64,000 nucleotides of DNA, from assembly GCA_965226495.1 (NCBI GenBank), contig OZ245365.1:3008001-3072000 (forward strand), written 5' to 3'. Positions within the stretch are counted from its first letter, which is position 1; the number at the start of each line of letters is the position of its first letter. The DNA is from Candidatus Marinacidobacterales bacterium (GTDB lineage Bacteria; Acidobacteriota; Vicinamibacteria; Marinacidobacterales; DATDRI01). The position numbers and the translations under genes were made by a program. Under the pieces are notes generated by a model. That model did not search any database, was not told the DNA's origin, and saw only the letters and a program-made list of their open reading frames with translations. This document shows positions 1 through 64,000 of this stretch, piece after piece.

Positions 1-571
1 AAACTGGAGCCATTGAAGAGATCTTGCAAACGCATCGCGATCTTCTCTCGGCTCGTTCGATCGCCGAGTCCTAACACTTCCCTCCTTACTTTATTAGGCA
101 TCACCGCTATCTCATGCTAGGTTGGCGACAAGTGAGTCGACGGATGTTTCTTCTACTTCAAACAATTGAATCTGATGTGCAACAAATTGAATTCCGCCGA
201 TTCGACCGAGCGACCTACGATGGGAGGGAACGGACCAACGGAGGTTTCGATGATAAAGGTTGGTGTTCCTAAGATCGCTCTGGTGCTCACAATCGGCGCC
301 CTTTCCCTTCTGCAGTGTTCTTTGCCTGCAGACAAGGCGGAAAAAATTCCCATCACGACTTCATCCTCGGAAGCGTTGGATCTTTTCCTCCAGGGTCGTG
401 ATCTCGCAGAGAAGATTCGCTTCCAGGAGGCACTGCGGTACTTTCAAGAGGCCGTAGAGGAAGATCCCAATTTCGCGATGGCCCATCTGAACCTGGCGTT
501 CCCCTCCGTGCCAACATGCTTGAGACACTCCGCCCCTTGAAATTAGTGTGGAAGGCGGAGGAGGATCATGA

Positions 572-1039
572 ATGAGTCTGTTGACTGAGAAGACGAACTT
601 GGCGGGGTCGGAAGGAGCCGGAAGGGCGACTGTAGAGCCCGCCCGCCGCGAAGCAGTGGTGGCCCCGGATCCCGAAGTGAGTGAACAAGCGAAGCGTCGA
701 CGCTTTACCGCGGAGTACAAGCTGCGGATACTGCGTGAAGCGGATGCCTGCAAGGGCGATGGCGATGTGGGAGCGCTTCTGCGTCGAGAAGGACTGTACT
801 CGTCGCTCCTGTCGAGTTGGCGTCGCCAGCGGGATGAGATTGCGGGGGTCGGGCTCGCCGCAATCAAGCGGGGACGAAAGGGCAAGGTCGAGGATCCTCG
901 AGTCAAGGAACTCGCGCGCGAGAACACGCGACTGAAGCGTCGCCTCGCTCGGGTGGAGACGATGCTCGAGATCCAAAAAAAAGCCTCCGAGCTCCTGGGG
1001 ATCCCCCTGAATCCGCCCGACAGCGACGAGAACGATTGA
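572..1039 (+). CDS. IS3-family transposase OrfA (HTH and coiled coil)
   Basis: RRRFTAEYKLRILREAD...LLRREGLYSSLLSSWRRQ HTH signature followed by a coiled-coil segment. Confidence 0.9.
   Translation: MSLLTEKTNLAGSEGAGRATVEPARREAVVAPDPEVSEQAKRRRFTAEYKLRILREADACKGDGDVGALLRREGLYSSLLSSWRRQRDEIAGVGLAAIKRGRKGKVEDPRVKELARENTRLKRRLARVETMLEIQKKASELLGIPLNPPDSDEND
975..983 (+). other. Putative programmed -1 frameshift site (A8G run) producing OrfAB transposase
   Basis: AAAAAAAAG near the end of orfA; orfB is in the -1 frame, which is open from this site into orfB; typical of IS3 elements. Confidence 0.7.
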
Positions 1040-2175
1040 TGGCGGCGGCCGAGGAGCTGGCGGGACGGATTGGACAGACAGCGGAAGCGTGTGAGGCCCT
1101 GGGAGTCGTTCGTTCTACGCTGTATCGTCGTCGTCGGCCGGTGACGTCCAGACCGAAGCGTCGCCCTCGGCCCCACCGAGCCCTTGGCGAAACCGAGCGA
1201 GAGCAGGTGCTCGGCGCCTTGCACTCCGAGCAGTTTGTCGACAAGGCGCCCGCCGAAATGTGGGCCACGCTTCTGGACGAGGGAACCTACTACTGCTCGA
1301 TCCGCACGATGTATCGGATATTGTCGGAGCACGGAGAAGTCCGAGAACGCCGGAACCAGCTGCGCCATCCGAACTACCGCAAGCCGGAGCTGTTGGCCGA
1401 AACCCCGAACCAGGTTTGGTCGTGGGACATCACGAAACTTCGTGGTCCGGTCAAGTGGACCTACTACTACCTCTACGTCATCCTGGACATCTTCTCCCGC
1501 TACGTGACGGGCTGGATGCTGGCTCACCGAGAAAGCGCCGAGCTCGCTCGTCGTCTCATCGGCGAGAGCTGTCGCAAGCAAGGCATTGAACCAGGCCAGC
1601 TCACCATCCACGCGGATCGGGGCAGCTCGATGCGAAGCAAGTCCGTCGCCTTGCTCCTGGCCGATCTCGGCGTGACCAAGACTCACTCCCGACCTCACGT
1701 CTCGAACGACAATCCCTACTCCGAGTCTCAGTTCAAGACGCTGAAGTATTGCCCCCAGTTCCCGCGTCGTTTCGGCTCCATCGAAGATGCTCGCCTGTTC
1801 TCCCGCAACTTCTTCGACTACTACAACTACGAACACCGGCACTCGGGAATCGGTCTCATGACACCGGCCGTCGTTCATCAGGGTCGCGCCGAACAACTCA
1901 ACGCGGCTCGCCGACACACGCTCCTCGCCGCTCATCGGGCTCATCCCGAACGCTTCGTCCGTGGAAGACCTCAACCCCCTGTTTTGCCGTCTCAGGCTTG
2001 GATCAACCCTCCACCTGAGAAAAAGACGCGCGAGGATCGCCTAGGAACCACTTTCTCCGGGTGGTCCATACCTGGGGTCCCCCCTTTTTCCGCTCCACGT
2101 AACGAGATCTCGATCCAGGCAGACGTGGACAAAAACCACGTCACGAGCCTCCTGACACCAATCGAGGCTCACTAA
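1036..2175 (+). CDS. IS3-family transposase OrfB (DDE/rve integrase core)
   Basis: PNQVWSWDIT, ILDIFSRY, HADRGS and SNDNPYSE (D, D, E) motifs; TGATG overlap with orfA. Confidence 0.93.
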   Translation: MMAAAEELAGRIGQTAEACEALGVVRSTLYRRRRPVTSRPKRRPRPHRALGETEREQVLGALHSEQFVDKAPAEMWATLLDEGTYYCSIRTMYRILSEHGEVRERRNQLRHPNYRKPELLAETPNQVWSWDITKLRGPVKWTYYYLYVILDIFSRYVTGWMLAHRESAELARRLIGESCRKQGIEPGQLTIHADRGSSMRSKSVALLLADLGVTKTHSRPHVSNDNPYSESQFKTLKYCPQFPRRFGSIEDARLFSRNFFDYYNYEHRHSGIGLMTPAVVHQGRAEQLNAARRHTLLAAHRAHPERFVRGRPQPPVLPSQAWINPPPEKKTREDRLGTTFSGWSIPGVPPFSAPRNEISIQADVDKNHVTSLLTPIEAH

Positions 2176-3472
2176 ATGCAGCTCCCGGGTGTCTCAATGT
2201 TGTTGACACGCTCCGTTCTCCCAAAACACGGCGGACGGATTTTTCGAGAGCATAAAGAAGGCCGCCGCGTTGGCGGACGGGGCGTCCCAGGGTGAACAGC
2301 TTTGGATCCTCGGCACCGAGGCAGGCATCAATGGCCGGCCGATGGAGCAGAGGGAGTACTACAAGAAACTCGTCGCCGCCTACCCGAACGACGAGCGCGC
2401 CCATAACTTATTGGGTAATCAGTACTTTGGGCAACAAGAATATGGGCCAGCGATCGCCGCCTACGAGAAATCCATCGACATCAATCCAGAATTCTCTCAA
2501 CCCTATAACCAACTCGGCTACTCTTACCGTTTCTCCGGGAAGTACGAGAAGGCGCGCGAAGCCTTCGAGCAATATATCGAAGTGCTGCCCGACGATCCTA
2601 ATCCACATGACTCCTACGCCGAGCTCTTGATGAAGATGGGAGAGTTCGAGTCTTCCGTCGAGCACTACCAGAAAGCCCTCTCCATCAATCCCAAGTTCAT
2701 CCCGTCTTACATCGGCATCGCCACTGACTACAATTACATGGGCAAGCATGAGAAGGCTCGTGAAACACTCGAGACGATGTACGAAAAGGCGGACAACAAC
2801 GGCCAACGCCGCCAAGCGCTTTTTGCCACCGCCGTCTCTTATGTAGACGAGGGAGAAACCGATAGGGCATTAGAAATCTTGTCCAAACGATACGACCTCG
2901 CCGAAGAGGGGAATGACGAGGCTGCGCTCGCCGCGGACCTGAACCAGATCGGCAACATTCTTTTGGAAGCCGACCAGCCGGAGAAAGCGCTCTCGAAGTT
3001 CGAGAAATCCACTACCCTGATTCGGGAATCGAACCGCTCCAGTGATCAGAAGGAAAATGCGGAACGCCAATACCTCATAAACGGCGCCCGCGTTGCCCTG
3101 CGGCAGAATGACCTCGCCACCGCGAAGTCCAAACTTCAGGAGCACCGCGAGCAGATAGCGGCGATCGAGAACCACCCGCAGGCCGGGATCTCCCACCGAG
3201 TCGCTGCGATGATCGCCCTCGAAGAAGGCGACTACGAGACCGCACTCGCCGAGATCGAGCAGACGAGCCAACTGAACCCTTACAATGTGTACCGGAAGGC
3301 CATGGTCTATGAGGCCGAGGGCGACACCGAAAAAGCGGCTGCGCTCTACCGTAAGGCGGCGGAATTCAACGCACTGAACAATCTCAACTACGCGTTCATC
3401 CGAGCCAAGGCGGCCGAAAGAGCCAAAGCCACTTAAGAGGCTGTACCAACGACGTTGGTGCCACCTTTATTA

Positions 3473-3570
3473 CCTCTCCCTCAGGGAGAGGGCCGGGGTG
3501 AGGGTGGTAATCGAGGTCGGCTTCTTTCCCTTACTCCCTCTCCCCCAGGGAGAGGGCCGGGGTGAGGGTG
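3473..3570. repeat. Two REP-like palindromic repeats CCTCTCCCnCAGGGAGAGGGCCGGGGTGAGGGTG
   Basis: Near-identical copies at 3473-3506 and 3537-3570 between convergent genes. Confidence 0.8.
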
Positions 3571-3665
3571 TTGTGGACAGACGCGATGATGTCCCCGTAT
3601 CGATTTCATTGTTGCAGTCCACTAGCCCGCAGTTTGGCCTGGGGCGGCCGCCGGTCCGCTCCAGG

Positions 3666-4352
3666 CTATTTCTTTAGTCGAACTTTCTGCAACACCTTTT
3701 TGCCAACTCCTCTGCGGTCGCAGAGCTCGTAGATCCGGCACTCATCGCATAGGGGGCCGATCGGCCTGCAGACCAGCTGACCGTGTGCGACGAGCATCAC
3801 GTTCACTCGCCGTCGCCAACGCACTGGCACCAAAGGGGTGAGGGCAGACTCGGTTTTCTCAGGTGTCGCGGTTCGAACCCAGCCCAACCGGTTCGAGATC
3901 CGGTGCACGTGCGTGTCGACCGCGATTTGGGGAGCGCCGAAACAGGTTGCGAGAACGAGGTTGGCGCACTTAGGACCGATACCCGGGAGCGAGAGCAACC
4001 CCTCCTTCGTGCGCGGTACGTCTCCCTCTTCGATCAGGCGGCCGGCAATGATACGGAGCTGTTTGGCTTTCTGGCGGTAGAACCCGGCACCGTAGAGAAT
4101 TCGACGTAGGCGAGCTTCTGAGAGCTCCACCAGGGTTTCCGGTGAGGACGCGATTTTGAAGAGGTCGGTGGCAATTCGTAACGTCTGCTCGTCGCGAGTG
4201 CGGGTGCTGATAAGGCACGCCACTAAAGTTTGAAAGGGGGTGCGTTCAACCCAGATGCCTTGATACACGGGAGCGCTTGCGTACCGCCCGCGCCGCGTGT
4301 CCCGCGATAGAATTCTCAGCACTTGTGGCAGGCGCTGTTCTCGTGCGCTCAA
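3666..4352 (-). CDS. nth: Endonuclease III (HhH-GPD DNA glycosylase)
   Basis: LLSLPGIGPKCA HhH motif, VDTH, and C-x6-C-x2-C-x5-C 4Fe-4S motif (CRPIGPLCDECRIYELC). Confidence 0.92.
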   Translation of the reverse strand: MSAREQRLPQVLRILSRDTRRGRYASAPVYQGIWVERTPFQTLVACLISTRTRDEQTLRIATDLFKIASSPETLVELSEARLRRILYGAGFYRQKAKQLRIIAGRLIEEGDVPRTKEGLLSLPGIGPKCANLVLATCFGAPQIAVDTHVHRISNRLGWVRTATPEKTESALTPLVPVRWRRRVNVMLVAHGQLVCRPIGPLCDECRIYELCDRRGVGKKVLQKVRLKK

Positions 4353-4399
4353 GCTTTCAGTCCTTGACTCTGCATAGAGCGGTGACTAGTATACCGGTC

Positions 4400-4531
4400 T
4401 TGAGCGGCCCGAACGGGCCGCCGGCCGGGAGGAATTGTCCACGAATCGCAGGGCAAGGGAACCGGCCGTGTTTTTAGGCCCGAGCGAAGAGCGAGGGCCG
4501 CGAGTGAGCCGAGGAGGCGAGCGAGCACTAA
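4400..4531 (+). repeat. Structured intergenic repeat, copy 1 (divergent)
   Basis: GGCCCGAACGGGCC hairpin and 3' block GAGGAGGCGAGCGAGCACTAA shared with copies at 9139, 20158 and 34051; 5' boundary approximate. Confidence 0.55.
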
Positions 4532-4534
4532 GTC

Positions 4535-5662
4535 ATGCCTTATACGCGTAGGTCGTTCCTAAGAAGCCTTGGCGCCACGGCCGCATTCGCCCACTCGGCC
4601 CGCGCGCATGCGACCGTGAGTAGTGAGCTCGAAGAGCTCCTCTCGAAAAGCATTGTCATCGACGCCCTATCTTACTTGCACCGCAACCCGGATGTTCGGG
4701 GGGCGGACCATTCGACGCTGGATCTGCCGATGCTCGAGGAGTCTGGGATCACGATGGTCAGCCCGACCACCGACCGTCGGACGGCTAGCCCCGACGGCGC
4801 CTATCATGACGCGCTGAAGCGTCTGGCCGAGATTCAGAGCATCGCAGCCCGTTATCCGGACCGCATGATGCTGATACGCACCGGCTCCGACATCGAGGCC
4901 GCTAAGAGAGAGAACAAGGTCAGCGCCCTCCCCAACTTTCAAGACACCACCGCCATCGGGACCGACCTCTCGAACCTCGACGTCCTCTTCGATCTCGGCG
5001 TCCGCCAAATTCAGCTCACCTACAACTGGCGGAACCTGGTGGGCGATGGTTGCTTGGAGAGAACCGGCGCCGGCTTGAGCTACTTCGGAGTCGAGCTCGT
5101 CGAGCGAATGAACGAACTGGGGATCGCAGTCGACGTCTCCCATAGCGGGCACCAAACGAGCATGGACGCTATCGAGGCCTCGACCAAGCCGATCTTGTTC
5201 ACGCATACCAACTGCAAGGCCATCTACGACCATCCTCGCAACAAGTCCGACGAGGCGATTAAAGCTCTCGCGAAAAAGGGCGGCGTGGTGGGCATGACGC
5301 TCCTAAGCTGGTTCATCAGTGAAAACTCGCCGTCGACGCTCGATGACCTGCTCGACCATTTTGATCACGTCATTCGTCTGGTAGGACCGGACCATGTTGG
5401 TATCGGCTCGGACATGGGATTGCCCGGCTGGCGCGTGACCGAGCCTGATCAGATCTGGGAAGCCGTGAAAAGCGGCTACTCCGCCCGTTCCTGGGACCTG
5501 GTGCGTCCCAAGTACCCTCCGTTTATCGCGGCCATCAACGACGCGCGTCGCTACCTCACCATCGCCGAGGGCCTACAAAGACGCGGACACTCGCTCACCG
5601 ACATTCAAAAGGTTCTGGGGCTCAACTTCCTTCGAGTCTACAAGGAAGTTCTTCCCAGCTAG
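4535..5662 (+). CDS. Tat-exported membrane dipeptidase family (peptidase M19) protein
   Basis: TRRSFL Tat signal; QLTYN, VDVSH, THTNC, HPRNKSD and GIGSD motifs. Confidence 0.88.
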   Translation: MPYTRRSFLRSLGATAAFAHSARAHATVSSELEELLSKSIVIDALSYLHRNPDVRGADHSTLDLPMLEESGITMVSPTTDRRTASPDGAYHDALKRLAEIQSIAARYPDRMMLIRTGSDIEAAKRENKVSALPNFQDTTAIGTDLSNLDVLFDLGVRQIQLTYNWRNLVGDGCLERTGAGLSYFGVELVERMNELGIAVDVSHSGHQTSMDAIEASTKPILFTHTNCKAIYDHPRNKSDEAIKALAKKGGVVGMTLLSWFISENSPSTLDDLLDHFDHVIRLVGPDHVGIGSDMGLPGWRVTEPDQIWEAVKSGYSARSWDLVRPKYPPFIAAINDARRYLTIAEGLQRRGHSLTDIQKVLGLNFLRVYKEVLPS

Positions 5663-5707
5663 CCCACTTTCCTACGCGATCCTCTTCAGGACGAGCTGCG
5701 CCGTCGA
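5658..5707. repeat. Left copy of 50-bp degenerate direct repeat flanking the metal-efflux cassette
   Basis: 42/50 identical to 12404-12453; the minus strand reads STAQLVLKRIA*, a second 3' end of the 12418-12867 gene. Confidence 0.85.
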
Positions 5708-5720
5708 GCGCTAGTCTAGG

Positions 5721-5749
5721 TTGACTTCGGCAGTGGTGCCAAGGACAAT
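5721..5749 (+). promoter_or_regulatory. Putative sigma70 promoter; transcript would be essentially leaderless for the ORF at 5758
   Basis: TTGACT-N17-GACAAT; ATG lies 8 nt after the -10 element; no clear SD. Confidence 0.55.
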
Positions 5750-5757
5750 AAGGCGCC

Positions 5758-6195
5758 ATGCGTTGCCGACTGTTTCCGATCGTGATTGCCAGTCTCCAAA
5801 TCGCCGCGCTCATCCTCTTCTCCGTCCTCACTCCTCTTGCCCATCTCCACCAGAGCGGCACGGCACCGTCGCATTTTCGCCAGGTCGGCGCGGGCCACGA
5901 AGCCCATCCCGCAGCCACTTTCCACTCGCACTTTGAAGATCACCACGCAAGTGAGGACCACGGTCGGGACTCCGATGGTGACGACGCGGAAGACGCGCTC
6001 AGCCTTTCGCACGGCAAGATCGACGCGCCGCGCGTCAAGCAGTCCGACGAGCAGCCGCTGGTCGTCGCATCGAGTATCGAGGCCGCTCGCCCCTCGACCC
6101 AGGCGTCTTGGGCCCTATCCGTTCCGAGCCAAGACGCCCACGGGCCGCCCCATCCCTTTCTAATACCAGCCCGCGCTCCCCCCTCCTTCTCCTAA
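5758..6195 (+). CDS. His-rich leader protein with N-terminal hydrophobic segment and C-terminal RAPP motif (DUF2946-like architecture; candidate arrest peptide)
   Basis: Signal/TM segment, 13 His residues, ends ...PARAPPSFS*; directly upstream of the efflux operon. Confidence 0.75.
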   Translation: MRCRLFPIVIASLQIAALILFSVLTPLAHLHQSGTAPSHFRQVGAGHEAHPAATFHSHFEDHHASEDHGRDSDGDDAEDALSLSHGKIDAPRVKQSDEQPLVVASSIEAARPSTQASWALSVPSQDAHGPPHPFLIPARAPPSFS

Positions 6196-6280
6196 CGAGC
6201 TGCAAGTCTGCCTTCGTCAAGGCAGGCATTCTTCTTGTTTCCACGCCCATCCCGGGCTCGCCGCCCGGATCGGAAGGAGG
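6182..6280 (+). promoter_or_regulatory. Candidate attenuator: anti-SD CCTCCTTC (6182-6189), hairpin 6206-6227 with U-rich tail, and SD GAAGGAGG (6273-6280)
   Basis: Perfect 8-bp complementarity between 6182-6189 and 6273-6280; CTGCCTT-cgtc-AAGGCAG stem. Confidence 0.55.
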
Positions 6281-6283
6281 CGC

Positions 6284-7624
6284 ATGTCCACAAAGTTAAC
6301 GTTCGAACGAGGTTTTGGAGCAGCCCCTCGTAGAAGACTGGGTTCGCTGCGGCCGGGCCCTCTCATCCTCGGGATCCTGTTCACTGGAACCGTCATCCCA
6401 TCGGCCCGGTCGCAAGAGCCATTCCGACGGGTAACACTCGAACAAGCGCTCCAGATGTTTGAGGAGAACAATCTCGAGCTCCGTTTGGTCATGGCCGAGC
6501 GGGACGCGGCGGCCGGCCTCGCCCGGCAAGCCAGGGCGCACCCGAACCCAGTGGCCACGGTCACGCATGAAGGCCTGTCGGAAAGTGGCGCGGACTACTC
6601 AGAAAGTTATTTTCTGGCCAGCCAGCGCTTGGAATGGCCTGGCCACCGAGACGGGCGGATCGCGAGCTCGGACGGGGAAGCTGCCGTTGCCAGAATCCGC
6701 GCGGACGCCGAACGCCTGCGACTGACATTCGAAGTCAAGCGGAGCTTCTTTCAGGCAGCGGCTGCCGAAGAGCAGCTCGTCGTTATCGAAGGAGTCCGCG
6801 ACGTTTTTCGCACCGCGGAGGAAAGCGGTGGCCAGCGGTTTCGAGAAGGCGACCTCTCGGGCTACGACGCTCGCCGAATTCGAATCGAGCGAGCACGTTA
6901 CGAGATCCTCGCGGCGTCCCAAACGATCGCCCTCCGCAACGCCCGACTCTTGTTCGCCTCCCTCGTTCTCTCCGACTCTTCCGACGAAGGGCCTCCCAAC
7001 GTTGCGCCCTCCGCAGTGCCGGAGGGCTCTCCGCCTTCCATCACGGATCTCGACGAAGAAGTGGCCATCGAGCACGCTTTCGAACGGCGGGGCGAGATGC
7101 GAAGCGCCAAGGCGCAGATAGCCGCTGCCGAAGGCTCCGTGCGTCATCGTTCCTCCTTGCGTTACCCCGACGTGACCCTGACGGGGGGCTACAAAAGGCA
7201 ATCCGACGGTTTCGACGGTTTTTTCGTGGGAGCAAGCCTCCCTGTTCCCGTTTTTGATCAAAGGCAGGGCGATGTCGAAGCCGCCGAGGCCCGACTTCGC
7301 ACCGCAAACGCGCATTTCGCTCTGACGCAACGTACCGTCGCGAACGATGTCCGAAGAACCTTCTCCACGTATCTATCCCTCTCCGAACGCGCCGCATTGA
7401 TCCGTGACCAGCTTCTGAGCGGCGTCGACGATTTGCTGCTTATCGCGAGAGTGAGCTATGGCGAGGGTGAGATGTCGCTCTTGGAGCTCCTCGACGCCGC
7501 GAAGGCATATCGCGAGTCTCAGATCGCTTTCTCGGAGCTGACGTCGGAGCTCTGGATTCGTTACTACGACCTGGAACGGGCAATGGGAGGATTTTCATCC
7601 GTTTCATTGGAGGACCAACCATGA
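6284..7624 (+). CDS. TolC-family outer membrane efflux protein (CzcC-like)
   Basis: Outer-membrane efflux repeats, LPVPVFD, YGEGEMSLLELLDA; strong SD; operon context. Confidence 0.9.
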   Translation: MSTKLTFERGFGAAPRRRLGSLRPGPLILGILFTGTVIPSARSQEPFRRVTLEQALQMFEENNLELRLVMAERDAAAGLARQARAHPNPVATVTHEGLSESGADYSESYFLASQRLEWPGHRDGRIASSDGEAAVARIRADAERLRLTFEVKRSFFQAAAAEEQLVVIEGVRDVFRTAEESGGQRFREGDLSGYDARRIRIERARYEILAASQTIALRNARLLFASLVLSDSSDEGPPNVAPSAVPEGSPPSITDLDEEVAIEHAFERRGEMRSAKAQIAAAEGSVRHRSSLRYPDVTLTGGYKRQSDGFDGFFVGASLPVPVFDQRQGDVEAAEARLRTANAHFALTQRTVANDVRRTFSTYLSLSERAALIRDQLLSGVDDLLLIARVSYGEGEMSLLELLDAAKAYRESQIAFSELTSELWIRYYDLERAMGGFSSVSLEDQP

Positions 7625-9141
7625 AGGCCATAACGGCAATGAAGGCGATTGGGCCCCGACTGCTGGCCCTTACCATGTTGGTCCTCGCGACGAGCATGGT
7701 AGCGTGCCGGGACCAAGCGTCGTCCAGCGAAGCAACGGAAGACCACGAGCACGGTGGCGGGGCGGCGATCACACTTTGGACCGAGAGCGTCGAGCTCTTC
7801 TTCGAGCATCCGCCACTGATCGCCGGAGAGCCCGGGGAGCCCTGGGGCATCCACCTAACCTTTCTCGATGATTTTCAGCCAGTGCGAGAGGGCAAATTGA
7901 CGCTCCGTTTCGTCGGAGCGAATCGAAGCGAGCACGCGGCTGTCGCGGAAGCTCCGGCACGAGAGGGCATCTTCACACCGGCTCCCTCGCTAGCCGATGC
8001 CGGCGTATACCGTCTATCGATGACGCTCGAAAGCCCGAGAGGTGTTAACGAGATTCCCGTCGGTGACATCACCGTTTTCGCATCGAACGCCGAGCTTCCC
8101 CACCTGGAAGAAGCCTCCAACGCGGGCATCTCGTTTCTCAAAGAGCAGCAGTGGACGATCCCCTTCGCCACCGCTCGAGCCACCGAGCGAAACATCGCGC
8201 ACTCGATCGCCGCCAACGGTGAAATCCTCCCCGTGCCGACCGCCATGGCGCGCGTGAGCGCGCCGGTCGAGGGTCTTGTTGGGGAAGAGCGCGACCTGCG
8301 GACGCCCATCCCCGGTACCTGGGTGGAAGCGGGTGCGCCTCTGGTCGTTTTATCTCCGGTGCCTCAGGAAAACGCCTTTGCCGCCCAGCGCGCGCGAGTC
8401 CAACGGTTGGAACGCGAAGTAGCGCGTGCGGAACGGCTGCACGCCGCAGAGGCCATCCCTGAGAAGCGGCTGGTCGAGGCGCGCCATGATCTGGCCGTCA
8501 GCCGCGCCGCGCTCAACGCCGTGGGAGGGAGCAGCGAGGATGGATATGCGCTGACGCTGCGGGCCCCCATCAGCGGTCTCGTCATCGAACGAAATGTGAC
8601 CCTTGGCGAGCGGGTGTCGGCCGGTGAAGTGCTCTACACCATCGTGGATCCCAGCACCATGTGGGTCCGCCTTCAAGTGCCCGCCCGCGAGGCATCTCGC
8701 GCCTCGGAGGCCACCACAGCATCATTCACCGTGGAAGGAAACGCGCGACTTTACCAGTCCGAGCGGATCGTCTCGGTGGGAGCTGTCATCGATCCGACAC
8801 GGCGAACGCTTCCGGTGATCGCCGAAGCGCGGAATCGAGACGGAAGTTTGAAGGTGGGCATGCTAGTCGAGGGGCGGCTCTTCCTTGCCGAGACGGCCCC
8901 TGGTATTGCGATCCCAAGCCGCGCCGTCCGCAACGAGGACGGCCTGAACGTCGCCTACGTGCAACTCGGCGGCGAGAGTTTCGAGCGCCGAGTGCTCACG
9001 CTCGGGCCCTCGGATGGTGAGTGGACTCAGGTAATGAACGGCCTCCGCCCCGCGGAACGCGTGGTCACCCAAGGTGCCTACCAGGTTCGCCTGGCGTCGC
9101 TCAACGCCGCGGAGATCGCGGATCACGGACATCCTCACTAG
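7621..9141 (+). CDS. RND efflux periplasmic adaptor (CzcB/CusB-like lipoprotein)
   Basis: Lipobox SMVAC, LRAPISG, His-rich termini (DHEHGG, DHGHPH); ATGA overlap with the TolC gene. Confidence 0.9.
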   Translation: MKAITAMKAIGPRLLALTMLVLATSMVACRDQASSSEATEDHEHGGGAAITLWTESVELFFEHPPLIAGEPGEPWGIHLTFLDDFQPVREGKLTLRFVGANRSEHAAVAEAPAREGIFTPAPSLADAGVYRLSMTLESPRGVNEIPVGDITVFASNAELPHLEEASNAGISFLKEQQWTIPFATARATERNIAHSIAANGEILPVPTAMARVSAPVEGLVGEERDLRTPIPGTWVEAGAPLVVLSPVPQENAFAAQRARVQRLEREVARAERLHAAEAIPEKRLVEARHDLAVSRAALNAVGGSSEDGYALTLRAPISGLVIERNVTLGERVSAGEVLYTIVDPSTMWVRLQVPAREASRASEATTASFTVEGNARLYQSERIVSVGAVIDPTRRTLPVIAEARNRDGSLKVGMLVEGRLFLAETAPGIAIPSRAVRNEDGLNVAYVQLGGESFERRVLTLGPSDGEWTQVMNGLRPAERVVTQGAYQVRLASLNAAEIADHGHPH

Positions 9142-9262
9142 CAGCAGGCTGGTGAAAAAGAGGACCCAGCCTGCGCGAGCGGAGCGAGCCCGGCCCGAGT
9201 GGGCCGTTGAGGCCGCGCGAGGAGCGCGGCCAGCGAGCGAACGAGGAGTGAGCGAGCACTAA
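9139..9262 (+). repeat. Structured intergenic repeat, copy 2
   Basis: CAGGCTGG...CCAGCCTG stem, then TGCGCGAGCGGAGCGAGCCCGGCC and GCGAACGAGGAGTGAGCGAGCACTAA. Confidence 0.8.
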
Positions 9263-9276
9263 AGATGGAACCCAAC

Positions 9277-12200
9277 ATGTTGGATAGGATCATTCGGTGG
9301 TCTCTGCAGAACCGGCTGGTGACGCTCTTTGGAGCAGGGGCGGTGCTGGCCGGCGGTATCTATGCCGCGGCGACGATTCCCATCGATGTGTTTCCCGACC
9401 TGACCGCGCCTACGGTCACCGTTCTGACCGAGGCCCACGGCATGGCCGCCGAGGAGGTCGAGCTCTTGGTCACATTCCCTATCGAGACGGCAGTGAATGG
9501 CGCCGCCGGTGTCAGGAGAGTGCGCTCGTCGTCCGCTCAGGGTATCAGCATCGTCTGGGTCGAGTTCGACTGGGGGGAGGAGATCTATCGGGCGCGTCAG
9601 ATCGTGGGTGAGAAACTTCAGACGCTGACCGCCCAGCTTCCCAGCGGGATTGGTCCACCGGTTCTCTCCCCCATTACTTCCATCATGGGCGAGATCTTGC
9701 TGGTAGGCATCACGAGTCGCCTGCACTCTCCCATGGAAGTCCGAACCGTTGCCGACTGGACCGTTCGCAAGAGGCTACTCGCTGTCCCCGGCGTGGCGCA
9801 GGTCGTTCCGATCGGAGGGGCCGTCAAGCAGTACCAAGTGCTGGTTCACCCCGCACGACTTGGGCTCTACAAGGTCGGGCTCGATGAGGTACTTTCTGCG
9901 GCCGAGCGTTCCAACGCCACCGCGTCGGGAGGTGTCTATCTAGACAGCGGACAGGAGATCCTGATCCGGGGCCTGGGCAGGGTGCGGACGCTTGAAGATA
10001 TCGAAAAGACCGTGGTGGGCCTCGCGGACGGCGTGCCGGTTCGTATCGGTGATGTCGCTGACGTGAAAATAGGCCCCAAGCCTCGCTTCGGCACCGCTTC
10101 GGTGAACGCCGAACCGGCGGTCGTCCTCTCCATCCAGAAACAGCCCAGTGCGAACACATTGGATCTCACCGAGCGGATCGACGAGGAGCTCGTCCGCCTG
10201 CAGAAAACCCTTCCCGAGGGAATGGAGATCGACCGTGGGATCTTCCGGCAGGCCGACTTCATTTCCCTCGCGATCGACAACGTCGTCGCCGCGCTCCGCG
10301 ACGGTGCTCTTATGGTGGTCGTCATCTTGTTCCTCTTCCTCTGGAACTTTCGCACCACTGCCATTTCCGTTCTCGCCATTCCGCTCTCGCTCGCTATCGC
10401 CGTCATCACCATGTTGCTGCTCGGAATCACCATCAACACTATGACCCTCGGCGGCATGGCAATCGCCATCGGGGCGCTGGTAGATGACGGGATCATTTTC
10501 GTCGAGAATGCGTTTCGACGCCTTCGGGAAAACTGGCACCTTCCCGAGAGCGAGCGGAAGGCGGCGCTTTCAGTTGTTTATGATGCGGCGAGAGAGATCC
10601 GCGCACCAATCCTCAAAGCAACCGTCATCATCTCCATTGTGTTCGTTCCCCTCTTCTTCCTCTCCGGAGTGGAAGGCCGTATGCTCCAGCCTCTGGGCTT
10701 CGCTTACATCGTCAGCATTCTGGCATCCCTGGTGGTAGCGGTTACCGTGACTCCGGTGCTCAGCTTGTTCCTCCTCACCGATGCCCGCTTTCTGGGTAAG
10801 CAGCGAACGAGCTGGCTGGAGGAACACTCGAAGCGGGCGTATTCGCGGGCGCTAAAGGTCGTCATGAGACATCCCAACGCGGTGACGTTTGCTGCGGCCC
10901 CGCTGGTGGTGGCGACCCTCGCCGTCTTCCCTTTCTTGGGACGGGGCTTCTTGCCGGAGTTCCAAGAGGGAACGCTCACTGTCTCCGCGGTGACCACGCC
11001 TGGAACGGGAATCGATGAGTCGGACGAGCTCGGTCGTCTGGTCGAACGAAAGATGCTCCAACACCCCGCTGTCGTTTCCACGGCGCGACGCACCGGTCGC
11101 GCCGAGCTCGACGAGCACGCCCAAGGAGTGAACGCCGCGGAGATCGACGTGCTTCTCGATCCGTCCAAAGGAGAGCTCGCCGAGATCATGGACGAGCTTC
11201 GAACTCGTCTCGCCGCCGTTCCCGGAACCAACATCACCATCGGTCAACCCATAGGCCACCGCATCGATCACATGCTCTCCGGCACACGCGCCGCGATTGC
11301 GGTCAAGATCTTTGGACCGGATCTCCATGAGCTCCGCCGCGTCGCGGAATCTGTGCGGGAAGCAATCCAGGATGTACCGGGGGTGGTCGACTTAGCGGTC
11401 GAGCAACAGGCCGACGTGCCGCAGCTTCGCATCGTGGCGAACCGTGACGCCATGAGCAAATACGGGGTCACACCCGGAAGCCTCGCCGATACGATCGACG
11501 TCGCCTTCTACGGTGAGCCAGTGAGTCAAGTGCTGGAGGGACAAAGTGCCTTCGATCTGGTGGTCCGCTTCGATGAAGCACACCGTGGAAGTGCGGAGAA
11601 AATCAGGAACGTCGTTTTGGGTACGCCGCTCGGCGTACAAGTCGAGCTGGGCTGGCTTGCCGAGATCTCGGAAGGTCGAGGGCCGAACAACATCAGCCGT
11701 GAGAACGTTCAGAGAAAAATCGTCGTGCAATCGAACGTGAGCGGCAGAGACGTGGCGAGCGTCGTCGAAGATTTCCGTCGCAACATTGAAGCGAGTGTCG
11801 TTATTCCGGACGGCTACTATGTAGAGTACGGTGGCCAGTTCGAAAGCGGTGAGGCCGCCGCGCGCGCGATCACCATCCTTTCTGCAGTGTCCATTCTCGC
11901 TATCTTCCTTGTTCTCTATCAGGAGTTCCACAGTGCCCGGACGGCCGCCCTCATCATGGTCAACCTACCTCTAGCACTCATTGGCGGGGTGGGGGCATTG
12001 GTCGCCTCGGGAGGCATGCTGAACGTGGCGTCCCTGGTCGGCTTCATCACGCTTTTCGGCATCGCGGTGCGAAACGGGATCCTGCTGGTGAGCCACTACA
12101 ACCGCTTGATCTCCGAAGGCGAACCTCTCCGAGAGGCGGTCTTCCGCGGTTCGCTCGAACGGCTAAACCCGATCCTGATGACGGCCCTCACCACCGCACT

Positions 12201-12381
12201 CGCGGTGATTCCCCTCGCTATCGGCGGTGGCGAGGCAGGCAAAGAAATCCAGGCCCCGATGGCCGTCGTCGTTCTGGGCGGACTTCTGAGCTCGACCGCG
12301 CTGAACATGGTGGTCGTGCCGGCCCTCTTCCTACGTTACGGACGACCTGCCCGAGCGGCAGACGTGCTCGGCGATGCGTAA
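9277..12381 (+). CDS. CusA/CzcA-family heavy-metal efflux RND permease (alternative start 9265)
   Basis: PIDVFPDL, EEVELLVTFPIE, GALVDDGIIFVEN, RTGRAELDEH and RLNPILMTA motifs; ~1035 aa. Confidence 0.93.
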   Translation: MLDRIIRWSLQNRLVTLFGAGAVLAGGIYAAATIPIDVFPDLTAPTVTVLTEAHGMAAEEVELLVTFPIETAVNGAAGVRRVRSSSAQGISIVWVEFDWGEEIYRARQIVGEKLQTLTAQLPSGIGPPVLSPITSIMGEILLVGITSRLHSPMEVRTVADWTVRKRLLAVPGVAQVVPIGGAVKQYQVLVHPARLGLYKVGLDEVLSAAERSNATASGGVYLDSGQEILIRGLGRVRTLEDIEKTVVGLADGVPVRIGDVADVKIGPKPRFGTASVNAEPAVVLSIQKQPSANTLDLTERIDEELVRLQKTLPEGMEIDRGIFRQADFISLAIDNVVAALRDGALMVVVILFLFLWNFRTTAISVLAIPLSLAIAVITMLLLGITINTMTLGGMAIAIGALVDDGIIFVENAFRRLRENWHLPESERKAALSVVYDAAREIRAPILKATVIISIVFVPLFFLSGVEGRMLQPLGFAYIVSILASLVVAVTVTPVLSLFLLTDARFLGKQRTSWLEEHSKRAYSRALKVVMRHPNAVTFAAAPLVVATLAVFPFLGRGFLPEFQEGTLTVSAVTTPGTGIDESDELGRLVERKMLQHPAVVSTARRTGRAELDEHAQGVNAAEIDVLLDPSKGELAEIMDELRTRLAAVPGTNITIGQPIGHRIDHMLSGTRAAIAVKIFGPDLHELRRVAESVREAIQDVPGVVDLAVEQQADVPQLRIVANRDAMSKYGVTPGSLADTIDVAFYGEPVSQVLEGQSAFDLVVRFDEAHRGSAEKIRNVVLGTPLGVQVELGWLAEISEGRGPNNISRENVQRKIVVQSNVSGRDVASVVEDFRRNIEASVVIPDGYYVEYGGQFESGEAAARAITILSAVSILAIFLVLYQEFHSARTAALIMVNLPLALIGGVGALVASGGMLNVASLVGFITLFGIAVRNGILLVSHYNRLISEGEPLREAVFRGSLERLNPILMTALTTALAVIPLAIGGGEAGKEIQAPMAVVVLGGLLSSTALNMVVVPALFLRYGRPARAADVLGDA

Positions 12382-12403
12382 GCGGGCCGGGCAAACATTC
12401 TGC

Positions 12404-12453
12404 GCTAGCCCACTTCCCTACTCGACCCGCGTCATCACCAGCTGCGCCGTCGA
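12404..12453. repeat. Right copy of 50-bp degenerate direct repeat
   Basis: 42/50 identical to 5658-5707; overlaps the 3' end of the 12418-12867 gene. Confidence 0.85.
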
Positions 12454-12867
12454 CGGCAGGTCGATGGTGACTTTGTCGCCTTCGACTCGATACTTAGCCC
12501 CGTCGAGGCTCGCCTCCGGCCCGTACCAAACCTCCGTCTCTTGAAACTCTTTCTTCGGATCCATGTGGAGCTCCATCTCCACCACCATGCTGATGGTATC
12601 CGGACCGGTGATTTCGTAGGTGCCGTGGTGCGCCTCCGCGAAGTCTTGGTTCCGTGGGTCACGGTTGAAGAACATGACGTGGAGCCAATGTTTCTTACCG
12701 AACATCATATAGCCGCTGGTTTTGTAACGGACTTGGCTGTCGGCTTTGACGTAGGATTCCATCGACCAAGTCCCTTCCAAATCCAGATTCCCACTCTCTC
12801 CGACCCCTACTCCGATACCAATCGCTACGAAGGCGAGAACCACCGCGAGCGTTACTATTCTCTTCAC
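12418..12867 (-). CDS. Small secreted protein, possibly lipocalin-like beta-barrel
   Basis: GTG start after GAGGAGG; signal peptide; LEGTW motif; last gene of the long minus-strand run. Confidence 0.7.
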   Translation of the reverse strand: MKRIVTLAVVLAFVAIGIGVGVGESGNLDLEGTWSMESYVKADSQVRYKTSGYMMFGKKHWLHVMFFNRDPRNQDFAEAHHGTYEITGPDTISMVVEMELHMDPKKEFQETEVWYGPEASLDGAKYRVEGDKVTIDLPSTAQLVMTRVE

Positions 12868-12897
12868 TTCATCCTCCTCGAAGTTTAGTTGCAACTC

Positions 12898-14316
12898 TCA
12901 TTCGGATGTTGGAGCGGGAGCTCCTTGAAAAGCCAACTCACTCCGCTCGAACAGCCGACCGTTAAGAATGACGACTTCGATATCTCGAAGATTCCTGATG
13001 TCATCCAAAGGATTCCTATTTAGAACGACGATGTCCGCTAGCTTTCCCGCTTCGATCGTACCTAGCCGATCCTCGGCTCCGACCATCATCGCGCCGTTTC
13101 GGGTGCCGGCGACGATGGCATCCATTGGGCTAAGTCCGGACTCGACCAGCAGCTCGAACTCGCGAGGTACGTTGTAACCCTGCAAAGAATGAATGACCGC
13201 GCCTCCTGCATCGGTACCGACGGTAAGTCTGATGCCCGCATCGAAGAACCGCTTGGTGTTCTCCTTCATCGTCGCCAGCGTGTCTCTTGCCCACTGGACC
13301 GAATCCATCTTGAGGATTCCGTCCATCCCGGCCACCGCCTTCTCGAGGTTCTCTTCGTTTTGCAGAGTCTCGGTGACGAAGTCTGGAACGGAGGCCTTCA
13401 AGATAGCACTGTCCCAGAGCTCGGGCTCATCTAGGTATCGGTAGAAGGACTCGAAGAGAACGAGAGTCGGGGTGACGAAGATATCCGCCGCCGCGATTTC
13501 CTCAGGTAGCGGATCGTCGCTCGGCAGAGGGTCCTCTAGCATGTGAACGATGGCACGAGGTGATACCGCTACCGCGTCTCGATACTCTTTGGTGTCCATG
13601 GCGTGGATCATCAACGGCACCCCACCTTCGCGGCAACGCTCGGCAACGAGGGTCATCAACTCCGGGTCCAAGCGAGGAAAAACGTTCGATGCTCCTAAGC
13701 CATTCTCGTATATGACTTTGACCAGATCGATATCCGCTGCGAAGTGGCGGTTCAGACGCTCTTCTACTTCCTCGGGCGTGGCCACTCCGCCCCCATGCCG
13801 CCCGCCCCATCCGCCGGGCGCCGTGAAATGCTCTCCACCGGCGAAGATCCTCGGGGAAACGATCTCCCCGGCACGCTCTTGGTTCCGATGGTTCACGATC
13901 CAATCGGTATCTGGCGACGACAGGTTGATGAGGGTGGTGACGCCGTTGTAGAGGAAGGCCCTCGGATTATTGGCCAGCGCGACCTTCTTCTGATCGTCCG
14001 AGAGCCCGAATCCGTTAGTCGACATGAGATGGCCGTGAGCTTCGATGAGACCGGGAACCAGATACTTCCCGCTAGCGTCCACGATCTCGGCGTTCGCTGG
14101 GACCGACATGTCAGCGGCTCCCACTCTCTCGATGCGGTTTCCCCTAATAACTACAACGGAGTCCGCTTGCGGACCGGCTCCCGTGCCGTCGATGAGCGTC
14201 GCTCCCTTGATAACGAGGGCGGGTTCTCCGCTTTCCGGCTCGACCGGTGGGGCGGCACATGCAGCAGCAAGCGTCGCGGCACCTACGATGAGAGCCCATT
14301 GTGTTCTGCGAAGCAT
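12898..14316 (-). CDS. Amidohydrolase family lipoprotein
   Basis: Lipobox LAAAC; PGLIEAHGH, NGVTT, GTDAG and GKLADIVVL. Confidence 0.9.
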   Translation of the reverse strand: MLRRTQWALIVGAATLAAACAAPPVEPESGEPALVIKGATLIDGTGAGPQADSVVVIRGNRIERVGAADMSVPANAEIVDASGKYLVPGLIEAHGHLMSTNGFGLSDDQKKVALANNPRAFLYNGVTTLINLSSPDTDWIVNHRNQERAGEIVSPRIFAGGEHFTAPGGWGGRHGGGVATPEEVEERLNRHFAADIDLVKVIYENGLGASNVFPRLDPELMTLVAERCREGGVPLMIHAMDTKEYRDAVAVSPRAIVHMLEDPLPSDDPLPEEIAAADIFVTPTLVLFESFYRYLDEPELWDSAILKASVPDFVTETLQNEENLEKAVAGMDGILKMDSVQWARDTLATMKENTKRFFDAGIRLTVGTDAGGAVIHSLQGYNVPREFELLVESGLSPMDAIVAGTRNGAMMVGAEDRLGTIEAGKLADIVVLNRNPLDDIRNLRDIEVVILNGRLFERSELAFQGAPAPTSE

Positions 14317-14326
14317 ATCTGCCTCC

Positions 14327-15724
14327 TCAGCTCGTCTTGTACGCGAAATCGGCCCGAGGATGTACCTGGCCGTCGCGAACGATGAGCTCGATTCGCCGTA
14401 CGTTTTCGATGTCTTCGAGAGGATTGGCTTCGAGAATCAGAAGATCCGCCAATTTTCCCGCCTCGATGGTCCCCAGGGTGTCCTGGACACCGATGATCTC
14501 CGCTCCGACCCGAGTGGCGGCCACCAGCGTCTCCATCGGGCTGAACCCACACTCGACGAAAAGCTTCATCTCCCAAGGCGTGTTGTAACCCTGAAAGTTC
14601 CAACCGACGCGTCCCCCGGCGTCAGTTCCTATCCCTTGCTTGATGCCCGCCTCGTGCATCTTGGTAATGTTTTCCTTGAAAATCGGAATCTTCTCCGCCA
14701 CCCAGTCATAAATGGCGTCGCCGGCAATCTTTTGGAAGCGTGCATGCTCTTCCTCCATGAAGTCGGGGCGCCGCATTCGATCCAGCAGAAAGGTCGGCAC
14801 TGTTCCCACCAGAACCGGATCGTCGAATCCCCCCGGCCGCTCGTCATAGTGGAGAAACGCTTCGAAGAGACTAACGGTCGGGATGACGGCGACATTGTTG
14901 TCTGCCATGTCTTGAAAAAGCGGGTCACCTTCCGGCAGGCGCTCCTCCAAACCGTGGACGATGGCGCGGGGTCGAATGGAAACCGCCTTTCGATACTCTC
15001 TGAGATTGATGGCGTGTACGTAAACCGGTACATCGTCCGCCGCGGCAGCTTCCGCGACGGCCTCGAGCATATCGTCGGGTATCAATGGAACGAGGCCAGA
15101 CTTGTCGGCGAGTCCATCTTCGATCACGATCTTGAAACCGTCAGTACCCCTAGCGATGTAGTCTGCGGCTCGCTGGCGAGCTGCTTCTGCATCTTTGACC
15201 GCGCCTCCGTGCTGGCTTCCCCACCCGCCTTCTGGTGCGAAAGAGCGTCCCATCGCGAAGATCCTAGGCGAGACGATGCTACCTTCTCTCTGCGCGGCGC
15301 GGCGTGCCCAAATCCACTCCTCCGTCGAGGATAAATTGAGAACCGTGGTAACGCCGTTGTAAAGCAGCGAGGTGCCATTGTGCTCGACGATCTGTTCTCG
15401 TTCTTCAGGTGAAATCTGATACGCGATGGGTGCGTCCAGATGGATGTGGGTGTCGATGAGTCCGGGGACGACGAATTTCCCCGTGGCGTCGACGACCGTA
15501 GCCCCGCGGGGCGCCTCGAGATCCGCCCCTATCGCCTCGATTCGGTTGCCGCGAATCCAGATGTTCGCGCCCACCTGTGGGGCGCCACCGGTTCCGTCAA
15601 TGAGAGTTGCATTCTGTATGAATACGCCTTCTTGCAGCGGCTCCGGCTCGCTGCTGCAGGCCCCAAGAGCCCCTACCAAGACGAGCAAACCCCCTAAAGA
15701 ACTACTTTTTACTCTTTTCATCAC
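14327..15724 (-). CDS. Amidohydrolase family lipoprotein (paralog of 12898-14316)
   Basis: Lipobox LGAC; PGLIDTHIH, GTDAG and GKLADLLIL. Confidence 0.9.
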   Translation of the reverse strand: MMKRVKSSSLGGLLVLVGALGACSSEPEPLQEGVFIQNATLIDGTGGAPQVGANIWIRGNRIEAIGADLEAPRGATVVDATGKFVVPGLIDTHIHLDAPIAYQISPEEREQIVEHNGTSLLYNGVTTVLNLSSTEEWIWARRAAQREGSIVSPRIFAMGRSFAPEGGWGSQHGGAVKDAEAARQRAADYIARGTDGFKIVIEDGLADKSGLVPLIPDDMLEAVAEAAAADDVPVYVHAINLREYRKAVSIRPRAIVHGLEERLPEGDPLFQDMADNNVAVIPTVSLFEAFLHYDERPGGFDDPVLVGTVPTFLLDRMRRPDFMEEEHARFQKIAGDAIYDWVAEKIPIFKENITKMHEAGIKQGIGTDAGGRVGWNFQGYNTPWEMKLFVECGFSPMETLVAATRVGAEIIGVQDTLGTIEAGKLADLLILEANPLEDIENVRRIELIVRDGQVHPRADFAYKTS

Positions 15725-15828
15725 CGACTTCCTCCTGTCCCCCCACCGCCCTCAGCAGCGGGAACCTGCAGATAGTAGCGGCCGCCAATATGCCTCGCTG
15801 CCAGTATCCATTTCGCCAGGCGGCGGCG

Positions 15829-17073
15829 TCAGACTTCAACCTTCCTCTCCAAGAGCGTGTATAGCACAACGATGGCGACGAGCGGCATGGTTCCCACCAA
15901 GATGAAAACGGGTGAATAGCCAACGTGGTCTACCAGCCATCCAGTGCCGAGTGTGAGGGCCAGGCCCCCCAGACCGGCCCCCATTCCGCTGAGGCCGGTC
16001 ACCGAGCCGACCGCCTCGCGGGGAAAGGCTTCGCCACAGAGCGACATCATGTTGGGTGCCCATAGCCCGAAGCCGAAGGTCGCCACACTGATCCCCGTGA
16101 AGGTGACCAGGATCGGAAACGGGAAAGCAGCGACGGCGCCCGCGGTCATCATGATCATTCCAGCCGCCATAACGATCAATCGTGCGTTGACGACGCGAAA
16201 ATCCCTTCGGATCAACCGATCGGAAAACCATCCACCGAGCAAAATCCCTACTCCTTGGGTGGCAAACGGAATCCACGCGTAGCGACCTATCTCGGCGAGA
16301 CTGAACCCGGCGCCGCGTTTCAAGTATTCCGGCAACCAATAGTGGTAGAACCATGAATTGGGATCGGCAAACATGCGCGCAAGTATGACGGCCCAAACAC
16401 TCCGCGAGCGCAGCAGCGAGAGATACGGTATACGAGAGCTGGACGGGACCACGGGCTCGTTCTCTTTGATCAGCTCGAGCTCGGAATCGGTAATACGCGG
16501 ATGCTGTTCGGGTAGTCGGTAAGATGTCCACCAGACGAATACCCAAACGATGCCCACCAATCCCGTCAAAACAAAGGCCGCCCGCCAACCGAGCCAGAGT
16601 GTGATCCAGGCCACCAGCGGCACCGAGACAACCAACCCTACACTGGTTCCCACGCCCCAGATACCGTTGGCCAGGCCGCGCTCCTGCTTGGGAAACCACT
16701 CCGAGACCCCGCGCACACATGCCGCCCAACTTCCCGCCTCTCCGACCCCCAGGAGAAAACGGAGGATCGAAAAGGACATCACGCCTCTCCCGAAACCATG
16801 GAGCATGGCCGCCGCCGACCACCAGAGCATGATGATCGCGAAGCCCTTGCGAGTCCCGATGCGGTCGATCACCCAGCCGGTTACCGGCTGCATGACGGTG
16901 TAGGCGATGAGGAAGCTAGAAAGGATGCGGGCGTAGCCGAAGTTGGAGATGCCTAAATCGTCCCGGAGCGTCGGCGCGACGACCGCGAGCGTTTGCCGAT
17001 CGACATAACTGATAGCGGTGGCGAGGAACAGAAGCGCCACAACCCACCAGCGGAGATTGGGAATCTTTCGCAC
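15829..17073 (-). CDS. MFS transporter (ACS/ExuT-like)
   Basis: ISYVDRQTL, DRIGTRKG, RFLLGVGEAG and EWFPKQERG; multiple TM segments. Confidence 0.9.
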   Translation of the reverse strand: MRKIPNLRWWVVALLFLATAISYVDRQTLAVVAPTLRDDLGISNFGYARILSSFLIAYTVMQPVTGWVIDRIGTRKGFAIIMLWWSAAAMLHGFGRGVMSFSILRFLLGVGEAGSWAACVRGVSEWFPKQERGLANGIWGVGTSVGLVVSVPLVAWITLWLGWRAAFVLTGLVGIVWVFVWWTSYRLPEQHPRITDSELELIKENEPVVPSSSRIPYLSLLRSRSVWAVILARMFADPNSWFYHYWLPEYLKRGAGFSLAEIGRYAWIPFATQGVGILLGGWFSDRLIRRDFRVVNARLIVMAAGMIMMTAGAVAAFPFPILVTFTGISVATFGFGLWAPNMMSLCGEAFPREAVGSVTGLSGMGAGLGGLALTLGTGWLVDHVGYSPVFILVGTMPLVAIVVLYTLLERKVEV

Positions 17074-17116
17074 CGGCCTCCTTGCGACCGAGCCTAGGTT
17101 CTCGACCCTGCGGTAC

Positions 17117-18016
17117 TTAACGGGCGCGTATCATTTCTAGAATCGCTGCAAACAGCTCGCTATCCGCATCACCCAGTGATCGAGCGGTCTCCGCATGGTC
17201 CATGCCTTCGAGCACGAGGAGCTTCGCGTCGACTCCGCTGCGCTTCAGTTTTTCGGTGAACTCCCGAGATGACTCTCCGTACGGCTCGTCCGTGCCGACG
17301 GCGATCACGAAACGTGGCGAAGGGTGGTTGATATTGAAGAACGGCGCCGCCATCTCGCGATCCGCCTCGTCGATGAATCCGGGCAGCCCGCTGATGTCTT
17401 TCAGGTGATAGGGGCCGCTAATCGGCGCCGCACCCTTGATGAGCCCCAAGGGAACGCCGTGCTTTTCCCCCCACACGCCATTTGCACCCGCGAAACCCGA
17501 CAGAGTGGCTCCTACGGAATGTCCGCCGACATAGACAAGCTCGGGGTCGCCACCGAAAGACGCGATGTTCTCGTGAATCCAAGCTACCGCCGCGGCTACG
17601 TCCTCGGACTGGGCGGGGAAACCGAAACCGTCCACGGTCAGTCGGTAGCTCGCCACCGCAGTGATGATCCCGTGCTCGGCAAAAGGAAGAGCCACTCCCC
17701 CGTAATGCGCACGGTCGCCCTCACGGAACCCGCCACCGTGTAGAAACAAGAAGGTTGCGGCCCCGTCCGGTTTTTCCTTGGGTAGATAAAGATCCAGCTT
17801 TTGCTTGGGATCTTTGCCGAACGCCAGGTCCAAGTGGTGAGGCAGCTCCTTACGCGCCTTCGCGGTGTCAGCATCGTTCGCATCGTAGAACGCAACCCAA
17901 TCGATGCTGAACTCGCCCGCTTTCTGTTGCGTGTAGTACTTCGATCGATCCTGCGCCGACGTCGAAGCGGTCGCGAGTAGGTAAACCAACACGACCCAGA
18001 TTGCCGCCTTGCTCAT
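17117..18016 (-). CDS. Secreted alpha/beta hydrolase (HSL/arylformamidase-like)
   Basis: Start MSKAAIW after AAGGAG; HGGG oxyanion motif, GHSVG nucleophile, C-terminal DH. Confidence 0.85.
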   Translation of the reverse strand: MSKAAIWVVLVYLLATASTSAQDRSKYYTQQKAGEFSIDWVAFYDANDADTAKARKELPHHLDLAFGKDPKQKLDLYLPKEKPDGAATFLFLHGGGFREGDRAHYGGVALPFAEHGIITAVASYRLTVDGFGFPAQSEDVAAAVAWIHENIASFGGDPELVYVGGHSVGATLSGFAGANGVWGEKHGVPLGLIKGAAPISGPYHLKDISGLPGFIDEADREMAAPFFNINHPSPRFVIAVGTDEPYGESSREFTEKLKRSGVDAKLLVLEGMDHAETARSLGDADSELFAAILEMIRAR

Positions 18017-18033
18017 GAACGAACTCCTTCCTG

Positions 18034-18930
18034 CTAGGACTTCGGCGGTACGTCGATCACCATGGCGTCCTCCGCCAGGATGACTTCGCCTGAGAAGATC
18101 TTCTTCGCATCTTGAACGATCTTGTCCCAAATTTCGGGCGAGCGACGCTTACCGTAGTACATCGAAGCCATCTCGATCGCCGCATCGCTCGAGGTGTAGG
18201 GACCGAGGTGAGTCAGGATCAGCGTCTTGACCCCTGCCTCCTGGGCAACTCTCGCGGCGCCCGAGGGGCCGGAGTGGCTCCACATCTTGCGTTCCTCGAT
18301 GATCTCATCCAGAAACGCCGTATCGTGAATGAGGTAGTCCGCCCCGCGCGCGAGATCGATCATTCCTTGGCAGGGGCTGGTGTCGCCGCTGATCGCGACG
18401 ACTCCATAGGGACTCTCGACCCGATAGCCCACAGAAGGCAAGCCAACCCTCTGATGGTGCTCGACATCTCCCGCAATGACTTTGAAGTTGCTCCCTTCGT
18501 ACACGAACCCGGGCTCGATGTCTTCGACCTCTACGGCCGGCGTGTCGATCGGCTTGTGCTTGATGTGAGGAGGCAAGGCCTTGATGTATCCCCTCACGAA
18601 ACCGACATCCGCCTTATGGGCCTCGAAGATCGTAGAGTGTGACATGTGACGCGTCCCAGTTGGACCGTAGACTTTCAATACTTTGCTGCGACCACAGTTC
18701 CAGGTGGTCATGATCAAGTAGCCGTAGTCACACATGTGATCCCAGTGCAGGTGGGTGAAAAACAAGTGGTCGACGTCCATCGGGTTTATCCCAGTTTTCA
18801 CCAGGTTGACAGTCGTTCGCTCTCCGCAGTCAAACACGAGGATGGTATCGTCGATGATCACCGCCTGACTCGGATTTCCTCGGTCTGGGTCGGGAACGGC
18901 CGATCCCGAACCGAGAATCGCGACCTTCAT
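18034..18930 (-). CDS. MBL-fold metallo-hydrolase (RNase Z/AtsA arylsulfatase-like); the SD-preceded ATG at 18977 is out of frame
   Basis: LGSGS, DCGE, THLHWDH, SGDT and THL motifs. Confidence 0.88.
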   Translation of the reverse strand: MKVAILGSGSAVPDPDRGNPSQAVIIDDTILVFDCGERTTVNLVKTGINPMDVDHLFFTHLHWDHMCDYGYLIMTTWNCGRSKVLKVYGPTGTRHMSHSTIFEAHKADVGFVRGYIKALPPHIKHKPIDTPAVEVEDIEPGFVYEGSNFKVIAGDVEHHQRVGLPSVGYRVESPYGVVAISGDTSPCQGMIDLARGADYLIHDTAFLDEIIEERKMWSHSGPSGAARVAQEAGVKTLILTHLGPYTSSDAAIEMASMYYGKRRSPEIWDKIVQDAKKIFSGEVILAEDAMVIDVPPKS

Positions 18931-18971
18931 CCCTTTTAGGCCTTTAGGCCTTTCAGGCCTTTCAGGTCTTT
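18931..18971 (-). repeat. Tandem 9-nt repeat (AAAGGCCTG/A) with one 8-nt unit
   Basis: Minus strand reads AAAGACCTG AAAGGCCTG AAAGGCCTA AAGGCCTA AAAGGG ATG. Confidence 0.8.
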
Positions 18972-18990
18972 CGCCATGCTGCCTCCGTCC

Positions 18991-19638
18991 TTATCGCCCG
19001 TCCACTCGCGCTAGATAGTCTAAGGCTTCCTTGAGAGTGACAACGTCACCATACCGTTGATCGATATCGATGAGATTCGCCTCATTCGCCAGCGGCGATC
19101 GATCACCCACCGCCTCTCGAACAACCAGGGGACGAAAACCGTGTTGGGCCGCATCGACGGCCGAGGCCCTCACGCAACCGCTGGTCACGCACCCGCAAAT
19201 CAGCAGCGTGTCGATCCCGCGTTCCGAAAGCCGCGGGGCGAGGTCGGTACCGAAAAAAGCCGATCCCTGCTGCTTCGAGACGACGAGATCCGTATCCCGG
19301 CGCGGCAATCGAGGGTCGACGCGAGTCCAACGAGAGCCCTTCTCGAGGACGGCGACCCGCGGCGACTTCACGCCTAGCAAGAGCCTCTTCCCTTCATCGC
19401 CAACGTATTCGACGGTCGTGAAAACGGTGGAGATCCCACATCGCTCCGCCGCTTTCAAGATCTGGATCGTCGCGTCGATCTCCCCATCCCAATCGCCTCC
19501 GAGGGGAGACTCCTTGCTGGTGAAACCCTCGATGAAATCAACAACCAGCACGGCGGGGGCTTTACCAGCACCCATGCGAGGCGCGCAGGTGTACGGGTAA
19601 TGAGTCCGAATCCCCGCTAGCAGGTCTTCTGTTGTCAT
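18991..19638 (-). CDS. Isochorismatase-family cysteine hydrolase (N-carbamoylsarcosine amidase/maleamate amidohydrolase-like)
   Basis: VVDF, SKQQGSAFF and TSGCVRASAVD catalytic triad motifs; TGATG coupling with the DinB gene. Confidence 0.88.
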   Translation of the reverse strand: MTTEDLLAGIRTHYPYTCAPRMGAGKAPAVLVVDFIEGFTSKESPLGGDWDGEIDATIQILKAAERCGISTVFTTVEYVGDEGKRLLLGVKSPRVAVLEKGSRWTRVDPRLPRRDTDLVVSKQQGSAFFGTDLAPRLSERGIDTLLICGCVTSGCVRASAVDAAQHGFRPLVVREAVGDRSPLANEANLIDIDQRYGDVVTLKEALDYLARVDGR

Positions 19639-20138
19639 CAATCGCTGCGTTCGGGAGGGTCGATCCCCTGTATGCGCAGAAGGATGTAAACCTGGCCGCG
19701 ATGATGTGCTTCCTCTTGGACGATGCTCCACAGTAAGCGTTCGATGGAAAGTTCATGCCGGAACGCGGGGATCTCTTTTTCCATGTCTGCCGGCATGAGA
19801 TCGGCGTAGGCTTTGATGGTGGCTTCGTGAACCTTGTGCAAGAGCTTGATGCAGTCGTCGAAAGTGGGAGCATCCTCGGGCGGAAAGACACTTCCAGTCA
19901 GTATGTCCTTGGGCTCGTTGTCCAAAATGAGTTTATCGATGATGTAGTGCTCGACGTAGGCGAAGTGGCGAAGTGTGTCATTGATGCTCCGTCGCCCGTT
20001 CTCCGGGATCCAATTGAATACCGCCTCGACTTCCTCGGGAGTCTTTTCCGCTTTCAATTTCTCCACGACTTGTTCCAGACCATCGAACAGCTGCTGTCGC
20101 TCGCGCTCCCAGTACGGGTAGAGATCGTCTATCTTCAT
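19638..20138 (-). CDS. DinB-family protein
   Basis: LRHFAYVE and EEAHHRGQ motifs; 166 aa. Confidence 0.85.
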   Translation of the reverse strand: MKIDDLYPYWERERQQLFDGLEQVVEKLKAEKTPEEVEAVFNWIPENGRRSINDTLRHFAYVEHYIIDKLILDNEPKDILTGSVFPPEDAPTFDDCIKLLHKVHEATIKAYADLMPADMEKEIPAFRHELSIERLLWSIVQEEAHHRGQVYILLRIQGIDPPERSD

Positions 20139-20157
20139 GAGTGCTCCTTTTCTGTCC

Positions 20158-20285
20158 TTAGTGCGCGCTCACTCCTCGTTCGCGCGCTTGGCTCCTCGCT
20201 GCTCGCTCGGCGCACCTTTCGTCGGCCGACTCCGGCCGGGCTCGCTCCGCTCGCGCACGGTGCATTCAATTCTTGCGCACCTTGC
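20158..20285 (-). repeat. Structured intergenic repeat, copy 3 (overlaps the nitroreductase 3' end)
   Basis: Reverse complement shares TGCGCGAGCGGAGCGAGCCCGGCC and GCGAACGAGGAGTGAGCGnGCACTAA with copy 2. Confidence 0.8.
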
Positions 20286-20895
20286 GAGTGCCATAGTGGT
20301 TGTGGAAGGTCTTTTCGTGAATAGGGATGCGAAGGCTTTCCGTGAACCGAACCTCGTTGGCGGCGATGCCCAACGCAACAAACGATACGATGCGGAGCCC
20401 TCCCGGGATGTGAAGTATTTCCCGCACCCGGGGAACACGGGCCAGCCTGGCGATCCAGGTACTTCCTAAACCGATGCTGGTGGCAGTGAGCAAGAGGTTC
20501 TGGATGGCGGCGCCCATGGACATCAGGAAGAGGTCCTCCTGGCCTTGGGTCGGAATCTCGGAGGCGTCGACGTAGGATTCCTTGCTCCCGACGTTACCGC
20601 AGACGGCGATGAGGAGCGGCACGGTGATGAGATCGGCCTGTTTCCCGGACACGGTCTGATAGTGAGCATCGTGGAGCAACGACTCCTCCAGGTAAGCATC
20701 CCGGAGCTCGCGCTGGATTTTGTCATCGTCGATGAGAACCAGCTCCCACGGTTGCGTGTTAGCCGCCGACGGGGCCCACCGTACCGCTTCGAGAAGCGCA
20801 TTAGTGGCTTCCGAGGACACCTTACCCCGACGGTACTCCCTGCTTGTCCGCCTCTTCTTGATGATATCCAGAAGGGACGCCGGTCCGTCGTCCAT
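20266..20895 (-). CDS. Nitroreductase family protein
   Basis: KRRTSREY, WAPSAANTQPW and GAAIQNLLLTATSIGLGS. Confidence 0.88.
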   Translation of the reverse strand: MDDGPASLLDIIKKRRTSREYRRGKVSSEATNALLEAVRWAPSAANTQPWELVLIDDDKIQRELRDAYLEESLLHDAHYQTVSGKQADLITVPLLIAVCGNVGSKESYVDASEIPTQGQEDLFLMSMGAAIQNLLLTATSIGLGSTWIARLARVPRVREILHIPGGLRIVSFVALGIAANEVRFTESLRIPIHEKTFHNHYGTRKVRKN

Positions 20896-20897
20896 AG

Positions 20898-22337
20898 TCA
20901 GTTCGTCGCTCGGGCGCTGGTCGCCTGCCCCGACGAGCCGCGATCGACGAGCTTGCCGTCGGATACGAAGACGACGCCGCCCTTGATGACGTGTGATACA
21001 CGATGCTGCAGAATGGCCACATCGAACAGCGGGTCTCCGTCGACTACGATGACGTCGGCTAACTTTCCCACCGAAATCGTACCCAGCTCGTCGTCGACCC
21101 CTTGCATCTGAGCGGGCCGAAACGTTGCGGCCTGGATCGCCTCCATGTTGGTCAGGCCCGCGTCGGCCAGGTTCTCGATCTCGCGCGCGAGAGGACTGTG
21201 GAAGTTGAGCGGCGCTCCCGTGTCGCACCCCGCCACGACTTGCTCACGTCCACCCGCCTCGATGTAACGCTTCAGCTTTCGCTTGGCGACCTTGATGCGC
21301 TCCGGGGCCCCGATCCCCCACGGGATTGCGGAGGGGTTGCGCCATGTCTCGACCAGCGCCGCGTAAATATCGGGGGCGAATTGCTTCTTCAAACGCGGGT
21401 GCTCAGCGACTTCCGGAAAGCTGATGGCACGGGCGTAGGCGTTTCGCATCTCGATGGTGGGCACGATGTACGGGCCGCGCAAAATGTTGGCGGACGGCCC
21501 CAGGGCGACCGGCTTGGCGCCTCGCACCAAAAGGCGCAAGTCCTCGTCGCTATAGTCGGAAAGGGCGTCGGCGGTAAACACATGATGCATCCGATCCACA
21601 CCGGCATAAACCGCGGTGCGATAGGCCTCGATGTGCCGCACATCCGCGTCGACGCCGATGCCGGCTTGGTGCGCGGCATCGGTCACCGCCTCGAGCACCG
21701 GTCGATCCCAGAACCCGTAGACCTTGATCTGATCCACCCCCATCGCGATGATGCGCTCCGCGGTGGCGCGGGCTTCCTCGGGATTGCTCACCGAATACTC
21801 ACCCGGGGTTCTCCCCACGCTTCTGGTGCTTTGATTCATGATGGGGCCGGCGAAATACATTCGCGGACCGACCTTCTCGCCTGCCTCGATTTGAGCTCGC
21901 AGCTCCTGTTGTTGCTTCAACGGCCCGCCGGTATCGCGGAAGCTCGTGATCCCTGCCAGCAAATTCGTTTGAGCGGTCGAGGTCATGACCTCGATCTCGC
22001 GTCCGGAGAAGTCTCTCGGGAGCATCGCCGGATCGCCCTCCCCGACATGCCACAAATGACCATGCGATTCCCACAGACCAGGCATGACGGTCATGCCGTT
22101 GGCATCTACGACCTGGGCTCCGCTCGGAACCTCCAGAGCGCCAACTCGTCCCACCGCGACGATCCGGTCACCTTGTACGAGAACGACGGAGTTCCGCAGT
22201 GGCTCGCCGCCAAAACCATCGATGAGACTACCTCCTACGATCGCCAGGGTAGCTGATCCCTGACTCTCTGCGGTAGGCGTTCCCACTAGCAAGAGAAGAA
22301 CTAAGGCTAAACCGGCTAGATCAAACTTTCTCTTCAT
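20898..22337 (-). CDS. Secreted amidohydrolase family protein
   Basis: Signal peptide; PGLWESHGH, AGITSFRD, GCDTG and GKLAD. Confidence 0.9.
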   Translation of the reverse strand: MKRKFDLAGLALVLLLLVGTPTAESQGSATLAIVGGSLIDGFGGEPLRNSVVLVQGDRIVAVGRVGALEVPSGAQVVDANGMTVMPGLWESHGHLWHVGEGDPAMLPRDFSGREIEVMTSTAQTNLLAGITSFRDTGGPLKQQQELRAQIEAGEKVGPRMYFAGPIMNQSTRSVGRTPGEYSVSNPEEARATAERIIAMGVDQIKVYGFWDRPVLEAVTDAAHQAGIGVDADVRHIEAYRTAVYAGVDRMHHVFTADALSDYSDEDLRLLVRGAKPVALGPSANILRGPYIVPTIEMRNAYARAISFPEVAEHPRLKKQFAPDIYAALVETWRNPSAIPWGIGAPERIKVAKRKLKRYIEAGGREQVVAGCDTGAPLNFHSPLAREIENLADAGLTNMEAIQAATFRPAQMQGVDDELGTISVGKLADVIVVDGDPLFDVAILQHRVSHVIKGGVVFVSDGKLVDRGSSGQATSARATN

Positions 22338-22361
22338 GTCATTCTCCTAATATCCAAATCG

Positions 22362-23744
22362 TCAGTTCCATGACAAACCGTCGTAACGTACGCCATCCCT
22401 CATCACGAAATGGATGCGATTCCATGCCCAGCGCTCGGTCAACGGGTCGGCCCGGAGTGAGATCATATCCGCCCGTTTTCCAACCTCCAGCGTTCCCAAG
22501 CGATCCCCGTAACCCACATTCTGAGCGGCAACCGCCGTCGCCGCGCGGATCGCGTCCATGGGCGGAAAACCTCCTTCGATCAGGAACTCGATCGAATTGC
22601 CAATCCCACCGTAGTACAGCGTGTCCAAGCCCAGGCTGAGCGGGACGCCGGCACGATGGGCAGCGAGCGCCTGACTCTGCTGCGTCCGGATGGAAGGAAA
22701 GAAGTCCCGGCCGGCGCGATTGGCCTCATTGTCCTGATAGTCACGGTCCACCGTCTCGACGTCTGGGTTTTCTTTTCGATAGTCGAAGTAGTGCTGGCGG
22801 CCGTAGTCGATCCAATCACCGGGTGCCTTGGCGCCAGTGTCCATGAACTTCCAGGTGCTCTTGTCGGGACGGAGTCCCACGTAAACCAGTGGCGTAAAGC
22901 TGACCGTGGTTCCGTGCTCCACCATCATTTGAATGATCTCGTCCGTCATAGGGCGGGCGTGCTCGATGTTGTCGGCCCCGGCGAGAATGGCAGTCTTCAT
23001 CGATGAGCCCCAACGACCGGTGGCGTGGACAGTCACTTTGATTCCCAGGCGATGCGCCTCATCGACCAACGCTTTAAGCTCCTCGAGGGTAAACATCGTG
23101 GCTTCCGGCGAGCGATCGATCAATGTGACCTTTACCCATTCCGCCCCGTGGTGAAAGTTCTCCCTTACTTGTCGCCTGGCTTCCCAAGGACTATCAACCC
23201 AATATTTGGGATCGACGAAGTGGCCGCCCGTCGGAGTGATGATCGGCCCTCCCAGGATCAAACGCGGACCGGGCACCATACCTTCACGGATCGCATCACG
23301 CAAATGGAGGTCGTTCCAATGGGCTTCCCCGGTCATGCGCGAGGTCGTGATACCACAAAGTAGCTGCACGCGAGCGTTGCGGACCATACGAAGCATCTGG
23401 ATCGCGTCGGGCTGCATGAGCTGACCGACGAGTCCTTCCACACCCACTCCGACATCGATGCCATATCGCAAACTGAGATGGGTGTGGGTGTCGATCAACC
23501 CAGGGAGCAGCGTTTCCCCTTTCAAATCAATAACTTCCGCGCCTGACGGAATCGCGACACGGGAAGCAGGACCGACCGCTTCGATCGTGTCGCCCCGCAC
23601 GACGACCACGCCGTCCTCAATGGGCGCTCCACCGGTTCCATCGATAATCTGACCCGCCTTGACGACGATGATTTCTTCCTGAGCGGCGACGCAAATGGAG
23701 AGCGAGAGAAGGAAAACAATGAATGTGAAGTTCCTGATTTTCAT
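22362..23744 (-). CDS. Secreted amidohydrolase family protein (prolidase-like subgroup)
   Basis: Signal peptide; PGLIDTHTH, TGGH, VHA, IEH and GLDT. Confidence 0.9.
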   Translation of the reverse strand: MKIRNFTFIVFLLSLSICVAAQEEIIVVKAGQIIDGTGGAPIEDGVVVVRGDTIEAVGPASRVAIPSGAEVIDLKGETLLPGLIDTHTHLSLRYGIDVGVGVEGLVGQLMQPDAIQMLRMVRNARVQLLCGITTSRMTGEAHWNDLHLRDAIREGMVPGPRLILGGPIITPTGGHFVDPKYWVDSPWEARRQVRENFHHGAEWVKVTLIDRSPEATMFTLEELKALVDEAHRLGIKVTVHATGRWGSSMKTAILAGADNIEHARPMTDEIIQMMVEHGTTVSFTPLVYVGLRPDKSTWKFMDTGAKAPGDWIDYGRQHYFDYRKENPDVETVDRDYQDNEANRAGRDFFPSIRTQQSQALAAHRAGVPLSLGLDTLYYGGIGNSIEFLIEGGFPPMDAIRAATAVAAQNVGYGDRLGTLEVGKRADMISLRADPLTERWAWNRIHFVMRDGVRYDGLSWN

Positions 23745-23755
23745 TCTATTTTTCC

Positions 23756-24820
23756 TTATCGGGAGTCGTCGGAGACGAGGATTTCTGAGAAAAAGGGCAA
23801 TACCTTCTTTTCGAGTCGCTCGCCAATGCGGCTGGTGTGATCGCCCTGATACTGCTCAAAGGAGTGCTCGATGTCTCGCGCAGCGAGTGCTTGGGACAAC
23901 GTGCGGCTACCCAGAGGGATGTGCGTGATCGGATCGGTATCGCCGACGTCGAAGCCGATGCCCCGTAAACGGGCGAATCCTCCTGCGAAAGCATCCATGG
24001 ACTCCGCCGGGAAGCGCGTTATCCACTCCTCGTGACCATCTGCATCCGGGACGACCGATCCGCCCGCCAGCTTGAACGGAAAGTCTACGAGGAACGGTTC
24101 GTTCTCCAGATTCGGCGACATCGCCGCGGCTACGGAGACGAAGGCGTTTGGATACATTCCAGCCCTCACGAGCTCCTTTCGTTTCGTGAGCCGCAGCGTC
24201 GGGACCCACTCGGGGTTCCCGGCCGTCACGTCTCCCTCCATAGAGAGACAGCAGGCGCTCAACCCGTAGACCGCCGAGTAGACATCGGGATGGCGAGCGG
24301 CCAAGTAAATCGCCCCGTAGCCTCCCATCGAATGGCCCGCGATGCCACGGCTCTCGCTCTTGGGTAATGTGCGATAGGTCTCGTCGATAAACTCCAGCAG
24401 GTCCTTGGTGATGAAATCGCCCCAGTTGCCCGTAACGGACGAGTTGATGTAGTAGCTTCCCCCGTACGCGTTGCGCCCATCCGGCATCACCAGGATCATC
24501 TCCTGGATCTTTTCTTCCCCAATCAGTCGGTCCACTACGGCCTGAACGCTAAACCCCTGGAAGAATCCATCTCGCCAGATAGTGTTCGTGTCGTCGTAGC
24601 CATGGAGGAGATAGACCGTCGGATACCGCTTGTCGCTCTCGTGATAAGCGGGCGGGAGATACACGATGACACTCCGGTAGGCGGGGTCACCCAAGAGGTT
24701 ATTCTTCAGCGCCTCACTGTAGACACTCTGGTAGACGAGCTCGCCCTCGCCGGCCGCGACGAAGGTGCCCCCTGCCGACGCCGAGAAACAAAGCGCGATC
24801 CAGAAGGTCCGAAGTTTCAT
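23756..24820 (-). CDS. Secreted putative esterase (alpha/beta hydrolase)
   Basis: Start MKLRTFW with ATGA overlap; VYLPP, YLLHG and GHSMGG. Confidence 0.88.
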   Translation of the reverse strand: MKLRTFWIALCFSASAGGTFVAAGEGELVYQSVYSEALKNNLLGDPAYRSVIVYLPPAYHESDKRYPTVYLLHGYDDTNTIWRDGFFQGFSVQAVVDRLIGEEKIQEMILVMPDGRNAYGGSYYINSSVTGNWGDFITKDLLEFIDETYRTLPKSESRGIAGHSMGGYGAIYLAARHPDVYSAVYGLSACCLSMEGDVTAGNPEWVPTLRLTKRKELVRAGMYPNAFVSVAAAMSPNLENEPFLVDFPFKLAGGSVVPDADGHEEWITRFPAESMDAFAGGFARLRGIGFDVGDTDPITHIPLGSRTLSQALAARDIEHSFEQYQGDHTSRIGERLEKKVLPFFSEILVSDDSR

Positions 24821-25530
24821 AGACGTCTTGCCATCTCTTTCCTGGGCGTCGGAAAGGCCCGTTTGCTCTGCGCCAAATCCATCTTTACCAGCATCTCGCA
24901 CATTCGTATTCCAGCGACGCCCGCATCGATTACCGGGATGCCCAGGGCCTCCTGCGCGTCGCTCGCGAGCCCGATCATTCCTGTGCAACCCAAGATCAGC
25001 GAGTCTGCGCCGTCTTCTTCGATCGCCCTTCGCCCCTCGGCGATGGTCTTGTCCAGGACCGCATCGTCTTTCTCCAGATCCACGACGGGGACTTCGATCG
25101 ATCGGATCGAGGCCATGCGATCGTCGAGCCCGGTCAGCCGGATCTTGTCCACCATGAAGCCGTTGCCCCGACTGAGTGGAGACAACCAAGTGAATCTCCG
25201 ACCAACGAGGCAGGCGAGCGCCACCGACGTTTCCATGATCCCAACCACCGGGATGTCCAAATGCTCCTTGGCCGCCGCGACGCCCGGATCGGCTGCGCAG
25301 AAGACAATCAAACCGTCGTAGCGCATCTGATCGGTGCTCTCGATTTCCTGGATCAAGTAGGTCATTTGGATGTCTTCCCAGAAATGCTGTTCTGGAGATT
25401 CGATCCCCTGCTTAAGAAAGACCCAGTCGAGCTCGGTCTCGGGATCGTAGGCATTCGCGTATCCGGCCTTCATGCGCGGAAGCCAGTCGACGCTGGTGAC
25501 GATTACTGGATTGATGACTTTTATTTTCAT
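24817..25530 (-). CDS. Hydantoin racemase (Asp/Glu/hydantoin racemase family)
   Basis: MKIKVINP start; two catalytic cysteines in CAADPG and LGCTGM; IPVID. Confidence 0.88.
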   Translation of the reverse strand: MKIKVINPVIVTSVDWLPRMKAGYANAYDPETELDWVFLKQGIESPEQHFWEDIQMTYLIQEIESTDQMRYDGLIVFCAADPGVAAAKEHLDIPVVGIMETSVALACLVGRRFTWLSPLSRGNGFMVDKIRLTGLDDRMASIRSIEVPVVDLEKDDAVLDKTIAEGRRAIEEDGADSLILGCTGMIGLASDAQEALGIPVIDAGVAGIRMCEMLVKMDLAQSKRAFPTPRKEMARRL

Positions 25531-25545
25531 ACTGCCCTCCCACGC

Positions 25546-26940
25546 TCAATTCCAGCTAAGCGTGTCGTAGCGTTCTCCGTTCTTCATTATTAGTCGAATC
25601 TTGTGTAGGGCCCGAACATCGGCCCGGGGGTCGCCGTCGACGGAGATGATATCTGCCGCCCGACCCGGTCGAAGCGTGCCGACGATATCATCAAAACCGC
25701 TGATCTCGGCGGCGGAGCCGGTGGCGATGTGAATAACGTCCTTTAGGGGAATGCCGGCTTCCACGAGCCACTCCATGCTGAGCGTGATGCCTCCATAAAT
25801 CGTGTCCAACCCCAGGCTCATCGGGATACCAGCCCGAAACGCCTTCAGAACCTCGGCCTGTCGTTTCTTGACCGCCGGGAAGTGATCCCGGCTGGCCCGG
25901 TTGGACTCGTTGTCAGCGTAAGGTCGATTCTCCGTCTCCCAGTCAGGATGCTCACGCCGCCACGTCACCATAACCTCGCGCATGAAGTTGATCCACTGCT
26001 CCCCCGTCTCCACATCATGATCCAGGTAGCGCCACCACTCGGGAGTGGGACGAAAACCGATGTACACGAGCGGTGTCAGACTCACAGCGGTTCCGTTATC
26101 CTTCAAGAGCTGAATGATCTCGTCGCTCAGCGGACGAGCATGCTCGATGCTATCCGCACCCGCTTCCACCGCGACACGAATCGCGGAACCCCAATTACCC
26201 GTGCAGTGGGCAGTTACAGGGATGCCCGAGGCGTGGGCGACGTCGACCGCGGCCTTGGCCTCTTCGTGCGTGAGCTGACTCTTGGTGGGAGAAAGGTCCA
26301 TCATCGACAGCTTGATCACCCGGGCCCCGTGCTCGAAGTTCGTACGCACGATCTTCACCGCTTCCCAGGGGCCGTCGATTTCGAGAGTGAATGGCGCTCC
26401 ATGGCCACCGGTACCGGTGATGCCTTCTCCCGAAGGGATGATCCGGGGACCGGCGACCATGCCAGAGTCAATCGCATCCTTGATGGCGAAGTCCAGACCC
26501 TGCACTTCTCCCGTCATTCGCATGGTTGTGATTCCGCAGAGAAGCTGGGTCCTTGCGTTCTTGGTGAAACGCATTCCTAGTGCACCCGCGTTCCCGCTGG
26601 CTTGCGCACGACGCCCCAGCGCCCCTCCCCCCGCGTAGCGGTACCGGAGATGGCCATGCGTATCCCAAAGCCCGGGCATGACGGTGTGGTCCCCGAGATC
26701 CAGCGTCTCAGCGTTCGCCGGTATCCTCACATCCGAAGCACGACCAACCGACTCGATGACGCCGTCTCGAACGACCACCACTGCATCGGCGATGGGCTCG
26801 GCGCCGGTGCCGTCGTAGAGCAGTGCGGCCTTGACCGCGAGGGGGCGGTCGGCTTGCGCCGCTTCACCGGCCAGCGGAAAGTGGCTGAAGCAGAAGGAAA
26901 GGATCGCTAACAAGATGGTGCGCTGACCTCGCGGCATCAT
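25546..26940 (-). CDS. Secreted amidohydrolase family protein (close paralog of 22362-23744)
   Basis: Signal peptide; PGLWDTHGH; shared QLLCGITTxRMTGE, TPLVYxGxRP and YDxLSWN. Confidence 0.9.
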   Translation of the reverse strand: MMPRGQRTILLAILSFCFSHFPLAGEAAQADRPLAVKAALLYDGTGAEPIADAVVVVRDGVIESVGRASDVRIPANAETLDLGDHTVMPGLWDTHGHLRYRYAGGGALGRRAQASGNAGALGMRFTKNARTQLLCGITTMRMTGEVQGLDFAIKDAIDSGMVAGPRIIPSGEGITGTGGHGAPFTLEIDGPWEAVKIVRTNFEHGARVIKLSMMDLSPTKSQLTHEEAKAAVDVAHASGIPVTAHCTGNWGSAIRVAVEAGADSIEHARPLSDEIIQLLKDNGTAVSLTPLVYIGFRPTPEWWRYLDHDVETGEQWINFMREVMVTWRREHPDWETENRPYADNESNRASRDHFPAVKKRQAEVLKAFRAGIPMSLGLDTIYGGITLSMEWLVEAGIPLKDVIHIATGSAAEISGFDDIVGTLRPGRAADIISVDGDPRADVRALHKIRLIMKNGERYDTLSWN

Positions 26941-27004
26941 GTCCTCCAATGTCCTATTTCCAGATCGGACGTTTGTCCCATTCAGAGATCTGGCCCGTGC
27001 CCCC

Positions 27005-28966
27005 TCAGGGTAAGCTCAGGGCGACTAACTCCGCAGGCTCCGACGCGCCGCCGATCGCCACCACGATGTACTGCTTGCCGTCGATCATGTAAGACATCGG
27101 CGCACCGGTGGCGTTCCCAGGGAGCGGAACTTCTGCGATCAAACTACCGTCACTCGGGTCGAACGCCATGAGAGAGGCGTCCACGTTCGTCAACTTCAAA
27201 CCACCGACGTCCCCTCGCGGGGTGCGCTGCGAGCTCCGGTCACCTTCTTGCGCGACAAAGAGCAATGTTTTGGTCGCCAACGGGAAGCTGCGCCGCGGCC
27301 ACCCCACTCGAGGCAAGTCCAAACCCTCGAGCGCCGGATGGTCGACGGGTCCCTTGCCCAGTGTCGCCACCCACTTGTGCTCCCCAGTGCTCAGATCGAT
27401 GGCGGTCAACCGAGCGTACGGTGGTTTGAAAAGCGGAAGTCCCTGTGGCGCCCCCGGCATCGACACATTACCCATGAGTCTCATGTCGGAGCGCTCTGGA
27501 TCGGGCGCCATCAGCTTGACCGCCGTCGGTGACAAGATGGAGGGAACGTAGAGGGTCTCGGTTTCGGGGTCGAAGGCGGCGCCCGCCCAGCTCGCACCGC
27601 CCGCCCAACCGGGCAAGACGATGGTCACCCGCGTGGTCGGCGGCGTGTACAGGGGACCGTATTCGTATTGCTCCAGGATGGCCTCGCCCTCCGAGCGAAG
27701 CTCGGGCGTGAAATCGATCAGCCGATCAACCGCGACACCCTGCGGCTCGAACGGCGGCGGTTTCGTCGGAAACGGCTGCGTTGGAGAAGACTTCTCACCG
27801 GAAACGGTCGACTGCGGAACGGGACGCTCCTCGATGGGCCAGACGGGCTCTCCCGTCACACGATCGAAAACGAACGTGAAGCCCTGCTTGGTAACTTGTG
27901 CGACGGCCTTGACCTCCTTCCCATCCACAGTAATGTCGACCAAGTTGGGGGCGGCGGGCAGATCATAATCCCAGAGGCCGTGGTGAACGATCTGGAAGTG
28001 CCACACTCGCTGCCCACTCGCAGCGTCGAGCGCCACTAACGCCTCGCCGAACAAGTTGTCGCCGCCGCGGTGCCCTCCATAGAAGTCGTTGGTCGGAGTG
28101 CCAAAGGGAAGGTAAACGTAACCGAGCTCCTCATCGCAGCTCATCAATGTCCAAACGTTAGTATTGCCAGTCGAGCTCCAAGCCCCGTCCTCCCACGTCT
28201 CGACTCCAGTCTCTCCCCGTTGAGGCACAGAGTGGAAAGTCCAGAGCTCTTCGCCGCTCACCGCATCGAATCCCCGCACGTCACCGACCGGCATCTTGGT
28301 GCTGGGCTCGAAGTCACTCATCGAAGACCCCACCACCACAACGTTGCCGCAGACGATCGGTGGCGACGTCATCGTATAAACATCGCGTCGATCGGAGCCG
28401 CGAAGCCCCTCCACCAAATCGATCCGCCCGTTCTCACCAAACCCCTCGATCGGCGCGCCCGTCTCCGCGTCGAGCGCTACCAGATGCGCGTCTCCGGTGG
28501 CGATGAATACTCTCCCCTCCCAAAACTCAACGCCGCGATGGATGAACCACTTCGAGGGCGTATCATTCTTCCAAGATTCCGGGTCGAAAGACCAGAGCGT
28601 CTCACCCGTCCGCGCATCGATAGCGGCGACTTGACTCAGCGAAGTGCTGGTATAGAGAACGCCATCGATCGTGACGGGTGTCACTTCGTAGGCCCATGAC
28701 CAAAGCTCCGGATTCCGATCGAGCACTTCCTTTTCGACCGAAACCCACCGCCACGCGATTTGCAGATCGCCAACGTTCTCGGCGCGAATCTGGTCGAGAG
28801 CCACGTACTTGGAGCTCGCCTTGTCCGATCCATAGGACCGCCAGTCGATATTGTCGAGTGGGTCCGGGGCGTTCACCTTCTCCGGGCTCGCACAGGAAAC
28901 GAGTATCCCTGCCACGCCAACCGTAATGAAGAGAACAAAGACAGCAGCAGTTTGTCTCATTTTCAA
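27005..28966 (-). CDS. PQQ-dependent dehydrogenase (glucose/quinate/shikimate family), lipoprotein
   Basis: Lipobox LVSC; HRGV, WHFQIVHHGLWDYD, KQGFTFVFDR and PMSYMIDGKQY. Confidence 0.9.
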   Translation of the reverse strand: MKMRQTAAVFVLFITVGVAGILVSCASPEKVNAPDPLDNIDWRSYGSDKASSKYVALDQIRAENVGDLQIAWRWVSVEKEVLDRNPELWSWAYEVTPVTIDGVLYTSTSLSQVAAIDARTGETLWSFDPESWKNDTPSKWFIHRGVEFWEGRVFIATGDAHLVALDAETGAPIEGFGENGRIDLVEGLRGSDRRDVYTMTSPPIVCGNVVVVGSSMSDFEPSTKMPVGDVRGFDAVSGEELWTFHSVPQRGETGVETWEDGAWSSTGNTNVWTLMSCDEELGYVYLPFGTPTNDFYGGHRGGDNLFGEALVALDAASGQRVWHFQIVHHGLWDYDLPAAPNLVDITVDGKEVKAVAQVTKQGFTFVFDRVTGEPVWPIEERPVPQSTVSGEKSSPTQPFPTKPPPFEPQGVAVDRLIDFTPELRSEGEAILEQYEYGPLYTPPTTRVTIVLPGWAGGASWAGAAFDPETETLYVPSILSPTAVKLMAPDPERSDMRLMGNVSMPGAPQGLPLFKPPYARLTAIDLSTGEHKWVATLGKGPVDHPALEGLDLPRVGWPRRSFPLATKTLLFVAQEGDRSSQRTPRGDVGGLKLTNVDASLMAFDPSDGSLIAEVPLPGNATGAPMSYMIDGKQYIVVAIGGASEPAELVALSLP

Positions 28967-29940
28967 AAGATATCCTGGTCTTTCGACGACACGAGCGGAC
29001 CTTGATAACCGAATCCGCGGATTTCCTTGACGTTCGCTTCCGGGTCGTCGCTATAGTTCTGCTCGTGATACAAAACAAGTAAGCCTGGTCGTACCTTGTC
29101 CGCCAACCGAGCGAGCTCTTCGGTGGAGGTGTGATAGAGACCCATTGATTTTTTCTTGCTCTCGATGTCGTTTCCGCCCCACGGGGCATTCGCCAACCCC
29201 TCCAACCCAAACACTTCGTGAACCAAGATATCGGCACCCCGACTCGCGGCTTCGATACCTGCACAAGGAACGGTATCGCCGGAGATGGTAACGACTCGAT
29301 CCGGTGTCGTGAATCGGTAGGCTAGAGTCAACGGGAAGCCGGCATGTTTGGTTTCGAATGCCTCCACCTTGACGTCATCGTCCTCGTAGACCAGGCCCGG
29401 ACCGGGGACGATGTGCCCCACGGATCTCCAAGCCGTATCACTCTTTTGGGCGGGACCGTGAACGAACTCATCGATCGCCGGTCGATAGGCCTTGAGGATA
29501 TACGCCACCAAATCGTCGGTCCCGGGTGGTCCGTACACGTGAGCCGGTTCAAGTCGTACCTGCTTACCCATCGACCAAGGATGGAGAAGTATCGCCGGCA
29601 AGCCAATGATGTGATCGACATGGAGGTGGGTCAGGAAGAAGTGATTCAGGTTGGGGGCCGCGAGTGCCTCTATTTCTCCACCGAAGAGCGGCGTCGCCGC
29701 ACCGGTGGCCCTCCAGATGCCTTCGCCGGCATCCACGATGTAGGGCCGCCCGTTCACAACCACGGCGACAGCCGGGCCACGGCGGTGAGGATCGGGGAGC
29801 GGCGTCCCCGAACCGAGGATCACAACCTTGGTGGTGTCCGACGGTGAGTATTCTCCTCCCAATACGGGAGGCACAATGCAGATCCCCGTTGCGACGATGA
29901 ACGCCGTCACTGAAGTAGCCTGACAAGCCGGGTTTCTCAT
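28963..29940 (-). CDS. Secreted MBL-fold metallo-hydrolase (RNase Z/AtsA-like)
   Basis: LGSGTP, DAGEG, THLHVDH, SGDT and YHTS. Confidence 0.87.
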   Translation of the reverse strand: MRNPACQATSVTAFIVATGICIVPPVLGGEYSPSDTTKVVILGSGTPLPDPHRRGPAVAVVVNGRPYIVDAGEGIWRATGAATPLFGGEIEALAAPNLNHFFLTHLHVDHIIGLPAILLHPWSMGKQVRLEPAHVYGPPGTDDLVAYILKAYRPAIDEFVHGPAQKSDTAWRSVGHIVPGPGLVYEDDDVKVEAFETKHAGFPLTLAYRFTTPDRVVTISGDTVPCAGIEAASRGADILVHEVFGLEGLANAPWGGNDIESKKKSMGLYHTSTEELARLADKVRPGLLVLYHEQNYSDDPEANVKEIRGFGYQGPLVSSKDQDIF

Positions 29941-31316
29941 GATTCTATAAGTATCGAGCGTGCACGTTGGAGCTCGTCGAGCGCCTCTTGGGTCAAAGTT
30001 GCTCTTGAGAAAAACGCGTCACCGGCCTCACGGATGAGACGATCCGCCTTTCGCAACCATCCCACGGCTATCGGATGGAGATTCACTCCGTCCAGAACGA
30101 TGATGGCGTCCTCTGTCTCGTACCCTGCACGTCGGACCAACTCTCGCGCTCGCTCGTTCTCGAAGAGACCTTTTTCTAGGCTCGTCTCCAACAGTTGGGT
30201 GGTTTCCCGAATGTTTTCGAGTGCGTTGATTACCCTCAAAAAACCACCGATCGCCAGGACTTCGCTGGCGGACAAATTGGTGTCGGTTCCAAATCGCTTG
30301 CGGAGCGCGACCCCTACCGGCCCGTTCTTGAACGTGTCGAGATTGTAGATGTCTACCGCTTCTTCGACCGACTTCACGAACCCGCTATGGAAGAGCGGCC
30401 CCGCGTCAGCCGCCTCGACCACCGGCGGGGTATTGAATTGGTGCGTGTCGCCGTAGCCGTTGTCCAGCGGAATGAGCTCGGTCGGCTTTCCCGGTGCGAA
30501 TTCCTCGCCGGTGGCATGGACGATGCTGCCGAGATTCACGATGTGACCCTCGGGGAGTACGGATACTTGGAGCGAAGACGCTCCTCCATTGATATGACAG
30601 GCATTGCACCGACCGTTCTTCTGATCTTTGTCGATGAAGAGCTCTTGTCCGCGCAGCGCGAGATCTCCCTTCAACGCCAGTGGCAGAGAGAGCTCCTCCT
30701 GGCGTCCGAGTGTCAGCATGAACGCCTCGAGCGCGTCCAATTCCTCGTCGGTGGGGCGGCGAAAATCAACTCCCGGATCGCGATTCAAGGTCTTGGGCAT
30801 ATGCTGCGCAATGGCGCCAATAGCGAAAGACCGGAGGCTTCCGTCCCCGGGGGCACCGTCGCCGGCCCATCCGGTAAGTGGCCCCATGAAGTCGAGTCGG
30901 TTCTCGGCACCTTCGAACTCCATGCCATCAATCGACGTGCGAACCGAACGAAGCGATTGGACGGTGTGAAGAATGAAGTCGTTCTCGAGATCACCATAGC
31001 CATTCGGGTTGCCTATGATCAAGCCGTACTCTCGCAATAGTTCGGGGTCTTCGAAATTCTCCTTCAACTCCGGGACGAACTCGTGGACAAAGAGCGGATC
31101 GTCATCCGGCAAGGTGGCAATGAAGGCCGGTGTGATCCGCCAGTTGTCTTCGGGGCGATGGCAGGTCGAGCACGTTCTACCGTTGCCATCGAAGGTCTCG
31201 TTGAAGAAAATTTCCTCCCCCTTAGCAACAAGGTCGACTTCCAGACTCGAAGGCGGAGACGAAAAGACTGAAAGCAAAAGCGCAAGCAATGCGCCACTGG
31301 CCAAGGCTACCTTCAC
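29937..31316 (-). CDS. Di-haem cytochrome c (cytochrome c peroxidase/MauG-like) with helical C-terminal extension
   Basis: Signal peptide; CSTCH and CNACH haem motifs; FNTPP and PLFHSG. Confidence 0.8.
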   Translation of the reverse strand: MKVALASGALLALLLSVFSSPPSSLEVDLVAKGEEIFFNETFDGNGRTCSTCHRPEDNWRITPAFIATLPDDDPLFVHEFVPELKENFEDPELLREYGLIIGNPNGYGDLENDFILHTVQSLRSVRTSIDGMEFEGAENRLDFMGPLTGWAGDGAPGDGSLRSFAIGAIAQHMPKTLNRDPGVDFRRPTDEELDALEAFMLTLGRQEELSLPLALKGDLALRGQELFIDKDQKNGRCNACHINGGASSLQVSVLPEGHIVNLGSIVHATGEEFAPGKPTELIPLDNGYGDTHQFNTPPVVEAADAGPLFHSGFVKSVEEAVDIYNLDTFKNGPVGVALRKRFGTDTNLSASEVLAIGGFLRVINALENIRETTQLLETSLEKGLFENERARELVRRAGYETEDAIIVLDGVNLHPIAVGWLRKADRLIREAGDAFFSRATLTQEALDELQRARSILIES

Positions 31317-32305
31317 GATTTCTCTCCCTGTGGCAAAAGTAAAAGCTTCCCCACGCTCTCTCGACTTTCCATGAGCCGATGGGCTTCGGACGCACGGTCG
31401 AGAGGTAGTCGTTGCGTAATCATCGGTCGGATTTTCCCTGCTTCATAGAGTCCCAGCAGCGCGTTCCACGAGGGATCGATGAGCTCGTGCCGCTCCGCGA
31501 AGAACACACTCAAGTTGAGCGCTGCGAATGTCGAGCTCGTACGCAGCAGGTCGTAAGGGTGCACCGCTAGGCCTTCGCCACTCGCGATCCCGAAGAGAAC
31601 GAGACGTCCGAGAGGGGCAAGACACGCGAGAGCCTCCTTGAAGACGCCGCCGCCCACCGACTCGAGAAGGAGATCCGCACCTCGGCCTTCCGTTCGGTCT
31701 CGCACGTATGCTGCCAGGCTCTCCGAACGATAGTCGACCGAGTACTCGACCCCCAGCCCTTTTAAGACCTTGAGCTTGCCTTCGGAACCCACGCCCCCGA
31801 TGACGCGAAGCTTCTGGGCCAAGGCCAATTGAACCAAGGCGGTCCCCACTCCACCCGCGGCCGCCGTAATCACTACCCACTCGCCCTCACGCGCTCCGCC
31901 GAGCGTGTTGAGTGCGTGGTACGCGGTGAGAAAAACATGGGTAAAAGCGGCCCCGTGTCCGAAGCTCATCGAGGGAGCCAGGGGCAGCGCGTAGTTTTCC
32001 GGGACCGCAACCCACTCCGCGTAGGTCCCACCGCGCGGAGAATAAACACCGACCCGATCTCCCACCCTGAACCGTGTGGTTCCCTCTCCGATTTCTTCCA
32101 CCACCCCACTACCTTCGCAGCCTGGAATGAGCGGCGGTGGCGTCATCCCGGGATGGCTGGCGGTTCGACACAAGATGTCGGCAAAGTTCACGCCGCTCGC
32201 GTGAACACGCACCAGCACTTCGCCAGACGCCGGTATGGGTTTCGGGGCATCGACGAGGACCAGCGCTTCCGGTCCACCGGCCTCCTCGACGCGAATCGCC
32301 TTCAA
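31313..32305 (-). CDS. NADPH:quinone oxidoreductase (MDR/zeta-crystallin family)
   Basis: GVNFAD, PGCEGSG, AAAGGVG and AHRLMESRESVGK. Confidence 0.9.
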   Translation of the reverse strand: MKAIRVEEAGGPEALVLVDAPKPIPASGEVLVRVHASGVNFADILCRTASHPGMTPPPLIPGCEGSGVVEEIGEGTTRFRVGDRVGVYSPRGGTYAEWVAVPENYALPLAPSMSFGHGAAFTHVFLTAYHALNTLGGAREGEWVVITAAAGGVGTALVQLALAQKLRVIGGVGSEGKLKVLKGLGVEYSVDYRSESLAAYVRDRTEGRGADLLLESVGGGVFKEALACLAPLGRLVLFGIASGEGLAVHPYDLLRTSSTFAALNLSVFFAERHELIDPSWNALLGLYEAGKIRPMITQRLPLDRASEAHRLMESRESVGKLLLLPQGEKS

Positions 32306-32331
32306 TGCAGGTATCCCAAGGTCTCCCTCGA

Positions 32332-34044
32332 TCAGTTGCGCAGGCGGTTGGTCGCATCCTCGTCTACCTTGTCGTCGACGAGTTCGACCTTATATGTATC
32401 GCGCGCCGCCTCGCGGCTAACGTAGCCGTCGAGAACATCCTCGAGGACGCTCGAGGGCTCTCGCTCCGCCGGATCGCCATATCCCCCGCCACCCGAAGTG
32501 AGGTTGCGGCAGCGGTCTCCGGCTTCGATTTGGACCCGCCGTGTCCCCACCCGTTTCTCGCGCTCCGTCTCGGGGAAGAGAATCATTCCGTTGGACGGCG
32601 GTTCCAACCCTCCCGCCAGCGCCCAAGGCAGCGTCTTGGTTTTCTTCCGAACCGAAAGAAACTCGCCCGGGGAGATGAAACGGATGTCCCTCCTGAGGCC
32701 TAGCCCCCCGCGCGACCGACCGGCACCACCGGAGTCGGTCCGCAACTCCAACCTCTCGAGAAACATTCCGGTCTTCAGCTCCAACACCTCGATCGGTGTA
32801 TTGCGAACCATGCCTTGATTGGGATGGTTCACCGCGTTGCCGCCATCGTGGGTCGTCGTCGCGCCCCATCCCACCGGATCGTTGTTGCTGACCGCGAAGA
32901 AGCGGCGAGTTTCTGGGTGTGTTCCTACCATCATGAAGCCGGGCACATCACCGCCGGACGATGCCTGAAGCCGTTCGGGCATCCCTTGGGTCAGCGCCTT
33001 GAAGATGAGCTCGAGCTGCGCGTTAGACGTCCACAGTGTGAACGTAGCGGACGGATAAGTCGCATGGAAAAGCGTTCCTGGCGGGGCAACTACCTCTAGA
33101 GGGCGAAAGTTGCCGGCGTTGGTCGGCGAACCGGGAGTCGTGAGCGCCTTGAAAACAACACGGGTCGTGCCCAAGGTGCGACCGTACGGTAAATTGACCG
33201 GGCCCGGTACCGCCGGAGACGAGCCAGTGAAGTCGACGAGAAAACGATCGTCGTCGATGGTAACAGTTACCTTCATCGGAATCGTATCGTCGGAGACGCC
33301 GTCGTCGTCCAGCAAATCCTCCGCGGTCCAGGTGCCATTGGGCAAAGATCGCAGGGCTTTACGCGCAAGCTGCTCCCCGTGCTCCAGGAGCCGGACCACC
33401 GCCGCATCATAGCCTTCGGGCCCGAACTTGCGCCGTATGTCGACCAGCCTTCTCTCTCCAACACGAGTAGACGCTACTTGAGCGTTCAGGTCTCCGAGCA
33501 CCGAATCCGGCATGCGCGAATTGAATCGGATGATGTCAATGATCTCCGGGTCCGGTTTTCCCTTTTTGTAGACCTTGGTACCGGGAAAAATCAGGCCTTC
33601 CTGATGCATGTCGGTGGAGTCGAGAACGTAGCCGGCATCCTTGGCCCCCAAATCCATCCAGTGCGCCCTGATGCACGTGTAGGCGAAGGGTCGGTCTTCT
33701 CCCGAGGCGAAGACCGGTGCGAAGAGTGTGACGTCGAGGGTATGCGCGGAGCTCCAATACGGATAGTTCAGCAGAACAATATCGCCGGGATCGAGGTTCT
33801 CCTCACCCACGTAGTCGACGCCTTTGCGGATGGCATAGTCGTTCGAACCAAGGAACGACAAGAGGCCCGGGGCCTCCGCCACCAGCTCGAGCTCACGACT
33901 GTAGATCGAGATGCCGAAGTCCAGGATTTCGTAGACGACAGGATTGAAGGCGGTGCGTATCAGCGTACGCCGCATCTCCCCAGCGGCAGAGAATAGGTAG
34001 CTCCGGATGACCTCGACCGTAGCCCCATCTAACTGTTTCGTCAT
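32332..34044 (-). CDS. hyuB: Hydantoinase B/oxoprolinase family protein, copy 2
   Basis: EMRRTLIRTAF, EILDFG, HTLD, HWMDLG, DSGGAG and GGGGYGDP. Confidence 0.92.
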   Translation of the reverse strand: MTKQLDGATVEVIRSYLFSAAGEMRRTLIRTAFNPVVYEILDFGISIYSRELELVAEAPGLLSFLGSNDYAIRKGVDYVGEENLDPGDIVLLNYPYWSSAHTLDVTLFAPVFASGEDRPFAYTCIRAHWMDLGAKDAGYVLDSTDMHQEGLIFPGTKVYKKGKPDPEIIDIIRFNSRMPDSVLGDLNAQVASTRVGERRLVDIRRKFGPEGYDAAVVRLLEHGEQLARKALRSLPNGTWTAEDLLDDDGVSDDTIPMKVTVTIDDDRFLVDFTGSSPAVPGPVNLPYGRTLGTTRVVFKALTTPGSPTNAGNFRPLEVVAPPGTLFHATYPSATFTLWTSNAQLELIFKALTQGMPERLQASSGGDVPGFMMVGTHPETRRFFAVSNNDPVGWGATTTHDGGNAVNHPNQGMVRNTPIEVLELKTGMFLERLELRTDSGGAGRSRGGLGLRRDIRFISPGEFLSVRKKTKTLPWALAGGLEPPSNGMILFPETEREKRVGTRRVQIEAGDRCRNLTSGGGGYGDPAEREPSSVLEDVLDGYVSREAARDTYKVELVDDKVDEDATNRLRN

Positions 34045-34050
34045 AGTGAC

Positions 34051-34183
34051 TCAGTGCTCGCTCAATGAGTTGATCAGTGCGGCGGGGCCCCACCCCCACC
34101 GCCGTCCCTTCGCCGGCAAAGCGGCTTCGGGACAGCTGATGGCTCCTCGCGCAGGGTGCCGTGAGTTCGTCAGCACCCTGCTA
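34051..34183 (-). repeat. Structured intergenic repeat, copy 4
   Basis: Minus strand TAG-CAGGGTGC...GCACCCTG-CGCGAG stem and 3' GAGCGAGCACTGA, matching the layout of copy 2. Confidence 0.7.
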
Positions 34184-35908
34184 CTTCCCACTCCTCAGCT
34201 TGCGGGTACCCACTTCGTCCACTGCGTCGCCGTCGAGAGCAACTTTGTACGCTTCCCGGGCCGCTTCGCGAGACACGTACCCGTCGAGAACGTCCTCGAG
34301 AACTCGAGCCGGCTCGCGGCCAGCCGGATCGCCGTATCCCCCTCCGCCGGCCGTGAGATTGCGACAGGTGTCTCCCGCCACCACAGCGGCTCGGTAGGTC
34401 CCCACCTTCTTCTCCCGCTCTGTCTCCGGGCTGAGAACAAAGCCGTTCCGCATCGGTTCCTTACCGCCGGCGAGGGGCCAGGCGCTGGTCTTCGTCTTCT
34501 TCATCACCGAAAGGATCTCGCCGTCCGAGATGAACCGTATGTCGCGCCGAATGCCCGACCCGCCCCTAAACTTTCCTGGGCCTCCGCTATCGGTACGGAG
34601 CTCCAACCGCTCGAAGAACATTCCGGTCTTGACCTCCAAGACTTCCATAGGTGTATTGCGGACTAGACTTTCCGACAAATGGCTGTTGGCGTTGGCGCCA
34701 TCATGGTCGGGCGTTCCACCCCAGCCGACCGGATCGTTATTGCTCACGGCGAAGAAACGTTTCGTGTCCGGGTGAATCCCGACCATCATGAACCCGGGTA
34801 CGTCGCTTCCCGAGGAAGCCGCCATGCGCTCCGGCATACCTTTGGCGAGGGCCTTATAGATGAGCTCGAGCCCGACGATACCTGTCCACAACGTGAACGT
34901 CGCAGCCGGATAGACGGCGTGAAAGAGGCTTCCGGGTGGAGCGATGACCTCCAGAGGTGCGAAGTTGCCAGCATTGGTCGGGGAATAGGGAGTGGTCAAG
35001 GACTTGAGTACGACCTTGGCCATCGTCTCCGTTAAACCGAACGGAACATTGACCGGCCCCGGAACCCCCGGAGAAGAACCCGTGAAATCGACAAGGAACC
35101 GATCGTCATCGATCGTCACCGTGACCTTCATGGGGATCATGTCGTCGGACACGCCGTCGTCATCTAGCAGGTCTTCCGCAGTCCAGGAACCGTTGGGGAG
35201 CTCCCGGAGCGCCTTACGTGCCAGTTGTTCACCGTGCTCGAGGATACGCTCCACGGCGGCATCGAGGGTCTCGCGACCGAATTTCTGTAGAATCTCTATC
35301 AACCTCTTGTGGCCGGTGCGCGTCGCCGCGACCTGCGCATCGAGATCGCCGAATACCGACTCGGGCATGCGCGAGTTGAATCGGATGATCTCCATGATCT
35401 CTTTGTCCGGTTTGCCTTTTTTGTAAACCTTCGTACCCGGAAAAATTAGGCCCTCTTGGTGCATATCGGTCGAGTCGAGCACGTATCCCGGATCCTTGGC
35501 ACCGAGATCCATCCAGTGCGCGCGGATGCACGTATAGGCGAACGGCTTGTCCGAATGCGGCGCAAAGACCGGAGAAAATAGGGTGACGTCTAAAGTATGT
35601 GCGGCGCTCCAGTAGGGATAATTGAGAAGAACGATATCTCCGGGCTCGAGGTTCTCTTCGCCGACATGCTCCACCCCGTTGCGTATCGCATGGTCGTTGG
35701 CACCTAGAAAAAAAGTCAGGCTGGGAGCCTCGGCAACCAGCTGGAGGTCCCGGCTGTAAATCGAGATACCAAAGTCGAGAACCTCGTAGATGACCGGATT
35801 GAATGCCGTGCGGATGAGGGTTCTCCGCATCTCCCCGGCAGCCGAGAACAGATAGCTCCGAACGACTTCGACGGTGGCCCCGTCCAATTCCTCCGTCTGT
35901 CCCCTCAT
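34181..35908 (-). CDS. hyuB: Hydantoinase B/oxoprolinase family protein, copy 1
   Basis: Same motifs as 32332-34044; ATGA overlap with the A subunit. Confidence 0.92.
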   Translation of the reverse strand: MRGQTEELDGATVEVVRSYLFSAAGEMRRTLIRTAFNPVIYEVLDFGISIYSRDLQLVAEAPSLTFFLGANDHAIRNGVEHVGEENLEPGDIVLLNYPYWSAAHTLDVTLFSPVFAPHSDKPFAYTCIRAHWMDLGAKDPGYVLDSTDMHQEGLIFPGTKVYKKGKPDKEIMEIIRFNSRMPESVFGDLDAQVAATRTGHKRLIEILQKFGRETLDAAVERILEHGEQLARKALRELPNGSWTAEDLLDDDGVSDDMIPMKVTVTIDDDRFLVDFTGSSPGVPGPVNVPFGLTETMAKVVLKSLTTPYSPTNAGNFAPLEVIAPPGSLFHAVYPAATFTLWTGIVGLELIYKALAKGMPERMAASSGSDVPGFMMVGIHPDTKRFFAVSNNDPVGWGGTPDHDGANANSHLSESLVRNTPMEVLEVKTGMFFERLELRTDSGGPGKFRGGSGIRRDIRFISDGEILSVMKKTKTSAWPLAGGKEPMRNGFVLSPETEREKKVGTYRAAVVAGDTCRNLTAGGGGYGDPAGREPARVLEDVLDGYVSREAAREAYKVALDGDAVDEVGTRKLRSGK

Positions 35909-37947
35909 TTGGCCTCCGTCTGGATCACGAGTTGTCCGTAGGGATCCACGCGCACCGCTTGCTTCGAGTGAACGACGGTGGTCGATGTCCCCTCATCGAC
36001 GATGGCCGGGCCCTTGAACTCGTCCCCAGGCTGCAACGATTTCCGGCGATACACCTCGAAGGGGACGACCTTGCGAAGATCGAAGCAGTAAGCGTCTCTC
36101 GCTCCGAGAATGGCTCCGCCGAACGTGACTTCTTCTTTCGGAAGCTTGGCCATCTCGGGCTTGTCCATCAGGCCGCGGCCGCGGACTCGCAAGTTCACGG
36201 TTTGCATCAAATCCGACGTCGTATGTCCGTAGCGTGTCTTGTGCAAGGCTTCGAAGCGCTTGCGGAGCTCCTCGAACGGTAGCCCTGGCTCGACCGCGAC
36301 GTCCAAAGCGTGCTCTTGTCCCAGGTAACGGAGCTCCAGCACCCGATCGATTTCGATCTCGTTGTCGGACATACCTTGCTTCCGAAGCGCGTTGATCGCT
36401 TGTTTCTCGAGCTCCAGAAACCCGTTCTCCAACTTCTCGGGATCGTAATCTTCGAGCACTTGCACATCGGTGCGCGAGAAGTCGGCCGCGAGATCCGACA
36501 TCAACATTCCCCAAGCCGAAAAGGCCGCGGGTGCGAGAGGGACAATAGTCTGAGGTATGGCCATTTCCCGTGCCAGGAGAGGCGCGAACATCGGTCCCGC
36601 GCCCCCAAAAGCCAAGAGCGTGAACTCTGTCGGATCGTAGCCACGTTCTACGGAGATCTCGCGGATGGCACCGACAGTGTTCGCCATGACAACGTCGAAG
36701 ATCCCGGCCGCCGCTTCGAGGATATCGATCCCCAGAGGCTTGGCGATGACTCGCTCGATGCCCTGGCGACTCGCGTCCGCGTCGAGCTCCATGCGCCCCT
36801 TCAGAAATTTGTTCGGATCGATGTATCCGAGGGCCAGCGCCGCATCGGTCGTGGTCGGCTCGGTGCCTCCTTTGCCGTATGCGATTGGACCCGGCACCGC
36901 CCCCGCACTTTGCGGTCCCACTTTGAGCAGCCCTTCCTCGAGCCAGGCGATGGAGCCGCCACCGGCTCCGATGCTGCGGATGTCGTAGATCGGAATGAGG
37001 GCTGGGAGATGCTCGAGGTCGGCCTCGTGCATTAGAACCGGTTCCCCATCCTCGATGAGGCAAGCGTCCAGGCTGGTTCCGCCGAAGTCGACGGAGATGA
37101 GACGATTGTTGTCGAGCGTGCGCGCGACATGCGCGGCGCCGACGATGCCTCCTGCCGGTCCCGACATAACGGTGAAGATCGGGCTCCGACGAGCCACCTC
37201 CGCGGTCATAGCTCCGCCGCTCGAGCGCGTGATGAGGAATCTTCCTTCGAAGCCTCTCGCTCCCAACTCTTCTTCCAGCCGATCGACGTACTCCTCATAG
37301 ATGGGACGAATGTAAGCATCGAGGACCGTCGTGCTCGTGCGCTCGTACTCACGATACTCGCGCGTGATATCGGTGGAGATCGAAACCGCAACCTCCGGAA
37401 AGTTTTCCTTCAACAGGCGCGCCGCGCGCTGCTCATGCTCCGGGTTCTTGTAGGAGTGCAAGAAAACAACTGCTAGCGAGCGGAGCTCGTGATCTTCGAT
37501 CAAGGTTCGCGCCGCTTCCAGGAGTGCCTTTTCGTCGAGCTCTTCGACGACCTCGCCCTTGACGTTGATGCGCCCGGGGACTCCCGCAGTGTGCCGCCGT
37601 CTCACCAGGGGTACCGGCTTTTCGTACCGGAAGTTGTACATGTGTTCCGCCGGGACGTTGGCGCGACCGATCTCGAAGATGTCTCGAAAGCCTTCGTTGG
37701 TAATGATGCCGGTAAGAGAGCCCTTCCTTTGGAGAATGGCATTGAGACCGAGGGTGGTGCCGTGAATGAAAAGGCTCGCTTGTTTTAGGTCGGTCCCAAG
37801 CTTCTCGAGGGCCTCGAGCACTCCCTTCCAAGGCTCTTGGGGAGTCGTCTGCGATTTCTCGAGGCGGACCGACTGGTTCGACACATCGAACTCGATGGCG
37901 TCGACGAACGTACCCCCGATGTCGACCGCGAGTCGGTATGGCTTCAT
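35905..37947 (-). CDS. hyuA: Hydantoinase A/oxoprolinase family protein (ATP-binding subunit)
   Basis: Start MKPYRLAVDIGGTFVD; HGTT, SGPAGG, DFGGTS, GAGGGS and FGGAG. Confidence 0.92.
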   Translation of the reverse strand: MKPYRLAVDIGGTFVDAIEFDVSNQSVRLEKSQTTPQEPWKGVLEALEKLGTDLKQASLFIHGTTLGLNAILQRKGSLTGIITNEGFRDIFEIGRANVPAEHMYNFRYEKPVPLVRRRHTAGVPGRINVKGEVVEELDEKALLEAARTLIEDHELRSLAVVFLHSYKNPEHEQRAARLLKENFPEVAVSISTDITREYREYERTSTTVLDAYIRPIYEEYVDRLEEELGARGFEGRFLITRSSGGAMTAEVARRSPIFTVMSGPAGGIVGAAHVARTLDNNRLISVDFGGTSLDACLIEDGEPVLMHEADLEHLPALIPIYDIRSIGAGGGSIAWLEEGLLKVGPQSAGAVPGPIAYGKGGTEPTTTDAALALGYIDPNKFLKGRMELDADASRQGIERVIAKPLGIDILEAAAGIFDVVMANTVGAIREISVERGYDPTEFTLLAFGGAGPMFAPLLAREMAIPQTIVPLAPAAFSAWGMLMSDLAADFSRTDVQVLEDYDPEKLENGFLELEKQAINALRKQGMSDNEIEIDRVLELRYLGQEHALDVAVEPGLPFEELRKRFEALHKTRYGHTTSDLMQTVNLRVRGRGLMDKPEMAKLPKEEVTFGGAILGARDAYCFDLRKVVPFEVYRRKSLQPGDEFKGPAIVDEGTSTTVVHSKQAVRVDPYGQLVIQTEAK

Positions 37948-39119
37948 GATGGATCCTTTCGAACGATGCGGCCCGCCTGCATGACGAAGAAGATCCCTTC
38001 GAGCGCTCTGATGTCTTTGAGCGGGTCCTCCCGGACCGCAATGAGATCCGCACAGTAGCCTGGTTGGACAAGCCCGACGTCGCCGTCTATACCCATGAGC
38101 TCGGCAGGGCGTATGGATGAGGAACGAATCGCCTCGAGTGGCGACAGGCCCGCGTCGACCATATAGGACATCTCGCGTACGGTGGCGTTGACTCCGTCCG
38201 AAACTTCGCCGGGTGGTATGTCGGTACCGTTGACGATCTGGACTCCAGCTCGCACTGCGGTGCGGATGCTGTCCAAGTGCATGCCACCGGCCCCGGTAGC
38301 CTTCTCGATGGTCCAGCCCGCGAACCCGTGATCCTTCATCCATCCCGGCGACCGCGTCACCGACAGCGTCGGTACGACATATCCCGCGGCGTCTTTGATG
38401 GCCTGGCAGGCTTCCCTATCGAGCTGATATCCGTGCTCGAAGCAGCGGACTCCGGCCTTCGCGGCCTTGATGATCTGCCCCGCCCCGCCCGAGTGCGCGC
38501 AGACGTAGGTGTCCCGGGATCGCGCCACCGAAACGACGGCCTCCATCTCCTCGACACTCATCTGGGGCTCGGAGAAGGTCTCCTTCTCCTGCGCGATGCC
38601 GCCGGTGATGAAGATCTTGATGTGGTCGGCGCCTGCGGTGAGCTCCTCGCGACCGGCCTTGCGAAAGGAGTCCGGACCGTCGGCGATCAGCGCCCCGAAG
38701 CCGCTCCCGTGCCCTCCCGTCACCGAAATGCTCTTGCCGCCGGAGACGATGCGAGGCCCGGTGGCCCAACCCTTCTGAATCATCGTCCGCAAGGACAGAT
38801 CGGCGCGATGCATTTCTCCCACCGTTCGGAGGGTGGTGATCCCCGCCTGGAGTGCGTCATTCGCCCTCTTCTGACACCGCAAAGCCGTGATCGCCGGGCT
38901 CTCGTTCTCGTCCGTTTCATGAAACGGAAAGACGATGGATAGATGGGTATGACAAGTGATGATGCCGGGAAGCAAGTAAGCGCCTTCGAGATCAATAGCG
39001 TCGTTGTCACCTGCCGCGGTATCTATGGAAGCTATCTTGCCGTCACCGATGGTCAGCGATCCCTCCTTGAAGGAACCCTCCCCGACATCCAGGATTCTTG
39101 CGTTGGTCAGTACGGTCAT
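37944..39119 (-). CDS. Cytoplasmic amidohydrolase (Xaa-Pro dipeptidase-like subgroup)
   Basis: PGIITCHTH, TGGHG, IKIFITGG, CAH, FEHG and NGTD; no signal peptide. Confidence 0.9.
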   Translation of the reverse strand: MTVLTNARILDVGEGSFKEGSLTIGDGKIASIDTAAGDNDAIDLEGAYLLPGIITCHTHLSIVFPFHETDENESPAITALRCQKRANDALQAGITTLRTVGEMHRADLSLRTMIQKGWATGPRIVSGGKSISVTGGHGSGFGALIADGPDSFRKAGREELTAGADHIKIFITGGIAQEKETFSEPQMSVEEMEAVVSVARSRDTYVCAHSGGAGQIIKAAKAGVRCFEHGYQLDREACQAIKDAAGYVVPTLSVTRSPGWMKDHGFAGWTIEKATGAGGMHLDSIRTAVRAGVQIVNGTDIPPGEVSDGVNATVREMSYMVDAGLSPLEAIRSSSIRPAELMGIDGDVGLVQPGYCADLIAVREDPLKDIRALEGIFFVMQAGRIVRKDPS

Positions 39120-40414
39120 GTTGAAGCCTCCTCACGAAACTGGAGCGGATAAAGCACTCTCATCCCTCCGCTGTAAACCACCATGGTGACAATGAGGGAC
39201 ACGATGGGTTGAATCATCTCCGGCGGCGCGAGGCGGCCGGCGACCACGCCCACCGCGATCGCGATGAGCGCCGCCAGGTTCACGCCCCGCGTGTAATGAT
39301 AGCCTCCGTCTTTCTTGTAGAGATCTCCGAGGCGCGGTCGCCGCGCCCTCACCAAGAAGTAGTCCGCGAGCAGGACGCCTACCAGGGGGGCAAAGATGAT
39401 CCCCAACGTGACAAGAAACTGCGCTAGGTAACGGGTTATACCAAAGCACCCGAGCGTGGTGCCGAGGATACCCAGGACTAGGGTGTGAAACGCACGGGAG
39501 CGGCCGGGGAAGACATTAGTAAGTGCCAGCCCCCCCGAGTACAGGTTCTTGTCGTTCGTGGTCCACGTGGCGAAGATGATGAGAAGGAGCGCCGGGATCC
39601 CCAGGCCGAGCTGTTGAACGCCCAACACCGGATTCCACTCTCCGCTCACAAGGCGAGAGAGTGCGCCGAGACCAATCATCAAAGCCGAGACCGGAACGAT
39701 CCCGGTCCAAATGCCAAGCCATAACGATCGATGATCCCTCGAGTAACGAGAAAGATCGGAAGACGTAAAAGCCGCGGTGAATTGGCCTGATACCATGATG
39801 TTCATTCCCGCCATGAAAGTCAGGCTGCCATCACCCGGCCGACTGACGACCTCCCAGAAAGGATGCTCGGAGGCAATCTTCCAGAACAAGACGCCCGAGA
39901 AGACGACGAGGACTGGCACTGCCAGGTTTGCCAGCTTTTGAATCCAACCGAATCCCATCACTGCGATGACCACGTTGAGCGCTCCCATCACGCATATCAT
40001 GAGAATCGGTGAAGAGAAGCCGCTCATCCTTTCCAAAACACCGTCGGCAGCAAGCCCGGCCAGCTCTGCCTGGAATGCAAACCAACCGACTCCGGAAACC
40101 GTGATCGCCAGGGATGCGATCCACGTCCCCGACGGAAACCCCAATGATGAGCGTGTCAGCACCGACACAGGGAGACCGTGATCCGCTCCCGGGTAACCGG
40201 TCAAACTAATGATCGCCGCGGCGACGGTATTGCCGATGAGACCCACCAGGATCGCCTGCTTGAAGGAAAGCCCGGGAAGAAAAATGCCCCCCATCATCAT
40301 CATGGGCAAGCAAACGTTGATTCCCGCATACATAGCGAAAAGCGAGAACCAACCGCGAGTACGGGAGGCAGCGGGGACGGCGTCAACGCCGAAAGATTCG
40401 GCTTTCAGGGACAA
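39116..40414 (-). CDS. NCS1-family (cytosine/hydantoin) permease
   Basis: Multiple TM segments; GWFAFQ, SDLSRY, WTTNDKNLYSGGL and ADYF. Confidence 0.9.
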   Translation of the reverse strand: MSLKAESFGVDAVPAASRTRGWFSLFAMYAGINVCLPMMMMGGIFLPGLSFKQAILVGLIGNTVAAAIISLTGYPGADHGLPVSVLTRSSLGFPSGTWIASLAITVSGVGWFAFQAELAGLAADGVLERMSGFSSPILMICVMGALNVVIAVMGFGWIQKLANLAVPVLVVFSGVLFWKIASEHPFWEVVSRPGDGSLTFMAGMNIMVSGQFTAAFTSSDLSRYSRDHRSLWLGIWTGIVPVSALMIGLGALSRLVSGEWNPVLGVQQLGLGIPALLLIIFATWTTNDKNLYSGGLALTNVFPGRSRAFHTLVLGILGTTLGCFGITRYLAQFLVTLGIIFAPLVGVLLADYFLVRARRPRLGDLYKKDGGYHYTRGVNLAALIAIAVGVVAGRLAPPEMIQPIVSLIVTMVVYSGGMRVLYPLQFREEAST

Positions 40415-40429
40415 TACACCGGCCTATTA

Positions 40430-40468
40430 AGAGAGAAAAGGGCCGGCTGCGGTTTCCCGCAGCCGGCC
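40430..40468 (-). terminator. Intrinsic terminator-like hairpin after the TBDR gene
   Basis: Minus strand GGCCGGCTGCGG-gaaa-CCGCAGCCGGCC followed by CTTTTCTCTC. Confidence 0.65.
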
Positions 40469-40492
40469 TGCAAGTGATCAGAGCTGAGCTAC

Positions 40493-43400
40493 CTAGAAGT
40501 CGACCTTAAAGCCGATCTGGACCTCACGACCGGGGAAGGCCTCGACGGTGCTGCCGAAGACATTACCCGTACAGCCGCCCGGATCGGGCAGGCCGTTGCC
40601 GGTCGAGTCTTGACAGGTCGAGTTCAGCACGAACGGGTTCGCACGGTTCGTCAGGTTGAAGAACTCGATGAGCGCCGTGAAGTTGTTCCCTTCTCCGAAC
40701 GGCAGGTTCCACGCCAGCCGGAAATCGATGTTGAAGAAGTCCGGTCCAAAGAACTCACCCTTCTCCGTTCCGAGGAGACGATTGTCGAAGATGTCGTCAC
40801 CGTCGGTGTCGAACGGAAGTCCGGCTGCGTTGAACGGGCGACCCGACTGCCAGTCCGCCCGACCCGAGATGTCAAAGCCGGCAGGTAGTCGATACAAACC
40901 GCTGAAGACCATCACATGCTTCGGTGTGTTCAAGCTGACGCCAATGTCACGCTCTGGAAAGTTGTTCCACAGGAAGCTGATCTCGGCGCCGCGCGGCGGC
41001 ACTCTCAGCGTCGAGAAGTTGTCGGTAGCGTCGGTGAACGTATAGCTCAGCAAGAAGTTGTAGTTATTGCGGAATCGCTTCTGCAAGGCAAGGGTCAACG
41101 CGTTGGTATCCAGGAACCCGAGGTTCTCGATCTCACTGAGGCAAGGCCCTGGTCCATCGACGGTGTTCCCGGTGCAGCTACCAGCGATGGGCTCAAGCAG
41201 CAAGTTCACCACGCGACGCGACAGAAGATCCTTCGAGCGTCGGATGTGAAACTCGGCGTCGAGCGTGAAGTCGTCGGTGAGGGCCTGCTCGACACCGAAG
41301 TTCAAGGCGTCGGTGTAGGGCAGCGAATGGTCGTCCGACAGTGTCGTGATGCGAGTCACCTCGACGTCGAGCTGCCGGAATTCGAAAACCAACGGACGGT
41401 TATTGACGATGCTCGCGTCCCCTCTCTGCTCGAGATACCTGAACTGCTCACCTGCCCCGAACGGGTGGGGAAAGGCCTCATTGAGGATTTCCACTGCGGC
41501 TTCCGGAGAGAGCCTTCCTCCGGTGAGCTCCGGAATGCTGTCGAAGGTCAGCACCGGCGGTACACTGGGGTCGTCGACCTTGATGCCGAGAAGGTCGTAG
41601 ATGACGTAGGGATTACCCTGTCCGGTGATCACCGAGTCTTGCATGGTCACCCCATCGCGCCTGATGGTGAACGTACCCGGTGAGGTCAGCGTAAAGCCCT
41701 CCGGCATGATTTGCTCGAAGAGCGACGGGTTCGTGAGCACCCGGCTGCTCGACGCCTGCAGCGGCCCGAACGCTCCGAGTGCCGGATTGTTGTAGAAGGA
41801 AGCTCCTCGAGGAATCGTCTGCAAATCCTGGGTGGCGAGCTGGATGCCGCCCAACTCCGGTGTGAACGCGATGACTTCGGCAACGCTCACATCGTAGAAC
41901 CGACCCCAACCGGCGCGGAGGATCGTCCGTCCTTCCTGCTTCAAGTCATAGGCAATTCCGGTCCGCCATGCCACGCCACCGCTACTGAACAAGCTCGCGT
42001 AGTCCCAGCGCACGCCGAGATTCAGAGTGATCCCGGGTTTCGGCTCCCAAGAGTCCTGACCGTAAGCGGCCCAGTTGTTCGTGCTACCGATCGCCCGGTT
42101 GTTGTCCGGCCCGGAGCCCTCCACGATGACGCGGTTGCCGAGTTGTGCGCTGATGTCGTAGCCAAGACTCTCGAAGTTACTGTCCAGCGCTGAATTGCCA
42201 ATGATGATGCCCTGCGGTGGTGTGAAGAAATGATCGATCGCCACGTGATCCAGGTCTATGCCAAACTTGAAGGCATGGCTTCCCGTGCTCTCCGAGTCCA
42301 TGAAGTACGACAAATGCTCCTGCCATTGCCACCGCTCTTGAGAACGATCGACCTGTCCCACTCCGGATGAATTCGACACAAAGATTTGGAAATTGGGCAC
42401 GAAAATCAGCGGGAACAGCTGCTCCGCGGAAGCCGGTTTCTCCGCGTTCTCTTTGAAGGTGCTATCCCAATACCGGAGAGACGACTCGAGGAACGCGGTG
42501 TCGCTGAAGAACCCCGTGTGGCGACCGTTGAGGCTGTTGGTGTTCCGGTCGATGTCCGAAGCCGTCGAGGGCAGCGTAATCGTCCCCGGCGGCGGCGATC
42601 CGAATAACGCCGTCGCAGGCGGCTGGAAGTCATTCTGCGACCCGCGGTTCAGGTTCCACGTCACGAACACCTGATTCTTCGCGTTGAACCGGTGATCGAA
42701 TTTGAACAAGTTCGTGATCCTCGAGTCCTCGGGAACCGCGTCCAGCGGCTCACCACCCGTGGCTGGCGAAAAATAGCCGGCCCGCAAAATGGGTGTCAGG
42801 ATCGACTGGTCCAAGTTGGACCCACGGCTTTCCTTCACGTACTGGAACGCATCGAAGAAAAACGTGCTGTCCGTCTTAATCGGACCACCGATCGTCCCGC
42901 CAACCTCGTATCGCTCGAGCGCTGGGACGTCCTGACCGTCGACGTTCGACGAGTTCAGCGAATCGTCCCGGATGAAAAAGAACCCCCGCGCGTCGACCTG
43001 GTTCGTTCCAGAGCGCGTCACGATGTTCGTCACCGCACCCGACGCCCGGCCGTACTCTGCCGGATACCCTGCCAGGTAGACCTTGAACTCCTGAATCGCG
43101 TCCTGCACGAAAAACTCCGCCGCACCACGCGTCCACAGGTCGTTGGCATCGTTTCCGTCGATCAGGAACGAGTTCGAGATCGCTCGCTCACCGAAGACGG
43201 TGAACGTCGTCCCCTGGTCTGAGGCCGAAGGCCGTTTCGCCACACCCGGAACCAACTCGACGAGATCGATGAACTCCCGACCCTTCAACGGAATGTTGTC
43301 GATCGTCCTGTTGTCGATAGGAACGCCGAGACCTGATTCCTTCACTCGAACAGGGGCGGAGTCGGCCATGACCGTAATCGTCTCTTCCACTCCCGCGAGT

Positions 43401-43738
43401 TGAAGCGAGACCGAGACACGGACCGTCGTCCCGACCGGCACAGTAATGCTGGTCACCGTTTCCGTCGCAAAACCCGACAACTCTACTTTGACCTGATACG
43501 TACCGGCCTGGAGAGCCGGTATGAAGTACCCGCCCGAACCATCCGTCGTTACCGTCACCGTGCCGCGAATCAGCGTCGGGCTGCTGGCGGTCACACTCGC
43601 GCCAGGCAAAACCGCGCCGCCCTGGTCGCTGACCGTCCCTTCGATGGTACCGGTAATGCCCTGCGCCGTAACCACGGATGTCGCCATCAGCAGAAACGCT
43701 GCGAAGAAAATAGGAACTCGAATGTAGAAAGATCTCAC
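40493..43738 (-). CDS. TonB-dependent receptor, Oar-like, with N-terminal carboxypeptidase-regulatory-like domain
   Basis: Signal peptide; GTVSDQGGAVLPGASV, AEYGRASGAV, QDSW, LNLGVRWD; C-terminal KVDF. Confidence 0.93.
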   Translation of the reverse strand: MRSFYIRVPIFFAAFLLMATSVVTAQGITGTIEGTVSDQGGAVLPGASVTASSPTLIRGTVTVTTDGSGGYFIPALQAGTYQVKVELSGFATETVTSITVPVGTTVRVSVSLQLAGVEETITVMADSAPVRVKESGLGVPIDNRTIDNIPLKGREFIDLVELVPGVAKRPSASDQGTTFTVFGERAISNSFLIDGNDANDLWTRGAAEFFVQDAIQEFKVYLAGYPAEYGRASGAVTNIVTRSGTNQVDARGFFFIRDDSLNSSNVDGQDVPALERYEVGGTIGGPIKTDSTFFFDAFQYVKESRGSNLDQSILTPILRAGYFSPATGGEPLDAVPEDSRITNLFKFDHRFNAKNQVFVTWNLNRGSQNDFQPPATALFGSPPPGTITLPSTASDIDRNTNSLNGRHTGFFSDTAFLESSLRYWDSTFKENAEKPASAEQLFPLIFVPNFQIFVSNSSGVGQVDRSQERWQWQEHLSYFMDSESTGSHAFKFGIDLDHVAIDHFFTPPQGIIIGNSALDSNFESLGYDISAQLGNRVIVEGSGPDNNRAIGSTNNWAAYGQDSWEPKPGITLNLGVRWDYASLFSSGGVAWRTGIAYDLKQEGRTILRAGWGRFYDVSVAEVIAFTPELGGIQLATQDLQTIPRGASFYNNPALGAFGPLQASSSRVLTNPSLFEQIMPEGFTLTSPGTFTIRRDGVTMQDSVITGQGNPYVIYDLLGIKVDDPSVPPVLTFDSIPELTGGRLSPEAAVEILNEAFPHPFGAGEQFRYLEQRGDASIVNNRPLVFEFRQLDVEVTRITTLSDDHSLPYTDALNFGVEQALTDDFTLDAEFHIRRSKDLLSRRVVNLLLEPIAGSCTGNTVDGPGPCLSEIENLGFLDTNALTLALQKRFRNNYNFLLSYTFTDATDNFSTLRVPPRGAEISFLWNNFPERDIGVSLNTPKHVMVFSGLYRLPAGFDISGRADWQSGRPFNAAGLPFDTDGDDIFDNRLLGTEKGEFFGPDFFNIDFRLAWNLPFGEGNNFTALIEFFNLTNRANPFVLNSTCQDSTGNGLPDPGGCTGNVFGSTVEAFPGREVQIGFKVDF

Positions 43739-44143
43739 GCCGAACCTCCTTCGGGGTTCTCCCGAGTTTGAAGGGAAACGATGGACGTTTGCTGCGAAAT
43801 GGTCCGAGTGTGCACCTTCTTTGGCATGTCCGAAGAAGGCAACTCAGGGCAATGGGAAGACAACCCCAGCGAGAGTACCGTATTAAAGGATAGCAGCGCG
43901 CCCATATGACTCCGATCGAGGAGCCTCACGGCCTAACCTGTCACCCCGGCCGTGACAGCCAGAATGGACGGACTTTACCCTGCCCCCGTCAACGCTGTCA
44001 AGGGCAAAACAGGACAAAATACGGGTCACCCGGAGCTGGGCGACGGACGGCCAACGGCCAAAACGGGGCAGACCCGGGGATATACATTGAGAAGCGGCTT
44101 CTGTTACAGTACGCGTGACAACCGTCCCATGGGGGTGGACTCT

Positions 44144-45118
44144 ATGGTTCGTGCGAAGGAACCGGCTCGAATCGATCTCCAGATCCGGCAGGACTCCCTA
44201 CTTTCACCTGAGCAACAGCTGATTAGCCAGCTGAAGCTGGCGATCATGTTGGGCGAGTTGAAGCCCGGCCAAACCCTCCCTTCGGTTCGCGAGATTGAAG
44301 GCCAGACAGGCATCGGACGAAATGTCGTCTGGCGCGCCTACTCGAAGTTAGCCGAACTGGGTGCACTCACTATCCAGCAACGCAAGCGCGCCGTGGTGAG
44401 CTTAAGTGCGGACCCGGCCCGCGCGTCCGAGCTCGTGGCGGTCTACGACTGGCTGGGACGAGACTTTTTGGACCGAATTCGGGCCCTTCGAGTGAATCCG
44501 CAATCTTTCCTACGTTACATGGATCATCGACTCCAGGAATCCGATGCGATCCAACACGACACGGTTTTTGTCGAGTGTTGCAAGGTGTTCGCGCAGTCTT
44601 GGTCGGTGGAGATCTCACAGCGATGGGGTGTACTCGTTCCCGGTTACGACTTCAACAAGATGCGAAACATGTCGTTCGATGAGCGGGCTCGCTTCAAATC
44701 CGTCTTGGTTCCACTTGCACATCACGAAGAAGTGCTCGAATTGTTTCAGAATCCCCACACGCAAGTCATTCCCCTGACGTTCGTTTGGGACCAAAAGATC
44801 ATCCAGGGGCTCCAATCGCTCCCGGAGGGCTCCGCACTAGTCCTGTTCTTCGCGCCATCCGCCTACTCCGATCCCTGGGTGCGGGAGCTCCGAAGCCTTT
44901 GCCCCAATTTGACCATTGACGTTGTGCCCTATGAAAGCCCACAACAAGTCCAGAAGGTCATCGCGTCGAGCAAGTATCAGCGGATTCACGTGAGTGGAGC
45001 CGTCATCGATGATGTGTACAGCGAGGTGAGGGCTCGTCCCGATTTCATCCAACAACCTCTCCAACTGGACCTGCGATCCCTGGAGGAGGCACGCATCCAG
45101 GCGGGCGTGGTTTTGTAA
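44144..45118 (+). CDS. GntR-family transcriptional regulator with long C-terminal domain (alternative start 44129)
   Basis: GELKPGQTLPSVREI...GRNVVWRAYSKL wHTH; divergent from the TBDR operon. Confidence 0.85.
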   Translation: MVRAKEPARIDLQIRQDSLLSPEQQLISQLKLAIMLGELKPGQTLPSVREIEGQTGIGRNVVWRAYSKLAELGALTIQQRKRAVVSLSADPARASELVAVYDWLGRDFLDRIRALRVNPQSFLRYMDHRLQESDAIQHDTVFVECCKVFAQSWSVEISQRWGVLVPGYDFNKMRNMSFDERARFKSVLVPLAHHEEVLELFQNPHTQVIPLTFVWDQKIIQGLQSLPEGSALVLFFAPSAYSDPWVRELRSLCPNLTIDVVPYESPQQVQKVIASSKYQRIHVSGAVIDDVYSEVRARPDFIQQPLQLDLRSLEEARIQAGVVL

Positions 45119-45179
45119 GAACACACTCTGCCTATCCCCTGAACTTACTGGCAGGGGCGCCGCCTGTTAATATGAACTC

Positions 45180-47453
45180 ATGAAGGGAGTGTGGCGGACC
45201 CTCCTTGTGCTGCTTGCGGTCGGGAGTGGGCAGTCCCAAAACGCCGATGGAGCACCCGCTCCGAGCTTCTTGCTCATCACCATCGATACGCTCCGCGCCG
45301 ATCATTTAGGCGCTTATGGTCGAGGCTCCGCCCAAACGCCCAACCTCGACCGCCTCGCCGCCTCAGGACTACTGGTCGAGAACGCGTTCACCCATAGTCC
45401 GGTGACGCTTTCCTCGCACGCGGCATTGTTGACGGGACGACTCCCCTTCCAGACCGGAGTGCGAAGCAACTCTCTTTATCGTCTCTCCGACGACGAGACG
45501 ACGTTGGCAGAGACGCTCAAGGCACAAGGGTACCGTACCGCAGCGTTCGTTTCGGCGGCGGCGCTGGACCATCGTTTCGGCCTCGACCAGGGCTTCGAAG
45601 TCTACAACGACCAGATGCACCCCACGGAAGGTGGCCAATTGATCGCCGAGCGCGGTGCCTCGGAAGTCGTGAGCACATCACTAGCCTGGCTCGACGACGT
45701 CGGTGAATCACCCTTTTTCCTTTGGGTACACTTCTTCGACCCGCACCACCCGTACAGCCCGCCCGAGCCCTTTCGGTCCCGGTTCGCCGACTCGCCCTAC
45801 GAGGGTGAAATCGCCTACACCGATCACGAGATCGGACGGCTGCTCGACGCCATCGACCGCGCAAACACGCTCATAGTTGTCACCGCCGACCATGGCGAAA
45901 GCTTGGGCGAGCATGGGGAACAGACCCACGGTATCTTCGTCTACGACTCGACCCTTCGCGTACCCCTCATCCTCGCCGGCCCTGGAATTTCCCCTGCTCG
46001 AATGCAACAAGGACCGGTTGGCCTGGTGGATGTGCATCCGACGGTGCTCGGGAAGCTTGGCATTGAACGACCACCCGAACTGGCAGGCACAGATGTTCTA
46101 AGCGACGGTCCGTCCGATCTCCATTACGCCGAAACCTATTTGACCCGAGATTTCTACAACTGGAGTCCCCTTAGAGCATTGCGCTCGACGCGTGCCAAGT
46201 TCATCGAAGCGCCACGACCCGAGCTCTACGACCTCGGTTCGGATCCTGGCGAGACCAGGAACCTGATCGAGGAGCGGAGGAGGACGGCACGGCAACTCTC
46301 CGAAACACTCGGCGAGTATGTCGCCGCGGAAAATAAAGGGGACAGTTCGTTCGAGCCCGATGCGGCTCTACTTTCACAGCTTCAGAGCCTCGGGTATGTC
46401 GGCGGTGGTGTTCCGGCGAGCGCGCGCCCGGCGGCCAATCGACCGCTGCCCGACCCTAAGGACAAGATCGGAATCGTCACCGACTTGGACGATGCCATTA
46501 GTTTGTTCGGCGTCAAGCGATTCGAAGAAGCAGCTGCCAAGCTCCGCGAGATCCTGACCGTGGATCCGACGAATTTTCTCGCCTCTCACTACCTGGGCGA
46601 GACACTCTTCGAGCTCTCGTCGCCGCGCCAGGCGATCGAGGCCTACCAGCGAGCCATCGAGCAGGGGAACGAAACGCCGTACCACCGTTTCCGTCTCGGG
46701 TTGCTGCACGAACAGTTGAACGAGTATCCAGCAGCAGCCGACGACTTTGGTCGGGCGACGGATCTCGACCCCGACGCCGCGCTCGAGGTGCTGAAGCGTG
46801 CACGCGACCTGCTGAATCGAGGAGAGCCAGACGGAGCCCTTCAGTATTTGGCTATGCTCGAAGAGCGTGGAAGCAGTGGCGCCTCGCTTGCTTTGGTGCT
46901 CGCCAACGCCTGGGAGCAGAAAGGCGAGGCCGGGAAGGCGTTGGCCGCCATCGATCGTGCACTGGCGACCGATGTGTCAAACCCAACCCTTCTCGCAACC
47001 CGGGGTCGTTTGTTGCTCGAGCTTGGCCGCACCGAAGAGGCGATCGGCCCGCTCCAGCAAGCGTTGCCCGGACTAGAAGACCCGACCGAGCAAGCGGCCG
47101 TTCTCAAGACACTGGCAACTGTCTACGGAAACAAGGGAGAGCTCGAACAAGCGATCGCCTATTTCCAACAAGCGGCGAGTCTCACCCCGAACGACTCAGA
47201 AATCATGGCGAATCTGGCTCTGACTCTCGTCCGAGCCGGGCAGACGAGCGCGGCGCTCGAGCCTCTGACACGAGCCATTGAGCTCCGACCCAAGGAGGTT
47301 CGCTTGCTCAACCTGAAGGCGGAGCTTCTCTACCGGCAGGGGGAGTTAGAGGCCAGCCGCGATCTGCTGCGGCGCTCGCTCGCTCTCCGTTCCGATCAAC
47401 CTCGCATCCAAGCCGCGTTGGCCGAGGTCGAGGCCAAACTGGAGTCGCCGTAA
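45180..47453 (+). CDS. Sulfatase-like hydrolase with C-terminal TPR repeats
   Basis: LLITIDTLRADHL, TPNLD, HFFDPH, ADHGESLGEHGE and RVPLI; TPR C-terminal half. Confidence 0.9.
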   Translation: MKGVWRTLLVLLAVGSGQSQNADGAPAPSFLLITIDTLRADHLGAYGRGSAQTPNLDRLAASGLLVENAFTHSPVTLSSHAALLTGRLPFQTGVRSNSLYRLSDDETTLAETLKAQGYRTAAFVSAAALDHRFGLDQGFEVYNDQMHPTEGGQLIAERGASEVVSTSLAWLDDVGESPFFLWVHFFDPHHPYSPPEPFRSRFADSPYEGEIAYTDHEIGRLLDAIDRANTLIVVTADHGESLGEHGEQTHGIFVYDSTLRVPLILAGPGISPARMQQGPVGLVDVHPTVLGKLGIERPPELAGTDVLSDGPSDLHYAETYLTRDFYNWSPLRALRSTRAKFIEAPRPELYDLGSDPGETRNLIEERRRTARQLSETLGEYVAAENKGDSSFEPDAALLSQLQSLGYVGGGVPASARPAANRPLPDPKDKIGIVTDLDDAISLFGVKRFEEAAAKLREILTVDPTNFLASHYLGETLFELSSPRQAIEAYQRAIEQGNETPYHRFRLGLLHEQLNEYPAAADDFGRATDLDPDAALEVLKRARDLLNRGEPDGALQYLAMLEERGSSGASLALVLANAWEQKGEAGKALAAIDRALATDVSNPTLLATRGRLLLELGRTEEAIGPLQQALPGLEDPTEQAAVLKTLATVYGNKGELEQAIAYFQQAASLTPNDSEIMANLALTLVRAGQTSAALEPLTRAIELRPKEVRLLNLKAELLYRQGELEASRDLLRRSLALRSDQPRIQAALAEVEAKLESP

Positions 47454-47465
47454 ATCAAGGAGGGA

Positions 47466-48351
47466 GTGGCCATCATGCCTAACAATGCACCGAAACGAAT
47501 CAGTCTGTCGCTTTTTGGGTTGTTGATGATCGCACTGGCGTTGGCGCCCGAGACCGAGGCCGACGGAAGGCTGACCTATCAAACCGTGCACAGCGCCAGG
47601 CTGGAAGGCAATCTCTTGGGAGATTCTCCAAATCGACAGGTGATGGTGTACTTGCCTCCGAGCTATACGACCACGCCGACCAAGCGCTACCCCACCATCT
47701 ACCTCCTCCATGGTTACAACGGTACCAGCACCATCTGGCGAGATGGTGCCTACAAAGGGTTCAACATCCTCACCGCAATGAATCGGCTGATCGAGGAGGG
47801 AAAGATTCGGGAGATGATCGTGGTCATGCCGGATGGCCGCAATGCTTATGGGGGCACCTATTTCGTCAACTCGTCGGTTACCGGAAGCTGGGAGGATTTC
47901 GTCACCCAAGACCTGGTCGGCTACATCGATGCGACGTATCGCACCATCCCCGAGTCCGGTAGCCGTGGCGTCGCTGGCCAATCCGGACAAGCCTCCCCTT
48001 TATGTCGACTATCCATTCGAGCTGGTTAATGGAAGGGTTCGACCGAACGAGAACGCCTACAACAAGTGGAAGGAGAATTTCCCCGTCTACATGGTGGACA
48101 CATACCGATCGAATCTCCTCAAGCTGAAGGGCATTCATTTCACCACCGGCATTTCCGACCACTTGGCACATATCCCCTTGGGGAGCCGCGCGTTTTCGCA
48201 CGCCCTCAGCAAGGCAGGAATCCCGCACGAATTCGACATGGACAGCACCAACCATCGGGAGCTGGTGCGAGAGTGGATCGAGACCAGAGCGCTGCCCTTC
48301 TTTTCGCTGCTGCTCACCCACCAGAGTCTGGGGTGGAACGACTCGAAATAG
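47466..48351 (+). pseudogene. Esterase paralog with an out-of-frame internal deletion removing the GxSxG nucleophile
   Basis: 47466-47978 matches the N-half of the 23756-24820 esterase up to RGVAG; a second frame resumes at NPDKPPLYVDYPF, matching its C-terminus. Confidence 0.85.
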
Positions 48352-48426
48352 CTGACGATAGGACAAGTTGTAACCTCACGTCGAGCGCGGATAGAATCGG
48401 CCGCGACGTCGGAGGTCGATCCCAGT

Positions 48427-48882
48427 ATGGCAATCAAGATTGGTTCGAAGTCCATTGCATTCTTGTTCGTTGTCCTATTTCATGCTGGATGCGCCGGCAA
48501 GACTGAAAATCAACGTCTTTCGCCAAGCGAACACGAAGAATTTGTTCAATATATGGTCGAGGGCGAGAAACTCTACAATCTAAACTGCGGCAACTGTCAT
48601 CAGCATGATGGACAAGGACTTGGAAGAGTGTTTCCTCCATTGAATATTTCAGACTATATGGAAGCTAATCTTGATCAGGTGATCTGTCTGATCAAGAACG
48701 GGCAGCGAGGAGAGATGGTTGTAAATGGCGTTACGTTCAATGAACCCATGCCCGGAACACCTCACCTGACGAATTTGGAGCTCGCAGAAATCACCACCTA
48801 TATCTACAACTCATGGAATCACAAGAAAGGAATGATTACTGTGAATCAAGTCGAGACGACGTTGAACAATTCCTGTGAATGA
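48427..48882 (+). CDS. Monohaem cytochrome c lipoprotein
   Basis: FHAGC lipobox, CGNCH, PPL and MPG; visibly AT-richer than the flanks. Confidence 0.88.
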   Translation: MAIKIGSKSIAFLFVVLFHAGCAGKTENQRLSPSEHEEFVQYMVEGEKLYNLNCGNCHQHDGQGLGRVFPPLNISDYMEANLDQVICLIKNGQRGEMVVNGVTFNEPMPGTPHLTNLELAEITTYIYNSWNHKKGMITVNQVETTLNNSCE

Positions 48883-48905
48883 AATTCTGAGAAAAACTCC
48901 TGAAC

Positions 48906-48934
48906 TTGACACAATCAAACCCAAAGCCTAAGGT
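48906..48934 (+). promoter_or_regulatory. Putative sigma70 promoter for the FAD oxidoreductase
   Basis: TTGACA-N17-TAAGGT upstream of AAGGAGG and the GTG start. Confidence 0.55.
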
Positions 48935-48958
48935 GAAAATCTTCAAAGGAGGGCGGAC

Positions 48959-50203
48959 GTGCTCGGTTCCAGGCGACAGTTTCTAAAGACGGGATTCTTG
49001 GGCCTCGCGGGTCTCGGAGCGGCTACCCGTTCCTTCGGCCAGAGCGGCGCTGCACCTCATGTCCTCGTTGTCGGTGCCGGCGCTTTCGGGGGATGGACGG
49101 CACTCTATCTGCTTCGCCAAGGCGCGCGGGTCACCCTCGTCGACCCTTGGGGACCAGGCAACTCCAGATCGAGCTCGGGCGGCGAGACGCGTAACATAAC
49201 GGGTGACTACGGGTCGCCTGAGGTCTTTCGGAATTGGGCCTTGAGGGCCATGCCTCTCTGGCTGGAGCATCAAAAGCTTTGGGACCTTCCGCTCTATCGA
49301 CCGACGGGCGCCCTCTGGATGGTTCGCGGCAGCCTTGGAGCCGGGGACTCGGCGACGGACCGCACGGCGGACTACACAAAATGGGTCGACGAAGACGTCG
49401 GGGGTGGTGAGAAATTGACCCCAGACGAAGCGCAGGCGCGTTTTCCCCAAATTCATTTCGACGGGATCCGTACGACTTTCTATGAGAAAGAAGCGGGGTT
49501 CTTGCTCGCCCGTCGCGCGTGTCAAGCCGTACTCGATGGATTCTTGGCGGAAGGAGGAACTTATCGACAGGCCGCCGTGGTCTCTACCCAGATCAAAGAC
49601 GGGGAAATGCGGGGAGTCACGCTCAACGATGGCTCACAGATCGAAGCCGGGCGCTACGTCTTTGCCTGCGGCCCATGGCTGGGAAAGCTCTTCCCGGACG
49701 TGGTCGGGCCACACCTGACGGTCACGCGACAAGAGGTCTATTACCTCGAGGCCCCTGAGGGGGACGAACGCTTCCGAGAAGGTCACTTGCCGCACTGGGT
49801 CGACTGGGGGGAGGCTATTTGGTGGGGCTTGCCTGCCCACCAGCAGTGGGGATTCACGGTCGCGGACCATAGGCTGGGACCCCGTTTCGATCCGACTTCC
49901 GGTGACCGGCAGCTCACCATGCCTGCCATGGAAGCCGCCCGTAAGCACGTGGGGTTCCGTTTCCCGGGAATGAAGGGGGCCCCCTACATCGGTGGGCGCG
50001 TTTGCCAGTATACGAGTACACCGGACGGCGACTACATTATCGATCGCCATCCGGAAGCGGAGAACGCTTGGATCACCGGCGGGGGTTCTGGTACCGGCTT
50101 TCACGCCGGACCGTCTCGCGGTCAAGACGTGGCCAAGTGGGTCCTTGGGCAAGGCTCGCCGGATTCTCGGTTTTCTCTGTCTCGATTTTCGGAACAATCG
50201 TGA
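48959..50203 (+). CDS. Tat-exported FAD-dependent oxidoreductase (monomeric sarcosine oxidase-like)
   Basis: SRRQFLK Tat motif; VVGAGAFGG, SSSGGETR, CQYTSTPD and GGGSGTGF. Confidence 0.88.
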   Translation: MLGSRRQFLKTGFLGLAGLGAATRSFGQSGAAPHVLVVGAGAFGGWTALYLLRQGARVTLVDPWGPGNSRSSSGGETRNITGDYGSPEVFRNWALRAMPLWLEHQKLWDLPLYRPTGALWMVRGSLGAGDSATDRTADYTKWVDEDVGGGEKLTPDEAQARFPQIHFDGIRTTFYEKEAGFLLARRACQAVLDGFLAEGGTYRQAAVVSTQIKDGEMRGVTLNDGSQIEAGRYVFACGPWLGKLFPDVVGPHLTVTRQEVYYLEAPEGDERFREGHLPHWVDWGEAIWWGLPAHQQWGFTVADHRLGPRFDPTSGDRQLTMPAMEAARKHVGFRFPGMKGAPYIGGRVCQYTSTPDGDYIIDRHPEAENAWITGGGSGTGFHAGPSRGQDVAKWVLGQGSPDSRFSLSRFSEQS

Positions 50204-50247
50204 CCCGCTAGCGGCGCACCATCCCCTGTTGCCGCCGCGGCCACTGA

Positions 50248-51201
50248 TCAGACGCCGTCGTTGACGGGAATGACCATCGCGTCTTCTCCGATGACGATCG
50301 GTCCTTCAAAATTCTCTTTGGCCTCACCTAGGATCTGCGACCAAATTTGTGGGCCCCGACGCGGGCCGTAGTACATAGATGCCATTTCGATGGCCGCGGG
50401 TGGGCTATCGTACGGCCCGAGGTGGGTCAGAACGAGTTTCTTTGCGGCGGATCGTTTCGCGATCCATCCGGCGCCGCGGGGCCCAGTGTGTCCAGTCCAG
50501 GCGACCTTCTCCGCCCCCTTTTGCCCATCCGTGTTTTGTCGATAGTCCAGGATGTCCTCCAGGAAGGTGCACTCGTGAACCAGTACATCGACATCCTTGG
50601 ACAATTCGACCATGGCATCGCAAGGCTCGGTATCCCCGCTAAAAGCCGCCGAGCCGTACTCACTGTCGATTCTGTACGCGTAGGAAGACCGTTCGAATCC
50701 AAGCGGCTGGAGGTGAACAATCTCGCGCGAGGTCACCTTGAACTTGTCCGTCTCCACGATGATTCCCTCGTGGATCTCTTTGACTTCAATCGGCGGCTCG
50801 AGGGACGGGCGATTGGTAATGTGATCGGGCAACTGGGCGATGTAGCGCTTCACGAACTCGACATCGATGTGGTGCGCCTCCAACATCCCGTCGGACATGC
50901 GTTTCGTCCCCACCGGCCCGAAGACTTTGATCGGGGTCGACTTGCCGCAGTTCCAAGTGCTAAATAAAAGATAGTTGTAGTCGACCATATGGTCCCAGTG
51001 CAGGTGGGTAATGAACAAGTAACCGACGTCGAGCGGATTGATGCCTGCACGGACGAGGTTGACGGTGGCGCGTTCGCCGCAGTCGACAACGATGACTTCG
51101 CCGTCGATCACAACCGCCTGCGACGGATTGCCCCGTACTGGATCTGGAACGGCAGAGCCCGCTCCCAACAAGACGACGCTCATTCCCTTCCAGTCGTTCA
51201 T
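50248..51201 (-). CDS. MBL-fold metallo-hydrolase (paralog of 18034-18930)
   Basis: THLHWDH; shared AVPDPxRGNPSQAV and AIEMASMYYGxRR segments. Confidence 0.88.
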   Translation of the reverse strand: MNDWKGMSVVLLGAGSAVPDPVRGNPSQAVVIDGEVIVVDCGERATVNLVRAGINPLDVGYLFITHLHWDHMVDYNYLLFSTWNCGKSTPIKVFGPVGTKRMSDGMLEAHHIDVEFVKRYIAQLPDHITNRPSLEPPIEVKEIHEGIIVETDKFKVTSREIVHLQPLGFERSSYAYRIDSEYGSAAFSGDTEPCDAMVELSKDVDVLVHECTFLEDILDYRQNTDGQKGAEKVAWTGHTGPRGAGWIAKRSAAKKLVLTHLGPYDSPPAAIEMASMYYGPRRGPQIWSQILGEAKENFEGPIVIGEDAMVIPVNDGV

Positions 51202-51247
51202 ATCGTTGTCCTCGCTCTTGTCTTGACGTTCATGTCGATTTGCTCCC

Positions 51248-52702
51248 TTAATTCGCCGTTAGAACTTTCTTGATCGGAAGTCTGTCCCGATCAACCACTT
51301 TTCCGTCTTTGAGAATCATATCGATTTTCCTGAAATTGTTGACGTCCTGCAGAGGGTCGGCATCCAGAATCACGAGGTCAGCCAGTTTGCCAACTTCCAA
51401 CGTCCCTATCTGGTCGAGCTTGTCATAGGCGGCGGCGACGTTGCGGGTGGCCGAAACTAACGCATCCATTGGGGACATTCCCTTCTGAGTCATTGCCTTG
51501 AACCAAAGGAAGTGGGCCTCGCCCAATTCTTCCGGGTGCTCTTCTCCAAAATCGGACGGGCCGGATTCCGCCTCCGTCTTGGTGGGGTTTGAAACCCCCG
51601 CGTCGGTAGCCAGCGCGAAGGCCACACCGGCCCGAATGTACCGAATGATGTTCTCATTCTGAACTCGTGTGTGCTCCCGCGCACGATATAGAAGGTCAGG
51701 GTTGGCCAGCGCGAACTCCAGCCGTTTGTCGGTGTGCGGAAGTTCAGCGGCGTAGATATTCTTGTCGAGAATCATTCGAATGGTCGACTCGGGGATCGGC
51801 GTGGGACCCGTCTCGCTGCCATGTTGCAACAGGTCGACCCCTAAGTACGCCGCTTCCCGGAGGCTCTCCACCGACGTCGTGTGCGTTTGGACCGTGATAC
51901 CTGCCCTTCGGCACTCTGCGACGATCTGCTTTTGTGCTTCAAGACTGAACAACAGCATGGCGTTCATACCCAACGATTTGGGCAACCCGGAACACCCGGT
52001 GCAATCGTGGCCGCCCACGCCGTATTTGAGAAAATCGATCCCACGGGCGATGTATTTCCGGATCTCCGCGCCGACTTGCTCCGGTGTCATCCAAAGGAGC
52101 TCCGGTCCGGCGTTCTCGGTGAACATCCAGTTGATCCGTTTCACGAAATCCGAGGGGGCGGTCCAGGTGGCGGCGGCGTTGAAATCGCGACCGAAGGGGC
52201 CGCTAAAACCGACGATGTTCCCAGCTACGAACATCCGGCTTCCCACCGTTTCGCCGCGGTTGATGCGATCCCGAACATCCATGAGCGATTGCAAGGGTCC
52301 CCAGGTGTCGAAGACGGTCGTCAATCCCTGTTTGAGTGCAATCTGCGCTGCTTCCTCGATCAAATCATCGAAACGACCCTCGTGGCGAGCAATGAACTCC
52401 ACCGAAACGTCCCGAAACAAGTGGACGTTGGCATCCATCAGGCCCGGAATCACGTACTTTCCCTGGGCATCTATCCGTTGGGCTCCGGCCGGTACCTGAA
52501 CTTCCCCGCGGGGACCCACGGCGGTGATAGTTCGGCCTTCGATGACAATGACCGCGTCTTCGACCGGAGGACCCCCGTTTCCATCCATCAGGGTCGCTCC
52601 CACGATCGCGGTCTGTCCGTGACCCGTTGCCACCGATGCGAGCAGGCAGGCCAGCAACGCCGGACAGAGGCAGATGAAATTCTTCCTTGTCATGATGTTC
52701 AT
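51248..52702 (-). CDS. Secreted amidohydrolase family protein (NxH variant)
   Basis: Signal peptide; PGLMDANVHL, HDCTGC, ATDAG and GKLAD. Confidence 0.9.
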   Translation of the reverse strand: MNIMTRKNFICLCPALLACLLASVATGHGQTAIVGATLMDGNGGPPVEDAVIVIEGRTITAVGPRGEVQVPAGAQRIDAQGKYVIPGLMDANVHLFRDVSVEFIARHEGRFDDLIEEAAQIALKQGLTTVFDTWGPLQSLMDVRDRINRGETVGSRMFVAGNIVGFSGPFGRDFNAAATWTAPSDFVKRINWMFTENAGPELLWMTPEQVGAEIRKYIARGIDFLKYGVGGHDCTGCSGLPKSLGMNAMLLFSLEAQKQIVAECRRAGITVQTHTTSVESLREAAYLGVDLLQHGSETGPTPIPESTIRMILDKNIYAAELPHTDKRLEFALANPDLLYRAREHTRVQNENIIRYIRAGVAFALATDAGVSNPTKTEAESGPSDFGEEHPEELGEAHFLWFKAMTQKGMSPMDALVSATRNVAAAYDKLDQIGTLEVGKLADLVILDADPLQDVNNFRKIDMILKDGKVVDRDRLPIKKVLTAN

Positions 52703-52716
52703 GTCGGCGGCCACTC

Positions 52717-53214
52717 CTATGAGCTCGGCTTGGTGTACTCGCCCACGCAGTCCCAAATGATCGGGCTATCGGGACTGAACTCGCCCTTACAGGAACCCTT
52801 CCCTTTGATGCCCTTCAACTTGCCGGTGCCGCGAAAGATGGTCCACTCGTTCTTTCCGCTCACCGGCTGCCCATCCTTTAGCATCATCTTGCCTGTGTAG
52901 CGGTAGTGGGCTTGGTCCCCGTTGGCCATGGTGTCGATATGATAGCCGCTAAACGTGGACTCGTTGCCAATGGTCTCATCGGCGCTCACGCTGTAGCCCT
53001 TGGTGTTCTCGACCCCGTCGATCACCATCGGTTTGACCCAGGTGCACTGCGACTTGCTGATCGAATAGGAATGATTGGGCACGTCGCCGATCTCGATCGC
53101 GTGCTCGGGCTCACCGGGGGAACAGCGTATCGTTCCTGACATCTTAGTTTGCGCACCAGCCAATGTTGCAAGCGAGACTGCAACGAGAGCGGCGAATACG
53201 GTTTTGAACTTCAT
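52717..53214 (-). CDS. Small secreted hypothetical beta-rich protein
   Basis: Strong SD, signal peptide, four Cys, GTGKLKGIKGKG motif. Confidence 0.75.
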   Translation of the reverse strand: MKFKTVFAALVAVSLATLAGAQTKMSGTIRCSPGEPEHAIEIGDVPNHSYSISKSQCTWVKPMVIDGVENTKGYSVSADETIGNESTFSGYHIDTMANGDQAHYRYTGKMMLKDGQPVSGKNEWTIFRGTGKLKGIKGKGSCKGEFSPDSPIIWDCVGEYTKPSS

Positions 53215-53256
53215 CAGAACCTCCTCCTTGGACGGTAGGTCGGCGAGAAATGTGAC

Positions 53257-54294
53257 TCAGGAATCGGCAAATTGCGGTATGACCTTCTCCCCAAAGAGCC
53301 GGAGGCTGGACATTGCCTGCTCCATACTCGGGCCGGTTCCGTAGCGACTGCGGAAGATCACGTAGTCGACGCCAATTTCTTCTTTGAGGCGCTCAATCTG
53401 ATCGGTGACCTCTTCGGGTGTCCCCAGTAGGAGGTTCGGCCGGACATCTTCGAGCTTGAAGTCTTCCTCCTTCTTCAGCCGCTCCGCCATCCCGAACCAT
53501 TCATCCTCTCGGCCCGGAAAACTGGAGAAATAGAACCAAAGTTCCTCCCTCCCGTACTTCCAGAAGGTCTCCTCGACTTCCTTCGCCTTGGCTCGGTTCG
53601 GTGAGACGAAACCGTCACGCCAGAGAATCACCTCTGGCCGATTCCCTCTTTGCTTCGCCAGGTCGCGATAAATCTGCGTCCACTCCTTTGCAACATCAAC
53701 AGGAAGATAGGCCGACAAAAAGACCGGCAACCCCAGCCTGGCCGCCCGACGGAACCCGAAGGGAGTTCCTGCGCCTAGCCAGATGGGGGGATGAGGTTTC
53801 TGGATGGGCTTCGGCGTCACCCGTTCGTTCTGGAAGCTGTAGTTTCTCCCGTAGAAGGAGAACACGTCCTCGGTCCAGGCTCTCTGTAAGATCTCGATAC
53901 CTTCCTCGAAGATCGACACCTGGTTCTTGATCTTCAGCCCATGGCGGATGAATTCCCGTTCCGCGTTGGAGATTCCTAGACCCAGGATAAGACGCCCGTT
54001 GGACAAGACGTCCAGCATGGCGCCGTCCTCAGCTACATGGAGAGGATGGTAGAACGGGAGCAGAAACACTCCCGTGCCGACTTTGAGCCTCGTGGTTTGA
54101 CCGGCGATGAACGCGCAGGTGATCAACGGCGAGGGGTTGTAGCCGTCGATGATGCCGTGGTGCTCGGCGGTGAAGCAGGAATCGAAACCGACTTCTTCGC
54201 AGAGCTTGGCCATCTCGAGATTCTCCAGCCACATTTGGCGAACGTTCTCGCCTCGCGGCGGGTCCCGAAACCGGAGAACAAAACCGAATTTCAT
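53257..54294 (-). CDS. LLM-class flavin-dependent oxidoreductase
   Basis: AEHH, PSPL, HPLHVAED, SNGRLILGLG, PKPIQKPHPPIW and FGEKVIP. Confidence 0.92.
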   Translation of the reverse strand: MKFGFVLRFRDPPRGENVRQMWLENLEMAKLCEEVGFDSCFTAEHHGIIDGYNPSPLITCAFIAGQTTRLKVGTGVFLLPFYHPLHVAEDGAMLDVLSNGRLILGLGISNAEREFIRHGLKIKNQVSIFEEGIEILQRAWTEDVFSFYGRNYSFQNERVTPKPIQKPHPPIWLGAGTPFGFRRAARLGLPVFLSAYLPVDVAKEWTQIYRDLAKQRGNRPEVILWRDGFVSPNRAKAKEVEETFWKYGREELWFYFSSFPGREDEWFGMAERLKKEEDFKLEDVRPNLLLGTPEEVTDQIERLKEEIGVDYVIFRSRYGTGPSMEQAMSSLRLFGEKVIPQFADS

Positions 54295-54315
54295 TGCCTG
54301 AGCATCGGGAGTAGT

Positions 54316-55770
54316 CTAGCGGCGAGCGGTCAACACTTTCTTGATGGGCAGGGCATCGCGGTCCACGACCTGTCCGTCCTTCATGATGACGTTGATCTTT
54401 CTGATGTTATCGGTGTCCTCGAGGGGGTCGGCATCCAGGATAAGCAGATCGGCCAGCTTGCCTGCCTCCAAGGTCCCGAATTCATCCAACACGTCGTAGG
54501 CCGCCGCATTGTTTCGCGTCGCGGCAACGATGGCGTCCATCGGTGTCATACCTTTTTCGGCCATCGCCTTGAACCAAACGAAATGGGCTTCCCCCAGCCC
54601 CTCCGGATGATCCTCTTTGAGCTCCTCTTTGCCCGATTCCACCTCGGTCTTGATGGGGTTCGACACCCCTGCGTCGGTGGCGAGCAATAGCGGCACGCCG
54701 GACTGAATGAGTCTTACGATGTTCTCGTCTTTGATGGAAACGAATTTCTTGGGCCTCTGGAGTATCTCGCTTTCCTCGATTTCCCTCTCCATACGCTTCC
54801 GAGTCCGCGGCTGCACGGCGCAGTAGGTCTTCTTCTCGAGCATCAACTGAATGGTGGAATCCGGAATCGCCGTGGGCCCGGTGTAATTCCCGTGTTGAAG
54901 CAGGTCGACACCGAGCTCGACGCCCTGCCGTAGGGCCTCGACCGAGCTGGTATGGGTCTGGACCGAAATCCCAGCCCGCCGACACTCGTCGATCATCGCC
55001 TGCTGCTGTTCCGGAGTGAACATGAGTAAGGCGCTCAGCTCCAACGCTTTGGGGAACCCGGAGCACCCCCAGCAATCGTGGGCGCTCACGGCGTACTTCA
55101 GAAAATCGATTCCCCGCGCGATGTATTTCCGAGTCTCCGCGCCAACCTGCTCCGGTGTCATCCAAGAGAGCTGCGGACCCATGTTCTCGGTGAACATCCA
55201 ATTGATCCGCTTCGCGAAATCCGAGGCGACGCTCCAGCTTGCAACCGCGTTGAACTCGCGGCCGAAGGGACCACTGAAACCAACGATGTTGCCGGCTACG
55301 AACACTCGACTGCCCACCGTTTCGCCCCGGTTGATGCGGTCACGAACGTTCATCAATTGTTGTAACGGACCCCACGTATCGAAGACCGTTGTCACCCCCC
55401 CTTTCAAGGCGACCTGCGCAGCCTCCTCGATGAGGTCCTCGAAGCGGCCTTCGTAGCGGGCAATGAACTCCACCGAAACGTCGCGAAACAAGTGAACGTT
55501 GGCATCCATAAGCCCCGGGATGACGTACTTCCCGCTCCCATCGATCTCGCGCGCGTCCGCCGGAACCTGGACCTCGCTCCGAGGCCCCACCGCCTTGATT
55601 TTCGTTCCCTCAATGACGATGACCGAGTCCGGTACCGGTTTTCCACCCGTTCCGTCGATCAGAGTGGCGCCCACGATGACCGTCGATTCCTGGGCGTAAA
55701 GGGTAACGGAGGCAACTAGTATGAACAGCCCGCATATCGCTGCCGCCCGCCACTGTTCGCGTCTTTTCAT
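54316..55770 (-). CDS. Secreted amidohydrolase family protein (NxH variant, close paralog of 51248-52702)
   Basis: Signal peptide; PGLMDANVHL, HDCWGC and ATDAG. Confidence 0.9.
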   Translation of the reverse strand: MKRREQWRAAAICGLFILVASVTLYAQESTVIVGATLIDGTGGKPVPDSVIVIEGTKIKAVGPRSEVQVPADAREIDGSGKYVIPGLMDANVHLFRDVSVEFIARYEGRFEDLIEEAAQVALKGGVTTVFDTWGPLQQLMNVRDRINRGETVGSRVFVAGNIVGFSGPFGREFNAVASWSVASDFAKRINWMFTENMGPQLSWMTPEQVGAETRKYIARGIDFLKYAVSAHDCWGCSGFPKALELSALLMFTPEQQQAMIDECRRAGISVQTHTSSVEALRQGVELGVDLLQHGNYTGPTAIPDSTIQLMLEKKTYCAVQPRTRKRMEREIEESEILQRPKKFVSIKDENIVRLIQSGVPLLLATDAGVSNPIKTEVESGKEELKEDHPEGLGEAHFVWFKAMAEKGMTPMDAIVAATRNNAAAYDVLDEFGTLEAGKLADLLILDADPLEDTDNIRKINVIMKDGQVVDRDALPIKKVLTARR

Positions 55771-55843
55771 GCCATGCCCTCCGTCCCCGCGTAGAGACAC
55801 AAATCCCCTGACAGATGCCCCGTGACTCAAACCTTAACTATCT

Positions 55844-58800
55844 TTAGAAATTGAATCGAAATCCGATTTGGATCTCCCGACCCGGTAACGGCTCAACGGT
55901 AGCGCCGGTGCCGAACGCCGAACCGCAGCCGCCGGCGTCTGGTAGCCCATCACCGGTCGAATCACCACACGCGGTCGAGAACCGGAACGGATTGGCCCGG
56001 TTGGTGACGTTGAATACCTCAAAGAGCACAACGAAATCTTGGCCATCGGAAAAACGGAACTCCTTAGCCACCCGGAGGTCGATGTTGAACAAGCTGTCGG
56101 AAAGGAACCCACCCTTTTCGGTGCCCAGCAGACGATTGTCGAACTGAGTATCCCCATCCGAATCCAGAGGTAAGCCGGCGGCGTTGAACGGCCGTCCCGA
56201 TTGCGCGTTCACGACGCCAGAGAGATCGAACCCATAAGGCAATCTCCACAATCCGCTGAACACGAACACGTTTTTCGGCGCGCTCAAACTTCTTCCGATA
56301 TCGAGCTCGGGTTGATTGTTGAACAGGAAGCTCGTTTCGGACGACGCCGGTGGCACACGCAAGGTCGAAAAGTTGTCCTCGGCGTCGGTGTACGTGTAGC
56401 TGGCAAGAAACGAATACCGGCTGCTGAAGCGCTTACGTAGGGCAACGGTGACGGCGTTGGTGTCGAGAAACCCACGGGGCTCGATGACGTGCAGACAGCT
56501 CCCCCCGTCTACGGTATTGCCGTCGCAAGTGTTGGATATGGGAACGTCTCTTAGATTGGTGACCCGCCGTGTAAGTAGATTCTTGGATCGGCGGATAAAC
56601 AGCTCCGCATCGACGGAGAGATCGCCACCAAGCGCCTGCTCGATCCCGACGTTGAAAGAATCCGTGTAGGGAGTGGTGTGAGGACGCTGGATGGACTGAA
56701 TTCCGTCGAAAGCCCTTGGAGACTCTATGAACGACAACGGTCGACCAGCATTGACGCTGGTCTCCCCGGTTTCACCCAAGAATATAAACGTACCCGTGGA
56801 AGGCGCACCGGGCAAGGCAGTCGGGCTATCCGGAACGGGAAAAAAGTCGTTCAGAATGTCGAGCGCCGCCTCCGGCGATAGCCGGCCCCCGGTGAGCTCA
56901 GGAATACTGCCATATTCCAATATGGGCGGATTCACGGGATCAGGCACCGGGATTCCCAGTAAGTCATAGACGATGAAGGGTTCTCCCTTACCGGTAATGG
57001 TGATACCGCCGGAGGTCCTGACGTCCCCCAAGGGAATGAGGTAGCTGTAGTAATCTGGGCTCGCCAACCATCGGATTCCGGAATCCTGCAAAATACCTAT
57101 CGCCCCGAGACCCGGATTGTTGATATGAGCGCCGCCTCGCGGGATGGTGTGCCAGCTTTCTGTGGCGAATTGCACTCCACCCAAGTCGGGCGTCCTCTCC
57201 ACGATCTCCATGATGAACTGGTTGTAGAACCGGCCCCAGGACGAACGGAAAACCGAGTTACCGTCTTTTCCGAGATCCCATGCGAACCCGATCCGTGGCC
57301 CGATGTTGTTCTTGTCGTCGGAGTATAGGCTCGCGTAGTCGTAGCGCAGACCTACGTTCACGGTAAGCCCTTCCGCGGCCTCCCAATTGTCCTGTACGAA
57401 CAACGCCCACTGATTATTCGTGGCCTGGGCATTTTTATTGTCACTCACGATGTCGTGCGTGAATCGGAGCATCGTGACATCGAGTCCCAGCGTTTCGTAG
57501 TTCACATCAATGATCGGATTGGCGATGATGGTTTGGGCGGCTGAGAGGAATGTGTGATCCAAGGAGACGCGGTTCAGATCAACTCCGAACTTGAGCGAGT
57601 GGTCTCCCTTAAAGTAGGACAGTCTTTCAATCCACTGAAACTGGTCCTGAGAGCGATCCACCTCGGCAATCGGGGACGCATTCGACATCCAAATCTGAAA
57701 CGTGGGAATAAAGGTGATGGGGAAGAGCTGCTCGGCTTCGGCCGGTTTCTCCTTGTTCTCTTGGAACACGAGGTTCGCCCAGCGGAAGGACGATTCCAAG
57801 AAGGCGTTTTGGCTGAAAAAAGCGGTATACCTGGCATTCACACTCGTCTGGTCTTGCGTCAAATCCGAACCGATCGACGGCAGTACGAGGGTTCCCGGCG
57901 GCGGCGCAGCGAAACCACGATTCGGATCCGGCAGGAAGTTATTCTGGGTGCCGCGATTGATGTTCGCCGTGACAAACAGTACGTTCTTGTCATTGAATCG
58001 ATGATCGGCCTTTAGGAACGTGGTGTACCTGGTGTCCTTGGGTGCTCGGTCGAATGGCTCACGGCCGAAGGCCGGGGTGAAGTAACCACTTGTAATGATC
58101 GGTGGGAGAATGCTTTGATCGAAATTGATTCCCCGCTCCTCGCGAAACATTTGAAACGAGCCAAAGAAGAACGTCTTGTCCTTCGCAATCGGACCGCCGA
58201 CAAAACCACCGAACTCCTGTCGGCTTAGTTGCGGTGCCTCCTGTCCCTCGACGTTCGAGGAATCCAGCGCGTCATCGCGGAAAAAGGCCCACACCCTGCC
58301 TCCGAGGTCGTTGGTGCCGGAACGAGTGATCACGTTGGCCACCGCACCCGAGGCTCTGCCGAACTCGGCCTGATATCCACCGATCAAGACGTTGAACTCC
58401 TGGATCGTGTCTTGTATGTAGAACTCTGCGAAGTTGCGGGTATACGCATCGTTGTTGTCCAACCCGTCCGCGAGAAACGAGTTGGTGATGGAGCGCTCGC
58501 CGAAGAAGGTTACATTCGCACCCTGATCGGAGGCGGAGGGCCTGGTGGCGGCTCCGGGCACGAGCTTCACCAAATCCAGAAACTCGCGGCCGTTTAGAGG
58601 GATGTTGTCGATGGTCGCGGTATCGACTGCGACTTGGAGGTCGGACTGCGTTGGCCTCACCATCGGCAGCTCGGCAGTAACGGTCACTTCTTCCGTCACT
58701 CCGGCGACGCCCATGGTGATATTGATCGGCACCTCACGATCGAGAGCCACGTCGATGCCGGTGACTCTCTCGAGGGCAAAACCGTCGAGTTGTGCGGTCA

Positions 58801-59050
58801 GCTCATAGAGCCCCGCCTGAATGCCCGGAATTCGGTACCGTCCATCGTCGGCCGTCGCCACCGTAACCGTGCCTCGTAACAACGAAGGACTGGTGATGGA
58901 TATGGCAACTCCCGGTAGCACCGCACCCTGGCTATCCCGAACGACGCCGTGGATGGTGGACGTGATCTGCCCGTAGGCCGAGCCCACTGGCAGTGCCAAA
59001 AAACTGGCGAACAGACCAATCGCAATCAGTACCCTATGGATGCTCATCAT
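55844..59050 (-). CDS. TonB-dependent receptor, Oar-like (paralog of 40493-43738)
   Basis: Start MMSIHRV after GAGGAGG; AEFGRASGAV and QDNW; C-terminal RFNF. Confidence 0.93.
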   Translation of the reverse strand: MMSIHRVLIAIGLFASFLALPVGSAYGQITSTIHGVVRDSQGAVLPGVAISITSPSLLRGTVTVATADDGRYRIPGIQAGLYELTAQLDGFALERVTGIDVALDREVPINITMGVAGVTEEVTVTAELPMVRPTQSDLQVAVDTATIDNIPLNGREFLDLVKLVPGAATRPSASDQGANVTFFGERSITNSFLADGLDNNDAYTRNFAEFYIQDTIQEFNVLIGGYQAEFGRASGAVANVITRSGTNDLGGRVWAFFRDDALDSSNVEGQEAPQLSRQEFGGFVGGPIAKDKTFFFGSFQMFREERGINFDQSILPPIITSGYFTPAFGREPFDRAPKDTRYTTFLKADHRFNDKNVLFVTANINRGTQNNFLPDPNRGFAAPPPGTLVLPSIGSDLTQDQTSVNARYTAFFSQNAFLESSFRWANLVFQENKEKPAEAEQLFPITFIPTFQIWMSNASPIAEVDRSQDQFQWIERLSYFKGDHSLKFGVDLNRVSLDHTFLSAAQTIIANPIIDVNYETLGLDVTMLRFTHDIVSDNKNAQATNNQWALFVQDNWEAAEGLTVNVGLRYDYASLYSDDKNNIGPRIGFAWDLGKDGNSVFRSSWGRFYNQFIMEIVERTPDLGGVQFATESWHTIPRGGAHINNPGLGAIGILQDSGIRWLASPDYYSYLIPLGDVRTSGGITITGKGEPFIVYDLLGIPVPDPVNPPILEYGSIPELTGGRLSPEAALDILNDFFPVPDSPTALPGAPSTGTFIFLGETGETSVNAGRPLSFIESPRAFDGIQSIQRPHTTPYTDSFNVGIEQALGGDLSVDAELFIRRSKNLLTRRVTNLRDVPISNTCDGNTVDGGSCLHVIEPRGFLDTNAVTVALRKRFSSRYSFLASYTYTDAEDNFSTLRVPPASSETSFLFNNQPELDIGRSLSAPKNVFVFSGLWRLPYGFDLSGVVNAQSGRPFNAAGLPLDSDGDTQFDNRLLGTEKGGFLSDSLFNIDLRVAKEFRFSDGQDFVVLFEVFNVTNRANPFRFSTACGDSTGDGLPDAGGCGSAFGTGATVEPLPGREIQIGFRFNF

Positions 59051-59197
59051 TCCTCCTCTTGAAGATAGGTATTCGCCTCGGGAAGTCTCGTTCGGTACCA
59101 ACACCCCCGGTCTAGACGAGCGCCTCCCGGCGGATAGAGGTCGTCATGCGGCGCAGGCCAACGTGATTGCATACAGTATTCGATTAGCCTAGGGCAG

Positions 59198-59227
59198 CGT
59201 ATATCACGTGCGAACATCTAGCGTCAA
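59198..59227 (-). promoter_or_regulatory. Putative sigma70 promoter for the second TBDR operon
   Basis: Minus strand TTGACG-N18-TATACG with TG extension. Confidence 0.4.
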
Positions 59228-59239
59228 GGCCCGAACCGA

Positions 59240-59476
59240 CTACAGGGGCTCGAAGCACCCGCGGCCGGGACGACAGTCCTCGCGGTCTGCCGGCTTTCCA
59301 TCCGGCCCCAGGCAGTTCATGGTATGAATGCACCACACGATGCCGTCACTCGGGTGAGGGACGTCGGGATCCGGCTCGACCTCGATGAAGAGGCCCTTCC
59401 ACCGCAAGCACCGGCAGCGCTCACTCGTCTTTACGAGGTCAATCCCCATCGGCCCCATCGGCCCCATTGGTGCCAT
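59240..59476 (-). CDS. Small Cys-rich hypothetical protein
   Basis: ATG 4 nt after the Xdh stop with GGAGG SD; six Cys in 78 aa (CRCLRWK, WC, CLGPDG, CRPGRGC). Confidence 0.7.
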   Translation of the reverse strand: MAPMGPMGPMGIDLVKTSERCRCLRWKGLFIEVEPDPDVPHPSDGIVWCIHTMNCLGPDGKPADREDCRPGRGCFEPL

Positions 59477-59480
59477 GGGC

Positions 59481-61601
59481 TCAAGCCTCCTTCTCCAAAG
59501 CGGCAATGACCCGCTCCGCCGTCAGCGGCAGTTGCGGTACGCGCACTCCGATCGCGTTCGCGACCGCATTCGAGAGGGCGGCACCCGGCGAGATAACCGA
59601 AGGTTCGCCCATGCCGATGACGCCTCGCTCGTCGAATCCAGGACCGGTCATCAAGTGAACGACGACCTCGCCGATGTCTCCGATCCCGGGAAGCTTGTAG
59701 AACTCCAAGTCGGCGTTGAGCAAACGACCGGTCACCGGGTCGAATATCTTTTCTTCGGTCAGGGCATAGGCGATCCCCATGATGACCGCTCCGTAGACCT
59801 GGCTCTCGGTGGTCTGGAGATCGATGATGAGGCCGCAATCTTGCACCGCCGCAAACTTGTTGATGCGCACCACGCCCGTTTCCATGTCCACCGACACGTC
59901 TGCCATCTGGACGCCGCCGGTACCGCTGTCGTTGAGCTTGCCCGGGCCCGGGTTGCCACCGGTAACGGTAATGGGATTAACACCGAGCTTCGACGCCGCC
60001 TCTTTCCAGCTCAGTCTCCGGGCAGGGTCGGCTTTGACTCGAATCACTCCCTCCCTGGCTTCGAGATCGTCCGCGGTGGCCTCGAGATAGGGAGCGATTC
60101 TCTCGAAAAACTGCTCCCGAGCATCTAGCGCTCCCCGACGAGACGAGCCTGTCACGCCTCCCACCGTGGTACTCCCTCCCGACGGCCCCGACGCCACGTA
60201 GCGGCTGTCGCCGAGGGAAACTTTCACCGACTCGAGCGGGATACCGAAAGTCTCCGCCACGACGATGCCCACCACGGTGCGCGTGCCGGTTCCAATATCT
60301 TGGCTGGCGAGTCGGGCCTCCACCAGACCGTCCGGGTACACGATGACTTCGCAGTTGCTTCGGTGGGCGCGCCCGCCGAAGGTGTGCATCGACATACCCA
60401 AGCCGCGTCGGATCGCACCACTCCCCTCGCCCCGTGGATGCCAGTTCTTCTTCCAGTCGATGAGCTCTGCCGCCTTGTGGATTTCCTTTTCTAGATCGGC
60501 CGCGCGGGATCCGGTGGCCGAGATGTTCTTGAGAAAGAAATCCATCGGATCCATCTGAAGCTCGGCGGCCAGGTCTTCGAGCGCCGCCATCGTGATGAGG
60601 CAGCCCTGAGGATGATTCGGCGCCCGCCAGGCGCGCGCGGCGCCGACGTTGGCGGGAACGGACGTATGTTGATGGGACTGGTTCGCGAACCGAAAGGGGT
60701 ACGGAAGCAGCGGCGTTCCGGTCCCTTGAACGCCTCCGGTCCCCCAAGACTTCGACGACCATGCGGTGACCGTCCCATCTCTCGATGCCCCTACCTCCAC
60801 TTCGGCAAAAGCGGAGGGCCGGCCTCCGGCGACGGCGAGCTCGGCGTCGCGCTCCAGCATCAGCTTTACCGGGGCGTTCGTTTCTCTGGCCAGTTCCACA
60901 CATTCGATGCCCCAGCGATCGGGACTGAACTTGCTGCCGAAACCCCCACCCAAGTGCTGTGTCACGCAGCGGACGTTCGAGGCGGGTACTCCGACCTTCT
61001 CGGCGATCTGGCCGGGAAGCCCGGAGACGCTTTGGGTGGACGCCCAGACGGTCACGTTTTCCGCGTCCTGCCATTCACTCACTTGGCCGTGTGGCTCGAG
61101 ACAACAGTGAGCGACCATCGGAAGGCCGTACGTGTCCTTGATCTTGAATGCCGCCGCCGTCATCGCCGACGCGGGATCGCCGGTCGTCGCTTGCTGAGCC
61201 GGTTTGGTTTCTGGCGCCGCACCGATGTTCTCCTCGGTCACGTAGTGCGGAAGCACTTCGTACTGGACCTGAATCGCTCGAATCGCATCGCCGGCAATTT
61301 CCTCGGTCGTGGCCGCGACAACCGCGACTTCATCCAGAGACCACTGAATCTCCGCGCCAACGTCCTGTATGACCCGCACCGCCCGGACCCCAGGCATGCT
61401 CTTGGCGGCGGCGACATCGATGCTCGTGATGCGAGCATGGGCGTGCGGGCAACGGAGCACCCTCGCGAAGAGCATCCCGGGCCGATTGATGTCATATGAA
61501 TATTTAGCAGCGCCCGTCGACTTGGCCGGACCGTCGACCCTGGTGAGGCGCTTTCCAATGAGGTGTCGATCTTTCGCTTCTGGCCATTTGTACTCAGCCA
61601 T
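59481..61601 (-). CDS. Xanthine dehydrogenase family molybdopterin-binding subunit
   Basis: RVDGPAK, CPHAHA, LGGGFGSK, WRAP, DIGTGT, SGGS and GMGEP. Confidence 0.92.
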   Translation of the reverse strand: MAEYKWPEAKDRHLIGKRLTRVDGPAKSTGAAKYSYDINRPGMLFARVLRCPHAHARITSIDVAAAKSMPGVRAVRVIQDVGAEIQWSLDEVAVVAATTEEIAGDAIRAIQVQYEVLPHYVTEENIGAAPETKPAQQATTGDPASAMTAAAFKIKDTYGLPMVAHCCLEPHGQVSEWQDAENVTVWASTQSVSGLPGQIAEKVGVPASNVRCVTQHLGGGFGSKFSPDRWGIECVELARETNAPVKLMLERDAELAVAGGRPSAFAEVEVGASRDGTVTAWSSKSWGTGGVQGTGTPLLPYPFRFANQSHQHTSVPANVGAARAWRAPNHPQGCLITMAALEDLAAELQMDPMDFFLKNISATGSRAADLEKEIHKAAELIDWKKNWHPRGEGSGAIRRGLGMSMHTFGGRAHRSNCEVIVYPDGLVEARLASQDIGTGTRTVVGIVVAETFGIPLESVKVSLGDSRYVASGPSGGSTTVGGVTGSSRRGALDAREQFFERIAPYLEATADDLEAREGVIRVKADPARRLSWKEAASKLGVNPITVTGGNPGPGKLNDSGTGGVQMADVSVDMETGVVRINKFAAVQDCGLIIDLQTTESQVYGAVIMGIAYALTEEKIFDPVTGRLLNADLEFYKLPGIGDIGEVVVHLMTGPGFDERGVIGMGEPSVISPGAALSNAVANAIGVRVPQLPLTAERVIAALEKEA

Positions 61602-61659
61602 GGATCGCTCCTTCCCCCGCCACGTCGAGAATAGCCTTGCGAATTCCCATGTAGGTCCC
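61594..61659 (-). pseudogene. C-terminal remnant of the (2Fe-2S)-binding small subunit
   Basis: Reads GTYMGIRKAILDVAGEGAIHG*, the segment that normally follows NLCRC; stop overlaps the Mo-subunit start; upstream CRC is absent. Confidence 0.65.
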
Positions 61660-61793
61660 GGCGATCAACCCGGTGGTCACCGTACCATCGTTTCGGAAAG
61701 TAGTTTGCGAAATACCATGCAGGTGTATGCGAGTCAAGTAGGGACGACCTTATCCTCTAGAGAACATCAAGCCTGGCACACAGTCAAACACCA

Positions 61794-63155
61794 TCAGTCA
61801 GCAATTGACTGATAGGCCAGAACTCGAATTTGGTCATGAAGTCTGTATCTGTTTTGCCAAGACGCTAGCTGGGTCATGACAATAACTATCAGCTCTTCTT
61901 CAGGATCTACATGAAAATATGTGCCAAACGCTCCTCCCCAAAAGTATGCTCCCAATGATCCCAATGTTCCCAATTCAATTAAGTCGGTTGTGACTCCAAC
62001 GTGGAGGCCGTAGCCATAGCTTCCGACTCCCCGTTGGACAGGAGGAAATCTACCGACGTGATCCAACGTCATCAATTCCACAGTCTTACGGCTGAGAACC
62101 CTGGCATCGTCCAACTCGCCCATGTTGAGCAGCATCTGACAAAAACGGACGTAGTCAGTGGCTGTAGAGACGAGGCCTCCCCGGGGAATGAAATAGCGCC
62201 TGGAACCATGAATCCAAGAACTTCTGCTTGGCGAGTCAGCTAGTTTCAGTCCCTCTTCCTCACTCTGGGAATAGACTGAAGTGAGACGAGATGCCTTTTC
62301 CTCCGGAAGAAAAAAATAAGTATCCTCCATCCGCAATTGCGAAAATATCCGTTCCTGGAAAAACCTGTCCAGAGGCATGCCCGAGACGACTTCAACCAGA
62401 TAACCGAGAACATCGGTCGACCAGTTGTATCCCCACTGGGTACCCGGATGGAAGCTTAGCGGCAATGTTGCCAATATTTTCATCGAGTCTGCAAGAGACA
62501 TATCGGGATGCGGATGGCAGGTCTCGGGTCGAAGGAAGGGCTCTAGTTTCTGCTGGAAGAGATCTGCAGTGAGCCATCTCTTATCCTGAGACGTTATTCC
62601 CGAGGTGTGAGTCAATAAATCCATAATTGTGATCTCTCGTTTCGCGGGAACGGTTATGAACTTTGCCCCGCTCTTATCTCCGGGTGGCGGCGGGATGGCA
62701 ACCTTGGGATTCTTGAATTCTGGAATAAATTTCGATATGGGGTCAGACAGTAAGAAATGCCCTTCCTCAAACAGCATCATGACAGCCACAGCTGTAATCG
62801 GTTTTGTCATCGAGGCAATCCGAAAGATGGCGTCCGTGCTCATTGGCTTCCGGGCTTCCAAATCCATCATCCCCAACGCGTCCAGATGGGCAATTCTGCC
62901 GTGCCGGGCAATCAGAATTACGGACCCGGGAATCTCTTGACGATCTATGAATCCTTGAACAACTGGGCGAATTCGCGCCAGCCGTTCTGAGGACATCCCG
63001 ACCTCCTCCGGCTTTGCATTAGGCATACCCAGTGCTCTTGCCTCGACATCGTCGGAAACGGTGTGGCAACTCAACAGCATGACTGCCAAAAAACCGTGAG
63101 TAGATAAGATGAGGCTTTTTGAAATAATGTTGGAGAATCCTAGTTTTGTTAACAT
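61794..63155 (-). CDS. Serine hydrolase (beta-lactamase/AmpC-like family)
   Basis: FRIASMTK (SxxK), LLTHTSG, PGTQWGYN and WGGA; AT-richer segment. Confidence 0.9.
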   Translation of the reverse strand: MLTKLGFSNIISKSLILSTHGFLAVMLLSCHTVSDDVEARALGMPNAKPEEVGMSSERLARIRPVVQGFIDRQEIPGSVILIARHGRIAHLDALGMMDLEARKPMSTDAIFRIASMTKPITAVAVMMLFEEGHFLLSDPISKFIPEFKNPKVAIPPPPGDKSGAKFITVPAKREITIMDLLTHTSGITSQDKRWLTADLFQQKLEPFLRPETCHPHPDMSLADSMKILATLPLSFHPGTQWGYNWSTDVLGYLVEVVSGMPLDRFFQERIFSQLRMEDTYFFLPEEKASRLTSVYSQSEEEGLKLADSPSRSSWIHGSRRYFIPRGGLVSTATDYVRFCQMLLNMGELDDARVLSRKTVELMTLDHVGRFPPVQRGVGSYGYGLHVGVTTDLIELGTLGSLGAYFWGGAFGTYFHVDPEEELIVIVMTQLASWQNRYRLHDQIRVLAYQSIAD

Positions 63156-63235
63156 GAACAATCTCCTCTACAACTCAGATGCAGGCGGATTGGGCGAAAA
63201 ACGTTGTTGTTCAGATTCAAAATGAAAAAGTGAGC

Positions 63236-64000
63236 CTAGCTCGCAGAGCTTCGACCGGCCGGTCCGGTCTCACTCACCATGAACGACAAGAAGACCCCCA
63301 CGCCAAGGGCTGCTCCCAACAAGCCCACCACCACGAAGAACTGTTGGGGCGTCGTCGTATCGTAGCTCCCCAGGATCGATCCCAGGACTGGGGATGCCGC
63401 GATCCCGAAGAAACAACCCACAGAGATGATAAGACCCTCGCACGCGCCGACCTGGTCCTTCGAGACCCCCGGTAGCTCGAGCGGCAAGGCGAACAACAGA
63501 ACCTGAATCGCCGCGAGGCAAAACCCGATCAAAAGGACCATCGCCCAGAAGAGCCACCCCAGGGGAACCACGATCAGACCGAAGAATAGCAGGCAAGTGA
63601 GGAGAGCCGGGCCGATCAAGAACGGTCGACGCCTCCCGACCCGATCGGAAAGTCCGGACACGGAAAGCGCCCCGAACACAAAGCCCACCATCGTTAACGC
63701 AACCACCTGGCCAGCCGTTTCTTCCGCGGCCCCTTTAGCGATCACCAGGTACGGAAAACCGAAGGCCAGCCAGCCCAAAACACCGATCTGAGTCACGGCG
63801 CCGAGTCCGACCAAGAGCCTCACGTCTCGTTGGCTCGCTACCGAGCGAAAACTTCGGAGCATGTCGGCGACTCCTCCCGAAGCGCCATGCCCCGACGCTG
63901 CACGGGAGGATCTTTTGCCGAGGACGAGCCAGGCGAGAAAAGCAACTGTCCCGATCGCACCGGCTGTTAGGAACAGCTCTCCCCATTTCTCGCCGAACAC
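63236..64000 (-). CDS. MFS transporter, 5'-truncated by the window edge
   Basis: Multiple TM segments; LSDRVGRRRPF motif. Confidence 0.85.
   Translation of the reverse strand: MFGEKWGELFLTAGAIGTVAFLAWLVLGKRSSRAASGHGASGGVADMLRSFRSVASQRDVRLLVGLGAVTQIGVLGWLAFGFPYLVIAKGAAEETAGQVVALTMVGFVFGALSVSGLSDRVGRRRPFLIGPALLTCLLFFGLIVVPLGWLFWAMVLLIGFCLAAIQVLLFALPLELPGVSKDQVGACEGLIISVGCFFGIAASPVLGSILGSYDTTTPQQFFVVVGLLGAALGVGVFLSFMVSETGPAGRSSAS

Follow-up and report, generated by a model that had tools for sequence, protein, structure and literature searches.

Nascent-peptide regulators of metal genes

The arrest core of SecM reads RAGP. Two robust arrest cores that are refractory to EF-P, RAPP and RGPP, have been described, with enrichment close to the C-terminus of small membrane or secreted proteins whose genes lie ahead of metal genes; two Streptomyces lividans examples precede metal-related genes and carry conserved Cys or His residues (PMC12992588). 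A regulatory use of metal-dependent stalling has been reported for the Rhodobacter capsulatus protein CutF (cutFOG), described as a member of DUF2946, in which metal lengthens the stall and turns on the gene behind it (PMC9973294; 10.1101/2025.02.05.636593). CutF-like genes are found most often before OEP/RND genes, and Ozturk et al. assign CzcI, CusD and SilD to the CutF-like network (PMC9973294). Induction with a logic opposite to that of CruR, which the original prediction for the present locus had offered as new, is therefore already in print as the logic of CutF, including its occurrence before OEP/RND genes (PMC9973294).

The locus described here lies in a window, the whole stretch of DNA analysed, of 64,000 nt from Candidatus Marinacidobacterales bacterium (GCA_965226495.1, contig OZ245365.1, positions 3,008,001-3,072,000 of the forward strand), where a short leader ORF is, on gene order, the first gene of an HME-RND tripartite efflux operon of the CusCBA/CzcCBA type. 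The leader is probably an arrest-peptide regulator.

The leader gene and its efflux operon

The promoter, the leader and the genes that follow it are arranged thus:

5721..5749, + strand: sigma-70-like promoter, TTGACT (-35), 17-nt spacer, GACAAT (-10)
5758..6195, + strand: leader ORF (P0001), ATG start, 145 aa, with a hydrophobic N-terminal helix, a His-rich region and a C-terminal putative arrest motif
5770..5838, + strand: predicted signal-anchor or transmembrane helix, residues 5-27 (AF2), preceded by R2 and R4
6284..7624, + strand: outer-membrane efflux protein OEP (TolC/CzcC/CusC-like), 446 aa (PF02321, E = 2.2e-37)
7621..9141, + strand: periplasmic adaptor (CusB/CzcB-type), 506 aa (PF16576, E = 6.1e-24; TIGR01730, 121 bits, cut-off 94.9)
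9265..12381, + strand: HME-RND permease (CusA/CzcA family), 1038 aa (TIGR00914, 823.9 bits, cut-off 701.45)

Position 5721, where the range given in the original prediction starts, is the TTGACT -35 hexamer, and the ORF begins at 5758; translation of 5758-6195 agrees with the earlier description of a 145-aa product with a hydrophobic N-terminus, 13 His and no CxxC, and shows a single Cys. The promoter matches the consensus at 9/12 positions (two such sites found, 0.1 expected in shuffles), with the -10 hexamer ending 8 nt upstream of the ATG in the window. The same order of elements, TTGAC[TA], 17-18 nt, NANWWT and 7-9 nt before an in-frame ATG or GTG, recurs in 21/21 distinct loci, and the retention of this promoter-to-start spacing suggests a leaderless or nearly leaderless leader mRNA, in agreement with the earlier description of the ORF as probably leaderless. 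Over the frame's first 40 codons, no other in-frame start is present in four of the seven listed loci (L004, L006, L007 and L008), and one or two further candidates are present in each of L001, L002 and L003.

The genes downstream bear out the CzcCBA-like pump that had been proposed behind the leader, comprising in the window an OEP, a CusB-type adaptor with His-rich N- and C-terminal ends, and a CusA/CzcA-type RND permease that is equally near CusA (485.8 bits) and ZneA (482.7 bits) in the PDB. The OEP gene lies directly after the leader in 14/14 complete relatives, and the ORF after the OEP encodes an HlyD_D23 adaptor in 5/5 relatives tested. Genes upstream of the leader vary between loci, and no MerR, ArsR or two-component regulator was found among 30 upstream ORFs of 10 loci or among the window's neighbours, in line with the earlier remark that the cassette encodes no transcriptional metal regulator. 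Transposase or integrase genes adjoin the cassette in 3/10 loci for which the upstream flank was examined, suggesting that the cassette is mobile.

Small parts of the stretch are represented in two metatranscriptome runs, and missing cover of the pump genes is not counted as evidence. The first yielded a single 198-nt contig (5782-5979) inside the leader; the second yielded one contig (5474-5679) within the dipeptidase gene upstream. Such contigs reveal neither starts, ends nor strand, and they may stem from carried-over DNA.

The open frame of the leader is preserved in all relatives, and its translation is supported by the distribution of codon-position differences, which sum to 230/186/335 over the three positions, with the third the most divergent in 8/8 leader pairs. 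Between the window and L009 the body of the leader is 64% identical in nucleotides and the pump 91%, so that the leader body has changed faster, and the last 54 nt are the most conserved DNA in 7/8 pairs, a tie with the promoter-distal body occurring in none. No Pfam or NCBIfam model matches P0001 at E<=1. The AF2 model consists of a single helix at residues 5-27 (mean pLDDT 59.9), so that the product is predicted not to be a folded protein, its His-rich region having no predicted structure. The 19-residue hydropathy peak of 2.42 is the highest among the genome's frames of <=260 aa ending in RAPP or RGPP. Arg or Lys residues stand ahead of the N-terminal helix in the 17-sequence alignment A3, from which a Nin-Cout orientation would follow by the positive-inside rule.

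Conserved motifs of the leader family

Four conserved elements of the peptide can be placed on the DNA:

5842..5850, + strand: H29-L-H31, at the outer end of the helix
5920..5946, + strand: F-H-S-H-F-E-D-H-H (residues 55-63), the central His motif, where a metal ligand site is proposed
6139..6183, + strand: conserved C-terminal segment HGPPHPFLIPARAPP, which would fill the exit tunnel and ends in RAPP
6172..6183, + strand: RAPP, codons 139-142, followed by S-F-S and the stop

The leader is matched in 10/41 related genomes at E<=5e-19, one of which (G007) was left out of the alignment; a search with alignment A1 found 17 further metagenome loci, and only 11 representatives appear at E<=1e-3 among 1.84 billion proteins. 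The comparison of motifs covers 33 distinct relatives, mostly Marinacidobacterales MAGs, with alignment A3 restricted to 17 sequences (mean column identity 46%) and the RNA and promoter counts to 21 distinct loci. The nearest ESM Atlas clusters are hypothetical proteins, with Nitrospirota the commonest phylum, and one cluster carries DUF6769 on 35% of its members; no leader-family member matched a DUF6769-type Pfam model, nor did the A3 profile match any solved structure at E<=10.

As judged from these sequences, the leader is a conserved, translated peptide with an invariant arrest motif, RAPP in 31/33 distinct relatives and RGPP in 2/33. Within A3, P131, R139, P141 and P142 are invariant, as are H56 and H58, and H29 and H31 are nearly so (>=90%). 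The distance from xHxH to the Arg of RAPP/RGPP is held at 78-84 residues in 33/33 distinct sequences, none of which contains CxxC. An RAPP ending is not in itself rare, occurring in the last 10 residues of 45/57,007 stop-to-stop frames of >=60 aa, as against 46 for the permuted APPR in the same genome; a lone occurrence therefore means little, and it is the conservation across relatives that carries weight. No paralogue of the leader was found in the genome; the remaining RAPP- or RGPP-terminated frames of <=260 aa do not combine a helix with His residues and look like chance occurrences.

The putative export signal at the N-terminus, the conserved His motifs and the constant position ahead of an HME-RND operon would also suit a membrane-anchored or periplasmic His-rich pump accessory in the sense of CzcI or CusF, serving as a buffer, chaperone or trans signal, with RAPP having no regulatory role; CzcI, whose gene precedes czcCBA, falls in a CutF-like cluster without a proline motif and has been considered a metal-sensing regulator (PMC9973294). 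This role is quite improbable, given that AF2 predicts no fold past the helix, that the leader body diverges faster than the pump, and that conservation instead peaks in the last ~15 residues and the last 54 nt. The sole substitution in the motif, A to G, yields another known arrest core, exactly three residues separate RAPP/RGPP from the stop in 31/33 relatives, and RAPP-like motifs are otherwise avoided in proteomes (PMC12992588).

The pairing of an N-terminal hydrophobic helix with a C-terminal RAPP is likewise the general architecture of monitoring substrates (PMC12992588; PMC7897499), and a SecM/ApdA/ApdP-type monitor of secretion or insertion would be freed from arrest by the pull of Sec or YidC on the helix, the pump then reporting insertion capacity or envelope stress rather than metal. 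Such a function is highly improbable here: the gene downstream belongs to a metal pump and not to sec or yidC, and the helix lies ~110 residues from the arrest site, so that its insertion would be complete well before the ribosome arrives at RAPP. Nor would such a monitor give any role to the invariant His residues or to the constant spacing of 78-84 residues.

Structure of the spacer between leader and pump

The leader stop and the OEP ATG are separated by 88 nt in the window and by 86-103 nt across loci, and the following elements lie in or next to this spacer:

6182..6189, + strand: CCTCCTTC, exact reverse complement of the SD, within the footprint of a ribosome stalled at RAPP
6206..6240, + strand: hairpin 2, a 9-bp stem at 6206-6227 (-14.1 kcal/mol) followed by the pyrimidine/U-rich ATTCTTCTTG, terminator-like
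6252..6268, + strand: hairpin 3, CCGGGC...GCCCGG, just upstream of the SD
6273..6286, + strand: SD GAAGGAGG (6273-6280), 3 nt before the OEP ATG (6284)

In the spacer alignment, GGA[AG]GG and ATGTCC are conserved. No Rfam covariance model (e.g. the NiCo/czcD riboswitch) matches 5500-6500 on either strand at E<=1.

The exact complementarity of CCTCCTTC to the OEP SD, on which the original prediction was built, is confirmed in the window, where the minimum-free-energy fold of 6160-6300 pairs the two 8-mers at -46 kcal/mol (shuffle mean -36.3, z = -2.59; 2/200 shuffles fold as well as the native sequence) and the pairing probability of CCTCCTTC with the SD reaches 0.93-0.95. In dinucleotide shuffles, an exact match of >=8 nt complementary to the 16 nt preceding the ATG arises within the 31-nt stall footprint in 119/5000 cases and anywhere in the 186 nt in 879/5000. 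Beyond the window, an exact complement of >=6 nt to the SD is present in the stall footprint of 7/21 distinct loci, pairing of the tail with the SD exceeds a probability of 0.6 in 8/21, changes on both sides of this helix are seen in only 1/8 pairs, and RNAalifold (9 loci) does not return the pairing as a consensus. Anti-SD:SD pairing was accordingly rejected as a family-wide mechanism; of the two features of the homologous cassettes that had been expected to be conserved, RAPP/RGPP is, and the anti-SD pairing is not.

Predicted occlusion of the SD is itself more general. The SD is predicted to be paired in the free mRNA of 21/21 loci (unpaired probability <=0.28), modestly more strongly than in shuffles (mean unpaired probability 0.08 versus 0.20), although in every locus at least 1/40 shuffles reach the observed value, and in the window 6/40 lie at or below it. 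Masking the stall site together with the upstream sequence raises the unpaired probability of the SD to >=0.25 in 10/21 loci, including the window (from 0.02 to 0.35), and does not free the SD in silico in the other 11/21. Folding with the ribosome at RAPP and with the ribosome at the stop codon gives the same SD accessibility, and the folding thus shows no effect specific to the stall. The earlier proposal that a stalled ribosome acts by masking the anti-SD does not extend to the family, as the pairing is not conserved and the occlusion is only modestly above that of shuffles.

The hairpin with a U-rich tail that had been noted at 6206-6240 is present as described, its 9-pair stem running directly into ATTCTTCTTG. 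A hairpin starts 10-16 nt after the leader stop in 21/21 loci, with 6-9 U in the next 14 nt; it is strong (-13.8 to -15 kcal/mol) in eight loci including the window, intermediate at -9.9 in one, and weak (-2.1 to -7.0) in 12, in most of which the U tract begins 5-6 nt after the stem. Hairpin 3 carries a closing pair (columns 101/126) in which both sides are changed in 10/21 sequences.

This constant hairpin and U-rich tract could suggest that arrest at RAPP governs transcription in the manner of CruR or TnaC, through read-through at 6206-6240 or access of Rho, giving a leader-only or a full transcript; the RNA-library contig within the leader is at most a weak hint in the same direction. Such control is unlikely, since the terminator-like pattern (6206-6237) occurs at chance frequency (1 found, 0.9 expected in shuffles) and the stem is weak, with the U tract mostly displaced, in 12/21 loci. 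A ribosome at RAPP would end near 6193, ~13 nt short of hairpin 2, and no antiterminator alternative was found, leaving no clear way for the stall to act on the hairpin. The structured 88-nt spacer is also short for Rho loading, the spacer of CruR being 162 nt (PMC9973294).

Proposed mechanism

Arrest-dependent control of translation, the favoured reading, would begin with synthesis of the leader from a leaderless mRNA and, probably, co-translational insertion of its N-terminal helix, which would place H29/H31 and F-H-x-H (55-58) in the periplasm. From the observed conservation of the parts we infer that the RAPP-ending segment would arrest the ribosome with its P site on the Pro141 codon (6178-6180) and its A site on the Pro142 codon (6181-6183), a placement expected from the toeprints of ApdA, ApdP and CruR (PMC12992588). 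Metal dependence would enter through the exposed His motifs, at which a divalent metal may alter the duration of arrest, and a ribosome parked over 6163-6193 would remodel the 88-nt spacer, namely the tail, hairpin 2 with its pyrimidine tract, hairpin 3 and the SD. High periplasmic metal would then lead to translation of the OEP, adaptor and RND genes, and perhaps to transcription through them, a direction of regulation guessed from the function of the pump. In the simplest version, for the window's own lineage, the stalled ribosome would cover CCTCCTTC and free the SD; because the partner of the SD differs in other lineages, the conserved principle would be arrest-dependent refolding and not CCTCCTTC:SD pairing. 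Taken together, it is somewhat more probable than not that the leader is a cis-acting regulator of the CutF/CruR functional type, exerting arrest-dependent control on the pump.

Comparison with known arrest-peptide systems

Kinship with DUF2946 was sought and not found: 0/17 family members match PF11162 at E<=10, a six-frame search for DUF2946 was negative in genome G000 and yielded nothing above the cut-off in the 41 related genomes, and hhalign of A3 (17 sequences) against the shallow alignment A4, made of four acidobacterial DUF2946 matches (three over the cut-off), returned a probability of 4.4% with only the helix and the first His aligned. As no sequence match was obtained, kinship with the tested proteins is not established.

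Like CutF, the present leader is a small, in its case putatively exported, product encoded directly before a metal-detoxification gene, with a short spacer predicted to be structured and to shield the SD (PMC9973294 for CutF). They differ in the presumed ligand motif (CxxxC in CutF, His-only xHxH here), in its spacing to the stall (45 residues versus 78-84), in the stall core (a proline-rich motif versus strict RAPP/RGPP) and in the target (a multicopper oxidase versus an HME-RND pump), and the probably leaderless mRNA and the Acidobacteriota host further set the leader apart. With the His motif ~80 residues from RAPP rather than 45, the "SecY vestibule" geometry proposed for CutF is not simply transferable. 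The His-only CutF-like clusters already described adjoin HupE/UreJ genes and not pumps (PMC9973294).

CruR (Bp2923, Bordetella pertussis, DUF2946) has an export-type N-terminus, as is predicted for the leader, and shares with it the first position in a metal operon and an RAPP a few residues from the end (PMC9426467), the motif occupying residues 139-142 of 145 here. Its RAPP-dependent regulation and arrest have been demonstrated, the latter by toeprinting (PMC9426467; PMC12992588). CruR carries a CXXC 45 residues before RAPP, for which the leader has no CxxC counterpart, and its spacer is 162 nt long as against 88 nt (PMC9973294); copper relieves its arrest, triggers Rho-dependent termination and represses an uptake receptor, where the target here is an efflux pump.

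ApdA, ApdP and the Streptomyces lividans set are small membrane or secreted proteins that carry the same core close to the C-terminus and whose genes precede the regulated gene, and RAPP/RGPP arrest peptides share with the leader a conserved segment adjacent to the core on its N-terminal side (PMC12992588). By its sequence, the leader has the features of RAPP-type arrest peptides, namely the core, the adjacent conserved segment and the build of a small membrane or secreted protein. The tested RAPP/RGPP peptides, in contrast, monitor Sec or YidC or precede other types of gene, and none of those described in the accessible text of PMC12992588 stands before an RND efflux operon or belongs to an xHxH leader family. 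By position, the leader resembles CzcI, CusD and SilD of Cupriavidus metallidurans, small genes directly before czcCBA, cusCBA and silCBA; CzcI is reported to have no C-terminal proline motif (PMC9973294).

A more specific proposal, put forward tentatively as a real but lesser possibility, is that the leaders form a separate family, without a Pfam model and independent of DUF2946, of His-only nascent-chain sensors with a longer "ruler" (an invariant xHxH 78-84 residues from RAPP/RGPP), heading a leaderless, regulator-free HME-RND cassette induced by a divalent cation in the periplasm, such as Zn, Ni, Co or Cd, and not by Cu(I). If true, arrest peptides that respond to a metal other than copper would have come to control RND efflux independently of DUF2946.

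Confirmation of the proposed control would extend nascent-peptide metal sensing from the copper- and Cys-motif-based DUF2946 proteins of Proteobacteria to a His-based Acidobacteriota family, and would set a heavy-metal RND pump under a His-based leader family. The fixed spacing of ~80 residues, against 45 in CutF and CruR, offers a testable handle on how the binding of a ligand beyond the membrane is relayed to the peptidyl-transferase centre. "Hypothetical proteins" of ~145 aa before HME-RND operons should be annotated as regulatory leaders, and a missing regulator gene beside such a pump would then not mean constitutive expression. As the general idea is already in print, the gain lies in breadth and in a variant rather than in a new principle: set beside CutF, CruR and the RAPP/RGPP arrest peptides, the leader peptide most likely represents a new family within an established class of metal-sensing nascent peptides.

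The leader ORF and its setting in the window

The observation as a whole, a His-rich leader with a C-terminal RAPP motif heading a metal pump, has been confirmed from the sequence and its relatives. Translation of the 145-aa leader (P0001) gives the hydrophobic N-terminus, the 13 His residues and the absence of CxxC that had been described, with one Cys present, and places RAPP three codons before the stop (codons 139–142, 6172–6183, then S-F-S and the stop codon). Position 5721, originally taken as the start of the feature, is that of a promoter-like −35 hexamer; the ORF itself begins at 5758.

5721–5749, + strand, promoter-like site (TTGACT, 17 nt, GACAAT)
5758–6195, + strand, leader ORF (ATG start, 145 aa)

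CCTCCTTC at 6182–6189 complements GAAGGAGG at 6273–6280 exactly; the latter is the Shine–Dalgarno sequence (SD) just 5′ of the ATG at 6284 of the outer-membrane efflux protein (OEP) gene, and between the two lies the hairpin with a U-rich tail that had been described (9 bp, 6206–6227, then a U-rich run). An exact complement of at least 8 nt to the 16 nt preceding this ATG arose inside the 31-nt stall footprint in 119/5000 dinucleotide shuffles, and anywhere in the 186 nt in 879/5000; RAPP falls within the last 10 residues of 45 of the 57,007 frames of at least 60 aa in the window's genome, against 46 for the permuted APPR. Taken alone, the window observation is only partly more than chance, and since complement and motif can both be reached by chance, the case rests on conservation across relatives.

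Conservation of promoter, start and peptide

The promoter architecture recurs in 21/21 distinct loci as TTGAC[TA], a 17–18-nt spacer, a −10-like NANWWT and, after 7–9 nt, an in-frame start codon, which is ATG in 3 loci and GTG in 18. Of the 7 loci listed, 4 have no other in-frame start among codons 1–40 of the open frame, and 3 have one or two more candidates. The suggestion of a probably leaderless mRNA has gained good comparative backing from this constant promoter-to-start spacing, and a leaderless leader transcript is well supported at the sequence level. In a metatranscriptome, a 198-nt contig matches the leader body (5782–5979) with zero mismatches as the sole cover of 5000–12600 in that run, a weak hint of transcription.

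The leader family is small. A word-indexed protein search returned one relative (74% identity), 10 of 41 related genomes searched in six frames matched at E ≤ 5e-19 (a count that includes G007, a genome left out of every other comparison), and a metagenome scan added 17 further loci; among 1.84 billion representatives, only 11 proteins matched the profile at E ≤ 1e-3; public records carrying the leader are metagenome-assembled genomes of Candidatus Marinacidobacterales (7) and Acidobacteria bacterium (1). Across 33 distinct sequences the C-terminal motif is kept, as RAPP in 31 and RGPP in 2, and is followed by exactly three residues in 31; CxxC is absent from all 33, and 78–84 residues separate the xHxH motif (F-H-S-H at 55–58 in the window) from the arginine of the motif in every one. 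In A3, a 17-sequence leader alignment with a mean column identity of 46%, H56, H58, P131, R139, P141 and P142 are invariant, and H29 and H31 almost so. Database variants P0008 (265 aa), P0010 and P0014 include one whose called ORF has 116 extra residues at the N-terminus, one with 11 residues past RAPP instead of 3 and one with a single residue.

Differences by codon position sum to 230/186/335, the third position being highest in 8/8 pairs compared, a pattern that a translated ORF should give. Between the window and the related locus L009, nucleotide identity is 64% in the leader body (5758–6140), 94% in the tail, 88% in the spacer and, over the opening 300 nt of the OEP gene, 91%; in at least 7/8 pairs, the final 54 nt of the leader ORF rank first in DNA conservation. 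The low body identity indicates either rapid divergence of the leader body or recombination close to the 3′ end of the leader, and a fast-changing body with a conserved 3′ end is the profile to be expected of a regulatory leader rather than a folded protein. AlphaFold2 with the A3 alignment predicted a helix at residues 5–27 and no further secondary structure (mean pLDDT 59.9). Set against this profile, and even with its conserved His residues, the leader is improbable as a plain accessory metal-binding protein.

The pump cassette and its neighbourhood

The genes behind the leader encode the CzcCBA-like pump that had been recognised, with an OEP, a CusB-type adaptor and a CusA/CzcA-family permease.

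ATG at 6284, + strand, OEP gene (PF02321)
7621–9141, + strand, adaptor P0003 (CusB/HlyD_D23)
downstream of the adaptor, + strand, RND permease, CusA/CzcA family (TIGR00914, 823.9 bits vs cut-off 701.45)

Among PDB structures, CusA (485.8 bits) and ZneA (482.7 bits) match the permease equally well, so similarity does not single out the metal; both termini of the adaptor are rich in His (EDHEHGGG around residue 40, ADHGHPH at the C-terminus), which would suit a divalent metal bound through His better than it would Cu(I). The OEP gene directly follows the leader in 14/14 loci with a complete next gene, after a spacer of 86–103 nt, and a CusB-type adaptor is the following gene in 5/5 loci tested. 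Genes upstream of the leader vary by locus (30 ORFs, 10 loci), so that the conserved unit starts at the leader's promoter.

The statement that the cassette lacks a transcriptional metal regulator holds in both surveys made: no regulator gene was found among the window's neighbouring genes (M19 dipeptidase, HhH-GPD glycosylase, TPR protein, amidohydrolases), and no MerR, ArsR or two-component metal regulator among the 30 upstream ORFs of the 10 loci, which include one TetR-family gene (locus L011) and one GerE-domain gene (locus L029). In 3/10 loci the 3 kb upstream of the cassette contain mobile-element genes, namely integrase (rve), DDE_3 and ISL3 transposase; together with the otherwise unrelated upstream genes, they suggest that the leader-plus-pump cassette may be mobile.

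L009, 1304–2269; L010, 1573–2115; L016, 778–2052; mobile-element genes near the cassette (rve/DDE_3/ISL3)

The adaptor–RND spacer (9142–9264) has a high GC content and carries repeated GCGAGC-like units. Summed contig depth climbs there from ∼5–10 to 125–137 in two DNA runs, with many contig breaks, one contig joint omits 39 nt (9194 to 9234), and the segment resembles a short repeat scattered through these metagenomes. Right behind the RND gene, a convergent 158-aa ORF (12418–12894, − strand) bounds the cassette at its 3′ end; this ORF has a hydrophobic stretch at its N-terminus and matches no Pfam family.

RNA structure and the proposed anti-SD

In-silico folding, put forward as a check in the original prediction, pairs the complement with the SD in the minimum free energy structure of 6160–6300, both 8-mers being paired (−46 kcal/mol, z = −2.59, 2/200 shuffles as good). 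Across loci, the conserved RNA features are a hairpin starting 10–16 nt past the leader stop, a tract rich in pyrimidines/U, another hairpin ahead of the SD, and the SD itself with ATGTCC; no Rfam family matches the leader/spacer region. Control of transcription, whether through the first, terminator-like hairpin or via Rho in the manner of CruR, the Bordetella pertussis leader peptide, is judged unlikely. The SD is predicted to be paired in 21/21 free mRNAs (unpaired probability ≤0.28).

The proposed anti-SD itself is not conserved across homologues: an exact complement of at least 6 nt under the stall site occurs in 7/21 loci, and the probability of pairing between the leader 3′ end (tail) and the SD exceeds 0.6 in 8/21, and is about 0 in most others. 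The RNAalifold consensus did not recover tail:SD pairing, and 80% of cells in this helix can pair, yet two-sided change occurs in only 1/8 pairs; both sides are constrained anyway, one by Pro/Ser codons and the other by the SD. Predicted tail:SD pairing belongs to a lineage and not to the family as a whole, and in other loci the predicted SD partner is CUUCCGA in L-F-R codons 5′ of the stall site, or UUUCC after the U tract.

With the stalled-ribosome region blocked together with its upstream sequence, the SD unpaired probability rose to at least 0.25 in 10/21 loci. With the upstream sequence shuffled, the mean SD unpaired probability was 0.20 vs 0.08 observed, 6/40 shuffles matched or fell below the window's value, and a ribosome at the stop codon gave the same prediction as one at RAPP; given these controls, folding neither proves nor excludes an SD-unmasking switch. 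That a stalled ribosome frees the pump SD by masking this particular anti-SD is plausible in the window's lineage alone and lacks secure statistical backing.

In the lineage with a Cys-ending leader (loci L010–L016 and related), a small hairpin that carries the stop codon in its loop is built from the final codons, the stop and the GCAAG behind it (as in UUGC-UGAGAG-GCAA), within the end of the leader and the first ∼15 nt past the stop. The purine-rich segment that follows has the U-rich tract as alternative partner; these loci could form a relay of alternative hairpins.

Proposed mechanism

The RAPP arrest position has been toeprinted for ApdA, ApdP and CruR, and robust, EF-P-refractory arrest reported for RAPP and RGPP cores (PMC12992588), so that the sole substitution tolerated in the leader family keeps this property. 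Reading the 145-aa ORF as an arrest leader is well supported by the sequence comparisons across relatives. The ribosome would arrest with 6178–6180 in the P site and 6181–6183 in the A site, when the N-terminal helix should long have been inserted and the His motifs, 80–110 residues back, would be expected outside the membrane. A monitor of Sec/YidC would share the inserted helix; beside the conserved His motifs it is very improbable. For the arrest leader, metal on the His motifs would alter the duration of arrest, and the ribosome parked over ∼6163–6193 would refold the spacer, allowing expression of the pump genes; the direction would presumably be that of CutF, the Rhodobacter capsulatus leader peptide, with metal prolonging the stall to give induction, as is sensible for an efflux pump.

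Relation to known metal-responsive leaders

CutF is a nascent exported Cu sensor, and the commonest downstream neighbour of 5,334 CutF-like proteins is the OEP of an RND system (PMC9973294); in CruR, a CXXC lies 45 residues upstream of the stall motif and Cu relieves arrest, leading to Rho termination (PMC9426467); and Fujiwara et al. described RAPP/RGPP uORFs before diverse genes, metal genes included (PMC12992588). The concept is therefore already published, and induction with a logic opposite to that of CruR, originally offered as new, has a precedent in the induction of a detoxification gene by CutF (PMC9973294).

Membership of DUF2946, the family of CutF and CruR, was rejected on the lack of a Cys motif, the different spacing, the absence of any PF11162 match among 17 leader family members at E ≤ 10, and an hhalign comparison with four DUF2946 hits from Acidobacteriota that gave a probability of 4.4%. 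DUF2946 is itself rare in Acidobacteriota (3/301 genomes over cut-off; 0/41 close-relative genomes). The leader is accordingly classed by its way of working with CutF and CruR, not as a demonstrable member of that family, and is probably a separate family of an already known kind of system. Full-text searches turned up no account of a RAPP leader with a His-only motif, either ahead of an RND pump or from Acidobacteria.

With CutF the leader would share induction of a detoxification gene by a metal-prolonged stall. Compared with CruR it lacks CXXC, and its spacing is 78–84 residues (xHxH to R) rather than 45. Published His-only CutF-like clusters stand beside HupE/UreJ genes (PMC9973294), whereas the leader described here adjoins RND pump genes; what is new is the His-only leader variant, and not the general concept of a metal-responsive arrest leader.

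Follow-up and report, generated by a model that had tools for sequence, protein, structure and literature searches.

A composite 24-gene array possibly directed at peptide-like, amide-rich organic nitrogen in a marine acidobacterium

Introduction

What does a gene array consume that joins a TonB-dependent receptor (TBDR), secreted hydrolases, inner-membrane transporters and a divergent regulator? Such an array lies within the 64-kb window (the whole stretch of DNA analysed here), and the initial annotation read it as a locus resembling polysaccharide utilisation loci but devoted to amide or cyclic-amide substrates. That reading survives in part: the layout recurs, but the amidohydrolases (AHs) are of carboxypeptidase type, a hairpin follows the TBDR gene and the array resembles a mosaic of cassettes. 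We give roughly even odds (about 0.5) to the reading of a composite array that catabolises peptide-like, amide-rich organic nitrogen and whose cassettes were assembled in this lineage.

Results and Discussion

Layout of the array

The ORF listing with translations, together with Pfam and NCBIfam scans, delimits a minus-strand array of 24 co-oriented genes (12418-43738; G01-G24) that is 97.8 % coding. As first described, the genes often overlap (8/23 junctions, seven by 4 nt and one by 1 nt) and face a divergent GntR gene at 43952-45118; the widest intergenic gaps are 136, 127, 104 and 78 nt. Over-long starts were corrected for five genes (G05, G07, G09, G12 and G21), after which ATG, GTG or TTG opens every array gene. 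Signal peptides, judged by eye from the translations, are present in G02, G03, G05, G10, G11, G12, G14, G15, G16 and G17 and probable in G01, with lipoboxes, likewise by eye, in G02 (LAAC), G03 (LGAC) and G15 (LVSC). All gene families originally named were recovered by Pfam and NCBIfam, and the absence of a recognised glycoside hydrolase was borne out, as the Pfam scan returned no such family among 25 ORFs. The array itself contains no classical peptidase. No enzyme reaches its NCBIfam equivalog cut-off, and therefore none was assigned a substrate.

Regulator and receptor

43952..45118, + strand: G25, GntR-family regulator, divergent from the array (PF00392, 1.6e-12, residues 88-149)
43939..44120, no strand: candidate operator pair TGTCAC-N7-GTGACA (motif search, divergent intergenic region)
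40493..43738, - strand: G24, Oar-type TBDR, 1081 aa, with signal peptide (Pfam)
40441..40468, - strand: terminator-like hairpin with a 12-bp stem, between G24 and G23 (78-nt gap)

The C-terminal ~240 aa of G25 have no Pfam match even at E<=5, and its look-alike clusters, which carry GntR and in part PF27163 YmtS_Ross, are 281-326 aa long. Because of this length, and because the longer ORF contains a promoter-like site for the TBDR, the true start is probably 44144, giving 324 aa. That site is sigma-70-like (44001-43972, score 10/12). The two best matches to TGTCAC-N7-GTGACA, a perfect copy at 43939-43957 and one with a single mismatch at 44102-44120, both fall in the GntR/TBDR divergent region; at up to two mismatches the window holds four matches against 1.9 expected, a number reached by 13 of 100 shuffles, so the motif is not significant overall. 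We infer from sequence that the pair and the promoter-like site are candidate control elements.

G24 carries the CarboxypepD_reg, OMP_b-brl_4 and TonB_dep_Rec_b-barrel families, with matches to PF25183 (1.2e-58), PF13620 (2.8e-17) and PF00593 (1.8e-9) and a weak Plug domain (E 0.2, residues 154-234). The hairpin beyond its stop codon has 11 G-C pairs in its stem and a GAAA loop, followed by CUUUUCUCUCUU, and folds at -30.7 kcal/mol (z = -4.4; 0/200 shuffles fold as well). Since so strong a terminator-like structure stands directly 3' of the receptor gene, co-transcription of the TBDR with the 23 downstream genes is doubtful, and with it the description of the run as TBDR-headed.

Amidohydrolases

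12898..14316, - strand: G02, AH lipoprotein, lipobox LAAC (41.5 % identical to G03)
14327..15724, - strand: G03, AH lipoprotein, lipobox LGAC (Pfam, NCBIfam, PDB)
20898..22337, - strand: G10, secreted AH (Pfam, NCBIfam, alignment)
22362..23744, - strand: G11, secreted AH (NF051886, 250 bits; Cc2672, 5.8e-48)
25546..26949, - strand: G14, secreted AH (NF051886, 226 bits; 48 % identical to G11)
37944..39119, - strand: G22, cytoplasmic carboxypeptidase-type AH, 391 aa, without signal peptide (NF051886, PDB)

These six PF01979 proteins divide as first proposed, five with signal peptides (two of them lipoproteins) against the cytoplasmic G22, and NF051886 is the best NCBIfam match of each. G22, which overlaps G23 and G21 by 4 nt each, scores 262 bits against this Xaa-Pro dipeptidase model (cut-off 500) and matches PDB entries 9kov (1.8e-58) and Cc2672 (3mtw, 9.3e-52). 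Five of the six retain the HxH, Lys, His and Asp columns; in the alignment, the metal-binding His that follows the conserved Lys in the others is replaced by Asp in G10. The best PDB matches of the set are the Arg/Lys carboxypeptidase Cc2672, Sargasso Sea dipeptidases, ochratoxin amidohydrolases, PuhB and MolA, with substrate ranges taken from PMC11342369. By homology, all six fall in the carboxypeptidase/dipeptidase-type clade (Cc2672, Sargasso Sea dipeptidases, ochratoxin amidohydrolases), which displaces their earlier portrayal as generic C-N hydrolases; nothing in the analysis shows the bulkiness once ascribed to the substrate.

Accessory hydrolases and redox genes

12418..12894, - strand: G01, small protein with a hydrophobic N-terminus, last array gene (no family)
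17117..18016, - strand: G05, secreted alpha/beta hydrolase of HSL/BD-FAE type (Pfam, NCBIfam; signal peptide MSKAAIWVVLVYLL...)
18034..18930, - strand: G06, cytoplasmic MBL-fold hydrolase, RNase Z-like (Pfam, NCBIfam)
19638..20138, - strand: G08, DinB-superfamily protein (PF12867, 9.2e-14)
20266..20895, - strand: G09, FMN nitroreductase-family protein (PF00881, 4.6e-30)
23756..24820, - strand: G12, secreted PF00756 esterase (1.2e-29; signal peptide MKLRTFWIALCF...)
27005..28966, - strand: G15, soluble PQQ-dependent dehydrogenase, lipoprotein, LVSC (PF01011, 1.4e-191)
28963..29940, - strand: G16, secreted MBL-fold hydrolase, RNase Z/GntH-like (PF12706, 5.1e-11)
29937..31316, - strand: G17, secreted dihaem cytochrome c, distantly CCP/MauG-like (two CXXCH motifs)
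31313..32305, - strand: G18, NADPH:quinone oxidoreductase, MDR family (TIGR02824, 4.1e-72, 243 bits, cut-off 297)

The two secreted serine hydrolases noted earlier are present (G05, Abhydrolase_3/BD-FAE; G12, PF00756). The second MBL hydrolase, G16, looks secreted too from its N-terminus, judged by eye, and its NCBIfam matches lie below cut-offs. G15 reaches 413 bits against TIGR03074 (cut-off 833). G17 has no Pfam match at 1e-5; CCP_MauG appears below cut-off at 4.7e-5, and its atlas look-alikes are Cytochrom_C/CCP_MauG clusters. It adjoins a PQQ dehydrogenase here and in comparison locus L011, while in L004 and L010 its neighbour is a GFO_IDH_MocA oxidoreductase; it probably serves the adjacent dehydrogenase as redox partner. 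Neither Pfam nor NCBIfam places G01 in a family at 1e-5 (its Lipocalin_4 match has E 0.027), and the gene runs convergently towards an RND pump gene (AcrB family, 9265-12381, + strand).

Transporters and cytoplasmic ring opening

15829..17073, - strand: G04, MFS transporter of anion:cation symporter type (PF07690, 4.7e-62)
18991..19638, - strand: G07, isochorismatase-fold cysteine hydrolase, N-carbamoylsarcosine amidase homologue (PDB)
24817..25530, - strand: G13, hydantoin/allantoin-type racemase of the Asp/Glu/hydantoin racemase family (PF01177, 4.4e-35)
32332..34044, - strand: G19, HyuB copy 2 (PF02538, 1.4e-154)
34181..35908, - strand: G20, HyuB copy 1, metal-dependent ring-opening subunit (PF02538, 9.7e-158)
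35905..37947, - strand: G21, HyuA, ATP-binding subunit of hydantoinase/lactamase (PF01968, PF05378, PF19278)
39116..40414, - strand: G23, NCS1 nucleobase/hydantoin-type cation symporter (PF02133, 5.3e-44)

Subunit roles for HyuA and HyuB follow PMC8453981. The best PDB match of G21 is N-methylhydantoinase (7hk5, 5.8e-121), then 6yra (2.2e-106), and it reaches 536 bits against CapA, below the cut-off of 1000. G19 and G20 are 77.5 % identical, and the 136-nt gap before G19 is the site of a third HyuB in close relatives (three HyuB genes in each of L001 and L002). G13 matches hydantoin racemase (3qvj, 3.6e-30) and allantoin racemase (5lfd, 7.7e-26) and shows by eye two Cys motifs, FCAAD and LGCTG. 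G07 matches a solved N-carbamoylsarcosine amidase (26st_A, 1.4e-51 over residues 18-212; 1nba, 6.7e-28), with the vvvD, vK and tSGCVRA stretches conserved. Among the transporters, G23 matches TIGR00800 ncs1, CytX and cytosine permease, each below cut-off, and G04 reaches 280 bits against TIGR00893 (cut-off 395).

This cytoplasmic set (NCS1, AH, HyuA, two HyuB, hydantoin racemase and N-carbamoylsarcosine amidase homologue) resembles the known ATP-dependent hydantoin route, and so the characterised pathways in which a hydantoinase that uses ATP, a hydantoin racemase and an N-carbamoylsarcosine amidase take part (PMC6742649 and PMC8864220). The statement that this is not a described pathway holds, in the literature searched, for the locus as a whole, whereas its cytoplasmic part does have characterised pathways that it resembles.

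A second locus in the window

50248..59104, - strand: second, smaller locus of like kind (Pfam, NCBIfam)
55844-59104, - strand: TBDR, 52.8 % identical to G24
54316-55830, - strand: AH
53257-54294, - strand: luciferase-like monooxygenase (Pfam)
52717-53214, - strand: 165-aa protein of no family (Pfam scan)
51248-52756, - strand: AH
50248-51201, - strand: MBL hydrolase, closing gene, 51.6 % identical to G06
48959..50203, + strand: MSOX/MTOX-family N-methyl-amino-acid oxidase homologue (PF01266, 5.6e-37)

The second locus stands 6.5 kb from the array. Both its AHs are secreted (NF051886, 165-168 bits), bringing the AH genes of the window to eight, six in the array and two here. The arrangement of TBDR, secreted hydrolases, inner-membrane transporters and regulator is real and recurs, as this locus and the Gammaproteobacteria loci below indicate.

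The MSOX/MTOX homologue belongs to the plus-strand run after the GntR gene; it scores 164 bits against N-methyl-L-tryptophan oxidase (cut-off 257) and 137 bits against soxA_mon (cut-off 480).

Comparison with other genomes

We compared 80 loci, all anchored on G17, whose constant presence is therefore by construction. Two close relatives conserve the gene order, L001 from G23 to G08 (83-96 % identity) and L002 from G22 to G07, the TBDR position lying outside the compared DNA in both. In L002, G16 is internally deleted, G12 is split and G09 is a remnant; some array members are therefore dispensable. In other phyla the cassettes stand apart. L022 (Acidimicrobiia) has the G04-G07 set without HyuAB, and L016 has AHs alone with G17. 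AH-HyuA-HyuB-NCS1 recurs in L010 (56, 53, 63 and 24 % identity), and on Haloferax volcanii pHV4 HyuA (53 %) is accompanied by HyuB, a racemase and an Xaa-Pro peptidase, with a peptide ABC transporter encoded divergently. No homologue of the cluster hydrolases or transporters was found in 62 of the 80 loci (E<=1e-8, >=50 % coverage); their G17 is 46-52 % identical, and many of them lie on short contigs.

TBDRs occur in 14/80 loci, namely all 11 from Gammaproteobacteria, where they are of the classical 757-761 aa type and unrelated to G24, and L014, L015 and L017, where they are Oar-like. Nine of the 11 Gammaproteobacteria MAG loci group homologues of G03, G05 and G10 (50-59 % identical) and the dihaem protein G17 around the classical TBDR, here of 761 aa. 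Both L014 and L015 encode M28, S9/DPP-IV, TBDR, AH, G17 paralogue, M19, Amidohydro_3 and M23 (L015 also M20), and a Novosphingobium plasmid has a TBDR-AH pair with divergent M19 and M14 genes.

Judged by these homologies, the array pieces together cassettes found separately in other phyla, a mosaic that need not serve one common substrate. Because all six AHs fall in the carboxypeptidase clade and paralogous loci carry classical peptidases, peptides or N-acyl-amino acids are the likeliest and most economical class of periplasmic substrate.

Proposed route

The array is organised by cell compartment, like polysaccharide utilisation loci, and the following route is built from homologies, with the order of steps inferred. 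Substrate would cross the outer membrane through the Oar-type TBDR G24; TonB-dependent peptide import exists in RagAB (10.1101/755678). In the periplasm, G02, G03, G10, G11 and G14 may remove C-terminal or N-acylated amino acids, alongside the serine esterases G05 and G12 and the MBL hydrolase G16, while the PQQ dehydrogenase G15, with its putative dihaem cytochrome partner G17, would oxidise an alcohol or aldehyde group. The NCS1 symporter G23 and the anion-type MFS transporter G04 would then bring small cyclic amides or ureides, together with acidic fragments, into the cell. A five- or six-membered cyclic amide might be opened in the cytoplasm by the ATP-dependent hydantoinase/lactamase, composed of one HyuA (G21) and two presumably interchangeable HyuB ring-opening subunits (G20 and G19). 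The two-cysteine hydantoin-type racemase G13 would equilibrate the stereocentre, and the cytoplasmic AH G22 and the N-carbamoylsarcosine-amidase homologue G07 would release the free amino acid. G25 is the predicted controller of the divergent promoters.

Our literature search found no description of such a locus; the component families are known, and their assembly as a whole is undescribed in the literature searched. The array apparently allows a marine acidobacterium to take up peptide-like or cyclic-amide nitrogen compounds, trim them and open their rings.

Organization of the array

The gene inventory of the initial annotation was borne out almost item by item by the ORF list and its translations and by Pfam and NCBIfam scans. 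Its failure to recognize any glycoside hydrolase also holds: families of glycoside hydrolases, polysaccharide lyases and carbohydrate esterases are all absent from the Pfam matches of the 25 ORFs (array genes G01–G24 and the divergent GntR gene G25). The ends of the array are formed by two genes:

12418–12894, minus strand: G01, last gene of the array
40493–43738, minus strand: G24, TonB-dependent receptor (TBDR) end of the array

Five ORFs (G05, G07, G09, G12 and G21) were considered over-extended at their 5′ ends because they overlapped the preceding gene, and their starts were reset to the first Met preceding the Pfam domain and abutting the upstream gene. With the corrected starts, the array comprises 24 genes on one strand and is 97.8 % coding, with overlaps at eight of the 23 junctions (seven ATGA-type overlaps of 4 nt and one of 1 nt) and four gaps longer than 70 nt (136, 127, 104 and 78 nt). 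Reading the N-termini by eye, we noted probable signal peptides in G02, G03, G05, G10, G11, G12, G14, G15, G16 and G17, and perhaps in G01, with lipoboxes in G02, G03 and G15. G12 belongs to the Pfam family PF00756 ('putative esterase').

The receptor G24 has the Oar architecture of an N-terminal CarboxypepD_reg domain and a TonB-dependent β-barrel (PF13620, 2.8e-17; PF25183, 1.2e-58; PF00593, 1.8e-9), with a weak Plug match (PF07715, E value 0.2, 12.6 bits against a cut-off of 23.9) at the expected position (residues 154–234). Directly 3′ of its stop codon lies a hairpin with a 12-bp stem (11 G-C pairs) followed by a short U-rich tract, with a fold of −30.7 kcal/mol (z −4.4) that was matched by none of 200 shuffles; this structure may terminate or attenuate transcription, or stabilize the TBDR message. 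Apart from this hairpin, promoter and terminator scans inside the array resembled those of shuffled sequence and were uninformative on operon structure, terminator-like sites showing no excess (20 versus 15.6 ± 4.7 expected; 19 versus 18.1 ± 4.1).

The motif TGTCAC-N7-GTGACA was considered as a GntR operator and is not significant window-wide (four matches versus 1.9 expected, with 13 of 100 shuffles reaching four); it is kept as a candidate operator because its two best matches fall in the divergent intergenic region, where an inverted-repeat scan found only two 10-nt pairs. Atlas look-alikes of the GntR regulator were confined to GntR/YmtS_Ross-type clusters and gave no clue to an effector.

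The second locus and the flanks

The window contains a second, shorter locus headed by a TBDR:

50248–59104, minus strand: TBDR, amidohydrolase, luciferase-like monooxygenase, 165-aa familyless protein, amidohydrolase, MBL hydrolase

Its TBDR is of the Oar type and 52.8 % identical to G24, and its MBL hydrolase is 51.6 % identical to G06. Here, 13 nt separate the TBDR gene from the first amidohydrolase gene, without a hairpin structure comparable to that behind G24.

Between the two loci, a run of four genes is co-oriented with the GntR gene. The first, 62 nt after it, encodes a 757-aa protein with a signal peptide, a sulfatase domain and a long TPR region (45180–47453, plus strand). The second (47466–48351, plus strand) is a decayed G12 paralogue in which residues 25–164 (61.7 % identity) and 230–349 (37.5 %) lie in different frames and residues ~165–229 are missing; a pseudogene or a frameshift from assembly is the probable explanation. 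A small cytochrome c (48427–48882, plus strand) and an MSOX/MTOX-family FAD oxidase homologue (48959–50203, plus strand) complete the run. The oxidase, which lies outside the array and on the other strand, matched the N-methyl-L-tryptophan oxidase model at 164 bits (cut-off 257) and the soxA_mon model at 137 bits (cut-off 480), and by homology would suit a role in oxidizing sarcosine or another N-methyl amino acid.

On the left flank of the window are an rve-family integrase (1036–2175), an M19 membrane dipeptidase (4535–5662) and an RND efflux set (OEP, 6284–7624; HlyD-type, 7621–9141; AcrB, 9265–12381), the AcrB gene converging on G01. The right flank (59481–64000) carries a molybdenum hydroxylase large subunit, a serine β-lactamase/PBP-fold hydrolase that comes closest, below cut-off, to the model of the methyl acetate hydrolase AcmB, and a gene for an MFS transporter that is truncated by the end of the window.

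Comparison loci

For comparison with other genomes we used G17, which is central and specific. It has no Pfam match at 1e-5, and we assign it as a secreted dihaem cytochrome c on account of two CXXCH motifs and weak matches to CCP_MauG and Cytochrom_C; an AlphaFold2 model built on a 15-sequence alignment (A1) was too poor for a fold search (mean pLDDT 49.5, pTM 0.44). A genome scan with a 15-sequence alignment as query gave 437 confirmed relatives, of which 80 loci were kept and searched by local tblastn with the 25 window proteins. As the loci were chosen through G17, its presence in each is by construction, whereas its association with amidohydrolases, esterases and TBDRs is not.

The closest loci, L001 and L002, come from Candidatus Marinacidobacterales MAGs (class Vicinamibacteria) and keep the gene order from G23/G22 to G08/G07 at 74–96 % identity; both sequences end short of the expected TBDR position. 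In L002, G16 lacks residues 70–215 (10151–10681), G12 is split between frames (14879–15936) and G09 is represented by residues 151–204 only (18854–19006), reflecting either accessory-gene decay or assembly error. The same two MAGs carry second G17 paralogues (L014 and L015, 60–64 % identity), which lie between an M19 dipeptidase and an Oar-type TBDR accompanied by an amidohydrolase. Encoded nearby are M28, S9/DPP-IV, Amidohydro_3 and M23 proteins, with M20 also in L015, and the setting is plainly peptidolytic.

Loci L003–L013 derive from 11 MAGs labelled as Gammaproteobacteria (one as Enterobacteriaceae) and have G17 proteins 77–80 % identical to that of the window. A G03-like amidohydrolase (53–55 %) adjoins G17 in ten of the 11, and nine also have G05-like (49–52 %) and G10-like (58–59 %) proteins; the L003 contig spans 5.8 kb, and the organization of L011 differs. 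Pfam analysis of L004 and L010 revealed two or three further amidohydrolases; a GFO_IDH_MocA oxidoreductase precedes G17, and a 761-aa TBDR with the classical Plug-plus-barrel architecture is encoded between the amidohydrolase and the esterase. L004 additionally encodes an SNF transporter, GcvT and a fused 1202-aa HyuAB matching N-methylhydantoinase at 6e-138, and L010 contains an amidohydrolase-HyuA-HyuB-NCS1 cassette (56, 53, 63 and 24 % identical to G22, G21, G20 and G23, respectively). In L011, G17 (77 %) adjoins a PQQ dehydrogenase (35 % identity to G15) and a creatininase-TPR fusion (11429–15327), with two Rieske oxygenases, an aminotransferase and a TBDR upstream.

Elsewhere, G17 lies amid four amidohydrolases in L016 (Acidobacteriota) and adjoins a cassette of MFS, isochorismatase, MBL and α/β hydrolase genes in L022 (Acidimicrobiia; 58, 55, 64 and 30–47 % identity to G04, G07, G06 and G05, respectively). 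In L017, which lacks cluster homologues, a TBDR-like barrel is encoded at a distance of 4.5 kb. The remaining 62 loci (G17 46–52 %, many on short contigs) returned no homologues of the cluster hydrolases or transporters at E≤1e-8 and ≥50 % coverage, and three of them returned weak G18-like matches. Using six TBDR queries in tblastn, which may miss divergent TBDRs, we detected a TBDR in 14 of the 80 loci (L003–L013, L014, L015 and L017).

The identity of the window G17 to the proteins of the Gammaproteobacteria-labelled MAGs (77–80 %) exceeds that to the L014/L015 paralogues (60–64 %) and far exceeds that of the neighbouring amidohydrolases (50–59 %). These identities hint at a transfer of G17 from one phylum to another or at an unusual constraint on it.

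These loci bear on the direction of transport. Secretion of a protein can depend on a TBDT, as described for Myxococcus Oar and the protease PopC (PMC6434023), and the Oar-type G24 might by analogy export some of the signal-peptide-bearing hydrolases to the cell surface or medium, where amide hydrolysis would take place. By the by-eye reading, ten or eleven array proteins have signal peptides. We consider this very improbable: gammaproteobacterial loci with homologous amidohydrolases use an importer-type Plug-plus-barrel TBDR, three of the secreted array proteins are lipoproteins, and two inner-membrane importers are encoded.

Amidohydrolases

All six array amidohydrolases of PF01979 (G02, G03, G10, G11, G14 and G22) have the Caulobacter Xaa-Pro dipeptidase model NF051886 as their best NCBIfam match (138, 119, 154, 250, 226 and 262 bits), and none reaches its equivalog cut-off of 500 bits. 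Because of this shortfall (119–262 bits), the six are classed by homology as relatives of the NF051886/Cc2672 clade, not as equivalogs. In a PDB search with three of them (G22, G11 and G03), the best solved relatives were the Arg/Lys carboxypeptidase Cc2672, dipeptidases from the Sargasso Sea (with Cc2672: Sgx9359b, Sgx9355e and Sgx9260c), and ochratoxin-degrading amidohydrolases and ochratoxinase (ADH3, LlADH and AnOTA), with phenylurea hydrolase B (PuhB) and molinate hydrolase (MolA) more distant. Enzymes of the Cc2672 clade are described as cleaving the C-terminal amino acid off dipeptides, N-acyl-amino acids or ochratoxin A (PMC11342369).

The binuclear metal-ligand set (HxH, carboxylated Lys, two His and Asp) was inspected in alignment A2, in which the second His of HxH, K168, H229 and D300 (G22 numbering) do not vary. 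All six array proteins have a complete HxH, and the ligand columns are intact in five, whereas in G10 the His column that follows the Lys is occupied by Asp; in both amidohydrolases of the second locus, N-V-H replaces the HxH metal motif. The five secreted enzymes (460–479 aa) contain insertions relative to most of the solved relatives (403–427 aa).

G22 was considered as a creatinine deaminase and rejected, as it has no CodA-type match; cytosine-deaminase models are absent from its NCBIfam matches, which are carboxypeptidase-type. G03 gave weak cytosine-deaminase matches (about 35–40 bits versus cut-offs of 403–438, NCBIfam). A tblastn search of plasmids with G11 returned relatives of ≤33 % identity only. 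Of the two plasmid contexts inspected, that in Pseudoalteromonas shows only a divergent S8 peptidase; on the Novosphingobium plasmid, a TBDR-amidohydrolase pair lies divergent to peptidase genes of the M19 and M14 families.

The array paralogues are only 24–48 % identical to one another, which rules out recent tandem amplification and implies that they are old or independently acquired. Independent acquisition would suit a catabolic gene island whose parts share no substrate and in which rearrangement has packed separate cassettes served by several weak internal promoters: the TBDR; NCS1-amidohydrolase-HyuABB; quinone oxidoreductase-cytochrome-MBL-PQQ dehydrogenase; amidohydrolase-racemase-esterase-amidohydrolase-amidohydrolase-nitroreductase; DinB-amidase-MBL-esterase-MFS; and amidohydrolase-amidohydrolase-small protein. 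Separate cassettes do occur in other phyla (L010, L016, L022 and Haloferax pHV4, described below), the 136-, 127-, 104- and 78-nt gaps coincide with cassette borders, the TBDR gene is followed by a hairpin, and content varies among close relatives (three versus two HyuB genes; decayed G16, G12 and G09 in L002). However, the single-strand, 97.8 % coding packing of all 24 genes includes overlaps across proposed borders (G18/G17 and G13/G12), terminator-like sites show no excess inside the array, and enzymes of these classes are again combined with unrelated TBDRs in other lineages and with the TBDR of the second locus. We regard an island of this kind as unlikely, though tenable.

Hydantoin-type cytoplasmic genes

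Pfam places G21 clearly in the HyuA family and G19 and G20 in the HyuB family. The best solved relative of G21 (HyuA) is N-methylhydantoinase (5.8e-121, 408 bits), followed by 6yra (360 bits). HyuA and the HyuB proteins scored 536 and 215–233 bits, respectively, against the NCBIfam caprolactamase model (cut-off 1000), and no specific model was passed. In the homologous caprolactamase, ATP-dependent activation of the lactam is reported for the A subunit, whereas the metal site for ring opening resides in subunit B (PMC8453981). By analogy with these subunit roles, the combination of one A with two B subunits (G19 and G20, 77.5 % identical) suggests alternative ring specificities. L001 and L002 have three tandem HyuB genes to the two of the window, where the 136-nt gap (34045–34180) is at the place of their middle copy (L001, 5567–7285; L002, 4338–6044).

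G22, the cytoplasmic carboxypeptidase-type amidohydrolase, overlaps the HyuA gene by 4 nt, and G23 is an NCS1 permease. G13 matches hydantoin racemase (3qvj, 3.6e-30) and allantoin racemase (5lfd, 7.7e-26) and shows two Cys motifs by eye, whose cysteines we take to be the catalytic pair of hydantoin-type racemases. G07 is by sequence an N-carbamoylsarcosine amidase homologue of the isochorismatase fold (26st_A, 1.4e-51 over 195 residues; 1nba, 6.7e-28), in which the D, K and C stretches align, presumably forming the Asp-Lys-Cys triad of its family. Pfam returned no Peptidase_M20 match in the array that would represent an M20-type N-carbamoyl-L-amino-acid amidohydrolase (HyuC), and G07 is the candidate decarbamoylase.

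With its HyuA and HyuB proteins, hydantoin-type racemase, homologue of N-carbamoylsarcosine amidase and NCS1 permease, the array resembles two ATP-dependent hydantoin routes: N-methylhydantoinase plus N-carbamoylsarcosine amidase in creatinine degradation, and hyuA/hyuB with a racemase in Pseudomonas sp. NS671. The gene set of strain NS671 includes hyuC and hyuE. The hydantoinase of this strain is described as consisting of HyuA and HyuB subunits (PMC8864220). In contrast to these routes, the array lacks a CodA-type deaminase and the M20-type amidohydrolase, pairs one HyuA with two HyuB proteins (three in relatives), overlaps HyuA with a carboxypeptidase-type amidohydrolase and embeds the cassette among secreted hydrolases behind a TBDR.

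The core of the array could nevertheless be a known small-molecule pathway for creatinine/N-methylhydantoin or 5-substituted hydantoins, with the TBDR and secreted hydrolases as unrelated neighbours. The substrate would enter through NCS1, be opened by HyuAB with ATP to an N-carbamoyl amino acid and be decarbamoylated by G07; in the creatinine case, the resulting sarcosine would be oxidized by the nearby MSOX-like oxidase at 48959–50203. The steps of the N-methylhydantoin branch of creatinine degradation are described in published work (PMC6742649, PMC8864220) and suit the best matches of G21, G07 (with its aligned catalytic stretches) and G13 as well as the NCS1 permease, and the SNF transporter, GcvT and fused HyuAB of L004 and the creatininase-TPR gene of L011 point the same way, as does the hairpin that separates the TBDR from this core. 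However, the carboxypeptidase-type G22 does not replace the missing creatinine/cytosine deaminase, the racemase would be superfluous for N-methylhydantoin because that compound is achiral, and the HyuA and HyuB scores fall far below the caprolactamase cut-off. G07 lies 13 genes from HyuAB and elsewhere (L022) travels with MFS, MBL and α/β-hydrolase genes, and the pathway would not account for five secreted amidohydrolases, the two esterases, the PQQ dehydrogenase or the repeated linkage to TBDRs. On balance, a pathway of this type appears unlikely.

A different context is provided by the best plasmid-borne relatives of G21, which are haloarchaeal (53–56 % identity). On Haloferax volcanii pHV4 (HVO_RS03525-03575), HyuA (53 % identity to G21) heads a run of HyuB, an Asp/Glu-racemase-family protein and an Xaa-Pro peptidase, with an oligopeptide/dipeptide ABC transporter encoded divergently. 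This locus follows the same logic as G23–G19 plus G13; it differs in being archaeal, in having the ABC transporter in place of NCS1 and a TBDR and in that its peptidase belongs to the annotated Xaa-Pro peptidase family, not to the amidohydrolases, and it is known from annotation alone. Peptide company for these amidohydrolases and this HyuAB subfamily is the common message of the Haloferax, Novosphingobium, L014 and L015 contexts.

Relation to known systems and proposed function

The initial annotation had proposed a PUL-like locus for amide or cyclic-amide substrates. The observation itself was confirmed, and its interpretation was supported only in part. As in PULs (SusC/SusD, Bacteroidota) and RagAB, the genes for a TonB-dependent transporter lie together with those for hydrolases (secreted or lipoproteins), for transporters of the inner membrane and for a regulator; the RagAB system of Porphyromonas gingivalis is described as applying this scheme to peptides (10.1101/755678). 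Unlike these systems, the 25 ORFs contain no SusD/RagB family at E≤1e-5 (Pfam), the gene after the TBDR being that of the NCS1 transporter, and no CAZyme family, the hydrolases belonging to the amidohydrolase superfamily rather than to glycosidases or classical peptidases. The TBDR is Oar-type with a CarboxypepD_reg domain, and the host is an acidobacterium. The locus thus works like a PUL or a RagAB peptide system but, lacking a SusD/RagB partner and CAZymes, is a member of neither.

Word searches of open-access text found no published description of a TBDR-amidohydrolase-hydantoinase locus, no paper on 'Marinacidobacterales' and none on a TonB-dependent, amidohydrolase and peptide gene cluster in Acidobacteriota. 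The arrangement is real, unusually large, recurrent and built from known families, and peptide-like or cyclic-amide nitrogen is a credible substrate lead.

The homologies, packing and recurrence of the array are direct results; the order of steps, their compartments and the peptide-like or cyclic-amide substrate class are tentative deductions. In the boldest reading, to which we assign a probability of roughly 15 %, the locus would be a dedicated system for natural products of the cyclic-peptide type (diketopiperazines, ureido-linked peptides or depsipeptides) with an ATP-dependent ring-opening route. The TBDR would import the compound, and periplasmic esterases and specialized carboxypeptidase-type amidohydrolases would linearize and trim it. 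HyuA/HyuB would then use ATP to open the ring that remains, a cyclic dipeptide or a hydantoin-like one, with ring specificity set by interchangeable HyuB subunits (two here, three in relatives); epimerization of the ring would fall to the racemase, and cleavage of the opened dipeptide to G22. Opening of cyclic dipeptides is an activity not yet assigned to the HyuA/HyuB family, and no literature joining 'diketopiperazine' and 'oxoprolinase' was found among the matches listed. The Haloferax HyuA-HyuB-racemase-Xaa-Pro peptidase run by a peptide ABC transporter and the amidohydrolase-HyuA-HyuB-NCS1 cassette of L010 fit this cyclic-peptide route. For the working of the array as a whole, under any reading as one system, the TBDR is the weakest link because the strong hairpin sits directly after its stop codon.

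To our knowledge, Oar-type TonB-dependent receptors are very numerous in Acidobacteriota, and their cargo is almost entirely unknown. The array, its paralogue in the window and the analogues in marine Gammaproteobacteria tie TonB-dependent receptors to batteries of secreted amidohydrolases and provide a testable idea for the cargo of some such receptors: peptide-like or cyclic-amide organic nitrogen. They also define an uncharacterized enzyme set, comprising five secreted carboxypeptidase-type amidohydrolases and a hydantoinase/lactamase with swappable B subunits, for which the genomic context narrows the substrate libraries. If the cyclic-peptide reading is true, the locus would represent a missing turnover route for diketopiperazines or related natural products.
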